Shown: piece after piece, positions 1 through 64,000 of the stretch
Numbering within the stretch: position 1 is the first letter of the stretch
Layout: each line of letters begins with the position of its first letter
NCBI GenBank assembly: GCA_944381205.1
Contig: CALWKG010000002.1
Span: forward strand, 20,464 to 84,463
DNA: 64,000 nucleotides
Direction of reading: 5' to 3'
Origin: an uncultured Clostridia bacterium
GTDB lineage: Bacteria; Bacillota; Clostridia; Christensenellales; UBA1242
The notes under the pieces: model-generated
Told to the model about the DNA's origin: nothing
What the model saw: only the letters and a program-made list of their open reading frames with translations
Databases searched by the model: none
Translations under genes and position numbers: made by a program

Positions 1-627
1 AATAGACTTGGTTTAAGCGGAGTAGATTTTAGAAGTTTCTATGGAGAAATTTTAAAAAATAAAAACTTGAAAGTTATTGGTATATTTAGCCACATTAGCG
101 ATAGCGATAACGAATATAGGACAAAACAGCAAATACAAAAATTCGATTATGAAACAAAAGGCATAAATGCACTAAGGCACATTGCAAACACAGGGTGTGT
201 TTTAAACGGTAATGGGCTATTTAATATGGTTAGGGTTGGAATAGGTCTATATAATTTAAAGCCAGTTATGCAAATTTATGCCAATGTTATTGATATAAAA
301 TCGGTTAAAGCGGGTGGATATATTGGATACGGCAGTAAAACAATTGCAAATAAGGATATGAGCATCGCCATAATTGATATAGGTTATGCCGACGGGCTTA
401 TGAGATGTTACCGTGGAAATGTGATAATTAGGGATAAATTATGTAGAATAGTTGGGAATATTTGTATGAGTATGTGTTTTGTTAATGTGACAGGTAAAGA
501 TTGTCGTATAGGCGATAAGGTTATAGTTTTAGGAAAATCAAAAACTTGTGAAATAACGGCACAGTACATCGCAAAAAAATGCCATACAATAGACTACGAA
601 ATTCTAACAAATTTTAATAAATTATAG
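1..627 (+). CDS. alr: alanine racemase, C-terminal portion (5' end outside window)
   Basis: The frame is open from base 1 (NRLGLSGVDF..), so track ORF 67..627 (TTG) is only the tail. The peptide shows alanine racemase C-terminal domain motifs: GYGSKTIA, IDIGYADGL, CRIVGNICMSMCFVNV, IDYEILTN. Confidence 0.85.
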   Translation, partial: NRLGLSGVDFRSFYGEILKNKNLKVIGIFSHISDSDNEYRTKQQIQKFDYETKGINALRHIANTGCVLNGNGLFNMVRVGIGLYNLKPVMQIYANVIDIKSVKAGGYIGYGSKTIANKDMSIAIIDIGYADGLMRCYRGNVIIRDKLCRIVGNICMSMCFVNVTGKDCRIGDKVIVLGKSKTCEITAQYIAKKCHTIDYEILTNFNKL

Positions 628-778
628 TTTTTAGGGCTATCTTTTATAGGGTTTTAGGAATATGTACAACAAAATTTTTTAACAAAGATTTTTTGTTACA
701 TTTTATTTTAACTTTAAGGCTTAAATTACAAAAATGGTTATAAAAAGTTTTGTAAAAAATTAACTGCAAAGAATAGTA

Positions 779-806
779 TAAAAAAAAGCCCCGCAATCAG
801 CAGGGC
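779..806 (-). terminator. intrinsic terminator downstream of the GT8 gene
   Basis: Read on the minus strand: GCCCTGC-TGATT-GCGGGGC (7-bp stem with one G-U pair) followed by a T8 run, about 24 nt past the stop at 830. Confidence 0.7.
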
Positions 807-829
807 AAGTTTAAAAACATAAATATAGA

Positions 830-1825
830 TTAATACAAATTGGTTTGTAGTGGTATTACAAGTTTTATACCAATATTACTATTATTCAGTACCTTATTAA
901 AAGTGTTTTTTGAGTTGGCATACTCTATTGCCTGGATTTGAATGTCTATTGCTGCACGCTGTTTTTTAAGTTCAGCAAGAGTGTCAAACTTATTAAGGCT
1001 TTCTAGAATATCATCATAAAAACTAGATTCCTTGGCATAATCCCAAAAGTGATTTGCCAAAAATATGCTGTTTTTTTGCCAAGGTTTTATACCAAGAGCA
1101 TAATGAACAATTTGTGGCTTTTCGCAGTTGACAGTTTCTATTGGAGTTCTGTTCCATTCAACAGGCAAATATTTTATTTTGTCTTTGCAAAGGTAGTTTA
1201 TATAGGCTTGGTCTGGGTCGATTACATCAAAGTTATATGTTGTAAGTAGTTCTACAAATTTTTCTTCCATTTTCATTTCTCTTAATTTTGCTAAGTCCAT
1301 AAGTAAAATGCCGCTATTAATGTAATGTTCACTGTCAATTCCAACGGCTTCGTTGGTGTACAAACTAAAAACTGGCGAATGTAATATAAATTGCTCTACA
1401 ACACCAGCCACTGCATTTTCTTCCATATCTGTATGATATAGTTTTGAAATATCTCCAAGAACTACTATATCGCAATCTAGATATAAAATTTTGTCGTACT
1501 CTGGGAACAGTTGTTCAATAAATAACCTATAATAAGATGCTAGCCCAAAATGATAAACATTTCTTAACTGATGCTTTATATCTTCAATGGAATGAGATAT
1601 GTCAACAAAGTTAATTATAAAATTTTCATTGGCTAGTTTTTTTATTTTGTCCATTTTTTCTCTAACTAGTCCAGTATTGAGTATTACAATTCTATATTTA
1701 TAATCTTTTGATGCGTTTTTAATAAGAGACCTTATTGCGACGTCAAGATAAGGCAAATAATTGTCGTCTGTTGAAAAGAAAATTGGTATTTCGTTTAGAC
1801 TTTTATGTCCTAAAAAATTTGTCAT
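830..1825 (-). CDS. glycosyltransferase family 8 protein
   Basis: 331-aa ORF with GGAG shortly before the ATG. Motifs IPIFFSTDDNY, YYRLFIEQLFPEYDKILYLDCDIVV (DxD) and NSGILLMDL are typical of retaining GT8 enzymes. Confidence 0.8.
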   Translation of the reverse strand: MTNFLGHKSLNEIPIFFSTDDNYLPYLDVAIRSLIKNASKDYKYRIVILNTGLVREKMDKIKKLANENFIINFVDISHSIEDIKHQLRNVYHFGLASYYRLFIEQLFPEYDKILYLDCDIVVLGDISKLYHTDMEENAVAGVVEQFILHSPVFSLYTNEAVGIDSEHYINSGILLMDLAKLREMKMEEKFVELLTTYNFDVIDPDQAYINYLCKDKIKYLPVEWNRTPIETVNCEKPQIVHYALGIKPWQKNSIFLANHFWDYAKESSFYDDILESLNKFDTLAELKKQRAAIDIQIQAIEYANSKNTFNKVLNNSNIGIKLVIPLQTNLY

Positions 1826-2037
1826 AATAAAATTTCTCCTTTTTTTTCGAACTGACCTTATTTTAATTATTTAGTAAAAAAAATCAATGCGAATAACCAT
1901 TTTTTTCTCTACACTTAATTTAAAAAAAAGAGAATTTAAAATAAAAATTCTCATTTTCCGAGAATTTTAGATTCTTTAAAAATGAGACCACAAAAAACAC
2001 ATAGAATTCTTAATTTTAGAGAATATAAAAAATTAAT

Positions 2038-2066
2038 ATAAAAAAATACTTTGATTTTCAAAGTAT
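2038..2066 (-). terminator. intrinsic terminator downstream of the acyltransferase gene
   Basis: ATACTTTGA-TTT-TCAAAGTAT perfect 9-bp hairpin (2046-2066). On the minus strand it is followed by a T7 run (2040-2046 are A on +). Confidence 0.65.
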
Positions 2067-2074
2067 CTTATTTA

Positions 2075-2818
2075 TTAATCAAATCTTTGTGGGATATAAC
2101 CTGTTAAATCTAACATAGATAATTCATTTGTTCGTCTGCACATTTCATCTGCTAGTTTATCCCCAGTTAGCCCTAAATCTACGCACTTAGAATATTTTAT
2201 AGGTTTATCAAAGATGTAGACATTTTCGCTTTTCTTGTAGTATGTTGCAAAGATGTCTAAGTCAATACCTTCTTTGTAGCAGGTTTTTGCAAGGAAGGCA
2301 AAACCTGAAAAATATTTTGTAAGAGTATCAAAATATCCTTGTGAAGAATCTTCTGGGAAAATTACTATTTTTTGACCTTCCTTTATGGCATTAACACTTT
2401 CCTTTATAGTATTTCTTAGTCTTGTGTCGCGATATGTCGGTATAAGCCTAAGTCCTTTATAAAATAAATTTGCGAATGGGGCAGCAATTAAACTAAATGA
2501 TTTTGCGAAAAATTTTTTCCAATGATGTTTTTGGTAGTAGTATGTTTCAGATAAATACTTATAAACCATTTTTAAGCCAGAGTTCATTTCGTATGTGCCC
2601 CAAATACGCAACGGCTGTTTAAAATAAAGTTCTGCTTTTAGTGGGCCTTTTGCACCTGCATGGTTACTTAAAATCAAACAATTCTTTTGAGGCTTATCAC
2701 CTAAAAAAATAAACTTTGGTTTATGGATAAAAATTTTTAAGAAGTTTTTTAAACCTCTAAACCACCACTTTCTATTATTTTTCACAATGTCATTCCTTTT
2801 ACTAAGTGATTGTAACAA
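2075..2818 (-). CDS. PlsC/LPLAT-type acyltransferase family protein
   Basis: LILSNHAGAKGP (NH-type catalytic motif) and VIFPEDSS (FPEG-like motif). The track start is a TTG with no SD. GTG at 2785 has AAAGGAA about 8 nt upstream and may be the true start. Confidence 0.6.
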   Translation of the reverse strand: MLQSLSKRNDIVKNNRKWWFRGLKNFLKIFIHKPKFIFLGDKPQKNCLILSNHAGAKGPLKAELYFKQPLRIWGTYEMNSGLKMVYKYLSETYYYQKHHWKKFFAKSFSLIAAPFANLFYKGLRLIPTYRDTRLRNTIKESVNAIKEGQKIVIFPEDSSQGYFDTLTKYFSGFAFLAKTCYKEGIDLDIFATYYKKSENVYIFDKPIKYSKCVDLGLTGDKLADEMCRRTNELSMLDLTGYIPQRFD

Positions 2819-2933
2819 ATATATAACTTTTAGTCAAAGACAAAATAAAAAACCCTTTTTAACGCAAAATATAAAATCAAAATTATTTTATAAATTTTAT
2901 TTAAAAGGGTTTTATTTTATTAAAATCTAATTT

Positions 2934-4988
2934 TTATAGTTCTTCTGCGACCTTCCATGCTTGCCAAATTACAGTTTTTAGATTCCCAACTTTGCTTGCA
3001 TCTCCTACGATGTGCACATTTTTTGCTTTTTTCGCAATAGGGTTAGGGTTATACCCAATGGATACAATTATGTTGTCAACTTTTAATTCTTGTTCTTTTC
3101 CATCTTTGGTTAGTATTACTAAGTGTTTTGCATCTTTTATTTCTTTAACACTACTTTCTAGATAGACTGGAACTTTGTTTGTTTCGAAGAAATCCCTAAG
3201 GTAAGACGAATTAGCAAGGCAAACCCCCTTTACTGCTATAAGGTCATTTTTAGCCTCGATTATAATTGGTTTTTTGCCTTTAAGGTATAAATCATAGGCA
3301 ATCTCACACCCAGTAAGTCCACCGCCAATAATTGCAACCTTATTGCCAACTTTTTTGCCATCTAAATATTCTATTGCTTCTATTGTTTTGTCCACATTTT
3401 GCAAAGGTAAATGTTTTGGCTTAGAACCCGTGGCAATAACAATTTCATCTGCGTCTAAGGCGGAAATGTCTTTTATTTCTGTATTAAAGTTTACCTTGAT
3501 GTTTAGTTTTTCTATTTGACGTCTATACCAAGATAAAAGTTGTTTATCCTTTTCTTTAAAATCTGGGGCAGCGGCTTCAATAAATACACCGCCTAGTTTA
3601 TCTGTTTTTTCGTAGATAGTAACATCGTGTCCTCTTAAAGTCGCAATTCTAGCAACTTCTATACCGCCAACACCGCCACCAATAACTGCTATTTTCTTTT
3701 TGGTTTTTGCTGGGATTATGTCATATTCGTGATTGTGCATTGTAATAGGGTTTAGTGCACACCTAGCCATATGGGCGGTTTCACTCATCGTAGCACCATT
3801 TGAAATCCCTTTATAGTGTGACATAGGGAAACAGCCATTATGGCAACAAATACAAGGTTGAATGTCTTCAATTCTATCTTCCATTAACTTTGTAACCCAT
3901 TCGCCGTCCACCAAAAATTGCCTTGCGACTCCCATAGCATCTATTTGTTTGTCTTTTATTGCCTTGGCAGCGACCACAGGAGTCATTTTACCTGCACAAA
4001 CAACAGGAATATCAACAAATTTTCTAATATGGGATACATCTTCTAGGTTACAGTTTATAGGCATATATGCAGGTGGGTGAGCCCAATACCAAGCATCGTA
4101 TGTTCCGTTATCTGCGTCTAGCATATCATATCCGGCATCTTGTAAATACTTTGCTGCTTTTTCGCTTTCTTCCATATCTCTGCCAATCTCTTCAAATTGT
4201 TCTCCTGGCATAGCCCCTTTGCAAAATTCTTTGGTTTTGCTTACTACTGAATATCTAAGTGATACAGGGTAATCACTTCCACACTCTTTTTTTATTGCTT
4301 GAACAATTTCAACAGGGAAGCGGTATCTATTTTCAAAACTTCCACCGTATTCATCGTGTCTGTGGTTAGTGTATTTAGTAGTAAATTGGTCTAAAAGATA
4401 ACCTTCGTGTACTGCGTGAATTTCCACTCCATCGACACCTGCTTCTTTGCACAGTTTGGCTGTCCTTGCAAAGGCATCTACCATTTTGGCAATTTCTTTT
4501 TTGGTAATTTCTCTACAAATTACATCTTCCGCCCAACGAGAAGGTAGTTCGCTAGGAGAAGCGCACAAATATCTTACGTCACAAATAGGCTTCATAAGAG
4601 CATTTAAAAATTTGCTTTTTGCCATAGGAACCATCATATCTGGGATAGAAAATGACCTTCCAAATCCCGCAGTTAGTTGTACAAATAATTTTGCACCAGT
4701 TTTATGAAATTCCGTCATATACTCCTTTAATTGTTTAAACATTTTTTTGTTTTGATAAAGCCATCTTCCGCCTATTAGGTCTTTAATTGGGGCAATTCCC
4801 GGGATAATAAGTCCAACGTTTTGTTTTGCTCTTTCCATAAAAAACTCAGCCGATTGCTTATCAAAGTGATTAGGTTTCATCCACCCAAAGAGAGAAGTTC
4901 CACCCATAGGGCAAAGGACAATACGGTTTTTAATTTCCACATTGCCGATTTTCCAAGGTGTAAAAAGTGGTTCATAGATTTTGTTCAT
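2934..4988 (-). CDS. NADH:flavin oxidoreductase of the 2-enoate / 2,4-dienoyl-CoA reductase type (OYE-like domain + FAD/NAD(P) domain)
   Basis: 684 aa with AGGAG SD. The N-terminus PWKIGNVEIKNRIVLCPMGG and HAVHEGYLLDQF match the OYE TIM-barrel. CICCHNGC is the Fe-S motif. KIAVIGGGVGGIEVA and VAIIGGGLTGCEIA are two Rossmann GxGxxG motifs. Confidence 0.8.
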   Translation of the reverse strand: MNKIYEPLFTPWKIGNVEIKNRIVLCPMGGTSLFGWMKPNHFDKQSAEFFMERAKQNVGLIIPGIAPIKDLIGGRWLYQNKKMFKQLKEYMTEFHKTGAKLFVQLTAGFGRSFSIPDMMVPMAKSKFLNALMKPICDVRYLCASPSELPSRWAEDVICREITKKEIAKMVDAFARTAKLCKEAGVDGVEIHAVHEGYLLDQFTTKYTNHRHDEYGGSFENRYRFPVEIVQAIKKECGSDYPVSLRYSVVSKTKEFCKGAMPGEQFEEIGRDMEESEKAAKYLQDAGYDMLDADNGTYDAWYWAHPPAYMPINCNLEDVSHIRKFVDIPVVCAGKMTPVVAAKAIKDKQIDAMGVARQFLVDGEWVTKLMEDRIEDIQPCICCHNGCFPMSHYKGISNGATMSETAHMARCALNPITMHNHEYDIIPAKTKKKIAVIGGGVGGIEVARIATLRGHDVTIYEKTDKLGGVFIEAAAPDFKEKDKQLLSWYRRQIEKLNIKVNFNTEIKDISALDADEIVIATGSKPKHLPLQNVDKTIEAIEYLDGKKVGNKVAIIGGGLTGCEIAYDLYLKGKKPIIIEAKNDLIAVKGVCLANSSYLRDFFETNKVPVYLESSVKEIKDAKHLVILTKDGKEQELKVDNIIVSIGYNPNPIAKKAKNVHIVGDASKVGNLKTVIWQAWKVAEEL

Positions 4989-5276
4989 TTGTTACTCCTT
5001 AAATAAATTTGTTAATATAATACTAATAATTTTTGGATTTTCTGTCAAATTATTAATTAATAATCGAAACTATTTTTTTGAAAATAAAAGATTTTGGATA
5101 ATATCAAAAAATGTAGTTTATAACTAAAAAATTTACAATACTACGTATGTGATTTATGCTTTTAAAAAACAATATCACATAAACTATACAAATTTTTTCT
5201 GCCAAAAAAATCAAACTTACATCTAAAACAAATTTATTTGATTTGAAAATTGTAATTTTTGTTGTAAAATGACTCT

Positions 5277-6677
5277 ATGAGATTATTCACAAAATTAAAG
5301 AATGGGTTAAAACGTTTACCACTACATATGCCGGGGCATAAAAGAAAAAATATATTTAATAATACATTACCTTATGATATTGATGTAACAGAAATAGATG
5401 ACTTTGATAATTTATATAATCCAAGTGGAATTTTAAAACAAAGTCTAGAAAATTTGACTAAATTATATAATTCCCATCAATCATTTTATTTGGTTAATGG
5501 TAGTACAAGCGGGATTTTTGTTGCGATTAAAAGTTTTTGCGATGTGGGGGATAAGATAATTATTGCCCGCAATTCGCATAAGGCAGTTTTTAATTTTGCA
5601 GAAATACTTAAATTAGATGTAGTTTTTTTAGATTGTGAAATTGATGATTTTGGCATTGTAAAAGAAATAAATTTGGATAATTTAAAGAAAATAGTCTTGC
5701 AAAATCTTGATGCAAAATGTGTTGTGATAAACTCTCCTACGTACGATGGGGTAATATCTAACGTTGGAGAAATTGCTGATTTTTTGCACAAAAATAAAAT
5801 TCCGTTAATAGTAGATGAAGCCCACGGTAGTCATTTGTTTTTAGATAATAAAGATGCTGTTAATCTTGGGGCAGATGTGGTTATAAATAGTATGCACAAG
5901 ACTTTGCCTAGCCTAACTCAAACAGCGGTCATTCATGTTTCAAAAAATGCTCTCAATAAAGAAATTTTATCTAGAAAAGTGGCTAAATATGTGAGCGTGT
6001 TTTGTTCTTCTAGTCCTTCATATATATTACTCTGCTCATTAGATGAATGTGTTAGTTATTTGCAAAGAAAAGGGGAAAAAGACTATCAAAAGTTAAAGCA
6101 GAACTTAGATTTATTTAAGAAGAGAATATTAAGTTTAAGGTTTCTTAAAGTAATAGGATATAATGAAAATGCAGACTTTTATGATTTTGATAACACTAAA
6201 ATTGTAATCAGCACGGCAAAGACTAGTATCTCGGGAATAAAACTTTCTAAGTTGCTGAGAAGTTATAATATAGAGTGTGAAATGTCTAGTTTATACAGTG
6301 TGCTTTGTTTAACATCTATTTGTGACGATAAAAAAACGCTTTTAGACTTAGCAGATGCTCTTATAAAAATTGATAGTAAATTAAAGATAAAGGATAACGT
6401 GATTATTAATAGTTTGCCAAGGCTAAACATAAAAAAAGTAGTTTATAAAGAAATAAAAAGTTGCGATTTGTCAAATTCGTTTGGTAAAGTTTGTGCAGAA
6501 TACGTGTATGCCTATCCACCCGGGATACCAATTTTAGTCCCAGGGAGTGTGATTAATAATGATATTATTAATTGTTTGAGTTTGCTCAAAAGAAACCATG
6601 TAAATTTGGTTAGTACAAATGGTCTTATTGATAAAAATTTGGTAGTTGTAGGAACTAATTACTTGACAAAAAATTAA
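5277..6677 (+). CDS. PLP-dependent Orn/Lys/Arg decarboxylase family protein (OKR_DC_1 type)
   Basis: N-terminal LHMPGHKR, STSGIF, DEAHGSH and SMHKTLPSLTQ (PLP lysine) match the YaaO/SpeA-like decarboxylase family. No clear SD is present. Confidence 0.75.
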   Translation: MRLFTKLKNGLKRLPLHMPGHKRKNIFNNTLPYDIDVTEIDDFDNLYNPSGILKQSLENLTKLYNSHQSFYLVNGSTSGIFVAIKSFCDVGDKIIIARNSHKAVFNFAEILKLDVVFLDCEIDDFGIVKEINLDNLKKIVLQNLDAKCVVINSPTYDGVISNVGEIADFLHKNKIPLIVDEAHGSHLFLDNKDAVNLGADVVINSMHKTLPSLTQTAVIHVSKNALNKEILSRKVAKYVSVFCSSSPSYILLCSLDECVSYLQRKGEKDYQKLKQNLDLFKKRILSLRFLKVIGYNENADFYDFDNTKIVISTAKTSISGIKLSKLLRSYNIECEMSSLYSVLCLTSICDDKKTLLDLADALIKIDSKLKIKDNVIINSLPRLNIKKVVYKEIKSCDLSNSFGKVCAEYVYAYPPGIPILVPGSVINNDIINCLSLLKRNHVNLVSTNGLIDKNLVVVGTNYLTKN

Positions 6678-6722
6678 AATAAAATATAATAAAAATACGA
6701 ATTTTTAAGGAGAAAATATAAT

Positions 6723-6875
6723 ATGAAAAGAATTAAAACTTTGGAAACAAGAAAATTAGTTGGTGAAACACTTAAAACAAGTGGTTGTGGGGAATGTCAA
6801 ACTTCTTGTCAATCTGCTTGCAAGACTTCTTGTGGGGTGGCAAATCAACAATGCGAAAAGTGCAAAGCAGAATAA
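6723..6875 (+). CDS. scfA: SCIFF (six-cysteine) ranthipeptide precursor, 50 aa; not in the ORF track (below its size cut-off)
   Basis: Hand translation: MKRIKTLETRKLVGETLKTSGCGECQTSCQSACKTSCGVANQQCEKCKAE. AAGGAG lies at 6707-6712. The GGCGECQTSCQSACKTSC core is the SCIFF family signature, and the cognate radical SAM maturase gene is downstream. Confidence 0.93.
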   Translation: MKRIKTLETRKLVGETLKTSGCGECQTSCQSACKTSCGVANQQCEKCKAE

Positions 6876-6893
6876 TATTAAGTGGATTAGAAA

Positions 6894-6922
6894 ATGCCGA
6901 TAATAAGTCGGCATTTTTTTTG
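6894..6922 (+). terminator. intrinsic terminator / attenuator directly after scfA
   Basis: ATGCCGA-TAATAAG-TCGGCAT (7-bp perfect stem) followed by T8. Confidence 0.8.
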
Positions 6923-7168
6923 ATAAACAAAAAAGATTTTATAACAAATTTTACGTGCAGGTTTTACAAAAAAATTTTTAAAGTAGAATTTTTACAGGTA
7001 GATTTTACAACTATTCGTTTTGGATAAATTCAATAGACAATTTAAAAAACTATGCTAACTGTTTTATAAATAAATTTTTTGTTTGAATATAGTTGGTTTT
7101 AATAGTACTAGTGGGATACAAGTAAAATATTTCTGGTACAGATAAAATTATTTAAAAGGGAAGAACAA

Positions 7169-8551
7169 ATGATACATTGCTATAAACTAAATGGATATAA
7201 TATTGTGCTTGACGTGTACTCGGGTAGTGTTCATAGTGTAGATGATTTGGCTTATGACATTATTAGTGAGTACGAAACTAAGGATAAAAAACAAATAAAG
7301 GCAGAAATGTTAAAAAAGTATGCAAACGATTCAACTGTTAATGAAAAAGAGATAGACGAAGTTTTTGACGATATACAGGAACTAATTATACAAAAAAAAC
7401 TCTTTACCAAAGATACTTTTGAAGACAAGGCTTTTGATTTCAAAAAAAGGAATACGGTCATAAAAGCACTTTGTTTGCACGTTGCTCATACTTGCAACTT
7501 AAATTGCGAATATTGTTTTGCTAGCCAAGGCAAGTATCACGGGGAGCGGGCTCTTATGAGTTTTGAAGTAGGCAAAAGAGCCATTGACTTTTTGATAGAA
7601 AACTCTGCGGGCAGAAGAAATTTAGAGGTCGATTTTTTTGGTGGTGAGCCACTTATGAACTTTGAAGTTGTAAAGCAAATAGTTAAATATGCTAGAAGTA
7701 TAGAAGGTAAATTTAATAAAAATTTTAGATTTACATTAACTACTAATGGGGTTGCCTTAAATGACGAAGTTATTGATTTTGCAAATAAGGAAATGCACAA
7801 CGTAGTTTTGAGTTTGGACGGAAGAAAGGAAGTTCACGACAATTTGCGAAAAACAATTACAGGTAAGGGTTCGTACGATATAATTGTGCCAAAATTTCAG
7901 GAGTTTGTAAAAAGACGTGGTGGAAAAAATTACTACATTAGGGGTACTTTTACCCATAATAACGTAGATTTTACTAACGATATTTTTCATATGGCAGATT
8001 TGGGATTTAGAGAACTTAGTATGGAGCCTGTTGTGTGCGACCCAAATGAAAAATATGCTTTAACACAGGAAGATTTACCAAAATTATTTGAGCAGTATGA
8101 AATTTTGGCAAATGATATGCTAAGGCGAGAAGAACAAGGTGACCCTATAACTTTTTATCATTATATGATTGACTTACAGCACGGGCCTTGTATTTATAAA
8201 CGTATTAGTGGTTGCGGTAGCGGAACAGAATATATGGCTGTTACACCGTGGGGGGATTTGTATCCGTGTCATCAATTTGTTGGAGAAGAAAAATTCTGTT
8301 TAGGTAATATTTATGACGGGGTGACTAATCAAAAACTCGTAGAAGATTTTAAATGTTGCAACGCATACGCAAGGCCAGAGTGTAAAAATTGTTTTGCAAA
8401 ACTATATTGCAGTGGCGGTTGTGCAGCAAATGCCTACCACGCAACAGGGGATATAAAAGGTGTCTATAACTATGGTTGTGAACTATTTAAAAAACGTATA
8501 GAATGTGCCATTATGATGCAAGTCGCAATGCAGGATATGAGTAAAGAATAA
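7169..8551 (+). CDS. scfB: radical SAM/SPASM thioether-forming SCIFF peptide maturase
   Basis: 460 aa. Evidence is the N-terminus MIHCYKLNGYNIVLDVYSGSVHSVDD, the CNLNCEYC radical SAM triad, and a Cys-rich SPASM tail (CGSGTEYMAV..., CxxCfakLYCSGGC). It sits next to scfA. Confidence 0.92.
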   Translation: MIHCYKLNGYNIVLDVYSGSVHSVDDLAYDIISEYETKDKKQIKAEMLKKYANDSTVNEKEIDEVFDDIQELIIQKKLFTKDTFEDKAFDFKKRNTVIKALCLHVAHTCNLNCEYCFASQGKYHGERALMSFEVGKRAIDFLIENSAGRRNLEVDFFGGEPLMNFEVVKQIVKYARSIEGKFNKNFRFTLTTNGVALNDEVIDFANKEMHNVVLSLDGRKEVHDNLRKTITGKGSYDIIVPKFQEFVKRRGGKNYYIRGTFTHNNVDFTNDIFHMADLGFRELSMEPVVCDPNEKYALTQEDLPKLFEQYEILANDMLRREEQGDPITFYHYMIDLQHGPCIYKRISGCGSGTEYMAVTPWGDLYPCHQFVGEEKFCLGNIYDGVTNQKLVEDFKCCNAYARPECKNCFAKLYCSGGCAANAYHATGDIKGVYNYGCELFKKRIECAIMMQVAMQDMSKE

Positions 8552-8553
8552 GC

Positions 8554-8587
8554 AAAAAAGACTTTATTTGATGATAAAGTCTTTTTT
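8554..8587. terminator. bidirectional intrinsic terminator between convergent scfB and yfhO
   Basis: AAGACTTTAT-TTGATG-ATAAAGTCTT 10-bp hairpin flanked by an A-run upstream and a T-run downstream. Confidence 0.7.
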
Positions 8588-8735
8588 AATCTAATATAAG
8601 TATGAGTTTAAATTTTTTAATATTTTTCTAACTTTAAAGACCAGTTAAACATTAGATAATTGGCCGTAGTTTTTATTTGTTTTTTAAAATATGAGATACT
8701 CTTTTGGTCTATTAATTAATTTTCACATTATTTCA

Positions 8736-11348
8736 TTATTTACAAATTAACATTATTAATTTTAATATGCTTGTAGTTGCCGGGTAAGATATAAAGTAAA
8801 TTAAGAATAGAAGAAGGATTATACCAAAAGTCACTACTATAAAATTTTTATTAATTTTTTCTATATATTTATAAATCAATATTCCTATTACAAATAGTAT
8901 TGAGCCAATTATTACGGCAAGCAAAATATATTTATAAATAGGGTTATTAAACACTATTTCAATATTACTTTCTCCTTCTGGTAAATCAAGGGTTAAAAAA
9001 GATAAAAATTTATTAGAAAATTCGGTTTTTTCTCCATTTACATATACAGCATATCCATTTATATTTGAGAACGGAATAATGATGGTTGTGGGGTTACTTA
9101 AATTAACGGTTGTAGATATTTTGTTGTAATCTACACTATAATAATTTGTCTCATTCATAAAACTTTGACATTGTGTTTCAACTAAATTATAAATCAAATC
9201 TAAGTCTAAAATATAAAACTCAAATGAGTTTAAATCAATTTTGTCTTGTAAATATAATTTATTGTCATCTGGGTTGGTATTTAGTTCTACAAAACAATCG
9301 TATGTTATTGTGCAATCGTTTAAATACAAGTATTTTGGTTCGTTGTTTGTTTTAAAATAAAGGTAAAGCAATGTATTTTCGTCTTGAACAATAGAACTAT
9401 AATCAATATAACAGTCGTAGGAAGTTTTTGTTGGAATTAATTTGTTGTCTTTAATTTCTACATTATGCTTTACACCATCTAAATCATAGTCAAGTTCTAT
9501 TTTTTGTAGTAGTTCGCCTTGTCCGCCTAGGGCTTCAAAAATACTTTGCTGTGTCTTTACTAAATTATCAGAAATTTCAACTTCTTTAAAAAGAGATAAT
9601 ATCGGGGTTTTAAAGTAAGTATTTTCGTACAGGTATAATCCGTTTTTGCTATCTAAAAATCTTAAATAAGGTCTATCAACAGCATAGGGGTAGATATAGT
9701 ACTTATTGTTCACTACTAGGTCAGATAAAATTGTTCCTGAAAAGGACAAGCAATTTGTATTGCTTGATTGATAGCCTAAATTTGCCATACCATGTAAACT
9801 ATTTGCGTCTGCAAGAGAAGAAAAAGACTGTATGCTAGATACCCCATAAGTAGTTTGGTTAAAAGAATAGTAGTCACTAGAAAAAACTTTAATCCTGTCT
9901 TGTTTTTCAAGATTTTGTTCACTTACCATAGTTTTAATTGCATAGTATTCGTCAGTAGGTAAAATTCCGCCAGAAAAAAAAGTTGTACTGTTAAGTCCTA
10001 CTAAGCATAAAGTGGTTATAAGACAAATTGTTAAAAAATGCTTACCTATATATGAATTTATAATGAGAGATATTATAACTGGTAGTATAGTAAGTATTGC
10101 AAGTGCTAGCCACGCACAAAAATAGGTAAGTGGAGCATATTGATAGGCAAGTTCTTCGGATAGTTGCGGGGCAATAATTATGGTACAAACTATCGTTATA
10201 GCCATAAAAACAATGCAAAAGATATAACTAAACCAAGTAAAAGTTTTGCTAATTTTTTCTTTTGCAGTGTAGGTTTCTAAATATTTTGATGCAAGTATTA
10301 GTGTTAAAAAAGCCCCGACAAAGCCAAATCGTGAATAATAGCCATATATACTACCCGCGTTAAAGTTTATTAATATTTCAGTGCAAAAGATTGTCAATAA
10401 AGTTAAAAAAGATGAAAAGATTAAAAATTTGTTTAAAGGTTCTTTTTTGTCACATTTAATTAAAAATGATACTGCAAAGATTATGGTTACACCTTCTGCA
10501 ATTGCAGTTAAAGCAAGGCTTGGTATTATGCTATAATTTGTAGTGTTAAGATTGATAGAATTACCTATATTTCTGCCTGAATTTAAAAATGTAATAAGGC
10601 TAGGTAAAAGTATTGGCAAAGCCATAACAATTCCCAAAAAAGTAGCAATAAGCGTTCTGGAAATTACAAAATGCCGGTCTTCTTTTTTTTCTACTATAAA
10701 GACATAAGCCCCAAATAGAATAAAGATATATAAAAGCGAAAAACTACCAACATAAAAGCAACTTAAAATCATACAAAAAATTATAATAGCCACAGGAATA
10801 ATGTTTCCGTTTGATTTCATTTTTATAAAAAAATGTACTAGTAGTGGTGTATATATTAGATAATCTAGAAAGGACAAAAATGTGTACATCATAAACATAT
10901 ATCCGCAAAAAGTGTAGGAAAGAGATAGTATTATGATGTTTATGGTATTTAGTTTTGGAAAATATTTTTTTATAAACCAAATGGCTGTGCAGCAAATTGT
11001 TACTAGTTTTAAAACAAACACGATATTTATAGAAAAATACAAATTACCCTCTCCGCCCAGTAAAAGAAGAAGGTTAAATGGGCTTAGTATAAAATAAATT
11101 AAGTATCCAAAGGTGTTTGCCCCAGCAAGAAAAGATTCCGAATAAAATAGCGGGGATTCACCCTTTAAAAAATCAAAGATAGTCTCGCTAATAGGTATTA
11201 TTTGGGCTATCATATCGTAATGTGCAATTGTGTTAGTTCCAAATGGGAAAGCGGAAAAAACAGCATATAAAGCGATAAAAACCATAAGAATAATAAGGGA
11301 AGTTATGAAGTATTCCTTATTAGTTTTAAAAAAGTTTTTAGTCTTCAA
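8736..11348 (-). CDS. yfhO: YfhO family polytopic membrane glycosyltransferase
   Basis: 870 aa with many TM segments. The N-terminal region (FPFGTNTIAHYDMIAQIIPISETIFDFLKG, FYSESFLAGANTFGY) is typical of YfhO. TTG start with AGGAG 9 nt upstream; overlaps the upstream GT2 gene by 11 nt. Confidence 0.8.
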   Translation of the reverse strand: MKTKNFFKTNKEYFITSLIILMVFIALYAVFSAFPFGTNTIAHYDMIAQIIPISETIFDFLKGESPLFYSESFLAGANTFGYLIYFILSPFNLLLLLGGEGNLYFSINIVFVLKLVTICCTAIWFIKKYFPKLNTINIIILSLSYTFCGYMFMMYTFLSFLDYLIYTPLLVHFFIKMKSNGNIIPVAIIIFCMILSCFYVGSFSLLYIFILFGAYVFIVEKKEDRHFVISRTLIATFLGIVMALPILLPSLITFLNSGRNIGNSINLNTTNYSIIPSLALTAIAEGVTIIFAVSFLIKCDKKEPLNKFLIFSSFLTLLTIFCTEILINFNAGSIYGYYSRFGFVGAFLTLILASKYLETYTAKEKISKTFTWFSYIFCIVFMAITIVCTIIIAPQLSEELAYQYAPLTYFCAWLALAILTILPVIISLIINSYIGKHFLTICLITTLCLVGLNSTTFFSGGILPTDEYYAIKTMVSEQNLEKQDRIKVFSSDYYSFNQTTYGVSSIQSFSSLADANSLHGMANLGYQSSNTNCLSFSGTILSDLVVNNKYYIYPYAVDRPYLRFLDSKNGLYLYENTYFKTPILSLFKEVEISDNLVKTQQSIFEALGGQGELLQKIELDYDLDGVKHNVEIKDNKLIPTKTSYDCYIDYSSIVQDENTLLYLYFKTNNEPKYLYLNDCTITYDCFVELNTNPDDNKLYLQDKIDLNSFEFYILDLDLIYNLVETQCQSFMNETNYYSVDYNKISTTVNLSNPTTIIIPFSNINGYAVYVNGEKTEFSNKFLSFLTLDLPEGESNIEIVFNNPIYKYILLAVIIGSILFVIGILIYKYIEKINKNFIVVTFGIILLLFLIYFISYPATTSILKLIMLICK

Positions 11349-12267
11349 AGTTTATCTTCTCCTTAATAATATATGTTGGTCTGTTTCTTGTTTGGTCAAA
11401 AATATTTGCCAAATATAATCCCAGTACACCTATAAAAATACATATCAGTGAGGTCAATATGGTAAAGCAGGGGATAAGCCAAAAATAGTTTAAATTATGT
11501 GCAAAAATTTCTACAAAAGTAAAGGAAACAAAGGTAATTATGCTCAGTACAAAGAGCAAAATCCCCACATAAAAAGATATATAAAGGGGAGTTTTTGTTG
11601 TATTTACAATCATATTTTTTGCCGTTAAAAACATCTTTTTATAATTGTATTTTGTTTTGCCAAATTCTCGTTTTTGCCTATCTGTTAAAAGGGTTTTAGT
11701 CTTAAAACCAACGTATAAAATTTGGGATTTTATATTAATATTAGTGTCGTTTAAAGATAAAATTGCATCAACCACCTTTCTGTCAAACAAATAAAAACTA
11801 GCCAAATTGTCCAAATGTTTTACTCCTAGTTTTCGTAAGGTTTTATAAAACATAGATGCTGTCAATTTTTTTAGAAATTTATCTTTTCGTTCTCGCCTTT
11901 TTAGTAGTACAATGTCTATGTCGTTATTATCCCATTCATTTAGCATATTTATTATGTTCTGTTCGCTTTCCTGCATATCGATGTCAAGGCTTATACAACA
12001 ATTACCATTTGAATACTTTAATCCAGCCAGTATAGCGTTATCCTGCCCAAAATTTCGTGAAAGGCTTAAAAGTTTAACATTTTTATTAGTATTGCATAAG
12101 GTTTTTACTTTTTCTTCGCTATCATCTGTTGACCCATCGCTTACGAAAATTATCTCATAGTCATATTTTGTCTTTTGCATAACATCAGATAATTTGTTAA
12201 ATGCCATAAAGATATTTTCACTTTCGTTTAAAATGGGTAGAATTATTGATACAAGTTTTTTACTCAT
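11338..12267 (-). CDS. GT2 polyprenyl-phosphate glycosyltransferase (CsbB/GtrB-like)
   Basis: VSIILPILNESENI and FVSDGSTDDS are GT-A motifs. Two C-terminal TM helices are present. It is translationally coupled to yfhO, as in the Bacillus csbB-yfhO pairing. Confidence 0.8.
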   Translation of the reverse strand: MSKKLVSIILPILNESENIFMAFNKLSDVMQKTKYDYEIIFVSDGSTDDSEEKVKTLCNTNKNVKLLSLSRNFGQDNAILAGLKYSNGNCCISLDIDMQESEQNIINMLNEWDNNDIDIVLLKRRERKDKFLKKLTASMFYKTLRKLGVKHLDNLASFYLFDRKVVDAILSLNDTNINIKSQILYVGFKTKTLLTDRQKREFGKTKYNYKKMFLTAKNMIVNTTKTPLYISFYVGILLFVLSIITFVSFTFVEIFAHNLNYFWLIPCFTILTSLICIFIGVLGLYLANIFDQTRNRPTYIIKEKINFED

Positions 12268-12528
12268 AATTTTTTCCTTAACTTTTTATTGTATTATTTC
12301 AAAAAAAGATTAATTTTACAAAAAAATAATTAATGTTAAATTGCGTAGATACAAAAAAATATTTCATTGTAAAAAATTGTTGTAAATAGTAACGTGACTT
12401 TCTTTAATAAGTTAAGTATAAGTTAATAGTAAATTATTGTCAATTTTATATGATACTTATTGTAAGTTTATGTTTGACAAATTTTAAAATTAAATTTATT
12501 CTATTCTTGTTGTTTGCGGAGGATATAA

Positions 12529-12972
12529 ATGGACTTTACAAAACAAATGCTAAATGAAATTCTTGTAAAACTATTCAATGCTGTTTTGTTTAGTGAAGAA
12601 GATTTTTTAAAGAAGAATATAAACGATAAAATAACATTAAAAAGTGTTCACGTTTTAGAAGCAATTAAAAAGGCGGAAGGTAAAGATAATAATGTTTCTA
12701 TGAGCCAAATTGCAAGTGTACTGGGAATCACCGCGGGGACATTAACCACGATGATAAAAAAACTAGAAGACAAGGATTATATTGTAAAAAGACAATCAAA
12801 AGATGATAAAAGAAAAACCTTTGTTGTACTCACTAAAAAGGCAGAAAAAGTCATAGATGTTCATAATAGTTATCACGAAAATATGATTGATATGATAACT
12901 CGCAACCTTAGCCCAAAGGAAGAACAGAGTTTAGTAGATTTGTTGTCTAAAATTAAATACTTTTTTATGTAA
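12529..12972 (+). CDS. MarR family transcriptional regulator
   Basis: 147 aa. The winged-helix region SMSQIASVLGITAGTLTTMIKKLEDKDYIVKRQSKDDKRKTFVVLTKKAEK is present. GGAGG SD. Confidence 0.8.
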   Translation: MDFTKQMLNEILVKLFNAVLFSEEDFLKKNINDKITLKSVHVLEAIKKAEGKDNNVSMSQIASVLGITAGTLTTMIKKLEDKDYIVKRQSKDDKRKTFVVLTKKAEKVIDVHNSYHENMIDMITRNLSPKEEQSLVDLLSKIKYFFM

Positions 12973-12994
12973 AAATTACAATTAATTCTAAAAT

Positions 12995-13042
12995 AGTTTG
13001 ATAATCAAAATAATTTTAAAAAAATAGTTTGACTATCAAACT
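12995..13042 (+). promoter_or_regulatory. two copies of a 17-bp palindrome (AGTTTGA-N3-TCAAA[A/C]T) between marR and degV
   Basis: Copies at 12995-13011 and 13026-13042, both preceded by AAAAT, with centres 31 bp apart. The second copy is followed by T8, so it could also act as the marR terminator. Confidence 0.5.
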
Positions 13043-13085
13043 TTTTTTTGATATAACTATTGCGGTAAAAAAGGAAAATGATAAT

Positions 13086-13958
13086 ATGAAAATAGCAATA
13101 GTTACAGATACTAATAGCGGGATTACCCCAGAAGAAGCAAAAAAATTAGATATAAAGGTTATCCCTATGCCGTTTCTAATTGATGGCGAAGAATTTTTTG
13201 AAGACGTTAACTTAAATCAGGAGCAATTTTATGAAAAATTACTTAAAGGGGCAGATGTGTCTACTAGTCAGCCTAGTATTGCAGGGGTAACACAAGTTTG
13301 GAAGGATTTATTAAAGGATTACGATGCGGTACTTCATATTCCTATGAGTAGTGGTCTTTCTGCTAGTTGTGAAACGGCACAAAGTTTTGCCAAAGAGTTT
13401 GGTGGTAGGGTGCAGGTGGTAGATAATAAACGTATTTCTGTTACACTTAAACGCGCTGTTTATGATGCTATTAACTTAATAAAACAAGGTAAAACGGCGG
13501 AAGAAATTAAGCAAATATTAGAAGAAACCGGTAAAAATTCTACCATATATATTATGCTTTCCACCTTAAAATATCTTAAAAAGGGTGGAAGGATAACCCC
13601 AGCCGCAGCATTGCTTGGTAAAGTACTTGGGATAAAACCAGTGCTACAAATACAAGGGGCAAAGTTGGATAAATTTGCACAAGTTTTAAGTTTTGCCCAA
13701 GGTAGAAAAAAAATGATTGACCAAACAATCAAAGATATTACTACCAGATTTAAAGATTTGTACGAAAATAAACAATTAGAGGTTGAAATGGCTTATACCT
13801 ATGATAAGGATAAAATAGAAACATTCAGACAAGAAGCCAATAAAGCACTAAAAAAATATGATTTACAAGTCAAGGAAGTAGACCCACTTAGTTTATCAAT
13901 TTCTTGCCATATAGGTGAAGGCGCTATTGCTATTGCAGTAACCCAAGTTATAGAATAA
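13086..13958 (+). CDS. DegV family fatty-acid-binding protein (FakB-like)
   Basis: MKIAIVTDTNSGITPEEAKKLDI, STSQPS and YLKKGGRI match DegV. ATG 13086 has AAGGAA upstream. The track start TTG 13029 lies inside the palindrome/terminator and is unlikely. Confidence 0.85.
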   Translation: MKIAIVTDTNSGITPEEAKKLDIKVIPMPFLIDGEEFFEDVNLNQEQFYEKLLKGADVSTSQPSIAGVTQVWKDLLKDYDAVLHIPMSSGLSASCETAQSFAKEFGGRVQVVDNKRISVTLKRAVYDAINLIKQGKTAEEIKQILEETGKNSTIYIMLSTLKYLKKGGRITPAAALLGKVLGIKPVLQIQGAKLDKFAQVLSFAQGRKKMIDQTIKDITTRFKDLYENKQLEVEMAYTYDKDKIETFRQEANKALKKYDLQVKEVDPLSLSISCHIGEGAIAIAVTQVIE

Positions 13959-14147
13959 AATTGGGTGTTTTTTATAAAATCAAACAAAATCTTCTGTAAA
14001 AAAATATTTATCTCTGATAAAGAGATAAAGTAGTTAAGCAAAACAAATATAATTTCTATCAAATTCGGTCCGATTCCATTTTATATTATCTAAGGTATAA
14101 ATAAAGTTTTAGTTGCAATAAATTGATATAAGTAAAAAATTAAATAG

Positions 14148-14198
14148 ATAGTTTTTAAAAAATCCACACAGTAAAGGCTAACACTTTTGAAACTAGCG
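14148..14198 (+). repeat. left arm of the inverted repeat
   Basis: ATAGTTTTTAAAAAATCCACACA-gtaaag-GCTAACACTTTTGAAACTAGCG. Confidence 0.8.
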
Positions 14199-14230
14199 AA
14201 AAAGACTAAGTAAAAAACTTAGTCTTTTTT
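14199..14230. terminator. hairpin + T-run between the left repeat arm and the HNH stop codon
   Basis: AAAGACTAAG-TAAAAAA-CTTAGTCTTT with flanking A and T runs, so it is usable on either strand. Confidence 0.7.
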
Positions 14231-14235
14231 ATAAA

Positions 14236-15051
14236 TTAATATGAATCACCTTTATTTTTGTTACATCTCCTACAAAGCGTTTGTAAATTATCATATGTGC
14301 TTTTCCCGCCTTTTGCGATAGGTTTTATATGATCAATTTCCAAATAATCAGCATCTTCACTTCTTCCACAATAACAACATCTATAACCATCTCTTTTATA
14401 AATGGCGAATCTCATTTTATTTGAAACCCTTCCTCTTTCAACTCTACATAATGCATCCCAAATTCCTTTATCATTATAAAATTCATAATTTTTATTATTT
14501 AATCGTTTTATTAATGTTTCAACTTCTTCTGTTGTAAAGATTTGTTCTTTTTTAGCATAAATATATCCATTAATTTTTGAACAATATAAAACAATCTGTA
14601 TATATAGAACTCTTTTGGGATTTAATACTTTTTGCTTAAATAGTTTCTTTTCTAGTTTTAGTAAATATTCCACATTTAATTTTTCTTCATCTTTATATTT
14701 GCCAAAATCACTTATTTTTGTTAACTCATTAATATATTTTTCATACAAAGTGATGTTATACTTAATGCTTTTTATTGCATTTTCTATTTCAAATTTTTTG
14801 AATTGTAATTGATATATAAGGTAATCTTCGCAAGAAATATTATTAAAAAATGTTTCATTATCATATGTGTGGGTGTCAAAAAAGTCATTTGATATATTAA
14901 CAAATTTAAAATTATCATTTAATTTTAATAATTTGTTTAAAGCAAAACTATTATTTAAAAGGTATCTAATGTATTTACTTTGTCTAACTTTGAATATGAT
15001 GAAAATTGTACTAACAATTAACACTAATCCTAAAAATATAAAAATTTCCAC
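14236..15051 (-). CDS. membrane-anchored HNH (His-Me finger) endonuclease
   Basis: 271 aa, GTG start with AAAGGAGAG SD. N-terminal TM helix IFIFLGLVLIVSTIFIIF. The C-terminus YRCCYCGRSEDADYLEIDHIKPIAKGGKSTYDNLQTLCRRCNKNKG is a canonical HNH motif. Confidence 0.8.
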   Translation of the reverse strand: MEIFIFLGLVLIVSTIFIIFKVRQSKYIRYLLNNSFALNKLLKLNDNFKFVNISNDFFDTHTYDNETFFNNISCEDYLIYQLQFKKFEIENAIKSIKYNITLYEKYINELTKISDFGKYKDEEKLNVEYLLKLEKKLFKQKVLNPKRVLYIQIVLYCSKINGYIYAKKEQIFTTEEVETLIKRLNNKNYEFYNDKGIWDALCRVERGRVSNKMRFAIYKRDGYRCCYCGRSEDADYLEIDHIKPIAKGGKSTYDNLQTLCRRCNKNKGDSY

Positions 15052-15073
15052 AAATCTCTCCTTTAACAGAAAT

Positions 15074-15082
15074 ATTATAGCA
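15074..15082 (-). promoter_or_regulatory. extended -10 (TGCTATAAT) for the HNH gene
   Basis: The reverse complement of 15074-15082 reads TGCTATAAT, about 25 nt upstream of the GTG. The -35 is only weak (TTCAAC, 19-nt spacer). Confidence 0.45.
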
Positions 15083-15140
15083 CATATTTTATAAAAAAGT
15101 TGAAAATATACAAAAATTTCTAAAAAATATTAAATGGCAT

Positions 15141-15478
15141 TTAAACGTGCGCTTGTCTTGATACAAGTGCTGTCGCTTCAATCCAGCAGACAAGCACACG
15201 CAAATAATCTAATTGTGTTGCAAAAAGAGCGGTTGCTGGCATGGCGTAACGCAATCCGCTCTTTTGCTTTTTTATTTTCTTCTCTCTATTTTCTAGTGTA
15301 AGCGAATATTCTTTGTTGTCAAGGTTAAAGTGCATGTCAAAAGATTTGTAGATGTTGTGTTTCTTACGACAACCTATGACAACGGCAGAGATATTCGCTT
15401 TATTTTGCAGTTAAGAGAGAGTTAGGAGAAAAAAGAAAACATAGTCAGTTTTTCGTCTATGTTTCTCTTTATTTATTC
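15141..15478. ncRNA. unassigned GC-enriched, heavily base-paired non-coding segment (candidate structured RNA; strand unresolved)
   Basis: Complementary pairs: 15146-15158/15188-15200 (12 of 13 bp), 15225-15232/15256-15263 (8 bp, T-rich tail), 15281-15287/15414-15420 (TCTCTCT/AGAGAGA), 15301-15309/15391-15399 (9 bp), 15437-15444/15457-15464. My hand count gives about 45% G+C for 15141-15240, against an AT-rich background. Confidence 0.35.
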
Positions 15479-15532
15479 CGCTAGTTTCAAAAGTTAGCGA
15501 TTAAAATGTGTGGATTTTTTTAAAAAAACTAT
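15479..15532 (-). repeat. right arm of the inverted repeat
   Basis: The reverse complement reads ATAGTTTTTTTAAAAAAATCCACACA-ttttaatc-GCTAACTTTTGAAACTAGCG. Confidence 0.8.
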
Positions 15533-15549
15533 AAAAAAACTATAAAATT

Positions 15550-17259
15550 TTACATTTTTTCTAGTGGTTTTATTGCAAGTAAATCAAATATCTTTTGTAA
15601 AATGTTTATAACAAAAATAGTTTGTTTATACATGGAGTATTTTTTATTTAGATTTTTTTCGCCAATAATACTTGTTTTAGTATAAAAACTATTAAAATCG
15701 TTTGCTAGTGTGTAAGCATAGTCGCACAAGATATTTGGGCTTAGTTGTTTATAAGATTCTATAACCATATTGCAGAAATTTATTAGGGTTAAAAGTAGTT
15801 TTTTATCGCATAAACTTGCATCAAAAGCCCCGTCGATAGTTCCTACCTTTCGTATAATAGATTTTGCTCTTGTTAATGTGTATAAAAGATAAGGGCCGGT
15901 TTTTCCTTCAAAGGAGCAAAACTTGTCTGGGTCAAAGACGTAATCTTTTGTGCGCAGTATTGATAAATCTGCAAACTTTAATGCTGAAATTGCAACCGCA
16001 TCTAAAACGTCATTGTCAGTCGATTTTTGGGAAGCGGAAGATTTTACTTCGTTTATTAAATCTTCTAATTTCATAACTCCGCCATCACGTGTTTTGTAGG
16101 GTTTGCCATCTTTACCGTTCATTGTGCCAAAGCCTGCAAATGTCAATTCCATACTTTCTGGTACTAGGTGGTATTTTTTTGCAACTCTAAATAAAGAAAC
16201 AAAGTGAAGTTCTTGTCTATTATCTACAACATATATAACCTTTTGAGCATTATATTTTTTGTATCTATCAATTAATGTTGCTAAATCGGTAGTAGAGTAT
16301 AAAACACTGCCATCAGATTTTTTTAGCATAAATGGTGGAATTTCTTTTGTATCAGTGTCTTCCTTTATATCTACAATTAAAGCCCCTTCACTTTCGTATG
16401 CGTAATTGTTTTTTACAAAAAAATTAATCACATCGTCATAACTACCCCTTGTGTCACTCTCGCCCAACCACAAGTCAAAGTGGACATTTAGTTGATTATA
16501 GTTCTTTTTTAAATCTGCCACAGAAACATCTAAAATGTGTTTCCAAAGAGCAAAGTACCCTCTGTGCCCGTGCTGTAAATCATAGGTGATTTGTTTTGCT
16601 TCCTTCATATAATCTTCATTTTCTTTGGCTCGTTTGCTGGCTTGCGGGTAAAGGGTTTCTAAATCTTTTATTGTTACAGGAGATTGTTTTGGGTATTCGC
16701 CTGTATAGTTTTCGGCAAAATAGGGAAGGTCAGGGTGAAGTCTTTTTATTTCGCTAATTACCATTCCCATTTGAAGCCCCCAATCTCCTAGGTGAACATC
16801 TCCTAAGGTGTCACAGCCAACATATTTACAAATTCTCTTTATGCTTTCACCTATATTTGCGCTTCTTAAATGTCCTACGTGTAGGGGTTTTGCCACATTT
16901 GCTCCGCCATAGTCAACTATTATTTTTTTACTCTCCACATTTTTTTTTACAATGTTGTCGACTTCTTCTATGTATTTTGGGACATAATCAGACAAGAATT
17001 TGTCATCTAAAACTATGTTTATATACCCTCCGGTTATACTTGCCGATTTTATTGCCTTATTTTGCAAAAAGGATATGATTTCACTAGCGATTTCAAAAGG
17101 TTTTTTGTGATAAATTTTGGCTAATTTCATAGCATCTACACATTGATAGTCCCCCATACTTTCTATTGCGCAAGGTGTTGCTGTAAGGGTTTCATTATAT
17201 CCTGCCTGTTTAGAAGCAATTGTTAATGCTTGTGATAAAATATTTGATATGGTTTGCAT
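15550..17259 (-). CDS. argS: arginine--tRNA ligase
   Basis: 569 aa. ANVAKPLHVGHLRS is the HIGH motif. Overall ArgRS layout with a C-terminal anticodon-binding (DALR-type) region. The SD AGGAG overlaps the stop codon of the upstream permease gene. Confidence 0.9.
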   Translation of the reverse strand: MQTISNILSQALTIASKQAGYNETLTATPCAIESMGDYQCVDAMKLAKIYHKKPFEIASEIISFLQNKAIKSASITGGYINIVLDDKFLSDYVPKYIEEVDNIVKKNVESKKIIVDYGGANVAKPLHVGHLRSANIGESIKRICKYVGCDTLGDVHLGDWGLQMGMVISEIKRLHPDLPYFAENYTGEYPKQSPVTIKDLETLYPQASKRAKENEDYMKEAKQITYDLQHGHRGYFALWKHILDVSVADLKKNYNQLNVHFDLWLGESDTRGSYDDVINFFVKNNYAYESEGALIVDIKEDTDTKEIPPFMLKKSDGSVLYSTTDLATLIDRYKKYNAQKVIYVVDNRQELHFVSLFRVAKKYHLVPESMELTFAGFGTMNGKDGKPYKTRDGGVMKLEDLINEVKSSASQKSTDNDVLDAVAISALKFADLSILRTKDYVFDPDKFCSFEGKTGPYLLYTLTRAKSIIRKVGTIDGAFDASLCDKKLLLTLINFCNMVIESYKQLSPNILCDYAYTLANDFNSFYTKTSIIGEKNLNKKYSMYKQTIFVINILQKIFDLLAIKPLEKM

Positions 17260-17268
17260 AAAAATCTC

Positions 17269-18813
17269 CTATAATATTCTAAACAATTTTACCCCTTTTG
17301 TGAATAAAATCAAGGAAAAGATTACAAAAAGTACAATTAAAAGAGCCAAAAACCCCAAACTTAATGGCAGTATTGGTAGTTCAAAAATTAAAAATAGCAT
17401 TACTGGCAATAAAGTTATAACAAGTCCAATCAGCAAAGTTAGTAATACTGACATACTTTGTTTTATCACCTTGGCTTCATCATCAAAATCTAGCATAGGG
17501 TGTCTTAGGTTGATGTAAAGTCCTAAAACAGACATAGTGAGAGTAAGCACTGTTGGGATAAGAATAAGCAAAACAGAAAAAATTATATTAAATTTAAAGT
17601 ATATGGATAAAAATATTCCCGCGATAACTATTGGGGTAAGAACTATAATGTTATGAAAAAGCAATTTTGATAAAAATATTGTCTTGATCTTTATTGGCAT
17701 AGATTTTAAAAACCATATACTTTTACCTTCTAGGGAAATGCTAACTGCCGATATTGTAGATGTGCAACTCATAAATGATATTACGATTGTACTTATTGCA
17801 AAGATATATGTTGTCACATCTCCTAGTGGGCTAAGCATTGCGGAAAGATTTAGATTAATCGATAGAATACAAAATATGATTATCATTACAGGACCCATTG
17901 ATGTATTTACAAGATAAGTTGGGGAAGAAAAATAATTATTAAATTCTTTTTTTAAAAGTAAATTTAATGGGGTGTTGTTTTGTTTAAATTTTAAATCTTT
18001 ATTTTTTGATTTATATGCTACAAATATTTTGCCGTAGTTCAAAGTAAATAGTAAGGTTCCTAACAAAAAGACTCCTAATGTTAGCACTAATGTTATTAAT
18101 ACGTTTTGTATGTTTGGGCTAAATAAATAATTTAAAAGAGTATTTGAAATTGGTTTTGTTTCAAAATAAGATTTAATCATGGTTTCGTCTAAAAAACCAT
18201 AGTTTACGGACACAATCATAATAAATACAAATACTATACCAAATAAAAACAGGGAAAATAAAGACTTAAAAACCCCAGCAAATCTAGTTTTATTAAAAAG
18301 TCTTGATATAATAAAATCTAGTATATAAGTTAGTCCCACACTTAAAAGAGGTAAGAGTAAAATCAAAGTTACAGACATTAATATAAAGCCTATATTTATC
18401 CCGTAAGAAATCGAATAAATTACTACGTAAGGAACAAAGACTATGCAGGTAAAAAATAAGTCATATAAATATTTATTTAAGGTTTTTGATAAAATAATTA
18501 TGTATTTTTTTATAGGTAAAGATAGCAAAAAATCACTATCACTTGTTGGAGTGTTATTACTTGTGGCTCTTAAACACCCCAAAACAAAAAGGGTAACGAG
18601 AATGGTAAAAATTCCGTTAAAAATTGCAAATTGATTTCCTAAAAAACTAAAACTACTTATTGTAGAGTAAGCATTGTATGAAAATACTGCAACAAGTAGA
18701 ACAATCATTATTGCAAAAGTAAGTAAACTTGACCTACTTTTACCCCGTCTTTGAGTTACACTACCAATCATCATATTAAAACTGTTTTTTAAAAGTATCC
18801 AAAGGTTACGCAT
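17269..18813 (-). CDS. ABC transporter permease (polytopic, exporter-like)
   Basis: 514 aa, hydrophobic throughout with more than 10 predicted TM stretches. Its ATG overlaps the ATPase stop (ATGCGTAA). Confidence 0.65.
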   Translation of the reverse strand: MRNLWILLKNSFNMMIGSVTQRRGKSRSSLLTFAIMIVLLVAVFSYNAYSTISSFSFLGNQFAIFNGIFTILVTLFVLGCLRATSNNTPTSDSDFLLSLPIKKYIIILSKTLNKYLYDLFFTCIVFVPYVVIYSISYGINIGFILMSVTLILLLPLLSVGLTYILDFIISRLFNKTRFAGVFKSLFSLFLFGIVFVFIMIVSVNYGFLDETMIKSYFETKPISNTLLNYLFSPNIQNVLITLVLTLGVFLLGTLLFTLNYGKIFVAYKSKNKDLKFKQNNTPLNLLLKKEFNNYFSSPTYLVNTSMGPVMIIIFCILSINLNLSAMLSPLGDVTTYIFAISTIVISFMSCTSTISAVSISLEGKSIWFLKSMPIKIKTIFLSKLLFHNIIVLTPIVIAGIFLSIYFKFNIIFSVLLILIPTVLTLTMSVLGLYINLRHPMLDFDDEAKVIKQSMSVLLTLLIGLVITLLPVMLFLIFELPILPLSLGFLALLIVLFVIFSLILFTKGVKLFRIL

Positions 18814-19516
18814 TTTCGCTCCTTAAAAACACATCTTCTAGCGAACTATCTTTTTTAATGTCTTCCATATTGCCAGATTTGACAATTTTTCCGTCTTTAA
18901 TTATTGCGACTTTATTGCAAAGTTTTTCGGCTACTTCAAGTACGTGTGTAGAAAAAAATATCGCTCCGCCGTGAGAAACAAAGTCTTTCATAATTTCCTT
19001 CACTAAAAAACTTGCCTTAGGGTCCAAAGCAACAAATGGTTCGTCTAGTACGAGCAATTTTGGAGAGTGGATAAAGGCAGAAATTAGGTTTAGTTTTTGT
19101 TTCATACCGTGAGAGTACGTTGATATAGGATTATTTAGTTCGTCTGCTATTTCTAGCATTGTTGCATATTTTTGGGTAAGTTGTTTGCGGGTAGATATAT
19201 CTACATTGTAAATATCTGCTACTAAATTTATATATTGTATGCCGGTTAGGGTAGTGTAAAGGTCAGGATTATCTGGTATGTAAGCCATTAGTTTTTTACA
19301 TTCTATCGGACTTGTTTTGATAGAGATACCGTCTATTAAAATATCTCCGTTGGTTACTTCTTGTATGCCAACTATACATTTTATCGTTGTTGTTTTTCCT
19401 GCACCATTGTGTCCTATAAAGGCATAAATGTCGCCAGCACAAACATCTAGATTAATATCTTTGGCTCCAACTTTGCCGTTAGGATAAATTTTTGTAAAAT
19501 TAATTAATTTTAACAT
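18806..19516 (-). CDS. ABC transporter ATP-binding protein
   Basis: Walker A GHNGAGKTTT, signature-like YSHGMKQKL, Walker B LLVLDEP. Confidence 0.9.
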   Translation of the reverse strand: MLKLINFTKIYPNGKVGAKDINLDVCAGDIYAFIGHNGAGKTTTIKCIVGIQEVTNGDILIDGISIKTSPIECKKLMAYIPDNPDLYTTLTGIQYINLVADIYNVDISTRKQLTQKYATMLEIADELNNPISTYSHGMKQKLNLISAFIHSPKLLVLDEPFVALDPKASFLVKEIMKDFVSHGGAIFFSTHVLEVAEKLCNKVAIIKDGKIVKSGNMEDIKKDSSLEDVFLRSENA

Positions 19517-19629
19517 TTATTTTTCCTTTTACTCTTCAAATTTAACACTAATACAGTTTAGTATATAAGTATTTCTGATAAGGTGTCAATTATTAATCAA
19601 AAATATTTTATTTTTGTCAAAATTACCCC

Positions 19630-19657
19630 TTGAAAAATATATTATTTGTGATACAAT
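19630..19657 (+). promoter_or_regulatory. sigma-A type promoter for the two small ORFs
   Basis: TTGAAA (19630-19635), a 16-nt spacer, then TACAAT (19652-19657) preceded by TGA (extended -10). Confidence 0.5.
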
Positions 19658-19686
19658 ATTTTCATATTAAAAAAAGGGGATAAAAA

Positions 19687-20064
19687 ATGAGCAGTAAAAA
19701 TGAGAGAAGAACATTTTGTTTGGAGGAAAGTTTAAGAAACGAGATGGAAATTAGATATGGTAGCGATGTGCTAAGGTCCAGAGATGCCATCGCAGGGGCT
19801 ATTTGTTTCGCGCCAGAAAGGGGTTGTATTAAGGACTATGGCCCAGATGAAACAGTTTGTGGAGTTAAGATAATAGATTCCACAAAAGTAGTACCAAGCA
19901 CACAATATGGTGTTTATGGCTTCAATAAGGGGAACTGTGTTTATTTTGGAGAAATAGGCAAGATAGAGGGAATAGATTTAAGGCAAAAAGTAAGAGAAGT
20001 AGGCGACTTTTTATTTAAAAATTTAAAAAATAAACAACAAGAAGAAGCAGAAAGAGAAATGTAA
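19687..20064 (+). CDS. hypothetical protein (125 aa)
   Basis: ORF with AAGGGGA SD. I recognise no motif. Confidence 0.5.
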   Translation: MSSKNERRTFCLEESLRNEMEIRYGSDVLRSRDAIAGAICFAPERGCIKDYGPDETVCGVKIIDSTKVVPSTQYGVYGFNKGNCVYFGEIGKIEGIDLRQKVREVGDFLFKNLKNKQQEEAEREM

Positions 20065-20086
20065 TCTAAATCCTTTTGGGGGAAAA

Positions 20087-20437
20087 ATGGAAGATAACAA
20101 GATTTTAAAGGCAAAGATTTTGCAAACTTTGTGGGGAGAAAAAGGCAAAGACGAAAACGGCAAGACCGTTATTTCCAGCAATATTGCAGAACTTAGAATT
20201 ATTTATAAAGAGCAAAGCAAAAATGGCTTGTTTGTTGCTAGCAAGGGAGAAGAAGTTTATTCTTCTTGTAAAAAGGCCTTGTTTTCTTCTGTTCTAGGCT
20301 TTAATGACTTTGGTGAAAATATCTTTAACCAAAGGATAGATGATGGGAACATAGAAGATAAAGATTTGGTAATTATGACACAAAATGCAGCACGTGGATT
20401 TGTGGGAGTTAGGTTGGAAGAAGACCGTGAGTTTTAA
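20087..20437 (+). CDS. hypothetical protein (116 aa)
   Basis: ORF with GGGGGA SD, 22 nt after the preceding ORF. I recognise no motif. Confidence 0.5.
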   Translation: MEDNKILKAKILQTLWGEKGKDENGKTVISSNIAELRIIYKEQSKNGLFVASKGEEVYSSCKKALFSSVLGFNDFGENIFNQRIDDGNIEDKDLVIMTQNAARGFVGVRLEEDREF

Positions 20438-20444
20438 AATAAAA

Positions 20445-20485
20445 AAATCTCTTTGAAGTCAAGAAATTTTCAAAGAGATTTTTTA
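20445..20485. terminator. bidirectional intrinsic terminator
   Basis: AAATCTCTTTGAA-(11 nt)-TTCAAAGAGATTT with an A-run before and a T-run after. It lies between convergent units. Confidence 0.75.
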
Positions 20486-20614
20486 TGCTCATTTGTAAAA
20501 AATAGATTTAACTATTTATTATTATTTGCTTAAAATATAATAAAAGTTATTATTTTTTTGTACGAATTTTTAGCAGGATAGATTGTTTATTTTGAGAAAT
20601 TATAAAAAAATTTT

Positions 20615-21640
20615 TTATGTCAAGGTTGCAAGGGCAATTATCCCGCCAATCAGAGCAATAAAGCCAAGTATTGTAAAAAATATTTTCCACTTAGACCTAG
20701 GGGCACTGCCAGAAACCCTTCCGTTTTCGCCATTGACATAGTAAGTATAGGATTTTGAGTTGTATTTATATGTACCCTTATAAATTGGTAAATAAACGTA
20801 GGCGTATTTTTCATTGCTAAACTGAGTTTGGCAAGAAAAGTTCTCTAACCTATCATAAGTGCTGTTAAGTTTATTTTGTATAGCACTTGAAATAGTATTT
20901 GATACATTCCTGCGCATATTTTTTTCGCTAGTTTGTAAATCAATTTTTACTGCTTCGCCAAACAGCCCATATAAATATTCAGGTCTATATACCAAAATAT
21001 CATTGGTACTAAAATTACCCAAACTTCTTAATTTGCTAGACGAAATAGAAGGTGAAGCACTTTCTATATAGCCGGTCATTTTGTCAAATTGATTTCTGTT
21101 AAAAAATTGTCTTGAATAAGACACTCTGCCATCGTGACGCCTATGGCTTTTTATGCCTATGCCCGAGTAATGAGTAAAGGCATCAAAGTCATACACGTAT
21201 GCAGGTAAATAAATTCCAGTTAAAGTGTCACTTTTTGCTTGTTTTTTAAGGTTGTTTGGGGCAAAACGTTGACGACTTAGCCATGCTTTTAACTTATTTA
21301 TTGCAGTTTGTTTGTTTATTTTAAAAGGCTCTATGCCGTCTGGCTCGTAATCAATTCTATTGGTTTTTGTCAAATTGCTATCGCCACAAGATGGGCATCT
21401 TAAAAGTTCACTATCAGTATGTGTTACGTGCTCTCTGCCACAGGTATTACAAATATAGGTTGTGTATTCTGTTTGACTTTTTGAAATTTCACTGGTATCC
21501 GTAAAATCTTTTTTTTGTAGAGTTTGCATTTCACTGTTTATGTTCACAACAGAAGAACAGTGTGTGCAACGCAAATTTTGACTATCCACATCAAAGATTA
21601 ACATTCCACCACAGTTTTGACATTTAGTAGAGTTGACCAT
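20615..21640 (-). CDS. zinc-ribbon protein with C-terminal TM anchor (YdjG-like)
   Basis: Two CxxC..CxxC ribbons (CQNCGG..CTHCSS; CNTCGR..CPSCGD) and a C-terminal helix FFTILGFIALIGGIIALATL. ATG 21640 has AGGAG 7 nt upstream; the track begins one codon earlier at a TTG. Confidence 0.6.
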   Translation of the reverse strand: MVNSTKCQNCGGMLIFDVDSQNLRCTHCSSVVNINSEMQTLQKKDFTDTSEISKSQTEYTTYICNTCGREHVTHTDSELLRCPSCGDSNLTKTNRIDYEPDGIEPFKINKQTAINKLKAWLSRQRFAPNNLKKQAKSDTLTGIYLPAYVYDFDAFTHYSGIGIKSHRRHDGRVSYSRQFFNRNQFDKMTGYIESASPSISSSKLRSLGNFSTNDILVYRPEYLYGLFGEAVKIDLQTSEKNMRRNVSNTISSAIQNKLNSTYDRLENFSCQTQFSNEKYAYVYLPIYKGTYKYNSKSYTYYVNGENGRVSGSAPRSKWKIFFTILGFIALIGGIIALATLT

Positions 21641-21672
21641 CAAAATACTCCTTTGAAATATTTACGGGACGT

Positions 21673-22737
21673 TTATTTTATTTTTGTCCCACATTCTGGG
21701 CAAAACTTTGCTTTCGCGCTAAGTTCGGCACCACAGTTAGGGCAATTTGGTTTGACGTCCCCGCCTAGTTTATTGCCACATTCTACGCAAAATTTAGCAT
21801 TTTTAGCATTTTTTGCTCCACAATTTGGGCAAAACTTAACTGCTTTTTGTGGAGAAGATGGGGCAGATTGTTCTTTTTGAGAAGAAGATATGGAAGATTT
21901 TATCATTTCACCTATTGCCATACCTGTGCCCAGTTGAGCCCCTAATCCGCCGACTCCTTGATTTTTTGCAAAGTCACCAATGGCTTCTGCTGATTTGAAT
22001 TTTACGTAGGTGTCCATATTATTTTTCATAACACCCATAGAACTTTGAGTATCTATTGCTTTTTCTACTTGTTCAGGGAAGGAAATATTTTCGACAACAA
22101 AGTTAGTAAGTTCTAGTCCAATTGAACCAAATTGTTCGTTTAGTTTATCCCTTACGATTTTGTTAAACTCCATTAAATTGCAGGCAAGGTCTAATGCGCT
22201 GATTTTACTTTCGGCAATTGTATCACTGATGCCAGACACTAGCATACTTTTTAGGTATGATACAATACTTTCGGTAGTATAGAGAGAGTTTGTACCAAAT
22301 ACTTCTTGCAAAAAAACCTTTGCATCTTTTACTCTAAAAGCAAAACTGCCATAGCCTTTTATTCTGATAGAGCCAAAGTCTTTATCTCTCATAACAATAG
22401 GGTTAGTAGTGCCCCATTTTTGATTAGTAAACTGCTTTGTGTTTACAAAGAATACGTCTGCCGTAAATGGTGACTTAAACCCTCGTGGCCAAGCAAGAAT
22501 CGACGACAAAATAGGTAAGTTGTTTACAATTAAAGTATGTATGCCAGGTGTAAAAACATCAGCGATTTTACCTTTTACCATAAAAATTGCAACTTGGGAC
22601 TCTCTAACAGTAAGTTTAGAGCCAATCATAATTTCCCGTCCTTCCATAGGGAATTTGTAAACCATAGTATTTTGACTAGGGTCAGTCCAGTCTATATTTT
22701 TTAAAAGTTGTGATTTAAACCAACTAAATAATCCCAT
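21673..22737 (-). CDS. SPFH/band-7-like protein with C-terminal double zinc ribbon (YdjI-like)
   Basis: N-terminus MGLFSWFKSQLLKNIDWTD. The tail KFCPNCGAKN..KFCVECGNK..CPNCGAEL..KFCPECGTK forms zinc ribbons. AGGAG SD. Confidence 0.65.
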   Translation of the reverse strand: MGLFSWFKSQLLKNIDWTDPSQNTMVYKFPMEGREIMIGSKLTVRESQVAIFMVKGKIADVFTPGIHTLIVNNLPILSSILAWPRGFKSPFTADVFFVNTKQFTNQKWGTTNPIVMRDKDFGSIRIKGYGSFAFRVKDAKVFLQEVFGTNSLYTTESIVSYLKSMLVSGISDTIAESKISALDLACNLMEFNKIVRDKLNEQFGSIGLELTNFVVENISFPEQVEKAIDTQSSMGVMKNNMDTYVKFKSAEAIGDFAKNQGVGGLGAQLGTGMAIGEMIKSSISSSQKEQSAPSSPQKAVKFCPNCGAKNAKNAKFCVECGNKLGGDVKPNCPNCGAELSAKAKFCPECGTKIK

Positions 22738-22753
22738 AATAATCTCCTTAAAT

Positions 22754-23194
22754 TTACCTTAAAATTATACTCGTGTTTATGGCTGTAATTTCTTGACCTT
22801 CACCCAAAACTACACTTTGATTGTGATGGTACTCTTTAACATAATCGCCAATTCTTACGTTAAAACTTTCTTCTTCACCCTTTGTAGATAAAAGCACGTA
22901 TTTGCCCGGCTTTACTTTGTTTTTTATACCTACTATTTGGGTGTCGTTAGGGTTTAATACTATGTCTTTTTGCGATAGCGAAATATTCATATTTCCATCT
23001 TCGTCCACAACGGTTTGGTCAATGGTATATCTCATACCATTTTTGGTAACTACGTCGTCAACTTCGCGCTCCTTTAATCCTTTTAGAGTTTTAGAAAAAC
23101 GAAAGTTAATGAAAATAAGTAGCAAAAATTGTACCACACACGCAATGCCTAATATTAAACAAATAATTTCGATAGTGCTCAATTTGACCTCCAA
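22754..23194 (-). CDS. small single-pass membrane protein
   Basis: 146 aa with TM helix IICLILGIACVVQFLLLIFI. First gene of the three-gene operon. The start is uncertain: TTG 23194, or the TTG four codons later behind GGAGG. Confidence 0.5.
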   Translation of the reverse strand: MEVKLSTIEIICLILGIACVVQFLLLIFINFRFSKTLKGLKEREVDDVVTKNGMRYTIDQTVVDEDGNMNISLSQKDIVLNPNDTQIVGIKNKVKPGKYVLLSTKGEEESFNVRIGDYVKEYHHNQSVVLGEGQEITAINTSIILR

Positions 23195-23339
23195 TAAAAA
23201 AATTCATTATTACTATATAAAATTTTACAAAAAAGAGCAAGTAAAAATACCAAGTTAATAACTATAAAATTGCTTTGAAATTTTTTGATTAAAAAGTATA
23301 ATAAATCATCAATCAATGATTTTTAAGGGGAAAAAGATA

Positions 23340-24731
23340 ATGAAAATAGGCACATCGGGTTTTAGGGGAATAATTGCTGATGAATTTACTAGGGAAGAAG
23401 TTTGCAAAATTATAGAGTGTACTTGTAAGATTATAGAAAAAAACAACTTTAAACGTCTGGTTGTTGTTGGTTATGATAATAGGTTTATGTCTGATATATT
23501 TGCAAAATACGCAGTGGGAGTTTTTTCTGCTCACGGGATAAAATCTTTTTTGACTCCTACAAGTGTAGCATCACCAGTGATTAGTTTTGCGGGAAAGTAC
23601 GAAGATTGTGATTTATCAATCATAATAACCGCTAGTCATAATCCTTACGTGTATAACGGGATAAAAATTTTTTCTAAAAATGGGCAAGATTTAAGTCTAG
23701 ATATTGAACAACAATATAACAAATATTTGCCAAAAATAAAAAGATTTAAATATCTAAGTTTTGATGAATGTGTAAATCGCAACCTTATCGAGTATAAGGA
23801 CTATACAAAGCAATATGTTAATAATATTCTGTCACTTTTAAAATATAAAGACATTAAATTAAAGACAATGTTTAACGTTATGAGTGGTTCTAGCCTAAAC
23901 GGAATAGTCGAGTTAAAAAACAAACTTAAATTAGATGTAGAAATTGTAAATACTCATAGGGACCCTTTGTTTAATTATGGGGCGCCTATTCCTAGTGAAG
24001 AAAATTTAAAAGAATTTAGAAAAATTGCTTTAAAAAACAAAATAGATTTTGCTTTTGCGACAGATGGCGATGGGGATAGGGTGGCGGTTATAGATGAAAA
24101 GGGCAATTATTTAAATGGCAACGAGATTGCAAGTTTAATATACTATTTTGCAGTTAAAGAAAAGGGGTTAAAAGGCGGTTTTGTAAAAAACTATTCATTT
24201 TCTTTACTCATTGATAAAATTTGCAAAAAATATAACTGCGAATTATTTGAAACACCTGTTGGGTTTAAATATATTAGTCAAAAACTGATTGATACAAATT
24301 CTCTTGTTGGAGCAGAAAATAGTGGCTGCGAAATTAAGGGTAATGTATATACAAAGGACGGCTTGGTTTTATATGCACTACTACTTGAAATAGTGAATTT
24401 TTATAAAAAGCCACTTTCTAAAATAGTCAGCGACTTAAAAAAAGATGTTGGCTATAAAATGTATTATAAAGAGTACTCTTTTAAGGTAAAAAACAAGCAA
24501 AAAATTATAAAATACTTGCAAACAAACAATCCACAATTTAAAAAACAAGTTATAAGTACCGGCAATTTGGACGGTTTTAAATACTTTTTCGTAGATGGAA
24601 CGTGGGCACTTATAAGGTTTAGTGGTACAGAAAATTTGTTGAGATTGGTTTGCGAAATGAATAGCGAACAAGAAATGAGTGAAGTAATTTCATATTTAGA
24701 AAATTTTGCAAATGAAATAAGTGAAAAATAA
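23340..24731 (+). CDS. alpha-D-phosphohexomutase family protein (phosphoglucomutase/phosphomannomutase)
   Basis: GTSGFRG, catalytic loop ITASHNPYVYNGIK, metal loop FATDGDGDR, and GAENSG. ATG 23340 behind AAGGGGA is preferred over track start 23316. Confidence 0.88.
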   Translation: MKIGTSGFRGIIADEFTREEVCKIIECTCKIIEKNNFKRLVVVGYDNRFMSDIFAKYAVGVFSAHGIKSFLTPTSVASPVISFAGKYEDCDLSIIITASHNPYVYNGIKIFSKNGQDLSLDIEQQYNKYLPKIKRFKYLSFDECVNRNLIEYKDYTKQYVNNILSLLKYKDIKLKTMFNVMSGSSLNGIVELKNKLKLDVEIVNTHRDPLFNYGAPIPSEENLKEFRKIALKNKIDFAFATDGDGDRVAVIDEKGNYLNGNEIASLIYYFAVKEKGLKGGFVKNYSFSLLIDKICKKYNCELFETPVGFKYISQKLIDTNSLVGAENSGCEIKGNVYTKDGLVLYALLLEIVNFYKKPLSKIVSDLKKDVGYKMYYKEYSFKVKNKQKIIKYLQTNNPQFKKQVISTGNLDGFKYFFVDGTWALIRFSGTENLLRLVCEMNSEQEMSEVISYLENFANEISEK

Positions 24732-25222
24732 TAGAAGTAATTTTAACTTTCCTTGTTTTTACTCTCTTTATTTATCTCTTTTGACTTTAACTTGCATGAC
24801 AATTTTCCAGAAAACTCACTAGTTTTTAAAAAATGCAAACTATTTTTGGACAAAAAACAACTCGCGATTAGAGAGTGGTTTACGGGGCGGGTTGTTAGAT
24901 ATCCAAATAATAATGACTAAACAACTTGTGTACAGTGAGTGAGTTTACAATAATAAAATGTCAAGTACTGTAAGTTATATTGTTGTGAGTGGTGATTTGT
25001 TTCGTTGCGCTACTAAATGAACTATAACTGACATTAAACCTTGGATAATCGTTATTTTGAGCAGGGTAAATAATCTCAAATTCCTAATACAAAGCATACT
25101 AAAAATTACGGCTTAGGGGGTGTAATTTGTGTTGTTTTTAATAAATACTTAAAATGACAAAATAGTTTGGGTGAAAAATTTTTACAACAAACTAAAATAA
25201 AAAATTTATAAGGAAGAAAAAA

Positions 25223-25660
25223 ATGGAAATAAAATTTAAACGGATTTCAAAAGATGCTATATTACCAAAGTATGCCTATAAAGATGATGCGGGAATGGAT
25301 ATTTTTAGTAATGAAGAAGTTTTAATTTCGCATAACTCTTGGGCATTAGTAAAGACGGGTTTTTGTATGGAGTTGCCACACGGATATGAGGCACAAGTTA
25401 GAAGCAAAAGCGGGTTGGCACTTAATAGCGGAATTTTTTGTCTAAATAGTCCCGGGACGATAGACGAAAACTTTCGGGGCGAAGTAGGTGTTATTTTAAT
25501 GAATATTAGCAATAATGATTACTTAGTGAAAAAGAATCAAAAAATAGCCCAAATGGTAATAAACAAAGTAGAACACTTTGACATACAAGTAGTTGATAAT
25601 TTATCACAAACAGAACGTGACATGGGAGGTTTTGGCTCTACGGGAATTGATTATAAATAA
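25223..25660 (+). CDS. dut: dUTP diphosphatase
   Basis: DAGMDI, RSKSGLAL, GTIDENFRGEV and RDMGGFGSTG are the five-motif trimeric dUTPase pattern. Confidence 0.92.
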   Translation: MEIKFKRISKDAILPKYAYKDDAGMDIFSNEEVLISHNSWALVKTGFCMELPHGYEAQVRSKSGLALNSGIFCLNSPGTIDENFRGEVGVILMNISNNDYLVKKNQKIAQMVINKVEHFDIQVVDNLSQTERDMGGFGSTGIDYK

Positions 25661-25732
25661 ATTTTTTATTAATAGTTTGTAATTTTTTTTACCAATCGTT
25701 TTTTTATCAAAAGAACACTAAAAAATTCACTA

Positions 25733-26019
25733 TTTTTTCGCTAATTTTTATGGTTTTTTATTAATATTTTAATGAAATTTTATTGATTTTTTTCTCATTT
25801 TTTCTAATATATCATAAAACAAACTGCCAGTTTTCCATAATTTTTACTGTTTTTTTATAGACATTTTTACTAATTTTATAGTAATTTTTTGCAAAAAATA
25901 TGCTAATTTTTATTAATTTTTTATTAATTTTTGCTGTTTTTTTACTGTTTTTTATTGATTTTTTACTTAATTTTTATGATATTTTTACGATTTTTTTGTG
26001 ATTTATTTATGTTTTTTTT
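25733..26019 (+). repeat. helically phased T-tract array (degenerate 10-11 bp period)
   Basis: T-tracts (T3-T8, mostly 5 or longer) start at 25733, 25745, 25754, 25767, 25778, 25787, 25798 and at 25907, 25917, 25928, 25937, 25948, 25959, 25971, 25982, 25991, 26002, 26012. The last eleven average 10.5 bp apart. Confidence 0.85.
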
Positions 26020-26071
26020 ATTGCTTTTCATCAAATTTATAAAAAAAATAATAGCCCTAGTAGAGCAAAAA

Positions 26072-26176
26072 AATTAAAATTATTTGTTAAAGTTCTAAAA
26101 TAAAGTTTGTTAACTCCTAAGATAAAATATGTTTTGTAGTTTTAAAATAAAAAAACAATTAAAATTATTTGTTAAA
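26072..26176 (+). repeat. perfect 20-bp direct repeat, two copies 85 bp apart
   Basis: AATTAAAATTATTTGTTAAA at 26072-26091 and 26157-26176, upstream of the 26247 gene. Confidence 0.85.
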
Positions 26177-26246
26177 AACTGGTTTTGTGTTATGATTAGG
26201 TAATTTATAGCCTATAAAAAAAGAAGACTATGTTGTTGGAGGAATA

Positions 26247-27512
26247 ATGTCTGTAATAAAAAAGCAAAAAATATTTCTACCTAATTTGGGAGTTAATGCG
26301 TCAAAATGGGCGGTAATTTCGGGTTCGGAATTTAAATGGGATAAGGAATTTTGGCAAACGGTAGAAAATTATGTGAGTAGCAGTCCATCTACCTTAAATA
26401 TGATTTTGCCAGATATTAATTTGACTAATGATAACAAAGAGAAGATAAAAAAAATAAACGACACTATGGTAGATTATTTTATGAATAGGGTTGTTATAGA
26501 TAGAAATGTAAATATGGTTCTGACGTGTCGTTCGACTCCTTGGCATAGGGATAGATTGGGGCTTGTTTTTACGGTTGACCTTGATGATTACGATTACCAC
26601 GAAGAAGGTAAAGGATTAATAAAAAATATAAAACCCACTATTATAGAAAAGGTTGCTCCGAGAATGGAGATTAGGAAGAACGCGATACTTGAAACAAGTC
26701 ATATAGTTTTACTTTACGACGATAGGGAAAGAAATTTAGCAGGTGACCTTTATAATAACAGGGCTAATTTACAAAAGTTATATGATTTTAATCTAAATAT
26801 GGGTGGTGGACATCTGAGTGGGTATCAAATTAAAGATGTAGATGATGTTATACGGCAGTTTGACAGGTTGGGCAGTGAAGAATATGCAAAAAAATATTAC
26901 AACAGTGATAGACCACTTTTGTTTATCGTAGGAGATGGCAACCATAGTTTAAGTGTTGCAAAGGCCCATTGGGAAAGGCTTAAAAAGACACTTTCCCCAG
27001 AACTTTTGCAAAATCACCCGGCAAGATATGCTTTGGTAGAGGCGGTAAGTATTTACGACCCGGGTGTAGAGTTTAAAGGTATTCACAAAATAATAAAAAA
27101 TGTGAATATCAGAAGGTTTATAAAGGGGATAAAAAAATTAACACATAGGCACTTTAAACGAAACGAAAAGAAGGTTTTTACTATGCAAAGACTTTTTGTA
27201 GAGGGTAAAGAAATTCAGATAAAAATGCCATATGATAGTTTAATTGCGACTAAGAAAGTTCAGGAGTACATAGATAACTATTTGGAAAATGAACTAGAAA
27301 TGACAATAGATTATACTCCTAGTTTTGACAGGGTAAAAGATGAATGTACAAAAGATACAAAAAGTATAGGAATAATAATAGAAGGCTTTGACAAAAGTAA
27401 AATTTTTGAGTATGTTTTAAAATATAATTTCTTACCTAGAAAAACATTTGAATTGTTTAGGCCGATAGAAAAAAGATATAACTATGAAGTACACAAAATA
27501 AAATTGATATAA
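26247..27512 (+). CDS. DUF1015-like protein
   Basis: 421 aa with GGAGG SD. Its size and the segment LLFIVGDGNHSLSVAKAHWE resemble the ADGHHR region of DUF1015 proteins. The match is divergent. Confidence 0.5.
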   Translation: MSVIKKQKIFLPNLGVNASKWAVISGSEFKWDKEFWQTVENYVSSSPSTLNMILPDINLTNDNKEKIKKINDTMVDYFMNRVVIDRNVNMVLTCRSTPWHRDRLGLVFTVDLDDYDYHEEGKGLIKNIKPTIIEKVAPRMEIRKNAILETSHIVLLYDDRERNLAGDLYNNRANLQKLYDFNLNMGGGHLSGYQIKDVDDVIRQFDRLGSEEYAKKYYNSDRPLLFIVGDGNHSLSVAKAHWERLKKTLSPELLQNHPARYALVEAVSIYDPGVEFKGIHKIIKNVNIRRFIKGIKKLTHRHFKRNEKKVFTMQRLFVEGKEIQIKMPYDSLIATKKVQEYIDNYLENELEMTIDYTPSFDRVKDECTKDTKSIGIIIEGFDKSKIFEYVLKYNFLPRKTFELFRPIEKRYNYEVHKIKLI

Positions 27513-27528
27513 AAAAGGACTTATAAAA

Positions 27529-29712
27529 ATGGATATTGCAAAAGCACTTAGTTTAGAATTTAACATCAGACAAGATTACGCGGAAAACATTATTAATTTA
27601 TTGGACGAAGGGTGCACTGTTCCCTTTATCGCAAGGTATCGTAAGGAGATGCACGGTAGTCTTGACGACCAAGTGATTAGGGAATTTGCGGATAGGTTGG
27701 AATACCTTAGAAACTTTGAAAAACGTAAAGAAGAAATAGTAAAACTTATCACAGAACAAGAAAAAATGACCCCAGAGATTATGGATAAGTTGGATAAAGC
27801 GCTTACAATGACCGAACTTGAAGATATTTATAGACCTTTTAGACCAAAACGACAAACAAGGGCTACAATAGCAGAAGCAAAGGGATTAAAGCCTTTGGCA
27901 GAGATTATTTATGCTCAAAAAGACAAGCGAGAATTAGAGGAAATTGCAAAAGATTTTGTTTCACAAGAAAAAGGGGTGGAAGATATTTCTTCCGCACTTG
28001 CTGGGGCATCTGATATTATTGCAGAAATGATATCCGATAATGCCGAAATTAGAAAGATTTTAAGGGAGTTTATTTTCAATTCTGCCCAAATTGTAACGAC
28101 ATTAAAGCCAGGTGAAAAATATTTGGTTTACGAAACTTATGATAATTATAAAGAACCTGCAAACAAAATACCTAGTCATAGAATTCTGGCAATTAATAGG
28201 GGGGAGAGAGAAGATTGCTTAAAGGTAGAAGTTGAAGTTAACTTTGATAGATGTGAGGAGTTAATTGGGGAGGAAGTTTTAGTTAAAAATGGTAGATTTG
28301 AAGAATTTATAAAAAATGCCATAAAAGACAGTTTTGAAAGATTGATAGAGCCATCTATGGTAAGAGAACTAAGGTCTAATTTGACTGATACCGCTAATGA
28401 ACAGGCTATAAAGATGTTTGAAGTAAACTTAAAACCTTTGCTTATGCAACCACCACTTAAAGATAAGGTAATTTTAGGACTTGACCCTGCATATAGAACG
28501 GGCTGTAAAGTCGCGGTTATAGACGAAAGTGGTAACGTCATAGATAAGACCGTTATTTATCCAACACCACCACATAACCAGATTGAAAAGTCAGAGCAAG
28601 TACTCACAGACCTTATTTTAAAAAATAAAGTAGATGCAATAGCCATAGGCAATGGCACGGCAAGTAAGGAAAGTGAAATTTTTGTAAGCAATTTAATAAA
28701 AAAATTACCTATAAAAGTGCAATATATGGTAGTTAACGAAGCGGGGGCTAGTGTGTATAGTGCGTCAAAACTTGGTGCGGAAGAATTCCCTGACTATGAT
28801 GTATCTTTAAGAAGTGCCGTTAGTATTGCAAGAAGATTGCAAGACCCTTTGGCAGAACTTATAAAAATAGATGTTAAGTCTATTGGCGTTGGTCAATATC
28901 AACACGATATGCCACAAAAAAGGCTTACAACAGTTTTGGACGGAGTAGTAGAGGACTGTGTTAACTCTGTTGGCGTAGATTTAAATACCGCATCGTATAA
29001 ACTTTTGGAGCATATTTCTGGGCTTAATGCAAGTATTGCAAAAAATATTGTAGATTACAGGCGAGAACACGGCAAATTTAAGCAAAGGGACGAATTACTT
29101 AAAGTAAATAAACTAGGGAACAAGGCTTACGAGCAGTGTGCGGGTTTTTTGCGTATCCCTAACGAAAAAAATATTTTAGATAATACGGGTGTTCACCCAG
29201 AAAGTTATAGTGCGACCGAAAAACTATTAAAGATGTTTGGTATGACTAGCGAAGATGTAAAAAATGATAACGTGCAAAATTTGCCAAGACTCATTGGAGC
29301 AAAGGGAGAAGAAGCGGTTGCTAGTGCTTGCGGGGTGGGTATTCCTACACTAGATGATATTGTGAAAGAACTTTTAAAGCCGGGGAGAGATATAAGGGAC
29401 GATTTGCCAAAGCCAGAACTTAGAAGCGATGTTTTGAGCATAGAAGATTTAAAAGTTGGTATGGTAATGCGTGGAACAGTGCGAAATGTTATAGATTTTG
29501 GTGCTTTTGTTGATATAGGTGTTCATCAAGATGGATTGGTACATATTTCGGAAGTTTGCGATAGATACATAAAACACCCAAGCGAAGAATTGAGTGTGGG
29601 TGACATTGTAAAAGTAAAAATAATAAGTATTGACTTGCAAAAGCAAAGGATAGGACTATCGATTAAGCGAGTAGGTGAGGACGAAGAAGTTTCGCAAGTA
29701 AATAATCAATAA
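27529..29712 (+). CDS. tex: Tex-like transcription accessory protein (S1 RNA-binding domain protein)
   Basis: N-terminus LLDEGCTVPFIARYRKEMHG, a YqgF-like core (ILGLDPAYRTGCKVAVIDESG), HhH segments, and a C-terminal S1 domain (GTVRNVIDFGAFVDIG..DGLVHISE). Confidence 0.92.
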   Translation: MDIAKALSLEFNIRQDYAENIINLLDEGCTVPFIARYRKEMHGSLDDQVIREFADRLEYLRNFEKRKEEIVKLITEQEKMTPEIMDKLDKALTMTELEDIYRPFRPKRQTRATIAEAKGLKPLAEIIYAQKDKRELEEIAKDFVSQEKGVEDISSALAGASDIIAEMISDNAEIRKILREFIFNSAQIVTTLKPGEKYLVYETYDNYKEPANKIPSHRILAINRGEREDCLKVEVEVNFDRCEELIGEEVLVKNGRFEEFIKNAIKDSFERLIEPSMVRELRSNLTDTANEQAIKMFEVNLKPLLMQPPLKDKVILGLDPAYRTGCKVAVIDESGNVIDKTVIYPTPPHNQIEKSEQVLTDLILKNKVDAIAIGNGTASKESEIFVSNLIKKLPIKVQYMVVNEAGASVYSASKLGAEEFPDYDVSLRSAVSIARRLQDPLAELIKIDVKSIGVGQYQHDMPQKRLTTVLDGVVEDCVNSVGVDLNTASYKLLEHISGLNASIAKNIVDYRREHGKFKQRDELLKVNKLGNKAYEQCAGFLRIPNEKNILDNTGVHPESYSATEKLLKMFGMTSEDVKNDNVQNLPRLIGAKGEEAVASACGVGIPTLDDIVKELLKPGRDIRDDLPKPELRSDVLSIEDLKVGMVMRGTVRNVIDFGAFVDIGVHQDGLVHISEVCDRYIKHPSEELSVGDIVKVKIISIDLQKQRIGLSIKRVGEDEEVSQVNNQ

Positions 29713-29962
29713 AAAAATATTCTCTATATTAAATAGATAATTTTTAAGTAATAAGGCTCTTGAAAACATTAAATTTTTGGGAGTCTTATTTTTTTGTTAT
29801 TATTAAAATTGTTTTGGCAATATGTTATAAAAAGGGTTATGGGGCGATTGTTTTATAGGTTAATTGCTTTTAGAATATGGGGTTCTTCGTCTGCCTATCG
29901 TTGAGAGTCGGTTCTCAGAATGACAGAAGTGTATGTAAAGACAAATAAAAATTTATTAAGAT

Positions 29963-29996
29963 AAAAAAGGCTCCAAATACTTTTGGAGCCTTTTTT
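29963..29996. terminator. bidirectional intrinsic terminator between tex and the ABC exporter genes
   Basis: GGCTCCAAA-TACT-TTTGGAGCC 9-bp stem flanked by A6 and T6. Confidence 0.85.
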
Positions 29997-30000
29997 ACAT

Positions 30001-30121
30001 ACATTAGTAAATTAACACACGTTAGTAATTTAATACACATTAGTAATCTATATTGATATTAGTAAACTGTGTTGTATTAGTAATTTATATGTATATGTTA
30101 GTGGTTTGTTTATTTTAGTGA
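30001..30121 (+). repeat. seven degenerate about 18-bp tandem units centred on TTAGTAA
   Basis: TTAGTAA, TTAGTGG or TTAGTGA at 30004, 30022, 30040, 30059, 30077, 30098, 30115, giving spacings of 18, 18, 19, 18, 21, 17. Confidence 0.75.
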
Positions 30122-30176
30122 ATAGTTTGCGGGTAGTTTTTGTGTTAAAGGTGTTTTTAACTTTTAAAAGTTTTGT

Positions 30177-32069
30177 TTATTCTAATTCAAATTTGCCGGT
30201 ATATAACTCGTAATATTTTCCTTTTTGCTCAATAAGTTGTTCGTGGGTACCTTTTTCGATAATCCTGCCTTGTTCTAAAACCATAATAACATTAGAGTTT
30301 TGCACAGTAGAAAGTCTGTGCGCAATGACGAAAACCGTTCTGCCTTTCATAAGTGCGTCCATACCATCTTGTACAAGTTTTTCAGTGTGGGTGTCTATGC
30401 TAGAAGTTGCCTCGTCTAAAATCATAACAGGAGCATTGGCAACTGCTGCTCTTGCAATGGATAGTAATTGCCTTTGACCTTGTGATAAATTAGCGCCATC
30501 ACTTTCAAGCATTGTATCATAACCTTGCGGTAATCTTTGGATAAAGTCGTCTGCGTTGGCTAGTCTTGCGGCTTCAAAGACTTGCTCGTCTGTTGCGTCT
30601 AGGTTGCCATAACGAATGTTTTCTTTAACAGTACCACTAAACAAGTTTGTATCCTGCAAGACCATACCGATAGAACGTCTTAAATCATCTTTTTTTATTC
30701 GGTTAATGTTAATTCCGTCATATCTAATTTTCCCGTTAGCGATATCATAAAATCTATTAATTAAGTTAGTTATTGTTGTTTTGCCTGCGCCAGTTGCCCC
30801 AACAAAGGCGACCTTTTGTCCCGGTTTTGCGTATAGGGAAATGTTGTGAAGGACTATTTTTTCGTCCGTATAGCCGAAGTCTACGTCAAAAAATCTAACA
30901 TCTCCGCGAACGAGTATAAGTTGTTCATCTTTTTTCTGTCTTGGGTCTTTCCAAGCATAAAGTCCTGTTTTGTCAGGAACTTCTATCAATTTTCCGTTTG
31001 TGTCACGTTTTACGTTAACTAGTGTAACTATGCCCCTATCTACTTCTGGGGTTTCGTCTATTAAATTAAAAATACGAGTTGCCCCTGCAAGCGCTACAAT
31101 AATAGAGTTTACCTGCTGGGAAACTTGGCTAATTGGTTGGGTAAATGCTCTGCCTAAATTTAGGAAGGACACGATTGTGCCAATAGTTATAGCACTTAGT
31201 CCAAGAATGGTTAGGTTAGGGGTGTTTGTAATATAGAACAATCCGCCAACAACGGCAATGAAAACGTACTGTAAGTTTGTAAGGTTTCCCATTATTGGCA
31301 TAAATATATTGGCATATTTGTGTGCCTTGTTGGCATTATAGCAAAGTTCGTCATTTAAAATGTTGAAGTTTTTTATGGTATCTTCTTCGTGGTTGAAAAC
31401 TTTTATAACCTTTTGCCCATTAATCATTTCTTGAATAAAACCCGTGGTTGAACCAATGGCTTGCTGTTGAGCAATAAAGTATTTACCACTTTTTTTACCA
31501 AGTTTTTTTGTGATTATTAAAATAAGCAATAAAAAGAAAAGTACGACCAATGTAAGATATATGCTAAAATAAAACATAGTACAAAATACTGCAATAACGG
31601 TAACAAAAGAAGATATTATTTGAGGGATACTTTGACTTATCATAGATTCTAGGGAATCTGTATCGTTGGTGTAGTGGCTCATAATGTCCCCGTGTGTATG
31701 AGTGTCGAAATATTTTATAGGTAACCTTTGCATTTTTGCAAACATTTGGTTTCGGATATCTCGTAAGACATCTTCGGATATTATAACCATAAGAAAATTA
31801 TATGTGTAAGTGGATATAATGCCTACTACAAATATTATGGACATAAGTAATATGCTTTTTAGCATTTCAGGGAATAAGTTTGCCCCTGTTGTAAGCATAG
31901 GCTCTATATAATTATCCACAACTACCTTTATAAAGATTGAAGACGTGACGGTGGTGATGGAGGATAAAAGTATACAAAATAATACAATCCCAAACATAAT
32001 TTTATGTTTTTTTATTATAAGACCAATGAGTCTAGCCATTGTAGATTTTTTATTCTTTATCTTTTGCAT
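30177..32069 (-). CDS. ABC exporter fused permease/ATPase subunit (second half of a heterodimer)
   Basis: Six-TM domain followed by Walker A GATGAGKTT, LSQGQRQL and ILDEATS. ATG 32069 behind AAGGAGGAAG is preferred over the track start 32102. Confidence 0.88.
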   Translation of the reverse strand: MQKIKNKKSTMARLIGLIIKKHKIMFGIVLFCILLSSITTVTSSIFIKVVVDNYIEPMLTTGANLFPEMLKSILLMSIIFVVGIISTYTYNFLMVIISEDVLRDIRNQMFAKMQRLPIKYFDTHTHGDIMSHYTNDTDSLESMISQSIPQIISSFVTVIAVFCTMFYFSIYLTLVVLFFLLLILIITKKLGKKSGKYFIAQQQAIGSTTGFIQEMINGQKVIKVFNHEEDTIKNFNILNDELCYNANKAHKYANIFMPIMGNLTNLQYVFIAVVGGLFYITNTPNLTILGLSAITIGTIVSFLNLGRAFTQPISQVSQQVNSIIVALAGATRIFNLIDETPEVDRGIVTLVNVKRDTNGKLIEVPDKTGLYAWKDPRQKKDEQLILVRGDVRFFDVDFGYTDEKIVLHNISLYAKPGQKVAFVGATGAGKTTITNLINRFYDIANGKIRYDGININRIKKDDLRRSIGMVLQDTNLFSGTVKENIRYGNLDATDEQVFEAARLANADDFIQRLPQGYDTMLESDGANLSQGQRQLLSIARAAVANAPVMILDEATSSIDTHTEKLVQDGMDALMKGRTVFVIAHRLSTVQNSNVIMVLEQGRIIEKGTHEQLIEQKGKYYELYTGKFELE

Positions 32070-33807
32070 TTGACTTCCTCCTTTTCTTATTTTGGCTTTC
32101 ATATAAATCTTTATATAGTTCGCTTGTTTTTAATAACTCGCTATGCGTGCCTGTTTGTAAAATTTTACCTGACTCCATAATGATTATCAAGTCTGCATCT
32201 TGAATACTTGACACTCTTTGTGAAATGATTATTTTTGTGGTCTTTGGTAATTCTTGTTTAAATGATTGTCTAATTAAGGTGTCTGTCTTGGTATCTACGG
32301 CACTTGTGGAGTCGTCCAAAATTAATATTTTTGGCTTTTTTAAAAGGGCGCGGGCAATGCAAAGTCTTTGTTTTTGCCCACCGCTCACATTTGTCCCGCC
32401 TTCTTCAATATATGTATCATATTTATCTGGCATTTTTTCAATAAATTCATCAGCACAGGCAACTTTGCACGCGTGTTTTATTTCTTCCATAGAGGCATCT
32501 TTGTTGCCCCATTTTAAGTTTTCGGTGATAGTTCCAGAAAATAGCACGTTTTTTTGTAAAACGACAGCAACACTATCACGCAAAGTTTCAAGGTCGTATT
32601 CTTTTACGTTTTTTCCACCCACATAAACACTGCCCATTGTAGCATCGTACAATCTTGGAATAAGGGATATTAATGTAGTTTTTGAACTACCTGTATTTCC
32701 CAAAATACCTATAACTTGCCCAGTTTTTATGTGTAGATTGATATCTTTTAAGCATAATTTTGAGATATCTCCGGTGTAACTAAATGACACGTTTTCAAAG
32801 TCAACATCTCCGTTTTTTACTTTTGTTATGGAATTTTCGCAATTAACGATAGTTGGTTTTTCGTCTAGAATTTCAATAATTCTTTCTGCTGATGGTCTTG
32901 CAATAGTGGTACTTACCAAAATAAAAGATAACATCATAAGAGACATAAGTATTTGCATAATGTATGTAAATAGTGCAGATAGTTGCCCAGTATCTAAACT
33001 ACTACCACCGCTATTGACTATAATTTCTGCTCCAAACCAAGCGACAAGTATCATACACGCATACATAATAAATTGCATAAGCGGGGACGTAAATGCTAAA
33101 ATTTTTCTGGCACTAGTATTGTCTTTGTAAATTAAATCACTAACTTTTTCAAACTTTTTTACTTCGTAATCTTCTCTTACATAAGATTTTACAACTCTGG
33201 CAGCACGTACGTTTTCTTGTACGGTTCTATTCATATCATCATATTCTTTAACAACACGTCTAAAAATAGGATGAACATTTTTTAAAATAAAGTACAATCC
33301 AACCACCAATAAAGGTGATGCAACAAGTAAAATTAATGCCATTGTGACGTTAATGGTAAAGGTGAGAGTCAGTGCGAGAATAAGCATTATTGGGGCACGA
33401 ATTGCTGTCCTGATTATCATTTGGTATGCATTCTGAACAAAATTTATATCAGTTGTGAGCCTAGTTACAAGACCTGCCGGTGAATACTTGTCAATGTTTG
33501 AAAACGAAAAGGTTTGTATTTTGCTAAACATATCGTAACGTAAATTTTTAGAAAATCCTGAACTTGCCTTTGCACAAAAACTACCTGATAAAAAACCAAA
33601 TAACAGCGAAAGTAGTGCCATTACACAAAGAATTACACCTAGTTTTATAACAACACTCATGTTAAAGTTGTTCTCCAAACTATCTATTAGATATGACATA
33701 AGGTAGGGAATTAAAACCTCTAACACAACCTCAAAGAAAACGAAGACAGAAGTGAGTATTGAAGGTGTTTTGTATTCACGTATAGATTTCATTAATTTTT
33801 TTACCAT
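32050..33807 (-). CDS. ABC exporter fused permease/ATPase subunit (first half of a heterodimer)
   Basis: Six-TM domain followed by GNTGSSKTT, VSGGQKQR and ILDDSTS. Overlaps the downstream partner by 20 nt. Confidence 0.88.
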   Translation of the reverse strand: MVKKLMKSIREYKTPSILTSVFVFFEVVLEVLIPYLMSYLIDSLENNFNMSVVIKLGVILCVMALLSLLFGFLSGSFCAKASSGFSKNLRYDMFSKIQTFSFSNIDKYSPAGLVTRLTTDINFVQNAYQMIIRTAIRAPIMLILALTLTFTINVTMALILLVASPLLVVGLYFILKNVHPIFRRVVKEYDDMNRTVQENVRAARVVKSYVREDYEVKKFEKVSDLIYKDNTSARKILAFTSPLMQFIMYACMILVAWFGAEIIVNSGGSSLDTGQLSALFTYIMQILMSLMMLSFILVSTTIARPSAERIIEILDEKPTIVNCENSITKVKNGDVDFENVSFSYTGDISKLCLKDINLHIKTGQVIGILGNTGSSKTTLISLIPRLYDATMGSVYVGGKNVKEYDLETLRDSVAVVLQKNVLFSGTITENLKWGNKDASMEEIKHACKVACADEFIEKMPDKYDTYIEEGGTNVSGGQKQRLCIARALLKKPKILILDDSTSAVDTKTDTLIRQSFKQELPKTTKIIISQRVSSIQDADLIIIMESGKILQTGTHSELLKTSELYKDLYESQNKKRRKSNAKDKE

Positions 33808-34514
33808 AATTATTTTCCTTTTAAAGTGTCAAAAAAAATAATGACACTAATACAACAAATGTTACTGCATCACAAAAAAATAAACATAAAATATGTTTGT
33901 TATATTGATAGATATTTTTAGAAATACAAATAAAAATTTGCTAAAAAATCATTCAATAAATTTTGTATCAATTTTAATTTTTTTTGTCAAGTCATATTTT
34001 TAATTATTTGCTGAATTATCATTATGAATTGATTATTAAATAAATATGTTTTTTGTGAAAAAATTTTTATATATTTAGATGTGATTTATTAAGACTAATT
34101 GTGGTTGTGTAAAAAAAGTATTTTATTATCGAAAAAATACATTATCTTTTTCTTAGACTGTTTAGTCGATAAGTTAAGTCACATATAAACATATTGGCTT
34201 AAATTCTTGGTTGATTTAGTATAATTTATTCCGACCGTTTGGTCGAAGCGAGATATTTCTGGTAGTTTTTGTATAATTAAAATTTATAAAAAACTCTTTT
34301 TTAAAATTGAATATTTAAATATTTTTTGTCAAGCCGTTTATTGTTAAATCATTCAAGTGAAAAAACGGAAAATGTTTACAAATTGTTTATAACATACACG
34401 AGTATTAGGAACAAAAAATTAATAAAAAATAATTAAAAAAATTATCAAAATTTTTGCCGATTTTGTTTTGAAAGTTCCCCAATATATGTTAATATTTTAT
34501 ATATTTAAAGAACC

Positions 34515-34523
34515 TGCTATAAT
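34515..34523 (+). promoter_or_regulatory. candidate extended -10 (TGCTATAAT) for the giant gene
   Basis: TG at 34515-34516 and TATAAT at 34518-34523, about 52 nt before the ATG. The -35 is poor. Confidence 0.35.
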
Positions 34524-34574
34524 TTTAAAATATTTTTTCTTTTGTAGAGAGATAATACTAAGGAGGAAATCTTA

Positions 34575-37500
34575 ATGGCTGACGATAAAAATAATTTGAG
34601 CAATGGGGGAAATAATAACGAAGTGCAAGGTACAAATAAAAATGTAAATGCACAAGGTTCTAAGGTGCCTAATTCTCAATCGAGTGGAGTCCCGCCTATT
34701 AAAGCGGGTAGTGGTGTTCCGCCAATAAAGCCGAGTGGTGTTCCGCCAATAAAGTCCGGGAATGGAGTTCCTCCTATACATACTAGCAATGGAAATTCTA
34801 CAACTGGAACAACAAATGAGTCTCAAAAAGTTGAAAGTAGTAGTTCCTCCAATGTGAGTAATGATGCAAAAAAAGAAAAACAGTCTAACAACAAATCAAG
34901 AAAGAGTAAAAAAATTGCCCTAGTAGTTATTTTGTTGGCATTACTTGCTTGTGCGGGAATTGTTGCAGGGGTATTTTTAGCGCCTGCTGGCGAGTACACT
35001 GTAAGATTTGAAGGGTGGTATACTCCTGTTGAAAGTCAGGGGGTTAAGGGCGGTGAAGTTTTGAATTTACCGGTATTAGAAGATGTGGTTAACAATAAAG
35101 GCGAAGTTGTGCTTAAATTTGAAGGCTGGACTTACGAAGATGGTAGAGAATATATTCCTTCCGCAGTAAGAAGTAATTTTACCCTTTATGCAAAATATAC
35201 AGCAAAGGACATTACGTCTACTTTTGTAATGAAAAACATTTATAGTGAAAGGGAAAATCAGTATATTTATTTAACGTCTACTACTACAAAATTTTTTGAT
35301 GAAAGTATAGAGTTATCTAGTTTTGTAGATGAAATTTTAAATTTTGAAAATGAAGAATATGTTGGCTTTGCAAACGTAAAAGAGTACAATGTGCAAAACT
35401 TTACTATTGGGGCTCAAATAAACGATGTTTCTATTAATTCAATGGTTGATTTTATAGACAAGTATTTCAATCTTGCAACATTTACTGTTTTAGGGGAAGA
35501 AGAATCTTTTGGCGCACAAGATATAATGCTAACTCCTATGCAAGATAGTGTTATAGTGGTGGATTTTATTCCAAAACCAGATGGAATTACAATTATATAC
35601 GACGATAATTTGGAAAGTATAAAAAAGGATTATATAGGTAGTGAAGATTTTGACGAAAGCGATTTTAATTTACCTAGTCACGAAGTAAAAGTTGAATATG
35701 GTATGCAAAATTATGTTTTCCCAAGTTTTAGCGAGTATTGGGATATAAATGCTCCTAATCACGACTTTGTAGGTTGGTCTTTAATAGACCCAGAATTAGA
35801 TGAAGAAGGCAATATTACTAATGTAAATTTTGGGCAAGGTGATAGTTTTGTTAAAATTGGTGATAGTGTAAACATTGATAGGGATTTTTTAAATAATGGC
35901 ACGCAAATCACACTTTATGGTATTTGGAATCAAGGGACTACTAACCTTTTAATTTATACAGACTACAATGCTGATGCTTCTATTGATACAAGTGTTTCGA
36001 TAGGCGTGTCAAAGCCTGTTGGGGAGTGGGCAGAAGACGAGTTGAGCGTCTTACAAAAAGAGGGCTTTGCTTTGGTTGGTTTTAATACACAGCCTGATGG
36101 TAACGGGTTAAGACTTAATCTTGATACCGCTATTGAAGGTGGTATGGACTCTGAATATTATAACAAAGAACTTGGTTGTATTGTCTTGTATGCGGTTTAT
36201 AAAAAGATTGTAGAAGAAACATATATAGACATAAACGATGATTCTGTCGATGCTGTTTTGGTAGACGGAATGGTAAAAGATAGTGTGGCTTATGATTTGA
36301 AACTTGAAGAAGGCTATAAATATGAACAAACAGTAGAAATTACTTTTGACGAAATAAACAGAAGGTTTACAATTACAAATTTGCTGGTGGGGGCTGAAAT
36401 TAGTTTACCTAATTTTGATAGGTCAAATTATAGTCTTAACAGTTTTGTGATTAATGGTAATTCCTATGCAACGGGAGAAAATGGGTTAGTCTATACCATA
36501 CTTGAAAATGATATATTTAGGCAAACTGTTGAGTTAGATGCTAAGTGGAGGGGAATTGACTATGAGTTTAATATTATTGGCTATGAAGGTCAAAACAGAA
36601 TTATACCTATTGAGTATGGTAAGAGTTTAAGTTTGCAAATAGATTACGAGTTTTTAAATAACGAAGGAATTGTTGATATTGCCGTATATAATGCAGAGTC
36701 TATGGCGGAAATTGATAGTATTACTTTTAGAAGAATGGGGCACACATTTAACTATTTCGCTTTAAGTGGTGAGGAAATATCAAATAGTGAATTGTCACTT
36801 TTTGTGGTAAATAGGCTTTTTGATGAAATTGTGGGTGATTGGACTATTTGTGAATATGATGTCAGTTTTATATTGTCTGGCGGGCAATATTTAGATAGAG
36901 ATGATAATTTGGATTATACAAGCCCTTATACCATAAGTGGAGTTAAGTTTAATACCGATATTTCACTTATATCTAATTATGTAACCCGTGAAGGATATAA
37001 TTTGATGGGGTGGGTAACATCTGCCGATAGTGAAGACGTGGATTATAGTTATGATAAGACAACTCTTACAATAACAAATGATTTAGAATTATATGCTGTC
37101 TGGCAAAAGGCCAATAAGATAACTCTGTTACTAGACAATTTAAGAAGTGAAGAATATGTTATTTATACTGATAGAAATAACTATTTTGTGCTAACCGGTG
37201 AAGAATTTGATGGCTATAAATTTGATAGGTTTAGTGCATCACCTACCGGAGAAGTTTATGCAAAATATTTTGAAGCCAATAGTGACAGACAGTACTACGG
37301 ATTAGATACAGATATAGAGTTGTATGCAATGTGGGCAGAAGTCGTGTTTTCTGCCGGAGAAAATAGTGCTCAGTATGTACAAGGTGGGAATGTGCCGGAG
37401 TCATTTTATGTTACCAATGATGTTTTTAATGTAAATATACCAGAACAAAATTTTGTTACAACATCATATTACAAATTCGATAGTTGGTCTATGGGTGGCA

Positions 37501-40500
37501 ATATTTATACGGATACATTTGATGTAAATATTGATATTGTGGAAGAAACAACTTATACACCAATACAAATAGAATTTGAAGCAAATTTTAATTACAAAGA
37601 TATTTTGGTAAGGGTTTATAGTGAGGAAAAGGGCGAACAAAGTACAATGATATCTGGATATGCTAGTTTTGACGAAGATAGAAGGGTATTTACATTGTCT
37701 AGTTACAGGTTCCCAAGTAAAACAAACCATCAAATAGACTATTTTTATGACGAAGATAGTGCTGTTTTTGTTAGTAGTGAAGCGAGCGAGAACAAGTTTA
37801 TAGTTTTTGATATTCCAGACCCAGATAAAGAAAAAATGGAATATGTAGAAGGTAGCCACTTTGTTTATTCTATTTATACAAAGTGGAAATACACATTGAC
37901 ATTTGAATCTAACGAGGGTGAGATTTATCAAAACGCGTATAGATATGTTGGGGCAACCTATACGGCAGAAGATAGTGCAAATGTTCCTCTTGATAGTATT
38001 TCGCAGGAAATTACATATACTTTGCCTTATGGTGGTGAAACTGTTGGCGACGTAGAAGGCTTAGGTTTTGTGGTAGATAAAAGGGATTTTGCTTATTGGA
38101 CAAGTGAAGATGTTTCCGAAACTAATCAACTTATAGGTGGTTATACGGTGACTATCACGAAAGACAGTACTTTTACAGCAGTATGGGAAGGAACAAATTA
38201 TTTGATAAACATTGAAGATAGAGATGGAGTTGTGGTAAATAACCTTGTTATAGAAGACATATCCTATGGCGAGGAGTATAAATTATTTGGCGGAGATAAT
38301 GCCATTGTAAACTTGGGTGAAACTAGAAGGCAGGTAACAGATGAAGGTAATCCAAATCCTTACTATAAGGAAGTTATAAGGTTTGTATACGAGTATACTG
38401 TTTTAGATGGGGAAGAAGCGGGACAAATGTACAGAACAGAACTCGCTTTGGATTCAGTTATCAATTTTGTCACAATAGAAGGTGGTGAAGTCGGTGGCTT
38501 TATTAAAGAAGAAGATTTGGAAGACGATGCCATAACAATTTATGTAGAGTGGGCGGAAGTAGAATATGACATTAGAGTAAACTTAGGGTCTGCTTCCTGG
38601 AATGTCACGCAAGGAGAAGATTTGTCCAAAGATTTTGGGGCAGAACTTAGGTTAGACAGTGCTACTAATGAATACTACATTATGTACACTACAACTTACA
38701 ACGAGGTTTCTTCAACAGGGTTTAATTTGGCTTACCTTGGTTTATCTTTACCAAGATACAGAGTTAATGGTTTTACGGGAAAAAGTGGAGATGTAGTTGT
38801 TACAAAAACGTTAGATGAGAACCAAAATTTAACGGGTTTTGTATACACTTATGAAGGGCATTGTTCGGAATTTGATAAACTTGATAAGACTCTTACAATA
38901 AATTGGGTAGAGATATTAACTTTATCTATTAATTTTAATGGTGGTAGCGCTGGGGAAGAAGTTCAAACAACATTTGTACTAGATATTAACAACGATAATG
39001 CTACTTTTGATGTTCCAGAATATAACGTAACTAGAAATAATAGTACCTTTATAGGCTATTACTTCGGGGTAGAAAATGACTATTTTAAAACAAACACCCA
39101 GTATAATCAGTATAGTGAAACTGATGGTTATGTAATAGACATTGATAGTTTGGGATTGTTTAGTGCCGGAGAGCAGGTTATAATTTCTAGACAAAATATT
39201 ATTGATTATGGTAACTCAACAGCCAATTCTATAACTATTTATGCTGTTTATAAGGCAAAGGGGCAATTTATAACTGATATCAGTGAAAACATATCAGGTT
39301 TTTATACTCCAATTAGTGAAACAATGGTTGCAAGCACAGAAAAATCATTTAGTGTGGAGTTTATAGTTGGGGTGGAAATTGGACTAGCGGACTTGGAAAA
39401 ATATCATTTTGTATTAGAAAATTCAGAAATTTATGTCCAAAGTGGTTGGGAAGAAAGCAATAGAGTTTCGGTTTCTCAAAAAATTATTAGTCAAAACTTT
39501 TCATTGTATGCAGTGTGGAAACAATCAGAAATACAAATCTACTTAAAAAATTATGATGGAAGCAATTTTGAAACGGGAGTTCTTAATTTTAGTGAATTAA
39601 GTGGGCGCACGATTAACTTAAATACAAAGTACTTAGAACTAGCAAATACGGGCAAATTACCAGAGTTATTTGGATATAATTTTGTGGGTTGGTCATCTAC
39701 TTTAAGTGGAAATTTGGTAAATAGTGCAAGTGATAAGGAAAATTTATTTGATGCTATAAATCTCTACACAATTCCTGCGACTTCCAGTAGTGTTTATGCT
39801 GTTTACGAAAAGAGTGATGTAAAAATTACTTATGAACCAAATGCGGAATCTGGTGTTGTTTATGACAAAATAACTGATAGTGGCTTAAAGTTTGGTGACA
39901 CATACATAGTCAAAGATAATATCAATTACACAAGGCGATATTTCGACCTTGCGGGTTTTGCATTGACCCCAGATTCTAGCGAAGCCATTGATGGTAGTTT
40001 GATATTAAATAATGACCTTAAACAATATTTTACAACAACGACAGAAAATGGTAGGGTGATATATTCGCTTAATTTATATGCTGTTTGGACTAGACAAGTA
40101 AAGGAAATTACTATAAATTTAAACGGCGGAACTTTCTATAATAATGGTATAGATGGTAGTTTGTCTGCTTTTTATGATGCTACGACAAGTGATAATATTC
40201 AGGCTTTGGTAATAAATTCTAGCAATGTAATTATTAGGGCTTATGTAGGAATAGAGGATACGTACAATTTACTTGTTCCAACAGGAGATTATTTTGCAAG
40301 AGATGGGTATGTCTTTGAAAAGATAATTGTAGAAGGCTCTGATGGAGAAACAGATTTAACCGGAGGAAATATTCCTTGTAGAGATACAAATTCGTTAACT
40401 ATTATTGTTAATTGGCTAGAAGTAATAAATGTTAGAATTTATGCAAATAGAAATAATAATGATGAGGAATTTATAACACTACCTATTGTGTATGGCAATA

Positions 40501-43500
40501 TTTTAGATTTTGACGCAGGTCAAAAGCAGATTTACAATTATAATACGCAAGAAACCTATGAGATAGAATTTGCAAAAGACTACTACTTGTTGTCTTCGTT
40601 TAACTCTGCGAGAAATGCAGGTGTAACATACGATGGAAATATCAATTTGACTTGGGATAGTTTTATTAACAGTAACGGTTACATTAATATTTATTGCCAG
40701 TGGCTAGGCGAAGAATATGCCATTGTTATTAATGCTAACGATAGTGAGATAGAAACTATACCAGAAACTGTTATAAATTTGGATAAAGAAAATAATGATT
40801 TTAGGTATGGTCAAAGCATTAGACTAGGTGATTATTACTCTAACACCACTAGGGCGGACGGAGATTCCGGCTATGTCTTTAAATATATTGAAGATGAATT
40901 TGGTAACCAATATGACATTGCTACTTCGGAGTTTAATCCGGAAATTTTAGGTGTGGCATTGCAGGATACTTACGTATTTAACGTGGTGTGGGATACAAGA
41001 GAATTTGAAGTTACCTACAACTTTGGCGCTGGGACTTACACTGATGAAGAAGGTATCGAACATAGTTCTATTACTCAAACGCACAAGTATAAAGAAGAAG
41101 TTCAGTTACTAGCAGTAAATGACGAAAACACAAAACACTCCGAAGATAAGGGAGAAGGTAGAGTTCATAACCTATATCACGTCAGCGGATTTACAAGCGA
41201 AAACATTGATTTGTCTGGGAATAGTTTTATAATGCCTAGTGAAGATATTACTTTAAATGTTGTTTGGGAAAGTAGCGAAATCAAGATTTTAATTGATGCT
41301 ACTGGTAGTTTGTTTGATAGTGAAAATGTTAAAGGTGAAGGACATTACGAAGGGGTTGAGATTGAAAACGTTTCTTACGAAGGGGAAAACAATACCACTT
41401 TAATTTTATCTGGATTAAAAATGGGTGATAGTGTAGATTTTGCAAAACTACCTTTACCTGTAAACGAAGGATATACCCCAGGATATTATTTCCTAAGTGG
41501 ATATGTTCCAGGGGAAGAATATGACCCAACAACTGATAGTTATCAGGTTCTTAAAGTAGATGATGTTATTGATATAAACGACAGTATATTGAGTCAAGAG
41601 ATTTTAAATTTAGACGATTATTATGATGAGCAAAGACAAGCATTCGTTTTGTATTTTTCTACATACTGGTCGGCAGATAGTTATATGATAATGTATATGC
41701 CTATGGTACCAAAGATTGAAAATGGTTATAGTGTTGATGCTAGCAGTGTTATTTCGGGTATGGAGTCTCTCTACAAACAAGTAACTTTCGGTTCAGCAAC
41801 TACACTAGCAGGACCTATGACTCTAAATGGTTGGGAACAAATAGGGTGGACATTATCACTAGATTACGAACATGCTTTTGACGACGGCAATGTGTTTTAT
41901 TATGGCAGTGAACTTGGTAACGATACAAATAATCAAGTAGATGAGATTGCAAGAGTATATGAATTTGAATTAGACGAAAATGGACAGGTTAAATTATACC
42001 CAATTTGGCAACAAAAACAGTATATGATTACGTTTAGAGATTCGGAACAAAACGATAACATTTTGGTCAATAATGTGGGATATTCAAATTACGATGTTAG
42101 TTATTTGTATGATTCCACAGATACATTAAGTAATTTGCTTAGTAAAAATAATGTTACGTTTAAAGATTATTCCTTTAAAGACGTGTATTCTATACCAACT
42201 ACTTTGAAGTACGTTTCAAGTGATGGGACAGAAATGGTAATTGACTTTGAAGATACTTTAAAATTCTGTCTTGCACCAAGTGGGTTTATTAATGGTGACG
42301 ATTTTAATAGCGACAGTGTTGTAATTGAGATTGTATATGAAGAAGTTTCGTATGAAATTAACTTTGTTTTGCAAGGGGGAATTTTAGAATACAACAGTTC
42401 TAAACTTGCAAGTAATTACGAAGAAAACACAGGCTATACCCTTGTTGGAGAAGTTTTATATTCAGATTTAGTGGAAGGGTTTAATGTGGACGACTTCTTT
42501 GATGTGCAAGAAGATTTAATTACAAAGGAAGGCGAAAACGTAATTTATACCTTTGCTGGTTGGGCTTTAAAAGATGATACTACAAAATTAGTAATATTAA
42601 AGGGTGTAGATGATTTTAAATTTGTGGTTGATGGTGATGTTGAAGAAATCTTAAAGCCGAATGAAAATGGCGAATTTGATTATGTATTTGAATTTTATGC
42701 AATTTATAACGACAAAATTGTTGTGATTGATAGTGGTGACGGCTACGTTATAAATCCTAATCAAGAAACAATTATAAACGAGCAAGTTTGGATAGCACAG
42801 GAATTTAATATTTATACTTATGCTTATCTTGGCGAGATAATCGATATTACAGTTGATTTGTATCGCCTATCTGCAAGGGAAAACTATCATGTGGCAGTTG
42901 CGACGGAAGACGAAAAATATACAGTACAAGATAATGATGAAGCAAACTATAAGTATGTTCCTTGGGAAGGCAATACAAGATATATTGTATTAGACTCGGC
43001 AACAGATGGACAAACATTGGTAGTTGACGAAGGTTTTGTAAAAGACAACTTTGAAATATTAACGCAAGATGGTAATTATTATGGGTACCTACCATCTAGT
43101 GCGAGTGAAGGTAATTATGCTTTTATTTATGATAAGATAACAGACGAGTCTAGTTTTGATTTATATGATAGTAATATTTCTTATGAAGAAGATACGCAAT
43201 TTTATCAATTACTAGATAATAGAGCATTACTTATAAAAACTAGATATGGCGAAGTTATAAACGACATTTCTAAGGTTTCGATAGAAAACATATCTCAGGA
43301 AGTCACTTTTAGGGGCTTTGGGGACGAGTATGGGGTGTATTTTAATTCTCCATTAAACGTTCGCGGTAATGATGGTGAAATTATTTATCTTAAAGCAATT
43401 TATGAAACAAATATTATAGTTTCTTTTGATTTGAATGGTGGTATTTATAATTCCAATAACTTTATAGAAGCAAGAATTTCTGCCAAAGATGAAGGTGGAA

Positions 43501-46500
43501 AGTACATTATGATACCAAGGACATCTTCTGATGCCGCAGGTATTGGACCTTATTATTGGGGATATGATTTCCTAGGTTGGTCAACATTTAAAAACTATGA
43601 AGAATATGTTGACAATGGTAGCAATCCGGATAGTTTGATTGTCCCAGAAGAAAATGAAAAAAAGCAATACATAGATGATTTGGTACAAGAAGGTACGTAC
43701 GAAATAACCTTGTATGCAATTTGGAGTCCAAGGGAAACTGATTTTATTTTTGAAAATAGAACCAGTCCTAATGATGAGATTGCTCTTACTGGAAATAATG
43801 CTGTTAAATTTACTATAACTGTAAAATACGGGGAAAGTTTTAATCTACCAACAATAGGCTATGGAGATTATGGAGAGATAATAAATAATTGGACTAGTAC
43901 AACAAATCCAAATAATGTCTTTATTGGATTTATGATGTATGATGGCAAAAATGTTGCAGTAAACTATGAACAAAATCAAGAATATATTTTAAGGAGTGAC
44001 AGGGATTTTAAGAGTTATAAGGAAGACGCCACAAGAGAAAACACTCCACAAGAAATTAGAGTTTATACAAGGTGGGCACAGCCTGATGTAACCGTTAAGA
44101 TTTACCTTGGGCAAGGTTCAACCACTACCTATAAGTATTTTGGTGATAACAATAAAATCGAAAAGAGCGGTAATTGGGTTTACTTGAAAGACTATACCTA
44201 TAATGGAGCAAATTATCCTATACCTAATTTGGACGATTTCTATTTGGAAAATAAGTACGCAAGTGCACTTTATTACAGTAGTGATTTTAGTGAAATAAAT
44301 AGAGTCCCAATTGAAAATGGTTCTTTACTTGTGGACGAAGCACATACTTCGGGCGGAGTCTTGTCACTATATATAAAGTGGGAAGATGCGGATAGTTACA
44401 TTAGAAATTTCTATGGTAATTTTAATAAGTATTTTGGGACGTTAAATAATGCTTTACTTAATGTGAGCGAAATTAGTTTAACCGAGGCCTCTTCTTTGTC
44501 TAGTTATGAAGCAGCAATAAAGGCTAGAAAGAGTGTAGAAGTCGTTTTACTTAACACAAGGTCAACTTTTGAAATTTCTCAGGAAATAAAAATAGGCGAT
44601 AGCAATGGGCAAAATGGACTTGATGTTTCAATAAGTCTAGATATTAACGATGTAAAAAGCAGTAAAACTATTACAAGAAACAACTCTTATACAGGGGTTG
44701 TGTTTAACCTTGGAAAAAATTCTAGTTTAACATTTAATTCCTTAATATCTTATAGGCTTATACTTAGCGGGAATAATTCATCTGCTGATAGTTTTATTAA
44801 AGCCAATGGTGCAGATATAGTACTTAACAATGGGGTTGAAATTACTAGAATGACAACAGATGCCAGTTTTGTTAGTGGTGAAAACATTAGCGGTGCGATA
44901 GAAATTATTGACGGTAGTATATCTTTATACGGGAACACATTAACAGATAATAGAATTATATCTAACATTGCAAAAGATGTTTATGGTGGTGTTATAAGAG
45001 CGATTAATAGTGTTGTGAACATTGATTCTTGTTCGTTTAGTGGCAATAGTGTTAACAGCAATAATTCGGCCTATGGTGGTGCAATTTCAGTTGAAAATGG
45101 CACATTAAATATTACAAATACAAATTTCTCTAATAACGTGTCGCATACACTTTCAGCAGATGAAGGTTTTGCGGGTTATGGCGGGGCGATATATGTCTTT
45201 GCTTCTACATTTAATTTGAGAATGAAAGATGGCTATTTGTTTACTCAAAATGAAGCTGAAATTGGTGGTGCTATTGCAATTTCAGGTGCGGAAGGACAAA
45301 TAGGACACGCAGAATTTGACTTGCCAATGATGAAATACAACTATGCCGTACGAAACGGTGGGGCAATATTTGTAGAATATTCGGATATTGAACTTAGAAA
45401 TGTTGACATTGAGCAGAATGGTATTTTAAATGCCAGTTCTAAGGAATATACTTTAAATGGTGGGGCTATTTATGGTGGTGTAAAATCAAATATTTTAATC
45501 ACAATTAACTTTGAAAATTTGGGCTCAGTAGAAGGCAGTAATAATATCTTTGGATATGGGCAAGGTGTAATAAGTTCTAATGTGGCATTAAATGGTGGGG
45601 CAATCTATTCAGAAGGCAGTTCGCTTAGGATAGAAGGAACTACATTTATGGGTAATAATTATAGTGAGTTAATATCCGTAGAAAGTGGTGGTAAAGGTGG
45701 TACGATTTATGCAAAAGGCAGTGAAGATGATGTAAATGAAGTCCAACTTGTCTTAACAACCATTACTTTTAGTAGGGCAATGTATGGTGGCGGTATATAT
45801 ATTGATGAAGGTGCAAATATTAGCAGTGAAACTACAAAAGAGTTGTATGACGATTTAAAGAGAAGAGAAGAGGCCTACGAAAATGGTGAAGAAGATGCTC
45901 CGATTGTACGTATTGACGATTATATAGAAATAGGCTCGGTCATAAAACAAAATAGTGCAAGATACGGTGGTGGTATTTACTACAATTCTTCAAACGAAGA
46001 GTCTTCACTTGAATTTATGTCAATAGCCTTAAATAGTGAAGACCCTTTTGCAGACAATAATAATGGTTTAGCAAGTCAAATAGGCGGTGGTGTTTATATA
46101 GCAGGTGGGCAAATATCATTTAACCAAAGCACATATATCTATCAAAATAAGGCAATTTCTGGTGGTGGTGTTTATGTTGGTGCTTCACAAGAGCAAAGTG
46201 GGGACACGGAAGGCGGAACTGATGAAGGGAATGGAGAGATAACTACTTTGGTAGAAGAAGAACCTACTATTACCGCTAAGGCAGTATTTGATGGGGTTTG
46301 GTTCTTGTATGAACTTGTGCAAGTTATTGGAAATTCAGGAAATATTGAAGAAAAATTAGATGAATTAGAAGTTTATCTAAATGGTAACCCTGTGCCTGAA
46401 TATAATTCACAAAAGAAAATAGTAGAAACTGAATTGCCTAAACTAATACAGGCTTTGGATAATCTTATCCAGTCAGAAGGAATATCAAATGAACACACAC

Positions 46501-49500
46501 AAAGGTTAAATAACATAAAAACAAATCTTCAAGGATATATGCAAAATGGTACGTATTCTAAGTTAGAAGATGAAGATTTTGAAAATGCAAGAGATTTATT
46601 AGACGAAACTCTTGAAATATTAGCCGAGATAGAAAGCCAAGAAATAGGTAGTGAAACTGCGGAAAAGGTAAGTGCTGTTAGAAGTCAAATTAATACTTAT
46701 ACTACTGAACTTATGCTACTTAAAGCATCTATATTCTATGATTCTTATAAAGAAATGTTAGAAGATGTTGGAGTTGGTGGAGATGAGTCAGTTGATAGTT
46801 ATGGTAATATTGCAAATAATGGCGGTGCTGTTTACGTAGGTAAAGGTGGTTATGCTAACTTTAAGTCTGGAAGAAACGGCGCAACCAAAATGAATGGAAA
46901 GGGCTATGGTGAACATGTTTATAACGAAGGAGTTGTTGAATACGGCGAATTCAATGCAGAAACAAGCCCTGATTCAAATGATGGGAGAGTTTATCAAATA
47001 TATAACTCCGGAACATTTGACATTTACGGCGATGGTAGAATTAAGGCTATGCCACGCGTTATGATAGAGAAAAATGAAGATGGCACAGCATACGATTATA
47101 TTACTATTTCAAACGAAACCTATGATAGTATTTATAGATTTGATATTTTATTTACAGATACGGCTTATTTAATGGGAACACCAGTTGTCTTGTTTGAAAC
47201 AGAAAGCGCATTTAATTACTATCTAGCAAGGGTTGAAACTTTACCAAGCGACTATGCTTTGTTTAATGTTGTTGACCCTACTGTTATTTTAGTTCCAGAC
47301 GAAAAACAACACGCACTTGTTCTTAGGTACCGCAGTTACGAAATAAGGTTCTATGATATCAGTGAAGATAGTGATAGCGTTATTACTCCAACGGCGAATT
47401 TATTTACTTATGACGATTATGCGACAGAAGCCCTTATTGACGAACTTAATAGTTATAATATTAAAAGAGAAGGGTATGACTTTATTGGCTGGGCGTACTA
47501 TGTCTTAGATGAAGGAGGAATCCCTTCAACCTATGATGACGATATTGCCGTAGAATATACGGGAGAAAAGGGAATAGAAGTTGCCGATTTGGTAGGAAAA
47601 GAGATTGCAGGACAAATGTTCTTCCCAATAGAAAATTTATTAGAAATTGATAATGGTATGTTTAGATTGCCGGCACACCATATTTATCTTTACGCAATGT
47701 GGAAGCCTCAAATATATACAATTTACTACGAATACGATACTGTGTATGATGGAAATACGTCAGACGGGTATAAAATACACGGAGCAAGTATAAAAGATAA
47801 TGAATTATTGCCATTATCTAGTCAGGTTCAATATAATTCTACCTATTACATAATAAACGAACAGGATATTAATAGGGTTCAACTTGTAAATTACGAAGCC
47901 ATAACCGTTGTTTCAAAAGACACGCAAACAAATATAATAACAAGAATTTCTGATAGTCTTAAAAATGAATATGATGTACATTATGATGAAGTGACTCAAA
48001 AGTATTACTACGACACAAGTATGTACAGATATTATATTGAAAGTGAAACCTCTGCATATAGGGTTTACACAACCGGAGATGAAGCATTAGATAAAAATAT
48101 GTTTATCTATGAAAATGCCCAAGATTTGTACCCTACAAGTGTAAAATTAAGTGCTGATGGCGAGCCAATAGCGGTTAAACAAGATGTTACCGGAAAATAT
48201 GTTTTAATAGATGGTGTAAGGTATGATGTTAGGGCAATGTTTAGACCGGATAATTATATCTTTGACCATATTGAGATAAGCGGTAGCAAGTACTATTCGC
48301 TTGAAGATGCTTTCCCAATTTCAAAAGATAATCCATTTGCTCTCTCTGATACTGTAAATAGAGAAGTTTACATTACTCTTTACTTTAAACGTATGAGTAT
48401 GGGTGTTTCGTTTATGTTAGATGAGAATAGTACAGAGCCAATGTTTACCCTAGACAGGTACGTAGGAGCAAATATAGTTTTGCCAGAAGATAACATAATA
48501 TCTTATGACGACGTCGAATACGTGTTCTACAAAGAAGGTTGCGTTTTGACGGGTTTTGTTGATGAAAATGGAAGCAAATATGATTTGGGTAGTACTTATG
48601 TTGTAGAAGAAACTACGTCTGGACTACATACTTTAACGGCAGTATGGCAAGATGCAACTTGTTATATTAAAGGTGCATTAAGGGATTCTTTTGGGGTTAA
48701 ATATAATAAGTACTATTTAACACTAGAAGATGCTTTGGAAGATATTAATTCGGGTAGCCTTTTTGGGCTTAGTGAGTACGAACTATACCTTATGGACACA
48801 AATAAAGAAGATACAGCAAATAGTGTATTTGAATTAAATGAAACACTTGTTGTAAATAGCAATTTACTTATTATGACAGATAATTCAAGTAATAGTGATT
48901 TTGAGATAGTTTATTCGGATAGTTTTGACGTAAATTCTCCTATGTTTAGAGTTCAAAGTGGCAAACTTACACTTGGTACTAGTAGCAGAAAAGTCACTAT
49001 TAATGGCGATAGAGAACGGGGAACAACCAGTGCTGTAATTGTTGAGAAGGACGGGACATTGCAACTATCGTCTAATAGTAGGGTTATCAATAATGTTGTG
49101 ATGGATAGTTCTACAAATTATGGTGGTGCTTTAACAGTATACGGCTATGCAAGGGTTATTGGAGCACAGTTCTACAACAACCAAAGTTATAATGGCGGTG
49201 CAATTTACATCGCAGAAAAGGGTAATGTGGTATTGGAGGCAGATACAAGTAATAACTCTGCTATACTATTTGCTCCAAACGACCAAAATTCCAGTGGACA
49301 AGGGTCTAAATTAGGTAACGTTGCAACAAATAATGGTGGTGCAATTTATGTGTCAAGTGGCGGTGCGTTAAGTGTTTCTGGAACAAAGGAAATTACTATT
49401 TCTAACGGTACAGCAACAAATAATGGTGGTGCGATTTATCTTGCAAGTGGTTTTGGAGAAGTTTCACTAAATAATATAGTTTTCAGTGAAAATTCTGCAA

Positions 49501-52500
49501 CAAATGGCGGTGCTGTTTATATTGATGGGAATTATACCTTGGATAAAAACATAGAGTTTTTAAATAACACGGCAGGTAGTGCTGGTGGAGCGGTTTATGC
49601 TACTGCTAACTTAACTGTTTCAAGCAGTGGTGTTGCGTTTAGGTCTAATAGTGCTATGAAGGGTGGCGCGATAGCAAGTTATGAATATCTATCAATTACA
49701 GATGGTCAATTTATAGGCAACCGTGCGGAAGGTGGTGAAGGTGGGGCTATCTATGCCGAAAATCAAGTATTTATTAGTGGAAATACAATAATAGGAAATT
49801 CTTCAAATGGCAATAGTGCAAACTTTGGTGGTGCAATATCAGTGCTTAATGGAAGTTTAACAATTAGTGGAGAAAATGTTAATATTTCCTATAATACTGC
49901 GTTCTTTGGTGGTGCAATTTATGCCCAAATGTCTAGTGTTTCAATAGATGAAAATACGACTATTAGTGATAACAAAACAGATACATCTTCGCAAGATGAA
50001 ACTGGACGTATTGTTGGTGGTGGTGCCGTATATTTGTCTTCATCTTCTTTATATTTAAAGGGGCAATTATCTTATAACTTTGCAGTTAATGGCGGTGCAG
50101 TTTTTGCCGAAGGTGTGTCAAATATAGTACTAGATGGTAAGGCTTCAATTTATGAAAACGAATCCACAATAAGTGGTGCAGGGTTATTTGTAAGTAACAA
50201 CAGTAGCCTTGAAATTTTATCTGATGACGTGACAATAACACAAAATATTTCTTCACAAAATGGTGGCGGAATTTTCTATTCTTCTGACGTTAACAGTGTG
50301 TTAACAAATGGTCACATTTATGGCAATGAGATAAATAGTAATGCCGAGATAGCCCAAGGAAAAGAAATTTATTTAAGCGATGGCAAAAGTTTAACACTTA
50401 ATGGGATTATCGTGGGAGAAGAAGACTCAGTAAGACCAAATGTTATTGACGAATATGATATTAATGTAATGAGCAATAGTACACTATACAATTACGGTTC
50501 TAATATTAACGGGGCAGTTTATGTAGAAGGGATTAAGGATAGTAGTAAGCGAGGAGCTTTGTTTATTCGCGGGAACGCATACATACGTGATATTTTCTTA
50601 AAGCAGTATTCATATGTGGTTGTGGAAGGGTTGTTGACTTCTAATAAGATAATCGATGAAGGACAAACCATCAATATTAATTTCTTGTACTTTATGGAAG
50701 ATGACCCATTAAAGACACCAAATGAAACAAAGATAGTTAGATTTAATAATATTAGTGAGTTAAATCAAAACTCAAAGGCCTTCTATTTGGTTAGGGAAGA
50801 AGGTTCCGCCCTAGAAGGATACTGTATCAACAATGTAATAGAAGATAATTATGCGTGGTTTGTACTTAGGGAAATTGCAAAAGTAATGTACATAGACCCA
50901 AACGGTGGGGTTATAGAACTTAATGGACAAACCGCAGGTGCAGGCGAAGAAAATGAAATTTTGGCCATTGATTTGCCAAGTTATGATTCGATGAGTTTCT
51001 TAGACGAAATTATAGGTCATAAGGTTGGTTATGAGTTGTCTAATACATTCCTTGACAGGGATAGTAAAAAATATTATACGTCAAGCGAAGCCTTACCTAT
51101 TTATATCTTAACGCTCATTGCTCAGTGGAGCCCAAAAGAGTATGAAGTACAAGTAATTAGAAATGGCGATAATGGGACAACTACCGAACAGTTTGGAATG
51201 AAATATGAAGACTCGACCAGTCTTCCAAAGGCAAGTTTAAGTTACAATACATTTGCCGGTTGGAGAGTTGGTTATATGGAAAACGGCGAACTTGTTATGT
51301 CTAAAAACGTTGTTCTTGGGGCAAATAGCAGTTTTAGCCTAAAAGATATTAGTACTAAATACGGACAAGAAGGCAAGGATATTTTCGAAAAGATTGACTC
51401 ATGGAATGGAGTTGTTTATCTTGTTAGCGAGTTTACTCCGGTTATGGTGGAAGTTATAATACATTCAAATGGCGGGGAAAGAAGTGAAATCTCTGGCGGT
51501 GAAGATGGCGATATTGTAAAAGAAGAATTTGGCGATGGGTGGAGATATCTTGTACCACAATCGCAAATGTATCTAAATTACAATGATTTTGTAGAAGATT
51601 TTACTAGACAAGATGCAACTGGCGATTATGGTTATGCTGTAAATGGACTGTTTACTGGCAATGATGGAATTTTTGAAGAAGCATACGAAATTATGTACAA
51701 CTTTGATAATCCATCTATTCCAATTTACAATATTACTTCACTGGAACTTTATTGTTCGTGGCAAAGAGTAGTGGCATATATTCGTAAAACTTTAAGTGAT
51801 GACGATGCTGGTAATAGAATAATTTACTATGATGACATTAATAAAGCGGTGAATGACCTGACTATTAATGACGAACTTGTAATAGTTGCTAGAAATATTA
51901 ATGTTTCAAAGACAATTGAATTTAAAGTAGATGCTAATGTGTTTATTAGGGGAGATGTATCTATTAATAGACAAAAGGGATTTAATGGATATTTGCTATC
52001 TATATCTTCGCAAGTTGTGTTTGTCTTAGAAGGTGATGGAAGCCTTGTTATTAATGGAAATAGCAACGAAAGAAACGATGATGAAAGTCCTAATATGAAT
52101 TATGCAGGGCTTTCTACTGACGGGGCAATAAAGATTGCATCTTCTGGAACATTAAAGTTAGACGAATTTGTAACGATAAAGAATAACTATTCTAAAACTA
52201 ATGGTGCAGGGATAAATTCTCAGGGTAATTTAGTTGTGAATGGTGCTAAATTTAATAATAATAAGACCGTCCTTAATGGTGGGGCTATTTATGCCGAAGG
52301 TGGATTAACTTTACAAAATGCAACAATTACCAATAGTTCTGCAAATGCCAACGGCGGCGCAATTTATGTTGAAAGTGGTGTAATTAGTATTGAAAATTCA
52401 ATCATATCTAATAACACTGCAAAAAATGGTGCCGGATTGTATTATAATAGTTCTATTGCTAGTACAATTTCAGGTGGGGAGTTTACAAATAACGTAACAG

Positions 52501-55500
52501 CAAATGCTGGCTATGGTGGTGGTATATACATTGCAAAAGATGCCGGGGCTTTAATTTTGAAAGGAATGATAAAAATTTCTAGCAATAATGCAACCTATGG
52601 CGGTGGTATATACATCGATGGTACGAGAAGTGGGAGTGCAGAATATCATTTAAGTTTAGATGGAGTAGAAATTACAAATAATACCGCAACTTATGGTGGT
52701 GGAATTCAAGTTGGTGATTTTGCAGATGCGCTTAATAGACAAGTGGTTGTATTTAATAGTGGTACTATTACAAACAACACTGCAACTTATGGTGGTGGTG
52801 TAGGTATAATTAGGGGAACATTTAGAATAAATGACGGTGAAATATCCTTAAATAATAGCACTAATGGTAGTGAAATTTATGTTTCCTATATGAGTAATAT
52901 TGCATTTGGCACACTAGAAATTTTAGGCGGTGCAGTTGGCAAAGATGGCAGTAATTCTACAATTTTAGTTAATGGCAAAAATTCAAGTTTGTCTGTTAGC
53001 GGTGAGTATCAAATAAATAGTAAAGTGCAATTATTAAACGAAGCAAAAATTAACGTAACAGATGTCATAAGTTCTAGAAGTAGTGTTATTGTTTTAGAGA
53101 CAATGAAGAATACAGCAAACGGCTTGTCAGAAAATTTGCCACCGAAAGGAGAAAGCCTTGTTGTTGTAAGTTTTGCGTACTTGGTCGATGTGCAGTTTGA
53201 TAAGTTTGATATTGTAGAAGACTTAAAAAATAGGGGACAAAACAGTTACAGATTAGCAGTAGACGATAGTGACATTGTACTTTGTGAAGCCATTTTTGAA
53301 CTCACTATTAATGCTAATGATGGTGATATATCTGTAAGTGATGGTCTTGTGTATGAACAAGTTGACGACACTATTATCTTAGACGTCTACTATACTACGG
53401 TTTTAAATGAAATTTTAAATCAAGTTTCTGCGTATAGGGAGAACAAATTCTTCCTAGGATACTATATGATAGTAGAAGATGAAGAAGTCGAAATTTTTGA
53501 TGAAATGCCATATTCCGACTTAGAGATTTTTGTAAAATGGTCGATGGATTATTATACTCTTACCATTGATATTAATGATACTAGAAGTGAAAGTGGGATA
53601 AAAGCGGAGTTTGACGAAAGTTTGGCTAATTTTGAAGAAGGCGAAAGTTATGATGAAACAAACCGCAAAATAAATATAAATGTATACGTTGATAGTGAAG
53701 GTACTACCTATGGTCAAGATGCACTAGATAGAATTACTGCACTACTTTCAAGAGAAAACTATACAATTTATGGTTTTGGCACTTCTCAAATGACAACTTC
53801 TGCTGTGGGTGATAGTTTCGTAATGCCAGAAGCAAATACAACTTTATATGTTTTGTGGCAAGGTATTAACTATACCGTAACATATGTAAACAATAGTCCA
53901 AATAGTTCAGATATAGAACAAACTGTTGAAAGAACCTATGTGTTTGATAATCAAGTTATGGTTGCTGATGATAGTACTTTTGCTGTTGCTGGATATACAT
54001 TGTCTGGGTGGAGCCTAGAAAGAAACGGAGAACTATTATATCAAGCAGGACAAAACGCATATAATTTGATTGAAGATGGTATAGGATATACCCTTTATGC
54101 CGTTTGGACACCAATAAAATATGAGGTTATTTACAATAGTAATATGGCTGGAAATGTAGAGGGTGAGATAGAAAATGACCTATTTACGTATGGAGTTAAT
54201 GAAACTTTAACAAGTGAAAGATATACAACTATTGGGTACACACAAGTTGGTTGGAGTTTAAGCCCAGATACTGATAGTGCAAATACAGACGAATATTATA
54301 GTTTTGAGGGCTCACTTAATGTTATTAGCCTTACAACTGAAAGCGAAGTGGTTATGTATGCCGTATGGAAGGCAAATAGTTATATCGTAAATATCCATCA
54401 AAATGGGGTAGAAGGGTCTAGTGTAGTATCACAGGTTAGTTTTGAATATAATGTAGAAGAAACTTTACCTTTGGCATCTACATTGTTTGGTATATCTAAT
54501 AATTATTTCGCGGGTTGGAGTTTAAATCCTTATGATGATGCTACAAGTGCAACTTATGACTTTGAAGATGGCGCGGTTGTGTTTAATCTTACTGATAGTG
54601 GGGAAATTGATTTATATCCAATTTGGATAGCAAAACAGGTTATAGTTCACTCTAATACAGGTGATGAACAGAGTTTTGCTTTCTATATCACGGCCAATAA
54701 CACAGTAGAGATAAATAAGCAAGACCTTGCCAGTATGGTGTCATTGCCAGGGTTTGAAATTGGTTATTTGTCTACTAATGCGATTGTGGATAGTGGCACA
54801 AAAGTAACATTTGATGGATATGATGTGGCATATATTTTAATGGATAATTATGATTCATTAGATTTGTACATTGCGTGGTCTGCAATTCAATATGAGTTTA
54901 AGTTTGTAGTGGGTGGCAGTGAGCATAGTGAGTATATTAGTCAAATAAAGAGCACAAAGCCACTTGATTCGGGCAATACATATAGCGAATATTCAGACAA
55001 TCATAAGATTACAATGTATGACAGTTTACTCCCGACTATGGAAATTTACGGTTGGTCGGCAGACCCAAGTCAGGCAACCATAGATTTTAACCTTGGGGAA
55101 GAAGTAGATTTAGACAAAGAATTCTTTACTGCATTTGACGGTAAGCAAGATTTAAGTCTAACAACTATTACTCTTTATGGTGTTTTGAGTCCAAATTATA
55201 ATATTACGTATGACCTAAATACTGACGATAATATAATTATAGGTTCATCGACAGATATTACGGGGATAAACAATGCTTCCACTGGGGAGCAAAGTATAAA
55301 TTCGCCTGTAAGTCTTATCTATAAAGATTATCACGGTAATGTTTGGGAAATAGCAACAGTGGATTACGAAAGTAGCGAAGCAAGGTATGCGTATTTCCTT
55401 GGTTGGTCACTTGATAGTGAAACTACCGAGCCAGAATACGTACCTAATACAGAAGTTGAAGATAGGTTTAGCGGAGATATAACATTGTATGCAGTTTGGG

Positions 55501-58500
55501 GATATTATACTAATCCGTTCTATTTCAGTTATGAAGATGTGGATACGGGGGTGGCAATTAACGGAATTAGTGACTTAGGATTAAATAATATAGATAGCAA
55601 TGTAGTTTTACCAAAGCATACCTTGGTAGCCCAAGACGGAACTTTGGTCTATGGTAAAGATATTGTTGAAATCCGACAAAGTCAAAATGATATAGAAAAC
55701 ATATCTACTATTGACTTTAAGTATTCAAATATAAGTCAGTTATCTACTCTTGCATTTAACAAGTATACGTCGTTAACAGCACTAGTAAATGTTCCACAAA
55801 CAATTAATATAGACGCAGGTGCTTTAAGTGCGACAAATTTGGAAGAAGTTGTCTTTGAAGAAACCGACAATAATAGATATTTTGTTGATAATCGTGGGAA
55901 TGTTTATTTAATAAGTGGTGCAAATGTTACTCTTATTGCTATGCTTGTTAAAAATAGTGCAAATAAAATTTCGATTGGTGGGCAGGTCAGTAACGGAGAA
56001 AGTAGTTACTTAGTGTCTTCAATAGCAAAATATGCGTTATATGGTACTAGTTTTGAAGAAGTAGAAGTTCTTCCAGAAGTGGCTAGTATATCTGTTGGGG
56101 CATTTGCAAATATTAATTCAATTAAGTCAATCACATTGCCTTATCTAGGTACCGCTGTTGGTGAAAACGTAAAATTAAGTGACTTATTTGAAGTTATAAG
56201 TGCTTCTCTTGAAGAGATTACTATTACAGAAGAAAATACTGTTTATAATGAAGCCTTTAAAGACCAAACAAATATTAAAACAGTCATTTATCCACAAGGG
56301 ATAATCTCTATTGGAGTTGATGCGTTTAGTAATTGTACAAGTTTAATTTCTATATCAAAAGATGGTAGTGGTGTAGATTTATCGCAAACTACAAACATTA
56401 TGGATAGGGCTTTCTATAATTGTTATAGTTTAACTGATAGTATAAGTTTGCCTTTGGTAGTAAGTCTTGGAGATAGTTGCTTTACAAATGCAGGGATAAG
56501 CGAAGTAAAACTTTCTCGCAATGCACAGACGTTTGGTATGTCATCTAATGGGGAACTTTATACTGCATTTAATGGAGCAATTAATTTAACAAGCGCGTAT
56601 ATTTACTCTACTTATGCGTTTGAAGCAGTAATCAACAATACCGGTATTATTGGTGGAGAAAATAGACAAGGGACGATTTATACTGACGTTAATTTCTACT
56701 TAGTTCTCAATAATTTAAGTGATGCTTCGCTTAAAGAAAAGTATTTTTCCTATAATATTGTGGTGTACGACAGGGTTGAAATTGTAAGAAACAACGAAGT
56801 GGCAGGATACTTTAATACTTTGGAAGAAGCAGTGGAAAGTTCATTATCTAATGATGTTATTGTTATTAAATCAGATTTGGAAATCACTAATCCTATTGTT
56901 ATTGATAAGCCAATCACAATCTATGCTGGATTTACCGAAATAGACCCAAATGATGATGCCTTTATCTATGCAGATAGTAGGGTTGGGGTAACACTTAATG
57001 TTTCTGATGATATAGCAGGACAAGAGATTTTCACAATAAAAAATACAAACGTTACTATTGGAAAAATGATTTCATCTTCTTCTATTAGTGAAGGTTATAC
57101 AGACGGGGTTCTTAAAATAACAACAAATACTGATAGAAATGCAAGTTTGTTTGTTGTACAAAGTTCTAATCTTGTACTTGGTAAAGGTATTGAAATTTAT
57201 AACTTTAAGTCAAGCCTTACAGGAATGGTTAATGGTAGTGTTCTTAACATACAATCTGGTAGTTCTGTTACTATGGAAGGTGGAAAAATTTATAATAACT
57301 CAGCAAATTTGGGTGGTGCAATTTACGTAAATGATGGCTATTTTAGTGTGGAAAATGGTGTTATTGAAAACAATATTGCAACTTTTGGCGGTGCTATGTA
57401 TGTTACGGGACAGGGTAGAATAGAAATTTCCGAAAGTGAAGAAACTTTAATCAATAATAATACAGCAACTTTTGGTGGTGCAATATATGTGGCAACAACA
57501 ATCCTTGATGAAAGTTATGCGACATTAGTCTCTGGCGGAAATATTTTCAATAATACGGCGACTAGTGGTGCAGGTGTATATGTGTCACAAGGTGTGTTTA
57601 GTATTAATGGTTCTAGTGCAAGTATCTATGCAAATACAGCCAAAGATAGTGGTGGTGGGGTTTATGTGTCACAAGGTGCATTTATAATGCGCGCTGGTAA
57701 TATTGGACTTGAAACACAGGGTAATACGGCTTTAAATGGTGGCGGGGTTTATGTCGCATCAAATGGAACTATTTTGATGAATGATTCTCTTGCAAATATT
57801 TCCTACAATAGTGCATATTATGGTGGCAATTTGTACTTTGCTTCAAGTTTAACTCAAAAAGGTATGGAATCTACATTAAGTGCAGGGACAATTTCTTCTG
57901 CTAATAGCAGTATGATGATAGATGAAGAGTATTTGGGTGGTGGTATCTATGTTGAAAGTGGTAACCTTAATTTAAGTTCCAGCATTATCATTGCTCAAAA
58001 TAACGCAACATTAGGCGGTGGTGTGTATATTGAAGAAGGCAATTTAAGCATAATTAATATGGATTCTATTGGTGGAATTATTTCAAATAAAGCGCAGTCT
58101 GGCGGTGGTGTGTATATTTACGACGGCATTGTTACTATAAAAGCAGGCAACATATCTCAAAACACAGCAAGTTCTAATGGTGGCGGTGTATATGTATTTA
58201 GGGGAGAATTAAAATCTTCTACTAGCAGTACTGTGACTAACTTATCTCAAAATACAGCATCGAACGGCGCAGGTTTATACTTTGATACTTTGGCTATCGC
58301 CACAATAGATAACTTCAATATTATGCAGAACACCGCAAATTCAGAGCAAGAGGGTAACGGTAATGGCGGTGGAGTATATATTGCCGGAGGAACGATTACT
58401 ATAAAGAATAGTAGAATTAACGAAAATAGTGCTATAAATGGTGGTGGATTGTATATTCCTAATGTTCAGGCTGGTTTGCAATTTGCCATATATGATAACG

Positions 58501-61500
58501 CACAAATTTCTTCTAATAGCGCAACAAATAATGGCGGTGGGTTGTTTGTTGATAGAAGTTTAACTTTAACTCAGGGATTAATAAGTGCAAATAGGGCAAA
58601 TCTTGGCGGACAGATTTATGTTGGTGTAAATGCGTTGTTATCTCTTGATAGGGTAGAAGTCACAACGCAAGATTCTTCCGAAGAAAATTACACAATGGGT
58701 GTATATTTGGCACAAGGAGCTTCTAAAAAGGCATTTAGCATTAATCACAATACTAATATTCATAGGGCAGATACATTTGTTTATTTAAATCAAGGTAACA
58801 TAGTGTATGTTTTAGACAGTGCATCAACGGATAATCAGGTTAAATTGTATATTTCCACTCCAATAGGAAATAACCAAGTAAAAGTTGCCGAATTTGAAAG
58901 AAAAGATTATGCTAGTGCGGGTAGATTTTACGCTCCACTAACTGCATTTACTCAACTAGAAAAATCCATTTATGCAGTTGTGGCATCGGTTATTGCTATT
59001 GAAGATGAAGTAAATCTAGAAGAACAAAACTATGCTACTTTAAAAGACGCAGTGGAACTCTGTTTAAATAACAGTACTTTGATGATTATTAAAAATCAAG
59101 AAATTATTGGTAGCGACAGTAACAATAGCACAGTTGTTACAATTCCGAAAAACAAAACAATTACGATTATAAGTCAAGACGGCAGTATGATTACTCGTGG
59201 TGACGAAGGTGAAGGAATTTTATTTGGTGGTTACCTAATAACAGTATTTGGTACTCTTAATTTAAATAGTCAGTCTATAACTTCTACACCGCTTATAATA
59301 GATGGTAAAAATGCAACAAATTGTGCTTCGTTAATTTATGTTGGCAATACAGGTGTATTAAATATTTACGATAATGTACAAATTAAAAACAACATTGCTT
59401 CTGCGCAAGGAGCGGGTCTGTTTAATCCAAATATTAATGATAGGATTAGCAATCAAAACTCCGATTATGGCGGTGCGATATATGTATCTGGTGGTCAGGT
59501 TTATATGCGAGGTGGTTCTATATATGGAAACACAGCACGTAATGGTGGCGCAGTATATGTAGCAAGTGGTAGGTTTGAAATGATAGGTGGGAACATTGGC
59601 GGAACAACTGATGGTGAAGATAATACTGCTAATAATAATGGTGGCGGTGTATTTATAGAAAGTGGAAATCTTGTAATCCGTGGTGGTACAATAACTGGTA
59701 ATAAAGCAACAAATGGTGGCGGAATTTATGCAGGTGCTACCGCTAGTGTAAACATAAGCGGAGTCCAAGTAGGTGGAGTACAAATAATTTCAAATACAGC
59801 GACAGAAAATGGCGGGGGATTGTACTTTGCGTCTAGTAGTGGTACTAATGCTTACTATATGACCAATACCTATATTGCAAACAATACGGCTGTAAATGGT
59901 GGTGGTTTATATGTTTCGTCCGGTATTGTAGAGATAGGCAGTCTTAATGCTCAAACAGAAGACGAATTTAGGCAAAATACAGCCACAAATGGTGGTGCTA
60001 TATATGTTGCACTTGATGGGCAAATAGTCGTTTATAATGCTAATATCGTTGGCAATAGTGCAAGTGCTAATGGTGGTGGTGTGTATTTCAGTAATACAAG
60101 TAATAGAAATACGAGCCTTTTGTATAACACTACAATAGGTGTGTCAGGGCAAGGGAATAATGCTACTAATGGTGGTGGAATATACATTTCAAGTGGTATG
60201 TTAAGAGTGGAAGGTGAAAATACTGACGAAGAATTTACTTGCTTTGTTGCATATAATACTGCCGAAAGTGGTGGCGGAATTTATGTAGCACAAGACGGAT
60301 TTATAGAGATTAGGAATGTTGCTATAAGTTCTAACTCGGCAGATAACGGCGGTGGATTATATGTAAATACAACAAGAGAGGCTGATTTGACAGGTGCTCT
60401 TGTAAGTAACAATATCGCAAATAGTAATGGTGGCGGTATATATTCTTTGGCAGGAAATATAACATTTATTTCTGTTGCAGGAGGTCAAGACGACGGAATT
60501 TATAACAACTCAGCCATCAATGGCGCAGGTGTTTACGTCGCAGGCGGGTATGCGTTATTTGAGTCTGCAATTATACAAGATAATACAGCATCTGCTTATG
60601 GTGGTGGTATGTATGTAAATGGCGGTAATGTTGAAATGCTATCAAGTGCTGTTATGAACAATTTAATTACTGCAAATTTAAAAGATGGGCAGGGTATTCA
60701 CTATGCTGGCGGTAATGTAACGTTGTTTGGCGAAAATAACATAAGCAATCCGCTTGATAATTCAGAAGGAAACGAAAGAAGTGGTAGTATACTTATAGAA
60801 GGAGAAACTACTCTTGAAAATTCCTTTAAGATTTCAGGTTCAATATCGTTTATTTATGATATGTTCTATTTGGTAGAGAGAGATTCTTGGATTAATACTT
60901 ACGAAAATGATAGAGAAGCCTTAACTAATATGGCATTTACTCGTGGGCAAAATGCCAGTGCTACAATTTTGATAAAGGTAAATACTAATAAGTTGGAAGG
61001 TGACAGGGTAATAAAATTTACAGCAAGTAGTATTATTAAAAATAATTTATTAGAAGTTGTGCAAATTGATATTAATAGTCACAGAATGTTAGTACAAGGG
61101 GAAGGCGAAGATGCAGACTTTATTGTTCTAGAAAGACAGTTCTTCCAATTAGTTTTACCTAATAAAAACGACCCAGAAGTAGCAGAAATTGTGGCGGCTT
61201 TTGTAACCTTAACAGACGCAATAAATAGTCTTGAAGATTATAGACAATCACTTCCAGAAGGTTATGATAAAGGTTTCTTAATACTTGCAAACTTTGATGA
61301 AAATGATGCCATTTATATTAATTCTGCAATAAATAGTAACAAGCACTATGATTTAACAGATGAAGATTCTGACCTGTATAATAAAATTACTATTACTCCA
61401 ATTGTCCCGGGAGCCGTGCTCAATAGAGAAGAAAGTGTAAACGATATAGTAATGTTTAATACATTTAGTTATGATGAGATTTATATCGGATTTAATAGTG

Positions 61501-64000
61501 AGTTTGATAATTTTTATAGCCAACTTAGAATAGATAGAGAAACCTCAATGTTAACCTTCGAAGGTAGTGCAGATAGCCAGTCTAGTTTGATTACAAACTT
61601 TGGTAAGTTGACTCTTGGCAAAGGTGTAACTATTAGGAACGAGAACAGCAAAGGTGATTTTGGCGCAGTTACTAATTATGGTACATTAGTTATAGATGGA
61701 GCGAATCTTTACAATAATACGGCTATAAATGGTAGTGCTTTATATGTGGCAAGTGGCGAAGCAACAATTGAAAGCGGAGAATTTTATAATAATAGTGCTG
61801 TAAATGGTGGCGCAATATATGTAAATAGTAATGCAAAATTAACAATTAATGGTGGAAATATTGGTAGGTTTAACACCGGCACAGCAGAAGATTTAAGGAA
61901 TAAAGCCCAGTATGGTGGTGCAATATATGTTAGCGGTGGAGAACTCACACTAAATGGCGGTAATGTTTCTTATAATTATGCTGAAATCAATGGTGGTGGT
62001 ATATTTATAACATCAGGTTTGGATAATACGGGCAATACTTTTCGTGGTAAGATGGTTATGAATAGCGGACTGCTTGCAGGGGAAATGAGTTATGTTTCCC
62101 ATAACGAAGCAGGAGAATTTGGTGGTGGTATTTTTGTAGAAGATAATTTCTTACTAAATAAAGATTTTTATGATAGAGAAATAAATCTCATAATTAATGA
62201 TGGAAATATCGAAAACAATAAAGCATTAAATGGTGGTGGAGTGTATGTGGCAAACTTCCTCCTAGATGGTGACGATAAGCAGTATAATGGAGCGACTACT
62301 TTTGGTAGTGGAACAAATACAACTTACGTTTATGGTGTCGCAGTTGAGATAAATGGTGGTTCAATTTATAACAACAGTGTCCCTACTAATGATGAAGGTA
62401 TAAATGTAGGCTACGGTTATGGCGCCAATATGTATGTTCACGGTGGCGAAGTCGAAATGTACGACGGCTCTATACGTGGAAACGGGGCTAATACGTTCAT
62501 AGCAAAATTTGGTGGTGGCTTATATCTTAACGATGCAAAGTTTACTTTGTTTGGTGGTACTATTTCTGATAATGCTGTAACGCAAAAAGGAGCAGGTGTT
62601 TATGTAGATAAAACTTCTTACTTTACTTTACAATCTAGTAAAGAATCAGGTATTCTAAATAACTATGCTTATGTTAGCGGTGGCGGTATTTATCAAGAAA
62701 AAGGCGAAAGGAGTTTTGACGTAGGTAACGAAGGTGAGACAACTCTCATTAACTCATCAGGCAATATAGTACTTATATCTGGTACTATATCTGGTAATAG
62801 TATTAGCCCAATGGGTGCAGGTTTTGGACAGGGGATATACGTTGATGCTTCCGCACAAGAGTTTGTCTTGGGTAACAACGCAAATGAAGTATTATCTGTT
62901 GACCTTAATATAAAAGATTTGGTGTATTTAGCAAACGAAAGTATCATATTTATTAACGGCAAGTATAATCAAGAGTACACTCAAATAAACAATACAATTA
63001 CTATTGGTTCAAAATATATGGCAGATGATTATGTTCTAGAAGATGGTAGTAGAGCCATTATTGCCAGATATTCTAATAGTATCCCTAGTACAGATACAGT
63101 AAGTCTAGAAGCAAAATTATTCCGTGGTAGTGATTCTAATGGTGAAGCATATTGCTTTATTATGCACAATACTTATGATGTCGTTATTGGTAGAGCAAAT
63201 ATTGCAAAGCAAGTAGTAGGTGACCCATTTATTAGTTTCTACGAAACACTTGAAGGGGCATTAAATAGTGTTCATGATAGTAGAACGACTTACCTATATC
63301 TTTTGGTTACAGAGCAAGATGGATATAAACTAAAAATGGACTCTAACGCAGTGGTAAAAGGTGGTGTAAACATCACAGTCCTTTCGGGGTATACTAATGA
63401 AGAAAAGACCGAAGTTTACTCCAACGGATTAGACAACCCACTTAATGTCCATATTGGTAGTGTCAAAGGTGATATTATGACCTTTGAAGAAGATTCTACT
63501 GGTGTAGGGAATATCACATTTAGCAACATAAAAATCCTTGGTGATGGGCAGGAGTTAGAAAATGGTACAAGGCTATTTAATATAAAGGGTGCTAATTTTA
63601 CCTTGTCTGATGTTATTATAGATGGGATAAAAAGTAGTAGTACAAATGGCTCGTTGTTATATACTACAAAGGGAAATATCTTAATTAAAGGACAACTCGT
63701 TCCAAGAGATGGGACAACTGTAACAGTTGATGAAGAAGGCAACCAAGTCGGTGGAAAAGAAGGTATGCAAATTACAAATAGTTCTGGGGCTATGGGGCTT
63801 GTGTATGCCATAGGGACAAACACATACCTTACATTAGACGGCAAAGGTGTTTTGTTTAATTTGAATACTGCTTCTAGCGGTACTGTTGCAGTTGACGATG
63901 CAAACTTAGTTGTTAAAAATAATGTGGCATTTAAACAGAATTCGGCAAAATCTGGCGGTGCTTTATATCTTACCGGTGAACAAACTAATGTCGAGATACA
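34575..64000 (+). CDS. giant membrane-anchored mosaic surface protein (InlB B-repeat / Pmp-like beta-helix / BspA-LRR); at least 9,808 codons, 3' end outside window
   Basis: ATG 34575 lies 8 nt after AGGAGG (34561-34566), with an in-frame TAG at 34545 upstream. Hand translation at more than 10 positions from 34.6 kb to 63.96 kb stays in the same frame with no stop. The track lists no + strand ORF in this frame, which fits a frame that never closes inside the window. Every track ORF in this span is short and either antisense or out of frame. Confidence 0.93.
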   Translation, partial: MADDKNNLSNGGNNNEVQGTNKNVNAQGSKVPNSQSSGVPPIKAGSGVPPIKPSGVPPIKSGNGVPPIHTSNGNSTTGTTNESQKVESSSSSNVSNDAKKEKQSNNKSRKSKKIALVVILLALLACAGIVAGVFLAPAGEYTVRFEGWYTPVESQGVKGGEVLNLPVLEDVVNNKGEVVLKFEGWTYEDGREYIPSAVRSNFTLYAKYTAKDITSTFVMKNIYSERENQYIYLTSTTTKFFDESIELSSFVDEILNFENEEYVGFANVKEYNVQNFTIGAQINDVSINSMVDFIDKYFNLATFTVLGEEESFGAQDIMLTPMQDSVIVVDFIPKPDGITIIYDDNLESIKKDYIGSEDFDESDFNLPSHEVKVEYGMQNYVFPSFSEYWDINAPNHDFVGWSLIDPELDEEGNITNVNFGQGDSFVKIGDSVNIDRDFLNNGTQITLYGIWNQGTTNLLIYTDYNADASIDTSVSIGVSKPVGEWAEDELSVLQKEGFALVGFNTQPDGNGLRLNLDTAIEGGMDSEYYNKELGCIVLYAVYKKIVEETYIDINDDSVDAVLVDGMVKDSVAYDLKLEEGYKYEQTVEITFDEINRRFTITNLLVGAEISLPNFDRSNYSLNSFVINGNSYATGENGLVYTILENDIFRQTVELDAKWRGIDYEFNIIGYEGQNRIIPIEYGKSLSLQIDYEFLNNEGIVDIAVYNAESMAEIDSITFRRMGHTFNYFALSGEEISNSELSLFVVNRLFDEIVGDWTICEYDVSFILSGGQYLDRDDNLDYTSPYTISGVKFNTDISLISNYVTREGYNLMGWVTSADSEDVDYSYDKTTLTITNDLELYAVWQKANKITLLLDNLRSEEYVIYTDRNNYFVLTGEEFDGYKFDRFSASPTGEVYAKYFEANSDRQYYGLDTDIELYAMWAEVVFSAGENSAQYVQGGNVPESFYVTNDVFNVNIPEQNFVTTSYYKFDSWSMGGNIYTDTFDVNIDIVEETTYTPIQIEFEANFNYKDILVRVYSEEKGEQSTMISGYASFDEDRRVFTLSSYRFPSKTNHQIDYFYDEDSAVFVSSEASENKFIVFDIPDPDKEKMEYVEGSHFVYSIYTKWKYTLTFESNEGEIYQNAYRYVGATYTAEDSANVPLDSISQEITYTLPYGGETVGDVEGLGFVVDKRDFAYWTSEDVSETNQLIGGYTVTITKDSTFTAVWEGTNYLINIEDRDGVVVNNLVIEDISYGEEYKLFGGDNAIVNLGETRRQVTDEGNPNPYYKEVIRFVYEYTVLDGEEAGQMYRTELALDSVINFVTIEGGEVGGFIKEEDLEDDAITIYVEWAEVEYDIRVNLGSASWNVTQGEDLSKDFGAELRLDSATNEYYIMYTTTYNEVSSTGFNLAYLGLSLPRYRVNGFTGKSGDVVVTKTLDENQNLTGFVYTYEGHCSEFDKLDKTLTINWVEILTLSINFNGGSAGEEVQTTFVLDINNDNATFDVPEYNVTRNNSTFIGYYFGVENDYFKTNTQYNQYSETDGYVIDIDSLGLFSAGEQVIISRQNIIDYGNSTANSITIYAVYKAKGQFITDISENISGFYTPISETMVASTEKSFSVEFIVGVEIGLADLEKYHFVLENSEIYVQSGWEESNRVSVSQKIISQNFSLYAVWKQSEIQIYLKNYDGSNFETGVLNFSELSGRTINLNTKYLELANTGKLPELFGYNFVGWSSTLSGNLVNSASDKENLFDAINLYTIPATSSSVYAVYEKSDVKITYEPNAESGVVYDKITDSGLKFGDTYIVKDNINYTRRYFDLAGFALTPDSSEAIDGSLILNNDLKQYFTTTTENGRVIYSLNLYAVWTRQVKEITINLNGGTFYNNGIDGSLSAFYDATTSDNIQALVINSSNVIIRAYVGIEDTYNLLVPTGDYFARDGYVFEKIIVEGSDGETDLTGGNIPCRDTNSLTIIVNWLEVINVRIYANRNNNDEEFITLPIVYGNILDFDAGQKQIYNYNTQETYEIEFAKDYYLLSSFNSARNAGVTYDGNINLTWDSFINSNGYINIYCQWLGEEYAIVINANDSEIETIPETVINLDKENNDFRYGQSIRLGDYYSNTTRADGDSGYVFKYIEDEFGNQYDIATSEFNPEILGVALQDTYVFNVVWDTREFEVTYNFGAGTYTDEEGIEHSSITQTHKYKEEVQLLAVNDENTKHSEDKGEGRVHNLYHVSGFTSENIDLSGNSFIMPSEDITLNVVWESSEIKILIDATGSLFDSENVKGEGHYEGVEIENVSYEGENNTTLILSGLKMGDSVDFAKLPLPVNEGYTPGYYFLSGYVPGEEYDPTTDSYQVLKVDDVIDINDSILSQEILNLDDYYDEQRQAFVLYFSTYWSADSYMIMYMPMVPKIENGYSVDASSVISGMESLYKQVTFGSATTLAGPMTLNGWEQIGWTLSLDYEHAFDDGNVFYYGSELGNDTNNQVDEIARVYEFELDENGQVKLYPIWQQKQYMITFRDSEQNDNILVNNVGYSNYDVSYLYDSTDTLSNLLSKNNVTFKDYSFKDVYSIPTTLKYVSSDGTEMVIDFEDTLKFCLAPSGFINGDDFNSDSVVIEIVYEEVSYEINFVLQGGILEYNSSKLASNYEENTGYTLVGEVLYSDLVEGFNVDDFFDVQEDLITKEGENVIYTFAGWALKDDTTKLVILKGVDDFKFVVDGDVEEILKPNENGEFDYVFEFYAIYNDKIVVIDSGDGYVINPNQETIINEQVWIAQEFNIYTYAYLGEIIDITVDLYRLSARENYHVAVATEDEKYTVQDNDEANYKYVPWEGNTRYIVLDSATDGQTLVVDEGFVKDNFEILTQDGNYYGYLPSSASEGNYAFIYDKITDESSFDLYDSNISYEEDTQFYQLLDNRALLIKTRYGEVINDISKVSIENISQEVTFRGFGDEYGVYFNSPLNVRGNDGEIIYLKAIYETNIIVSFDLNGGIYNSNNFIEARISAKDEGGKYIMIPRTSSDAAGIGPYYWGYDFLGWSTFKNYEEYVDNGSNPDSLIVPEENEKKQYIDDLVQEGTYEITLYAIWSPRETDFIFENRTSPNDEIALTGNNAVKFTITVKYGESFNLPTIGYGDYGEIINNWTSTTNPNNVFIGFMMYDGKNVAVNYEQNQEYILRSDRDFKSYKEDATRENTPQEIRVYTRWAQPDVTVKIYLGQGSTTTYKYFGDNNKIEKSGNWVYLKDYTYNGANYPIPNLDDFYLENKYASALYYSSDFSEINRVPIENGSLLVDEAHTSGGVLSLYIKWEDADSYIRNFYGNFNKYFGTLNNALLNVSEISLTEASSLSSYEAAIKARKSVEVVLLNTRSTFEISQEIKIGDSNGQNGLDVSISLDINDVKSSKTITRNNSYTGVVFNLGKNSSLTFNSLISYRLILSGNNSSADSFIKANGADIVLNNGVEITRMTTDASFVSGENISGAIEIIDGSISLYGNTLTDNRIISNIAKDVYGGVIRAINSVVNIDSCSFSGNSVNSNNSAYGGAISVENGTLNITNTNFSNNVSHTLSADEGFAGYGGAIYVFASTFNLRMKDGYLFTQNEAEIGGAIAISGAEGQIGHAEFDLPMMKYNYAVRNGGAIFVEYSDIELRNVDIEQNGILNASSKEYTLNGGAIYGGVKSNILITINFENLGSVEGSNNIFGYGQGVISSNVALNGGAIYSEGSSLRIEGTTFMGNNYSELISVESGGKGGTIYAKGSEDDVNEVQLVLTTITFSRAMYGGGIYIDEGANISSETTKELYDDLKRREEAYENGEEDAPIVRIDDYIEIGSVIKQNSARYGGGIYYNSSNEESSLEFMSIALNSEDPFADNNNGLASQIGGGVYIAGGQISFNQSTYIYQNKAISGGGVYVGASQEQSGDTEGGTDEGNGEITTLVEEEPTITAKAVFDGVWFLYELVQVIGNSGNIEEKLDELEVYLNGNPVPEYNSQKKIVETELPKLIQALDNLIQSEGISNEHTQRLNNIKTNLQGYMQNGTYSKLEDEDFENARDLLDETLEILAEIESQEIGSETAEKVSAVRSQINTYTTELMLLKASIFYDSYKEMLEDVGVGGDESVDSYGNIANNGGAVYVGKGGYANFKSGRNGATKMNGKGYGEHVYNEGVVEYGEFNAETSPDSNDGRVYQIYNSGTFDIYGDGRIKAMPRVMIEKNEDGTAYDYITISNETYDSIYRFDILFTDTAYLMGTPVVLFETESAFNYYLARVETLPSDYALFNVVDPTVILVPDEKQHALVLRYRSYEIRFYDISEDSDSVITPTANLFTYDDYATEALIDELNSYNIKREGYDFIGWAYYVLDEGGIPSTYDDDIAVEYTGEKGIEVADLVGKEIAGQMFFPIENLLEIDNGMFRLPAHHIYLYAMWKPQIYTIYYEYDTVYDGNTSDGYKIHGASIKDNELLPLSSQVQYNSTYYIINEQDINRVQLVNYEAITVVSKDTQTNIITRISDSLKNEYDVHYDEVTQKYYYDTSMYRYYIESETSAYRVYTTGDEALDKNMFIYENAQDLYPTSVKLSADGEPIAVKQDVTGKYVLIDGVRYDVRAMFRPDNYIFDHIEISGSKYYSLEDAFPISKDNPFALSDTVNREVYITLYFKRMSMGVSFMLDENSTEPMFTLDRYVGANIVLPEDNIISYDDVEYVFYKEGCVLTGFVDENGSKYDLGSTYVVEETTSGLHTLTAVWQDATCYIKGALRDSFGVKYNKYYLTLEDALEDINSGSLFGLSEYELYLMDTNKEDTANSVFELNETLVVNSNLLIMTDNSSNSDFEIVYSDSFDVNSPMFRVQSGKLTLGTSSRKVTINGDRERGTTSAVIVEKDGTLQLSSNSRVINNVVMDSSTNYGGALTVYGYARVIGAQFYNNQSYNGGAIYIAEKGNVVLEADTSNNSAILFAPNDQNSSGQGSKLGNVATNNGGAIYVSSGGALSVSGTKEITISNGTATNNGGAIYLASGFGEVSLNNIVFSENSATNGGAVYIDGNYTLDKNIEFLNNTAGSAGGAVYATANLTVSSSGVAFRSNSAMKGGAIASYEYLSITDGQFIGNRAEGGEGGAIYAENQVFISGNTIIGNSSNGNSANFGGAISVLNGSLTISGENVNISYNTAFFGGAIYAQMSSVSIDENTTISDNKTDTSSQDETGRIVGGGAVYLSSSSLYLKGQLSYNFAVNGGAVFAEGVSNIVLDGKASIYENESTISGAGLFVSNNSSLEILSDDVTITQNISSQNGGGIFYSSDVNSVLTNGHIYGNEINSNAEIAQGKEIYLSDGKSLTLNGIIVGEEDSVRPNVIDEYDINVMSNSTLYNYGSNINGAVYVEGIKDSSKRGALFIRGNAYIRDIFLKQYSYVVVEGLLTSNKIIDEGQTININFLYFMEDDPLKTPNETKIVRFNNISELNQNSKAFYLVREEGSALEGYCINNVIEDNYAWFVLREIAKVMYIDPNGGVIELNGQTAGAGEENEILAIDLPSYDSMSFLDEIIGHKVGYELSNTFLDRDSKKYYTSSEALPIYILTLIAQWSPKEYEVQVIRNGDNGTTTEQFGMKYEDSTSLPKASLSYNTFAGWRVGYMENGELVMSKNVVLGANSSFSLKDISTKYGQEGKDIFEKIDSWNGVVYLVSEFTPVMVEVIIHSNGGERSEISGGEDGDIVKEEFGDGWRYLVPQSQMYLNYNDFVEDFTRQDATGDYGYAVNGLFTGNDGIFEEAYEIMYNFDNPSIPIYNITSLELYCSWQRVVAYIRKTLSDDDAGNRIIYYDDINKAVNDLTINDELVIVARNINVSKTIEFKVDANVFIRGDVSINRQKGFNGYLLSISSQVVFVLEGDGSLVINGNSNERNDDESPNMNYAGLSTDGAIKIASSGTLKLDEFVTIKNNYSKTNGAGINSQGNLVVNGAKFNNNKTVLNGGAIYAEGGLTLQNATITNSSANANGGAIYVESGVISIENSIISNNTAKNGAGLYYNSSIASTISGGEFTNNVTANAGYGGGIYIAKDAGALILKGMIKISSNNATYGGGIYIDGTRSGSAEYHLSLDGVEITNNTATYGGGIQVGDFADALNRQVVVFNSGTITNNTATYGGGVGIIRGTFRINDGEISLNNSTNGSEIYVSYMSNIAFGTLEILGGAVGKDGSNSTILVNGKNSSLSVSGEYQINSKVQLLNEAKINVTDVISSRSSVIVLETMKNTANGLSENLPPKGESLVVVSFAYLVDVQFDKFDIVEDLKNRGQNSYRLAVDDSDIVLCEAIFELTINANDGDISVSDGLVYEQVDDTIILDVYYTTVLNEILNQVSAYRENKFFLGYYMIVEDEEVEIFDEMPYSDLEIFVKWSMDYYTLTIDINDTRSESGIKAEFDESLANFEEGESYDETNRKININVYVDSEGTTYGQDALDRITALLSRENYTIYGFGTSQMTTSAVGDSFVMPEANTTLYVLWQGINYTVTYVNNSPNSSDIEQTVERTYVFDNQVMVADDSTFAVAGYTLSGWSLERNGELLYQAGQNAYNLIEDGIGYTLYAVWTPIKYEVIYNSNMAGNVEGEIENDLFTYGVNETLTSERYTTIGYTQVGWSLSPDTDSANTDEYYSFEGSLNVISLTTESEVVMYAVWKANSYIVNIHQNGVEGSSVVSQVSFEYNVEETLPLASTLFGISNNYFAGWSLNPYDDATSATYDFEDGAVVFNLTDSGEIDLYPIWIAKQVIVHSNTGDEQSFAFYITANNTVEINKQDLASMVSLPGFEIGYLSTNAIVDSGTKVTFDGYDVAYILMDNYDSLDLYIAWSAIQYEFKFVVGGSEHSEYISQIKSTKPLDSGNTYSEYSDNHKITMYDSLLPTMEIYGWSADPSQATIDFNLGEEVDLDKEFFTAFDGKQDLSLTTITLYGVLSPNYNITYDLNTDDNIIIGSSTDITGINNASTGEQSINSPVSLIYKDYHGNVWEIATVDYESSEARYAYFLGWSLDSETTEPEYVPNTEVEDRFSGDITLYAVWGYYTNPFYFSYEDVDTGVAINGISDLGLNNIDSNVVLPKHTLVAQDGTLVYGKDIVEIRQSQNDIENISTIDFKYSNISQLSTLAFNKYTSLTALVNVPQTINIDAGALSATNLEEVVFEETDNNRYFVDNRGNVYLISGANVTLIAMLVKNSANKISIGGQVSNGESSYLVSSIAKYALYGTSFEEVEVLPEVASISVGAFANINSIKSITLPYLGTAVGENVKLSDLFEVISASLEEITITEENTVYNEAFKDQTNIKTVIYPQGIISIGVDAFSNCTSLISISKDGSGVDLSQTTNIMDRAFYNCYSLTDSISLPLVVSLGDSCFTNAGISEVKLSRNAQTFGMSSNGELYTAFNGAINLTSAYIYSTYAFEAVINNTGIIGGENRQGTIYTDVNFYLVLNNLSDASLKEKYFSYNIVVYDRVEIVRNNEVAGYFNTLEEAVESSLSNDVIVIKSDLEITNPIVIDKPITIYAGFTEIDPNDDAFIYADSRVGVTLNVSDDIAGQEIFTIKNTNVTIGKMISSSSISEGYTDGVLKITTNTDRNASLFVVQSSNLVLGKGIEIYNFKSSLTGMVNGSVLNIQSGSSVTMEGGKIYNNSANLGGAIYVNDGYFSVENGVIENNIATFGGAMYVTGQGRIEISESEETLINNNTATFGGAIYVATTILDESYATLVSGGNIFNNTATSGAGVYVSQGVFSINGSSASIYANTAKDSGGGVYVSQGAFIMRAGNIGLETQGNTALNGGGVYVASNGTILMNDSLANISYNSAYYGGNLYFASSLTQKGMESTLSAGTISSANSSMMIDEEYLGGGIYVESGNLNLSSSIIIAQNNATLGGGVYIEEGNLSIINMDSIGGIISNKAQSGGGVYIYDGIVTIKAGNISQNTASSNGGGVYVFRGELKSSTSSTVTNLSQNTASNGAGLYFDTLAIATIDNFNIMQNTANSEQEGNGNGGGVYIAGGTITIKNSRINENSAINGGGLYIPNVQAGLQFAIYDNAQISSNSATNNGGGLFVDRSLTLTQGLISANRANLGGQIYVGVNALLSLDRVEVTTQDSSEENYTMGVYLAQGASKKAFSINHNTNIHRADTFVYLNQGNIVYVLDSASTDNQVKLYISTPIGNNQVKVAEFERKDYASAGRFYAPLTAFTQLEKSIYAVVASVIAIEDEVNLEEQNYATLKDAVELCLNNSTLMIIKNQEIIGSDSNNSTVVTIPKNKTITIISQDGSMITRGDEGEGILFGGYLITVFGTLNLNSQSITSTPLIIDGKNATNCASLIYVGNTGVLNIYDNVQIKNNIASAQGAGLFNPNINDRISNQNSDYGGAIYVSGGQVYMRGGSIYGNTARNGGAVYVASGRFEMIGGNIGGTTDGEDNTANNNGGGVFIESGNLVIRGGTITGNKATNGGGIYAGATASVNISGVQVGGVQIISNTATENGGGLYFASSSGTNAYYMTNTYIANNTAVNGGGLYVSSGIVEIGSLNAQTEDEFRQNTATNGGAIYVALDGQIVVYNANIVGNSASANGGGVYFSNTSNRNTSLLYNTTIGVSGQGNNATNGGGIYISSGMLRVEGENTDEEFTCFVAYNTAESGGGIYVAQDGFIEIRNVAISSNSADNGGGLYVNTTREADLTGALVSNNIANSNGGGIYSLAGNITFISVAGGQDDGIYNNSAINGAGVYVAGGYALFESAIIQDNTASAYGGGMYVNGGNVEMLSSAVMNNLITANLKDGQGIHYAGGNVTLFGENNISNPLDNSEGNERSGSILIEGETTLENSFKISGSISFIYDMFYLVERDSWINTYENDREALTNMAFTRGQNASATILIKVNTNKLEGDRVIKFTASSIIKNNLLEVVQIDINSHRMLVQGEGEDADFIVLERQFFQLVLPNKNDPEVAEIVAAFVTLTDAINSLEDYRQSLPEGYDKGFLILANFDENDAIYINSAINSNKHYDLTDEDSDLYNKITITPIVPGAVLNREESVNDIVMFNTFSYDEIYIGFNSEFDNFYSQLRIDRETSMLTFEGSADSQSSLITNFGKLTLGKGVTIRNENSKGDFGAVTNYGTLVIDGANLYNNTAINGSALYVASGEATIESGEFYNNSAVNGGAIYVNSNAKLTINGGNIGRFNTGTAEDLRNKAQYGGAIYVSGGELTLNGGNVSYNYAEINGGGIFITSGLDNTGNTFRGKMVMNSGLLAGEMSYVSHNEAGEFGGGIFVEDNFLLNKDFYDREINLIINDGNIENNKALNGGGVYVANFLLDGDDKQYNGATTFGSGTNTTYVYGVAVEINGGSIYNNSVPTNDEGINVGYGYGANMYVHGGEVEMYDGSIRGNGANTFIAKFGGGLYLNDAKFTLFGGTISDNAVTQKGAGVYVDKTSYFTLQSSKESGILNNYAYVSGGGIYQEKGERSFDVGNEGETTLINSSGNIVLISGTISGNSISPMGAGFGQGIYVDASAQEFVLGNNANEVLSVDLNIKDLVYLANESIIFINGKYNQEYTQINNTITIGSKYMADDYVLEDGSRAIIARYSNSIPSTDTVSLEAKLFRGSDSNGEAYCFIMHNTYDVVIGRANIAKQVVGDPFISFYETLEGALNSVHDSRTTYLYLLVTEQDGYKLKMDSNAVVKGGVNITVLSGYTNEEKTEVYSNGLDNPLNVHIGSVKGDIMTFEEDSTGVGNITFSNIKILGDGQELENGTRLFNIKGANFTLSDVIIDGIKSSSTNGSLLYTTKGNILIKGQLVPRDGTTVTVDEEGNQVGGKEGMQITNSSGAMGLVYAIGTNTYLTLDGKGVLFNLNTASSGTVAVDDANLVVKNNVAFKQNSAKSGGALYLTGEQTNVEI
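34683..34781 (+). repeat. four tandem SGVPPIK-type repeats in the cytoplasmic N-terminal tail
   Basis: SGVPPIKAG / SGVPPIKP / SGVPPIKSG / NGVPPIH. Confidence 0.85.
34914..34982 (+). other. single TM helix (signal anchor) of the giant protein
   Basis: IALVVILLALLACAGIVAGVFLA (aa 114-136), preceded by the basic stretch KSRKSKK. Confidence 0.8.
34989..44390 (+). repeat. array 1 of Listeria-Bacteroides (Flg_new / InlB B-repeat) type domains, about 26 units
   Basis: A 90-100 codon unit recurs and ends in aromatic-GW...LYA[VI]W type motifs. Examples: FEGWTYEDG..TLYAKY, FVGWSL..TLYGIW, LELYAVWQK, IELYAMWAE, FSLYAVWKQ, LNLYAVWTR, ITLYAIWSP. Confidence 0.75.
44400..46250 (+). repeat. beta-helix module 1 (cap KYFGTLNNALLNV, then about 12 GGxIY coils)
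   Basis: YGGAISVENG..FSNN, YGGAIYVF, IGGAIAI, NGGAIFVE, NGGAIYGG, NGGAIYSE, YGGGIYID, SGGGVYVG. These show the GGAI / FxxN spacing of Pmp-type repeats. Confidence 0.75.
46290..46790 (+). other. Gly-poor, Glu/Leu-rich predicted helical insert
   Basis: WFLYELVQVIGNSGNIEEKLDELEVYL...LPKLIQALDNLIQSEG...ENARDLLDETLEILAEIESQEIGSETAEKVSAVRSQINTYTTELMLLKA. Confidence 0.5.
47330..48660 (+). repeat. array 2 of Flg_new-type domains (about 4 units)
   Basis: YEIRFYD..GYDFIGWAYY..IYLYAMWKP; ITLYFKR; CVLTGFVDENG..TLTAVWQD. Confidence 0.65.
48690..50880 (+). repeat. beta-helix module 2 (cap YYLTLEDALEDI)
   Basis: YGGALTVY, NGGAIYIA, NGGAIYVS, NGGAIYLA, NGGAVYID, AGGAVYAT, KGGAIAS, FGGAIS, FGGAIYAQ, NGGAVFAE, NGGGIFYS. 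Confidence 0.75.
50880..51770 (+). repeat. array 3 of Flg_new-type domains (about 3 units)
   Basis: MYIDPNGG..GYELSN..ILTLIAQWSP; FAGWRVGY; LELYCSWQR. Confidence 0.6.
51780..53280 (+). repeat. beta-helix module 3 (cap IIYYDDINKAVNDL)
   Basis: NGGAIYAEG, NGGAIYVES, NGAGLYYN, YGGGIYIA, YGGGIYID, YGGGIQVG, YGGGVGII. Confidence 0.7.
53280..55500 (+). repeat. array 4 of Flg_new-type domains (about 8 units, the most canonical)
   Basis: YTVTYVNN..GYTLSGWSLERNG..YTLYAVWTP; YEVIYNSN..GYTQVGWSLSPD..VVMYAVWKA; YFAGWSLNP..IDLYPIWIA; LDLYIAWSA; ITLYAVWGY. Confidence 0.8.
55690..56560 (+). repeat. BspA-type leucine-rich repeat block (LRR_5-like)
   Basis: IDFKYSNISQLSTLAFNKYTSLTALVNVPQTINIDAGALSATNLEEVVFE ... 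VIYPQGIISIGVDAFSNCTSLISIS ... IMDRAFYNCYSLTDSISLPLVVSLGDSCFTNAGISEVKL. Confidence 0.7.
56770..58980 (+). repeat. beta-helix module 4 (cap GYFNTLEEAVESS)
   Basis: About 16 coils, including LGGAIYVN, FGGAMYVT, FGGAIYVA, SGAGVYVS, SGGGVYVS, NGGGVYVA, LGGGIYVE, LGGGVYIE, SGGGVYIY, NGGGVYVF, NGGGLYIP, NGGGLFVD. Confidence 0.75.
58990..61140 (+). repeat. beta-helix module 5 (cap NYATLKDAVELC)
   Basis: YGGAIYVSGG, NGGAVYVASG, NGGGVFIESG, NGGGIYAGA, NGGGLYFAS, NGGGLYVSSG, NGGAIYVAL, NGGGVYFSN, NGGGIYISSG, SGGGIYVAQ, NGGGLYVNT, YGGGMYVNGG. Confidence 0.75.
61150..63190 (+). repeat. beta-helix module 6 (cap AAFVTLTDAINSL)
   Basis: NGSALYVASG, NGGAIYVNS, YGGAIYVSGG, NGGGIFITSG, FGGGIFVED, NGGGVYVAN, FGGGLYLND, KGAGVYVDK, SGGGIYQEK. 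Confidence 0.7.
63200..64000 (+). repeat. beta-helix module 7, truncated by the window end (cap ISFYETLEGALNSV)
   Basis: The cap motif sits near 63240. SGGALYLTGEQTNVEI is the last readable peptide, and the frame is still open. Confidence 0.65.

Follow-up and report, generated by a model that had tools for sequence, protein, structure and literature searches.

In the window, i.e., the whole 64,000-nt stretch of DNA analyzed here, degV and argS are separated by a gap of 1591 nt, and the question that this locus raises is whether the intervening block is an ordinary resident of the chromosome or a mobile element and, if mobile, by which machinery. An earlier note on this sequence had described a discrete cassette bounded by inverted repeats and devoid of a mobility enzyme of its own, a description that our analysis supports: no transposase, integrase, or reverse transcriptase open reading frame lies within it. 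We conclude that the block is a small mobile gene cassette of ca. 1.3 kb, inserted in the tip of a terminator hairpin common to degV and argS, and that it resembles a reduced version of larger elements of gut Clostridia in which a serine recombinase and a rolling-circle replication protein are encoded. The features of the locus are listed in Table 1.

Table 1. Features of the degV-argS interval, with window coordinates
Feature	Position	Strand	Basis or remarks
Left half of the bidirectional host terminator, split by the cassette (ATAGTTTTTAAAAAATCCACACA); proposed half-site of attB	14148..14170	.	Reverse complement of 15507-15532
Cassette End-1 (GTAAAGGCTAACAC-TTTTGAAACTAGCG); proposed element att half-site	14171..14198	+	Fits End-1 consensus (T)AAGGGCTATAAA-TTTTGAAACTAG
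Hairpin with A-run and T-run; putative bidirectional terminator	14199..14230	.	Read from sequence
Cargo gene, 271-aa membrane-anchored HNH nuclease	14236..15051	-	Pfam HNH and HNH_5; AlphaFold2 model
HNH promoter and 5' UTR	15052..15134	-	TGCTATAAT at 15074-15082, Shine-Dalgarno at 15056-15064; read from sequence
hp1: TGGCA and long GC-rich hairpin (15146-15200)	15135..15210	.	Helices 8-9 co-vary
hp2: hairpin (15220-15267) with conserved loop TGGCAGAGCGTAAC	15220..15273	.	T-run follows on + strand
hp3: long imperfect hairpin	15282..15421	.	Helices 2-5 paired 90-96%
hp4: putative terminator hairpin and T-run	15435..15465	-	Read from sequence; helix 1 co-varies
Cassette End-2 (TTTTAATCGCTAAC-TTTTGAAACTAGCG on minus strand)	15479..15506	-	Fits End-2 consensus TTTAGTCACTAAC-TTTTGAAACTAGC
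Right half of split host terminator (TGTGTGGATTTTTTTAAAAAAACTAT)	15507..15532	.	Reverse complement of 14148-14170; argS stop codon 17 nt away

The cassette splits a host terminator

The inverted repeats that frame the block (14152-14215 versus 15462-15525) are 64 nt long and 73% complementary, and the hairpin with a T-run that the earlier note had placed inward of each arm was found at 14199-14230 and 15435-15465. The arms are thus present as described, but they are not single units. A bidirectional terminator of the host has been split, and its halves make up the outer parts, A6-TCCACACA and TGTGTGGA-T7. The inner parts (…TTTTGAAACTAGCG) belong to the cassette as its ends, and the cassette proper extends from 14171 to 15506. 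The 14-mer TTTTGAAACTAGCG has exactly two copies in the window, one per arm, and no other exact copy elsewhere in the 998,863-bp genome.

Comparison with the closest relative (G018, ArgS 77% identical) revealed the insertion directly. There, marR-degV-argS are found with a degV-argS gap of ca. 145 nt, and the terminator is uninterrupted, reading A7-GGCTAAA-loop-TTTAGCC-T4 at the position equivalent to 15507-15532. The cassette also recurs: in another genome, an HNH cassette 95% identical to it occupies another locus, with an identical End-1 next to a different outer flank (L241), and homologues (59 to 81% identical) are found in unrelated neighborhoods with the same end modules. An exact empty site of the same species was not found (a search with the split-terminator pattern gave 46 unrelated metagenome matches), nor was a circular joint or recombination observed.

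These data bear on a more mundane explanation, namely, that there is no mobile element at all, the HNH gene being an ordinary resident and the arms, as the earlier note had also considered, no more than conserved 3' UTR or terminator modules belonging to degV and argS. The outer arm halves are indeed degV/argS terminator halves, and all the same-species contigs found carry the block. However, the inner halves are element ends, the syntenic site of G018 does not contain the block, many other loci have unrelated genes enclosed by these ends, and a near-identical cassette exists elsewhere. We regard the probability of this explanation as practically negligible.

The cargo gene

The 271-aa protein had been described as an HNH nuclease with an N-terminal transmembrane helix, and both parts were recovered: Pfam HNH at residues 225 to 269 (E value of 5e-16) and, in the AlphaFold2 model (pLDDT of 91), a transmembrane helix at residues 2 to 34. 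The cargo is predicted to be a membrane-tethered cytoplasmic HNH nuclease. It has more than 1000 full-length homologues at an E value of ≤1e-5, while Foldseek matched the HNH part only and gave no structural match for the N-terminal 200 aa. The promoter and Shine-Dalgarno sequence attributed to the gene were also verified, the latter being AAAGGAGAG 5' of a GTG start, and the same promoter/5' UTR block precedes other cargo genes (G003:C28, G019:C13, and G001:C171). Judging from its sequence, the hairpin at the other side of the gene would close it and stop read-through from degV, and other cassettes have a hairpin at the equivalent position.

An HNH reading frame preceded by a large structured non-coding segment resembles the HEARO/IscB omega-RNA arrangement, a likeness on which the earlier note had also remarked. 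In such a module, the nuclease would be guided by the upstream structured RNA. In the window, G005, and G033, the segment is followed immediately by an HNH gene with the same orientation, and the best NCBIfam match of the HNH domain is IscB. Yet that match covers only the HNH domain, with 48 bits versus a cutoff of 175, and the protein, which resembles IscB/Cas9 only in this generic domain, has no RuvC, PLMP, or bridge helix. The segment is not specific to HNH genes (it adjoins many unrelated cargo genes, and most of its copies go with other cargo or with none), and the variable flank is a split palindrome rather than a guide. The Rfam scan proposed in the earlier note gave no match for the window locus at an E value of ≤1, HEARO included, and only tRNAs at the gathering score in 13 related loci. 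We consider an RNA-guided module of this kind very improbable.

A family of cassettes and larger islands

The same ends bracket some 48 or more cassettes of 0.7 to 5.9 kb among 72 inverted end pairs in uncultured Clostridia/Christensenella-like MAGs, with very diverse cargo (54 clusters), and there are many short end-pair forms of 71 to 86 nt. Searches with the end 20-mer detected it in >119 species-genome stretches, almost exclusively from Clostridia MAGs, and in no viral contig, by which a phage origin was rejected. All the cassettes whose flanks could be matched (29, that of the window included) are located in split A-run/T-run hairpins, in which an A-run plus N on the left corresponds to the reverse complement of N plus a T-run on the right, with 0 to 4 loop nucleotides remaining at either side. 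We found the end motif in no relevant paper, and topic searches gave no description of such elements.

Two complete larger islands, L257 (6 kb) and L258 (16.7 kb), have End-1 and End-2 in split terminators as well (A6-GCCC/GGGC-T8 and A5-CACCAC/GTGGTG-T6, respectively). Both encode a large serine recombinase (Resolvase, Recombinase, and Zn_ribbon_recom domains), a HUH Rep protein (PF23343), and a 209-aa protein (orf209). The recombinase directly adjoins End-2 in four islands; an End-2-type end adjoins it in L257, L258, and L042, and End-2 lies beside the recombinase in L123 too. The domains of this enzyme, present in these four islands, are absent from the window cassette, the structured segment of which matches non-coding parts of the larger recombinase/Rep islands. 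Sharing both ends and the type of target with the autonomous L257 and L258, the window cassette fits a non-autonomous derivative. In at least 8 genomes of the genus, recombinase genes are found 2 to 4 kb from matches to hp1 or the end modules. Nevertheless, the recombinase or orf209 is present in only 4 of the 119 end-bearing stretches, and 10 of the 28 genus genomes, including G002 with 7 end motifs, have no match to PF07508, so that mobilization in trans is unproven. The window's own genome has no homologue of Rep or orf209, and its recombinases are distant (only 44% and 32% identical).

Alternatively, the cassettes could be MITEs or mobile insertion cassettes that depend on a transposase (of the DDE, Y1-HUH, or another type) from elsewhere, the serine recombinase of the islands being cargo or part of a nested element. 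Inverted terminal repeats, the lack of an internal enzyme, and the numerous short forms would all fit, and 7 of the 28 genus genomes, as well as the own genome, have a Y1 transposase. We identified no cognate DDE transposase. Against this alternative, no direct target-site duplication is evident around the few loop nucleotides left, the presence of Y1 does not follow the end-motif counts, the IS110 transposase is missing (see below), and the placement of the recombinase directly beside End-2 is integrase-like. We judge it improbable. A Y1/RAYT mechanism was discarded on the same Y1 distribution, and an IS110/IS1111 mechanism with bridge or seek RNA was discarded because the DEDD transposase (PF01548) was found in 0 of the 28 genus genomes. 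The own genome also has an IS200 at C2:124.9 kb, which is a separate insertion.

The structured non-coding segment

The presence of a structured non-coding segment next to the HNH gene was fully borne out. The ca. 370 nt at 15135-15506 fold far better than shuffled sequences on both strands (z scores of -5.85 and -5.44). Among 38 homologous copies, 91.7% of the cells pair and 31 of the 81 pairs show compensatory change, a result reached by 0 of 500 shuffles (slid controls gave 38 to 49% pairing). Examples are one pair in hp1 (CG15/UA12/AU4), helix 6 of hp2 (8 of 15 pairs with compensatory change), and two pairs in helix 1 of hp4 (GC21/AU10 and AU26/UA8), the hairpin that is predicted to terminate argS transcription. 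Small ORFs in the segment were considered and rejected, given that the hp2 loop has an ATG without conservation. The minus-strand 3' arm of hp3 holds a conserved sigma70-type promoter, TTGACA-16-TACACT (15322 to 15295), which was the top promoter match and the TTGACA of which is almost invariant across the copies.

In the autonomous islands, hp1 is located upstream of orf209-Rep-recombinase; it is a candidate Rep origin or regulatory site, and hp3 is a candidate single-strand origin or single-stranded DNA (ssDNA) promoter. Such elements, ssoA and Frpo, are known from rolling-circle and conjugative plasmids (PMC4598088, PMC4595007, PMC8860593), and ssoA contains an RSB (TTATGCCGAGAAAATTT) and a CS-6 (TAGCGT) within a long hairpin (PMC4598088). 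The family shares with them a long imperfect hairpin with -35/-10 elements, a TAGCG(T)-like motif, and a linked HUH Rep. A sister variant carries TTATGCCG(T/C)GAAAG, which agrees with the ssoA RSB at 15/17 positions. The TAGCG(G/T/A) of the end motif resembles CS-6; the window copy has TAGCGG/TAGCGA only, with no RSB match. On the other hand, the order and distances of the motifs are not those of canonical ssoA, and blastn of the structured segments against 72,556 plasmids gave no similarity. The origin reading of the hp modules draws on such short motifs and is put forward as a suggestion.

The segment might instead act mainly as a transcribed RNA, a small RNA or long leader started at the hp3 promoter, that regulates the element or its cargo. 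The conservation of that promoter, the strong covariation, the T-run after hp2 on the + strand, and the excess of G.U over A.C on the promoter strand (36 versus 9 in the RNAalifold pairs) all point in this direction, although the strand signal over all pairs is weak (110 versus 84). However, hp3 pairs the -35 and spacer of its own promoter and would therefore lie upstream of the start site, outside that transcript. In addition, there is no Rfam match, and the autonomous relatives encode a HUH Rep, which needs DNA origins. We consider a mainly RNA role rather unlikely but still a serious contender to the DNA origins.

Proposed mechanism and comparison with known systems

We think it probable, though far from settled, that the cassette is the non-autonomous form of integrative elements that enter terminators by serine recombinase-mediated attP × attB recombination and whose hp modules are cis-acting sites for Rep and an ssDNA stage. 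The sequences establish the insertion, the family with its common ends, the split-terminator flanks, and the genes of the autonomous islands, whereas the making of the joints by the serine recombinase, the movement of small cassettes in trans, and the role of hp1 to hp3 as origins are inferred. The order in autonomous members is End-1, cargo, hp1, the 209-aa protein, HUH Rep, large serine recombinase, hairpin, and End-2. The imperfectly repeated End-1 and End-2, joined on an excised circle, would form a dyad-symmetric attP of ca. 60 bp, and the circular joint of the window cassette is expected to read ...GTGTTAGCCTTTAC|TTTTAATCGCTAAC... The attB would be a bidirectional intrinsic terminator with dyad symmetry, composed of an A-run, a stem-loop, and a T-run (one candidate target being AAAAAATCCACACA-loop-TGTGTGGATTTTTTT), and the recombinase would act at the hairpin apex, leaving half a terminator on each side. 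The window copy retains both ends, the insulating terminator hairpins, hp1 to hp4, and one self-promoted cargo gene. Because genes for Rep, the 209-aa protein, and the recombinase are missing, its movement would require a helper element, of which its own genome has none, and many cassettes may be dead relics. The structured modules would most likely provide a double-strand origin plus a single-strand origin or ssDNA promoter.

Tn4451/Tn4453-type mobilizable transposons and the serine-recombinase IMEs of Firmicutes combine a TnpX large serine recombinase with a Mob/Rep function. Like them, the family comprises small integrative elements with a large serine recombinase beside one end, a HUH-type DNA-processing protein, imperfect inverted ends, cargo, and an expected circular intermediate. 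Unlike them, it has as its target the tip of A-run/T-run terminator hairpins, whose stems are free in sequence, and it encodes a PF23343 Rep in place of a Mob/Pre relaxase. In addition, most of its members are mini-cassettes without a recombinase, and DNA similarity to known plasmids was not detectable. In cis-mobilizable elements (CIMEs) and mobile insertion cassettes such as MIC231, cargo lies between sites at which an autonomous element recombines or transposes. These are alike in having no enzyme inside and a mobility presumed to depend on a helper. However, their autonomous counterparts are tyrosine-integrase ICEs or DDE insertion sequences, whereas the ends studied here are those of a serine-recombinase/Rep element, and the cassettes also retain structured non-coding modules. 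Integron cassettes are likewise mostly single-gene, with very diverse cargo, palindromic folded sites (attC), and no enzyme inside. However, integron cassettes are characterized by attC with R''/R' core sites in an array by intI/attI, whereas those of the family are dispersed one by one among terminators, have ends that are inverted copies, and bring along promoters and terminators of their own. Moreover, the enzyme is a serine, not a tyrosine, recombinase.

A point against this mechanism is that large serine recombinases usually recognize one defined attB, whereas the stem sequence of the target terminators varies freely. A tenable but tentative possibility is that the serine-recombinase/Rep elements read the shape of the terminator hairpin and its A-tract/T-tract frame instead of a fixed attB, giving them hundreds of safe landing sites per genome, and that they have spawned many helper-dependent, self-insulated, and self-promoted mini-cassettes that keep the att ends and replication cis-sites. 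A recombinase that accepts free-stem terminator hairpins would be an unusual multitarget enzyme of its class, of interest for genome engineering.

Implications

Recombinase-less cassettes are now tied to a candidate enzyme set, and structured segments that resemble novel large RNAs in these genomes are probably cis-sites of such elements. If the above proposal is true, reduced gut Clostridia would have a dispersed, integron-like gene-shuffling system, a testable route for the exchange of single accessory or defense genes (HNH, R-M, GmrSD, and hydrolases) among uncultured gut Clostridia with genomes of ca. 1 Mb that would need no visible transposases.

Cassette ends and the host terminator

The cassette between degV and argS is bounded by two 64-nt arms that a repeat search of the window found to be 73% complementary. 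Both arms contain the exact 14-mer TTTTGAAACTAGCG, of which no further exact copy was found in the window or in the 998,863-bp genome (32.9% G+C). The anatomy read earlier from the sequence alone was all present: arms, a hairpin and T-run directly inward of each, an HNH ORF, and a folded noncoding segment.

Coordinates of the cassette features in the window
Feature	Position	Strand	Remarks
Left arm	14152-14215		
Cassette	14171-15506		
HNH gene	14236-15051	-	271-aa ORF; Pfam HNH at 225-269
Structured segment	15135-15506		
Repeated motif, first copy	15135-15139		hp1 end
Repeated motif, second copy	15238-15251		Conserved hp2 loop
Sigma70-type promoter TTGACA-16-TACACT	15322 to 15295	-	Most conserved block; inside hp3 3' arm
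Right arm	15462-15525		

In 29 cassettes, including that of the window, an A-run plus 4 to 8 nt lay outside the left end and the exact reverse complement plus a T-run outside the right. These matching flanks are the two halves of one bidirectional intrinsic terminator. Since the window reads AAAAAA-TCCACACA, cassette, TGTGTGGA-TTTTTTT, each arm consists of host terminator on the outside and element end on the inside. The complementarity of the arms is real, but each arm as initially described is a composite. The ends themselves are asymmetric, with End-1 (left) being (T)AAGGGCTATAAA-TTTTGAAACTAG and End-2 (right) TTTAGTCACTAAC-TTTTGAAACTAGCRGAATAA, and End-2 is always the side adjoining the structured element.

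More than 119 stretches of species genomes, almost exclusively from uncultured Clostridia/Christensenella-like MAGs, contain the 20-mer TTTTGAAACTAGCRGAATAA. Exact 14-mer counts per genus genome ranged from 0 to 9 (control, 0 throughout). Among the loci examined there were 72 inverted pairs of the end module, ca. 24 of them spaced 71 to 86 nt apart and ca. 48 spanning 0.7 to 5.9 kb with one to four ORFs.

Insertion and movement

The earlier note had also considered that the arms were simply degV and argS terminator regions, a reading that holds for the outer halves but not for the inner element ends. In the closest relative (G018; ArgS 77% identical), the marR-degV-argS order is kept, the degV-argS gap is just ca. 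145 nt, and the terminator A7-GGCTAAA-loop-TTTAGCC-T4 is intact. As the cassette is missing there, a plain terminator with no mobile element fails as an explanation. In another assembly, an HNH gene at 95% identity lies beside unrelated genes; End-1 is identical there, the outer flank differs (CCGCTCGC-T6), and the End-2 side is truncated. HNH homologues at 81%, 70%, and 59% identity occupy three more unrelated neighborhoods; in each, the end module is present together with hairpins, a TGnTATAAT promoter, and, downstream, an inverted end. These sequence comparisons are evidence that the cassette is an insertion that has moved. All same-species contigs with identical ArgS carried it, and a search for its exact empty site yielded none.

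In the surroundings of HNH homologue P0011 (L054:2950-3460), another HNH cassette is closely preceded by a tRNA gene with two direct repeats of its 3' part and a terminator-like hairpin behind it; this arrangement suggests repeated integration at the tRNA end.

HNH gene and structured segment

The AlphaFold2 model of the HNH protein (pLDDT 91) has an N-terminal helix (residues 2 to 34) followed by a K/R-rich stretch, which under the positive-inside rule would place the nuclease domain on the cytoplasmic side of the membrane. Foldseek matches were confined to the HNH part (Gme HNH nickase, McrA, and Cas9 HNH). The protein is cargo of the cassette, and its most plausible role would be that of a membrane-tethered intracellular nuclease against incoming DNA.

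The structured segment had a folding z of about -5.5 to -5.9 on either strand, and copies at 70 to 91% identity occur in many genomes of the genus, often several per genome on different contigs. In an alignment of 18, later 38, copies, the ends were sharp and four hairpin modules (hp1 to hp4) could be distinguished. In the 81-pair structure, 91.7% of cells were paired and 31 pairs showed compensatory change; 0 of 500 shuffles equaled the observed covariation, and slid controls gave 38 to 49% pairing. G.U versus A.C counts favored the minus strand for the RNAalifold pairs (36 versus 9) and weakly so for all pairs (110 versus 84). The motif TGGCA-N(2-6)-(T/G)TAAC, present twice, could be a protein-binding site.

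Cargo diversity and other copies

The 62 cargo proteins fell into 54 clusters, so the structured element is not HNH specific. They include SDRs, hydrolases, NUDIX proteins, histidine phosphatases, an NMN transporter, DUF4932, HaeIII and Eco47II restriction-modification systems, GmrSD/HEC-06-like proteins, and a tubulin/FtsZ-like trio; in genome G005, a different, homing-type HNH fills the same slot. The suggested HEARO/IscB-like module of HNH plus RNA fails, given these many cargo types and zero Rfam matches at an E value of ≤1 in window positions 12000 to 18000. The IS110 and integron readings failed their tests as well.

The window genome's only other family copy, outside the window (C13:21106-21199, ca. 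94 nt), has inverted end motifs GTTTGAAACTAGCG and TTTTAAAACTAGCA around a single hairpin and represents the family in a "minimal" or empty state. Also outside the window, C2:123200-125400 encodes proteins of 82 aa, 192 aa, and 237 aa (FtsZ/tubulin-like), a three-gene unit that recurs as cargo of cassettes in G015 and one further MAG. At the end of the unit are a degenerate inverted end motif and an hp4-like hairpin, and an IS200-type Y1 transposase is inserted immediately downstream. A ca. 200-nt end-motif composite (79-nt unit plus ATTATAGACAGATTAAATACTTTTGAAACAG...) is near-identical in at least 10 species-level MAGs with differing neighbors (L070, L085, L093, L096, L097, L140, L153, L161, L168, and L187), which points to a miniature form having spread recently. 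L033 (G003:C1) and L046 (G015:C9) share an insertion site 3' of a YqeY/GatB-like gene, where one species carries GmrSD-like cargo and the other the FtsZ-like trio, a difference that could stem from an exchange of cargo or from one terminator having been used more than once.

Candidate machinery and mechanism

In G025:C5, the 3' end of a gene for a 500-aa large serine recombinase abuts End-2 and a sister variant of the structured element. PF07508 had matches in 18 of the 28 genomes of the genus, and at least 8 times the gene was 2 to 4 kb from an hp1 or end-module match. Two complete islands were recovered, G009:C4 (ca. 6 kb) and G007:C11 (ca. 16.7 kb, carrying an AlwI restriction-modification system and a DEAD/MZB helicase), with End-1 and End-2 within split terminators (A6-GCCC/GGGC-T8 and A5-CACCAC/GTGGTG-T6). 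Both have the order End-1, cargo, hp1, orf209, orf293, recombinase (Resolvase, Recombinase, and Zn_ribbon_recom domains), hairpin, End-2. The orf293 product is a PF23343 REP_ORF2-G2P protein (39.8 bits; cutoff, 27.8) with FTY, HFH, and YxxK motifs. A recombinase or orf209 gene occurred in just 4 of the 119 stretches that bear ends. In the genome of the window, Rep and orf209 have no homologue, and the recombinases reach only 44% and 32% identity.

Large serine recombinases (phiC31, TnpX, and Ccr) recombine a dyad-symmetric attP with a dyad-symmetric attB. We infer that such an enzyme would join attP (End-1 joined to End-2) to attB (the terminator); this explains why both the element ends and the host flanks are inverted. 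A single-stranded DNA stage, with double-strand and single-strand origins, is implied by an HUH Rep. The position of hp1/hp2 upstream of orf209 and rep would fit a Rep origin, and the hp3 hairpin would rebuild a promoter through intrastrand pairing, as in ssoA and Frpo (PMC4595007). In the sister variant, the sequence TTATGCCG(T/C)GAAAG is identical to the ssoA RSB at 15 of 17 positions, and the end motif contains CS-6-like TAGCG(G/T/A) (PMC4598088). The order of these motifs departs from the canonical one, and blastn against plasmids gave no similarity for the structured segments; the resemblance and the putative origins hp1 to hp3 are leads, not proof.

Among known systems, Tn4451-type mobilizable transposons and serine-recombinase IMEs come closest, along with derivatives of these that lack an enzyme (CIMEs and MIC-like cassettes). 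Unlike them, the cassette family targets the terminator apex with the stem sequence free, its islands encode a PF23343 Rep, and it has a large population of mini-cassettes.

Follow-up and report, generated by a model that had tools for sequence, protein, structure and literature searches.

The window analysed here, that is, the whole stretch of DNA of 64,000 nucleotides, contains the first 85% of one real gene of 11,466 codons and 34.4 kb. Its product is probably a giant adhesin or surface fibre of a gut Clostridia bacterium, exported by the Sec pathway and anchored by its N-terminus. We propose that, in an uncultured, low-GC, Christensenella-like gut Clostridia host, the Sec pathway would insert the protein co-translationally, with a single signal-anchor helix at aa ~111-139. 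On the cytoplasmic side there would remain a disordered, Pro-rich tail of ~110 aa, the extracellular part comprising more than 11,000 residues. This ectodomain would be a non-repetitive mosaic of strings of InlB-B-repeat-like β-grasp domains, about seven repeat blocks of the Chlamydia PMP type and one BspA-type LRR. The resulting fibre, hundreds of nanometres long and extending past the cell wall, would most likely attach the cell to glycans from host or diet, to mucus or to other microbes. We infer the membrane topology, the Sec/SRP export and the geometry of the fibre; the adhesive function is suggested by analogy, because of the roles of the same domain families in other organisms.

The gene and its upstream neighbourhood are made up as follows.

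30177-32102 and 32050-33807, minus strand: two overlapping genes for half-transporters (ABC_membrane and ABC_tran domain matches) forming a heterodimeric ABC exporter and transcribed away from the giant gene
33808-34574, no strand: intergenic spacer of 767 bp, 19.9% GC, between the ABC exporter and the giant gene
34561-34566, plus strand: Shine-Dalgarno sequence AGGAGG, 8 nt 5' of the ATG
34575-64000, plus strand: giant coding sequence, codons 1-9,808 of 11,466, stop-free, conserved, under purifying selection and with native codon usage

The initial annotation had described a frame starting at ATG 34575, 8 nt after AGGAGG, closed upstream by TAG 34545 and open to the last base of the window, and the sequence bears out each of these points. 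The TAG occupies 34545-34547 and the ATG 34575-34577, and gene callers chose the identical start in all eight loci checked (L001-L006, L008, L009). Translation of 34575-63998 yields 9,808 residues with 0 stops, the frame being open to the window edge over 29,426 nt. Across all frames no stretch is open for longer, and the runners-up reach 871 and 734 codons. The other five frames of the same 29.4 kb contain 450-1,376 stops each; on average they stay open for 6-21 codons, and at most for 198. At the lowest stop rate among them (~4.6% per codon), 9,808 codons would be stop-free by chance with a probability of ~e^-460. The frame is absent from the ORF track because, as had been suspected, the track lists closed ORFs only and omits those running off the sequence end; it holds no plus-strand entry in this region. 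The stop codon is expected ~4,975 nt past the window edge, placing the gene at 34575-68975. West-Roberts et al. define large or giant bacterial genes by a length of >30 kb and a product of >10,000 aa, in one unbroken ORF; the recorded gene calls of 34.4 kb exceed this length, 29,426 nt of it having been read directly.

Divergently upstream, the heterodimeric ABC exporter behind a 767-bp AT-rich spacer, also announced by the initial annotation, is present as two half-transporters. The spacer presumably holds the promoters of both divergent units. Among promoter-like sites of the plus strand the best one, at 34496-34523, reads TTTATA-16-TATAAT and has an extended TG; since the spacer contains 11 promoter-like sites vs 8.4 expected, which is not above chance, this position is a candidate only. 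Adjacency to the exporter is kept in L047, L010, L011, L012 and L013. We considered a functional link between the giant gene and the exporter and rejected it: in L012 and L013 a frame of 743-748 aa likewise occupies the position that Tex has in the window, which speaks for conserved synteny at large, and remoter homologs of the exporter lack a giant neighbour. Scanning the window for Rfam families and tRNA genes gave 0 matches, and no SecA2/SecY2 match was found among upstream ORFs of at least 100 aa in the window.

The N-terminal part of the protein has two features.

34575-34904, plus strand: low-complexity tail rich in N, S, G and P (aa 1-110), with four GVPPI(K/H) repeats and a K/R cluster at its end
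34905-34991, plus strand: hydrophobic helix of ~22-29 residues (aa ~111-139), from a Kyte-Doolittle scan

According to the same scan, the helix is the only TM-like segment among the 9,808 residues. A K/R cluster followed by one hydrophobic segment is the layout of 12 colinear relatives as well, and the tails of those relatives whose sequences were printed comprise ~35-320 aa plus the basic cluster. This layout is consistent with an uncleaved N-in signal anchor and with a cytoplasmic tail. The hydrophobic segments printed for the relatives show neither an evident AxA site nor a lipobox. In this strain an APA-G follows the hydrophobic segment, where signal peptidase could conceivably cut; the motif is absent from the relatives' printed segments. 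The N-terminus does not look like the cleavable signal peptide of LPXTG adhesins: the segment begins at aa ~111, behind a long tail, and an evident cleavage site is lacking in the relatives' printed segments. The motif LP.[TSA]G occurs 0 times in the 9,808 residues read. A lipoprotein anchor through Cys126 (LLAC) was discarded, as the hydrophobic sequence continues past the Cys and P0110, among others, lacks the motif. The whole product, of ~1.26 MDa and pI ~4.2, has an acidic, mostly β, Cys-poor ectodomain. It is not of the serine-rich repeat glycoprotein type, since Ser amounts to 9% and no SRR tracts occur in the 9,808 residues.

Further information on the ectodomain was obtained from profile matches, a self-profile of the protein (jackhmmer) and AF2 models. 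All features below are on the plus strand.

34995-38594: string of small β-grasp / InlB B-repeat-type domains, aa 141-1340 (AF2 and Foldseek)
36855-37109: Listeria-Bacteroides repeat (Flg_new / TIGR02543), aa 761-845; PF09479 26.2 bits at aa 761-842 vs cutoff 27, TIGR02543 21.8 vs 20.95
44883-46193: PMP-type repeat block 1, aa 3437-3873 (self-profile, Chlam_PMP, GG[AG][ILVM] cluster)
49047-50408: PMP-type repeat block 2, aa 4825-5278 (self-profile; Chlam_PMP 22.1 and 34.1 bits vs cutoff 20.6, best at aa 4967-4983 and 5045-5062)
52122-52952: PMP-type repeat block 3, aa 5850-6126 (self-profile; TIGR01376 POMP_repeat 53.5 bits vs cutoff 15, best at aa 5892-5914)
53871-54056: Listeria-Bacteroides repeat, aa 6433-6494; PF09479 28.6 bits vs cutoff 27
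55905-56489: BspA-type LRR block (LRR_5), aa 7111-7305; 92.8 bits vs cutoff 27.7, in 4 stretches
57156-58820: PMP-type repeat block 4, aa 7528-8082 (self-profile and profile match)
59283-60842: PMP-type repeat block 5, aa 8237-8756 (self-profile; Chlam_PMP 33 bits; AF2 partly confident)
61548-62987: PMP-type repeat block 6, aa 8992-9471 (self-profile; AF2)
63582-63998: PMP-type repeat block 7, aa 9670-9808 and beyond, running off the window (self-profile and profile match)

The β-grasp fold of aa 141-1340 is shown at the level of a structural model (mean pLDDT 78.6, pTM 0.35), which Foldseek matches to the InlB B-repeat 2y5p with probability 1.0, TMt 0.75 and an rmsd of 2.9 Å; further matches are to ubiquitin-like domains in chains and, among surface proteins of Gram-positives, to YwfG, SraP and PitA. 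The self-profile detected more Listeria-Bacteroides copies at aa 6456-6684 and 6932-6975, and at least a dozen Flg_new-type copies are detectable by sequence. The LRR block matches the cell surface protein of PDB 4gt6 (E = 2.9e-9) and was the only part matched when the whole frame was searched against PDB sequences.

The PMP assignment is based on PF02415 scores of 34.1, 33.0, 22.1 and 20.7 bits, all above the cutoff of 20.6, and on 65 GG[AG][ILVM] motifs in the giant protein, all of them inside the PMP blocks. The consensus of the relatives gives the coil motif GGxIxxNxAxxxGGGxY. Sequence motifs and fold matches below significance suggest that these blocks probably form a β-helix. In block 6, aa ~8998-9148 (model residues 390-540) show short regular strands at pLDDT 80-92, within a model of aa 8609-9808 that has an overall pLDDT of 50.5 and values below 50 in the inter-block spacers. 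The best Foldseek match of this model is non-significant (E 0.012), and nearly all listed targets are β-helix proteins. Of the families suggested by the initial annotation, Flg_new, Chlam_PMP/POMP_repeat and LRR_5 were thus found; Pfam Beta_helix (PF13229) was not, having no match at E ≤ 0.1 in the 9,808 residues of the giant protein and appearing only on weak relatives. About half of the ectodomain is without family match, and this half is a source of new β-rich domains. A C-terminal anchor, an enzyme or a toxin domain could lie within residues 9,809-11,466.

Comparison of their sequences indicates that related Clostridia and Christensenella-like gut MAGs hold a fast-diverging giant ortholog in the same place. 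In five GTDB genomes of related organisms, colinear giant frames adjoin the ABC exporter, with an identity of 27-57% for the giant orthologs vs 68-87% for the exporter; the representative library contains ~15 colinear relatives. The rate of divergence between species is about that of surface antigens. Conservation along the first 3,000 residues is uniform and colinear, with no obvious hot-spot. Together with purifying selection across the whole sampled part, a conserved chromosomal position among housekeeping genes, and an acidic, β-rich, Cys-poor composition like that of many wall-associated proteins, this uniformity would fit a structural part of the envelope: a spacer, sheath or S-layer-like scaffold organising the surface or aggregates, without binding a specific ligand. 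We consider this unlikely, however. The 9,808 residues gave no match to SLH, CWB2 or any further family of wall-binding or S-layer proteins, whereas BspA LRR, InlB B-repeat and PMP are binding modules in characterised members, and a single-copy protein of 1.26 MDa would be expensive as a bulk lattice component.

The adhesive reading has also to be weighed against a delivery stalk, in which a toxin, nuclease or lytic enzyme domain within the C-terminal 1,658 residues would serve contact-dependent antagonism or predation, as in CdiA, Rhs or MafB-like systems. CdiA/FHA-type toxins typically have long β-helical stalks, the C-terminal 1,658 residues lie beyond the sequence read, and the fast divergence between species would also suit such a function. 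Moreover, a link with cell-wall degradation has been made for giant proteins elsewhere (10.1101/2023.11.21.568195). Nevertheless, toxin, peptidase and hydrolase families gave no match at E ≤ 0.1 in the 9,808 residues, and an N-terminal membrane anchor is unusual for a released or delivered toxin. Polymorphic toxins typically swap their C-terminal modules, while here the length is a constant 11,466 aa in three strain lineages; this figure comes from recorded gene calls, the sequence read directly covering residues 1-9,808. A delivery stalk is therefore rather improbable.

The 11,466-residue product was called in five assemblies (ERR4096626, ERZ16268255, ERR10610644, ERZ16268200 and ERR10610591), among them scaffolds of 214 kb (ERZ16268255) and 197 kb (ERZ16268200). 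Nine contigs from independent assemblies, compared over the 5' 9.2 kb, share the start and the stop-free frame; this region is identical in four assemblies, and two strain lineages have 98.8% nucleotide identity with 0 indels and 0 stops. Differences between strain variants are mostly at third codon positions, and a dN/dS of 0.16-0.19 indicates that the giant gene is under purifying selection. Its codon usage agrees with that of eight neighbouring genes (RSCU r = 0.93). Horizontal acquisition was considered and rejected, as both codon usage and GC are like those of the neighbours. A comparison of the DNA with itself returned one 38-bp pair as the sole internal match, that is, essentially no repeats that could cause mis-joins. 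Because of the common 5' end in nine contigs, the lack of internal DNA repeats, the indel-free strain variants and the matching codon usage, the gene is not an assembly or annotation artefact, and the initial view of a real single long gene, and not noise or a chimera, holds. The opposite reading, a chimera of smaller paralogs or a decaying pseudogene with the frame open in one record, could point to the fact that every dataset is a short-read metagenome assembly and that one of the colinear relatives, the distant L073 with 3x coverage, has three overlapping ORFs of 4150, 1980 and 3215 aa in place of a single one, but it is essentially refuted by the evidence above and by a frame that four other species keep open for ~3,000 codons and a fifth for 863 codons, up to a contig end.

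Proteins of more than 10,000 aa are rare in bacteria, and metagenome assemblies usually contain them in fragments or with wrong annotation. The last 500 aa of the window frame had no match in GTDB representative genomes or JGI metagenomes, and the last 1,200 aa, queried through a word index, gave partial matches only, of at most 32% identity and all ~2,000 aa or shorter. The giant protein itself was not among the sequences of the exhaustive representative search, and exact look-up in the collection of the truncated prefixes called on L003 and L004 gave 0 matches. Its absence from both protein search libraries implies that similarity searches undercount such proteins. The gene is unusual in consisting of 34 kb of unique sequence and not of near-identical tandem repeats, in the exact length kept across strains, and in the position kept across related species despite fast divergence. 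One gene of 34.4 kb is a large investment for its genome, and its product is a plausible major determinant of the attachment of this lineage to host, food particles or partner microbes. A bolder proposal, which we regard as quite unlikely, is that it would be the first of a family of N-anchored megadalton fibres specific to one clade, the uncultured Christensenella-like gut Clostridia. In such a family the conserved, disordered, Pro-rich tail would couple to an intracellular partner (in signalling or assisted export) and a distal C-terminal effector or binding head would serve, for example, in methanogen co-aggregation or attachment to host mucus. If true, this would be a new type of contact apparatus and not a passive adhesin.

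The protein shares modules with several known systems. GGA(I/L/V)-type coil repeats above family cutoffs link it to the Chlamydia Pmps (PF02415 / TIGR01376), and a weak fold resemblance, below significance, to right-handed β-helix passengers would relate it to autotransporter adhesins of the pertactin/antigen 43 type; Chlamydia Pmps, pertactin and antigen 43 all act as adhesins. However, Pmps are Gram-negative type V autotransporters of ~1,000-1,800 aa with a C-terminal β-barrel, while the giant protein has seven interspersed blocks in more than 11,000 aa, comes from a Clostridia-class organism and is predicted to be anchored by its N-terminus. No β-barrel translocator was found within the 9,808 residues read, nor would one be expected in such an organism. 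The single LRR_5 block resembles BspA-type LRR proteins (PF13306; PDB 4gt6 and 4fs7), such as Tannerella forsythia BspA and gut or oral surface proteins. In these the whole protein has 400-1,100 aa and bears Ig-like domains or ends in a T9SS C-terminus, whereas the LRR makes up less than 2% of the giant protein. The β-grasp domain matching 2y5p (TMt 0.75) is shared with Listeria InlB B-repeat / Flg_new surface proteins. Internalins differ in that their N-terminal signal peptide is cleaved, that they have a cap-LRR-IR unit and that GW or LPXTG anchors them; a search of the 9,808 residues revealed none of these features.

Parallels in scale are S. aureus Ebh and Giant1-5 of Apilactobacillus kunkeei, which are likewise elongated extracellular Bacillota proteins of the megadalton range built from β-solenoid or repeat modules. 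Ebh has ~10,000 aa, highly similar tandem repeats and a C-terminal membrane anchor. Giant1-5 have 3,000-8,000 aa, a cleaved Sec signal peptide, rods of α-helical repeats and a C-terminal DUF5776/SH3b (PMC12863079). The protein described here differs from both in being, as predicted, N-anchored, almost all β and of unique sequence.

A gene of more than 29 kb was rightly called rare in bacteria, yet gut Clostridia proteins of 10,000-30,000 aa had already been predicted by West-Roberts et al. (2023), who found Listeria-Bacteroides repeats and LRRs in them and interpreted them as binding proteins, giving no detailed architecture (10.1101/2023.11.21.568195). The giant protein agrees with that set in its origin (Clostridia from animal gut metagenomes), in its size above 10,000 aa, in its Listeria-Bacteroides repeats and LRR and in the presumed binding to host or prey surfaces. 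It departs from it in having given no match to YG repeats, dockerins or ShdA-like domains, and features of its own are the PMP-type blocks, the single N-terminal anchor helix and the almost complete lack of internal sequence repetition. In summary, the gene adds a further member to the giant adhesin-like proteins already known and leaves current concepts unchanged.

The initial annotation described a single frame opened by the ATG at 34575, preceded by AGGAGG 8 nt upstream and by a TAG at 34545, and running to the window edge. Translation confirmed this description in full: positions 34575-63998 encode 9,808 residues with zero stops, the start codon lies at 34575-34577, the AGGAGG at 34561-34566 and the upstream TAG at 34545-34547.

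34575-64000, + strand: part of the giant gene inside the window, stop-free on translation

The runner-up open stretches in all six frames of the window reach 871 and 734 codons. Over the 29.4-kb span of the giant gene, stops number 450-1,376 in the other five frames, which stay open for 6-21 codons on average and for 198 at most, and a chance origin of the frame is thereby excluded. It is missing from the ORF track, which has zero + strand entries here, because that listing leaves out ORFs running off the source, as had been suspected. The divergent ABC exporter and its AT-rich spacer were also found: two ABC_membrane+ABC_tran half-transporters lie upstream on the minus strand, separated from the giant gene by 767 bp of 19.9% GC. 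GC skew along the whole giant gene (window 34001-64000) is uniformly and strongly positive (0.21-0.32; -0.10 to 0.28 in the rest of the window), a value in which composition and replication-strand effects are pooled and which probably reflects a coding strand rich in Gly, Glu, Asp and Val codons.

Independent assemblies were located in public data through the neighbouring ABC exporter protein. Contigs from four samples encode exactly this protein, and five further contigs encode close variants. The start of the giant gene is present on eight of these contigs, and all eight begin with the identical ATGGCTGACGAT. Four are 100% identical to the window across whatever each holds of the first 9.2 kb (3.2-9.2 kb), while two other strain lineages show 98.8% identity over the same stretch, free of indels and stops. 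The product is recorded at exactly 11,466 residues in five assemblies (Logan ERR4096626, ERR10610644 and ERR10610591; ENA ERZ16268255, on a 214-kb scaffold, and ERZ16268200, on a 197-kb scaffold), with coordinates that put the gene inside those contigs. This length comes from recorded gene calls, residues 1-9,808 being those read directly. Since five assemblies agree on it, the window carries the first 85.5% of a 34.4-kb gene, whose stop is expected about 4,975 nt beyond the window edge.

Strain differences in the giant gene concentrate at the third codon position, with 66 there in one example against 16 and 24 at the first and second, and dN/dS over its first 3,078 codons is 0.16-0.19; the ABC exporter has 0.09-0.10 and Tex about 0.015. 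The giant gene and eight neighbouring genes correlate in relative synonymous codon usage (r = 0.93) and share the order GC1 > GC2 > GC3. DNA self-comparison of the ORF returned a single 38-bp repeat pair, and at the protein level no internal repeat exceeds 38% identity, so that repeat collapse or chimeric joining would have no substrate. Agreeing contigs, selection, native codon usage and the near absence of DNA repeats essentially refute an assembly artefact, and the earlier reading of one real gene rather than a chimera stands.

Related GTDB genomes carry a frame at the same site. In four close relatives it spans about 3,000 codons, in the same position and divergent orientation, and runs off the fetched locus; in L011 it is cut by the contig end at 863 codons. 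All five of the relatives' frames are colinear with the giant protein.

Identity to the window proteins in related genomes
L047: ABC exporter 87%, giant protein 51%
L010: ABC exporter 84%, giant protein 41%
L011: ABC exporter 84%, giant protein 57%
L012 and L013: ABC exporter 68%, giant protein 27%

With colinear frames at the same site and 27-57% identity against 68-87% for the exporter, the giant gene keeps its site from species to species and diverges far more quickly than the genes around it, as is typical for surface proteins. An exhaustive search of representative genomes with residues 141-1340 added about 15 colinear relatives, 26-36% identical and at most 6,502 aa long; the two inspected are fragments of giant genes that were cut or split. 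In the locus of a distant ortholog, L073 (2157-24609, + strand; ENA ERZ808288, 3x coverage, about 27% identity), the gene is broken into three successive ORFs that overlap (4150, 1980 and 3215+ aa), which reflect either low-coverage frameshift errors or a decaying copy; the locus shows that relatives also exceed 9,000 aa. Neither the giant protein nor its truncated prefixes were found in the two protein search libraries, whose longest match is 6,502 aa, though the gene-position index holds the 11,466-aa calls. Very long proteins thus seem under-represented in both libraries, and similarity searches would understate how common such genes are.

A functional link between the giant gene and the ABC exporter was considered and rejected. 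A Tex-size frame also keeps its place beside the exporter in L012 and L013, which suggests that synteny is conserved in general, and distant exporter homologs have no giant neighbour; the exporter is probably just a neighbour. Its closest relatives in GTDB representative genomes belong to uncultured Clostridia or 'Christensenella sp.' MAGs, and more distant ones come chiefly from rumen and hindgut metagenomes.

G, N, S, I, V, T and Y abound in the giant protein, K, R, P and C are scarce, and its pI is 4.2. Its window part weighs 1,076 kDa, from which a full-length mass of about 1.26 MDa is extrapolated. It begins with a low-complexity tail:

34575-34904, + strand: residues 1-110, four GVPPI(K/H) repeats, ending in KSRKSKK

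Residues ~111-139 form the sole TM-like segment among the 9,808. The same plan recurs in 12 colinear relatives: a disordered N/Q/P-rich tail (35-320 aa), 3-6 basic residues and one hydrophobic helix of ~22-24 residues. No AxA site or lipobox was evident in the relatives' hydrophobic segments inspected. By the positive-inside rule, we infer that residues ~111-139 are an N-in signal anchor. In the window protein and its three closest species (L047, L010 and L011), G(V/T/A)PPI(K/V/H) occurs 3-5 times in the presumed cytoplasmic tail, and the motif is found in no other retrieved protein; more distant species have N/Q/P-rich repeats (NGQRP-like) instead.

Profile searches matched the suggested families Flg_new, Chlam_PMP and LRR_5. 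The LRR_5/BspA module (residues ~7111-7305) scores 92.8 bits (PDB 4gt6, E = 2.9e-9), Chlam_PMP up to 34 bits and POMP_repeat 53.5 bits, and Flg_new/List_Bact_rpt matches lie at residues 761-845 and 6433-6494. No other family reached the gathering cutoff in the 9,808 residues, and no enzyme family appeared there even among weak matches. Self-built profiles gave at least 12 Flg_new-like copies scattered over residues 493-6975, and the following PMP-type blocks:

Block 1: residues 3437-3873
Block 2: residues 4825-5278
Block 3: residues 5850-6126
Block 4: residues 7528-8082
Block 5: residues 8237-8756
Block 6: residues 8992-9471
Block 7: residues 9670 onwards

All 65 GG[AG][ILVM] motifs fall in the PMP zones, and the relatives' consensus shows the coil motif GGxIxxNxAxxxGGGxY. 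Family classification covers about half of the ectodomain.

AlphaFold2 modelling of residues 141-1340 with 16 relatives gave a mean pLDDT of 78.6 but a pTM of 0.35, which indicates well-folded small beta domains with no predicted fixed mutual arrangement. In Foldseek this model matches the InlB B-repeat 2y5p (prob 1.0, TMt 0.75, rmsd 2.9 Å), as well as chains of ubiquitin-like domains and the Gram-positive surface proteins YwfG, SraP and PitA. As modelled, this stretch is a chain of beta-grasp domains that have mostly diverged beyond Pfam detection. The model of residues 8609-9808 is poor (pLDDT 50.5), confident inside PMP blocks only, and had no significant Foldseek match (best E = 0.012). 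Nearly all targets listed are right-handed beta-helices (PL6 lyases, antigen 43, pertactin, Vag8, tailspikes, SRRP), which is consistent with, not proof of, such a fold.

The signal-anchor helix probably inserts the protein co-translationally via Sec. The short disordered tail would stay in the cytoplasm and more than 11,000 residues would be displayed outside the cell as a flexible fibre, alternating beads-on-a-string beta-grasp segments with rigid, probably beta-helical blocks and carrying one LRR module. Characterised members of the InlB, BspA and Chlamydia Pmp families are ligand-binding or adhesive. Since this holds for all three recognisable module types, adhesion is rated the most likely function, with host mucus or glycans, plant particles or other microbes as possible targets. 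A structural envelope scaffold is an improbable alternative, and a delivery stalk carrying a C-terminal effector beyond residue 9,808 slightly more so. An artefact or pseudogene is scarcely credible.

The remaining window is ordinary chromosome (ArgRS, Tex, dUTPase, phosphoglucomutase, alanine racemase, glycosyltransferases and others). A 50-aa Cys-rich ORF (6723-6875, + strand; MKRIKTLETRKLVGETLKTSGCGECQTSCQSACKTSCGVANQQCEKCKAE) immediately precedes a radical SAM/SPASM gene (7169-8551, + strand); the two may be a ranthipeptide precursor of SCIFF type and its maturase, as known from Clostridia. The genes for a YfhO-family membrane protein of 870 aa and a family-2 glycosyltransferase overlap by 11 nt (8736-12267, - strand) and presumably resemble teichoic-acid-glycosylating CsbB/YfhO-type systems; together with a GT8 gene (830-1825), this pair could be relevant to surface decoration. 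Beside argS, the lowest-GC stretch of the window (14-16 kb, 26.6%) contains an ORF (14236-15051, - strand) whose C-terminal part is an HNH endonuclease domain and which may be a mobile or defence-related insertion. The following group is syntenic in strain variants (20615-23194):

20615-21643, - strand: zinc-ribbon protein flanking the SPFH/Band-7 gene
21673-22737, - strand: SPFH/Band-7 protein with a C-terminal double zinc ribbon
22754-23194, - strand: 146-aa ORF with no family match, flanking the SPFH/Band-7 gene

In summary, support for the giant gene is strong and its size is rare, yet conceptually it is unsurprising. West-Roberts et al. define 'large' genes as those above 30 kb, and describe, from gut metagenomes of mammals, Clostridia proteins 10,000-30,000 aa long with Listeria-Bacteroides and leucine-rich repeats, which they read as binding proteins (10.1101/2023.11.21.568195). 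Among proteins of 5,000 aa or more, a survey found the bacterial cases to be chiefly NRPS/PKS enzymes and surface or attachment proteins (PMC11573180). Giant1-5 of A. kunkeei (3,000-8,000 aa) combine alpha-helical rods with a signal peptide that is cleaved and with DUF5776 domains at the C-terminus (PMC12863079). Read over residues 1-9,808, our protein is neither a Pmp autotransporter, an internalin nor an LPXTG adhesin in the strict sense. It fits the known class of giant adhesin-like proteins, from which it differs by a signal anchor and Pro-rich tail at the N-terminus, a sequence almost free of repetition, and PMP-type blocks in a Clostridia-class organism.
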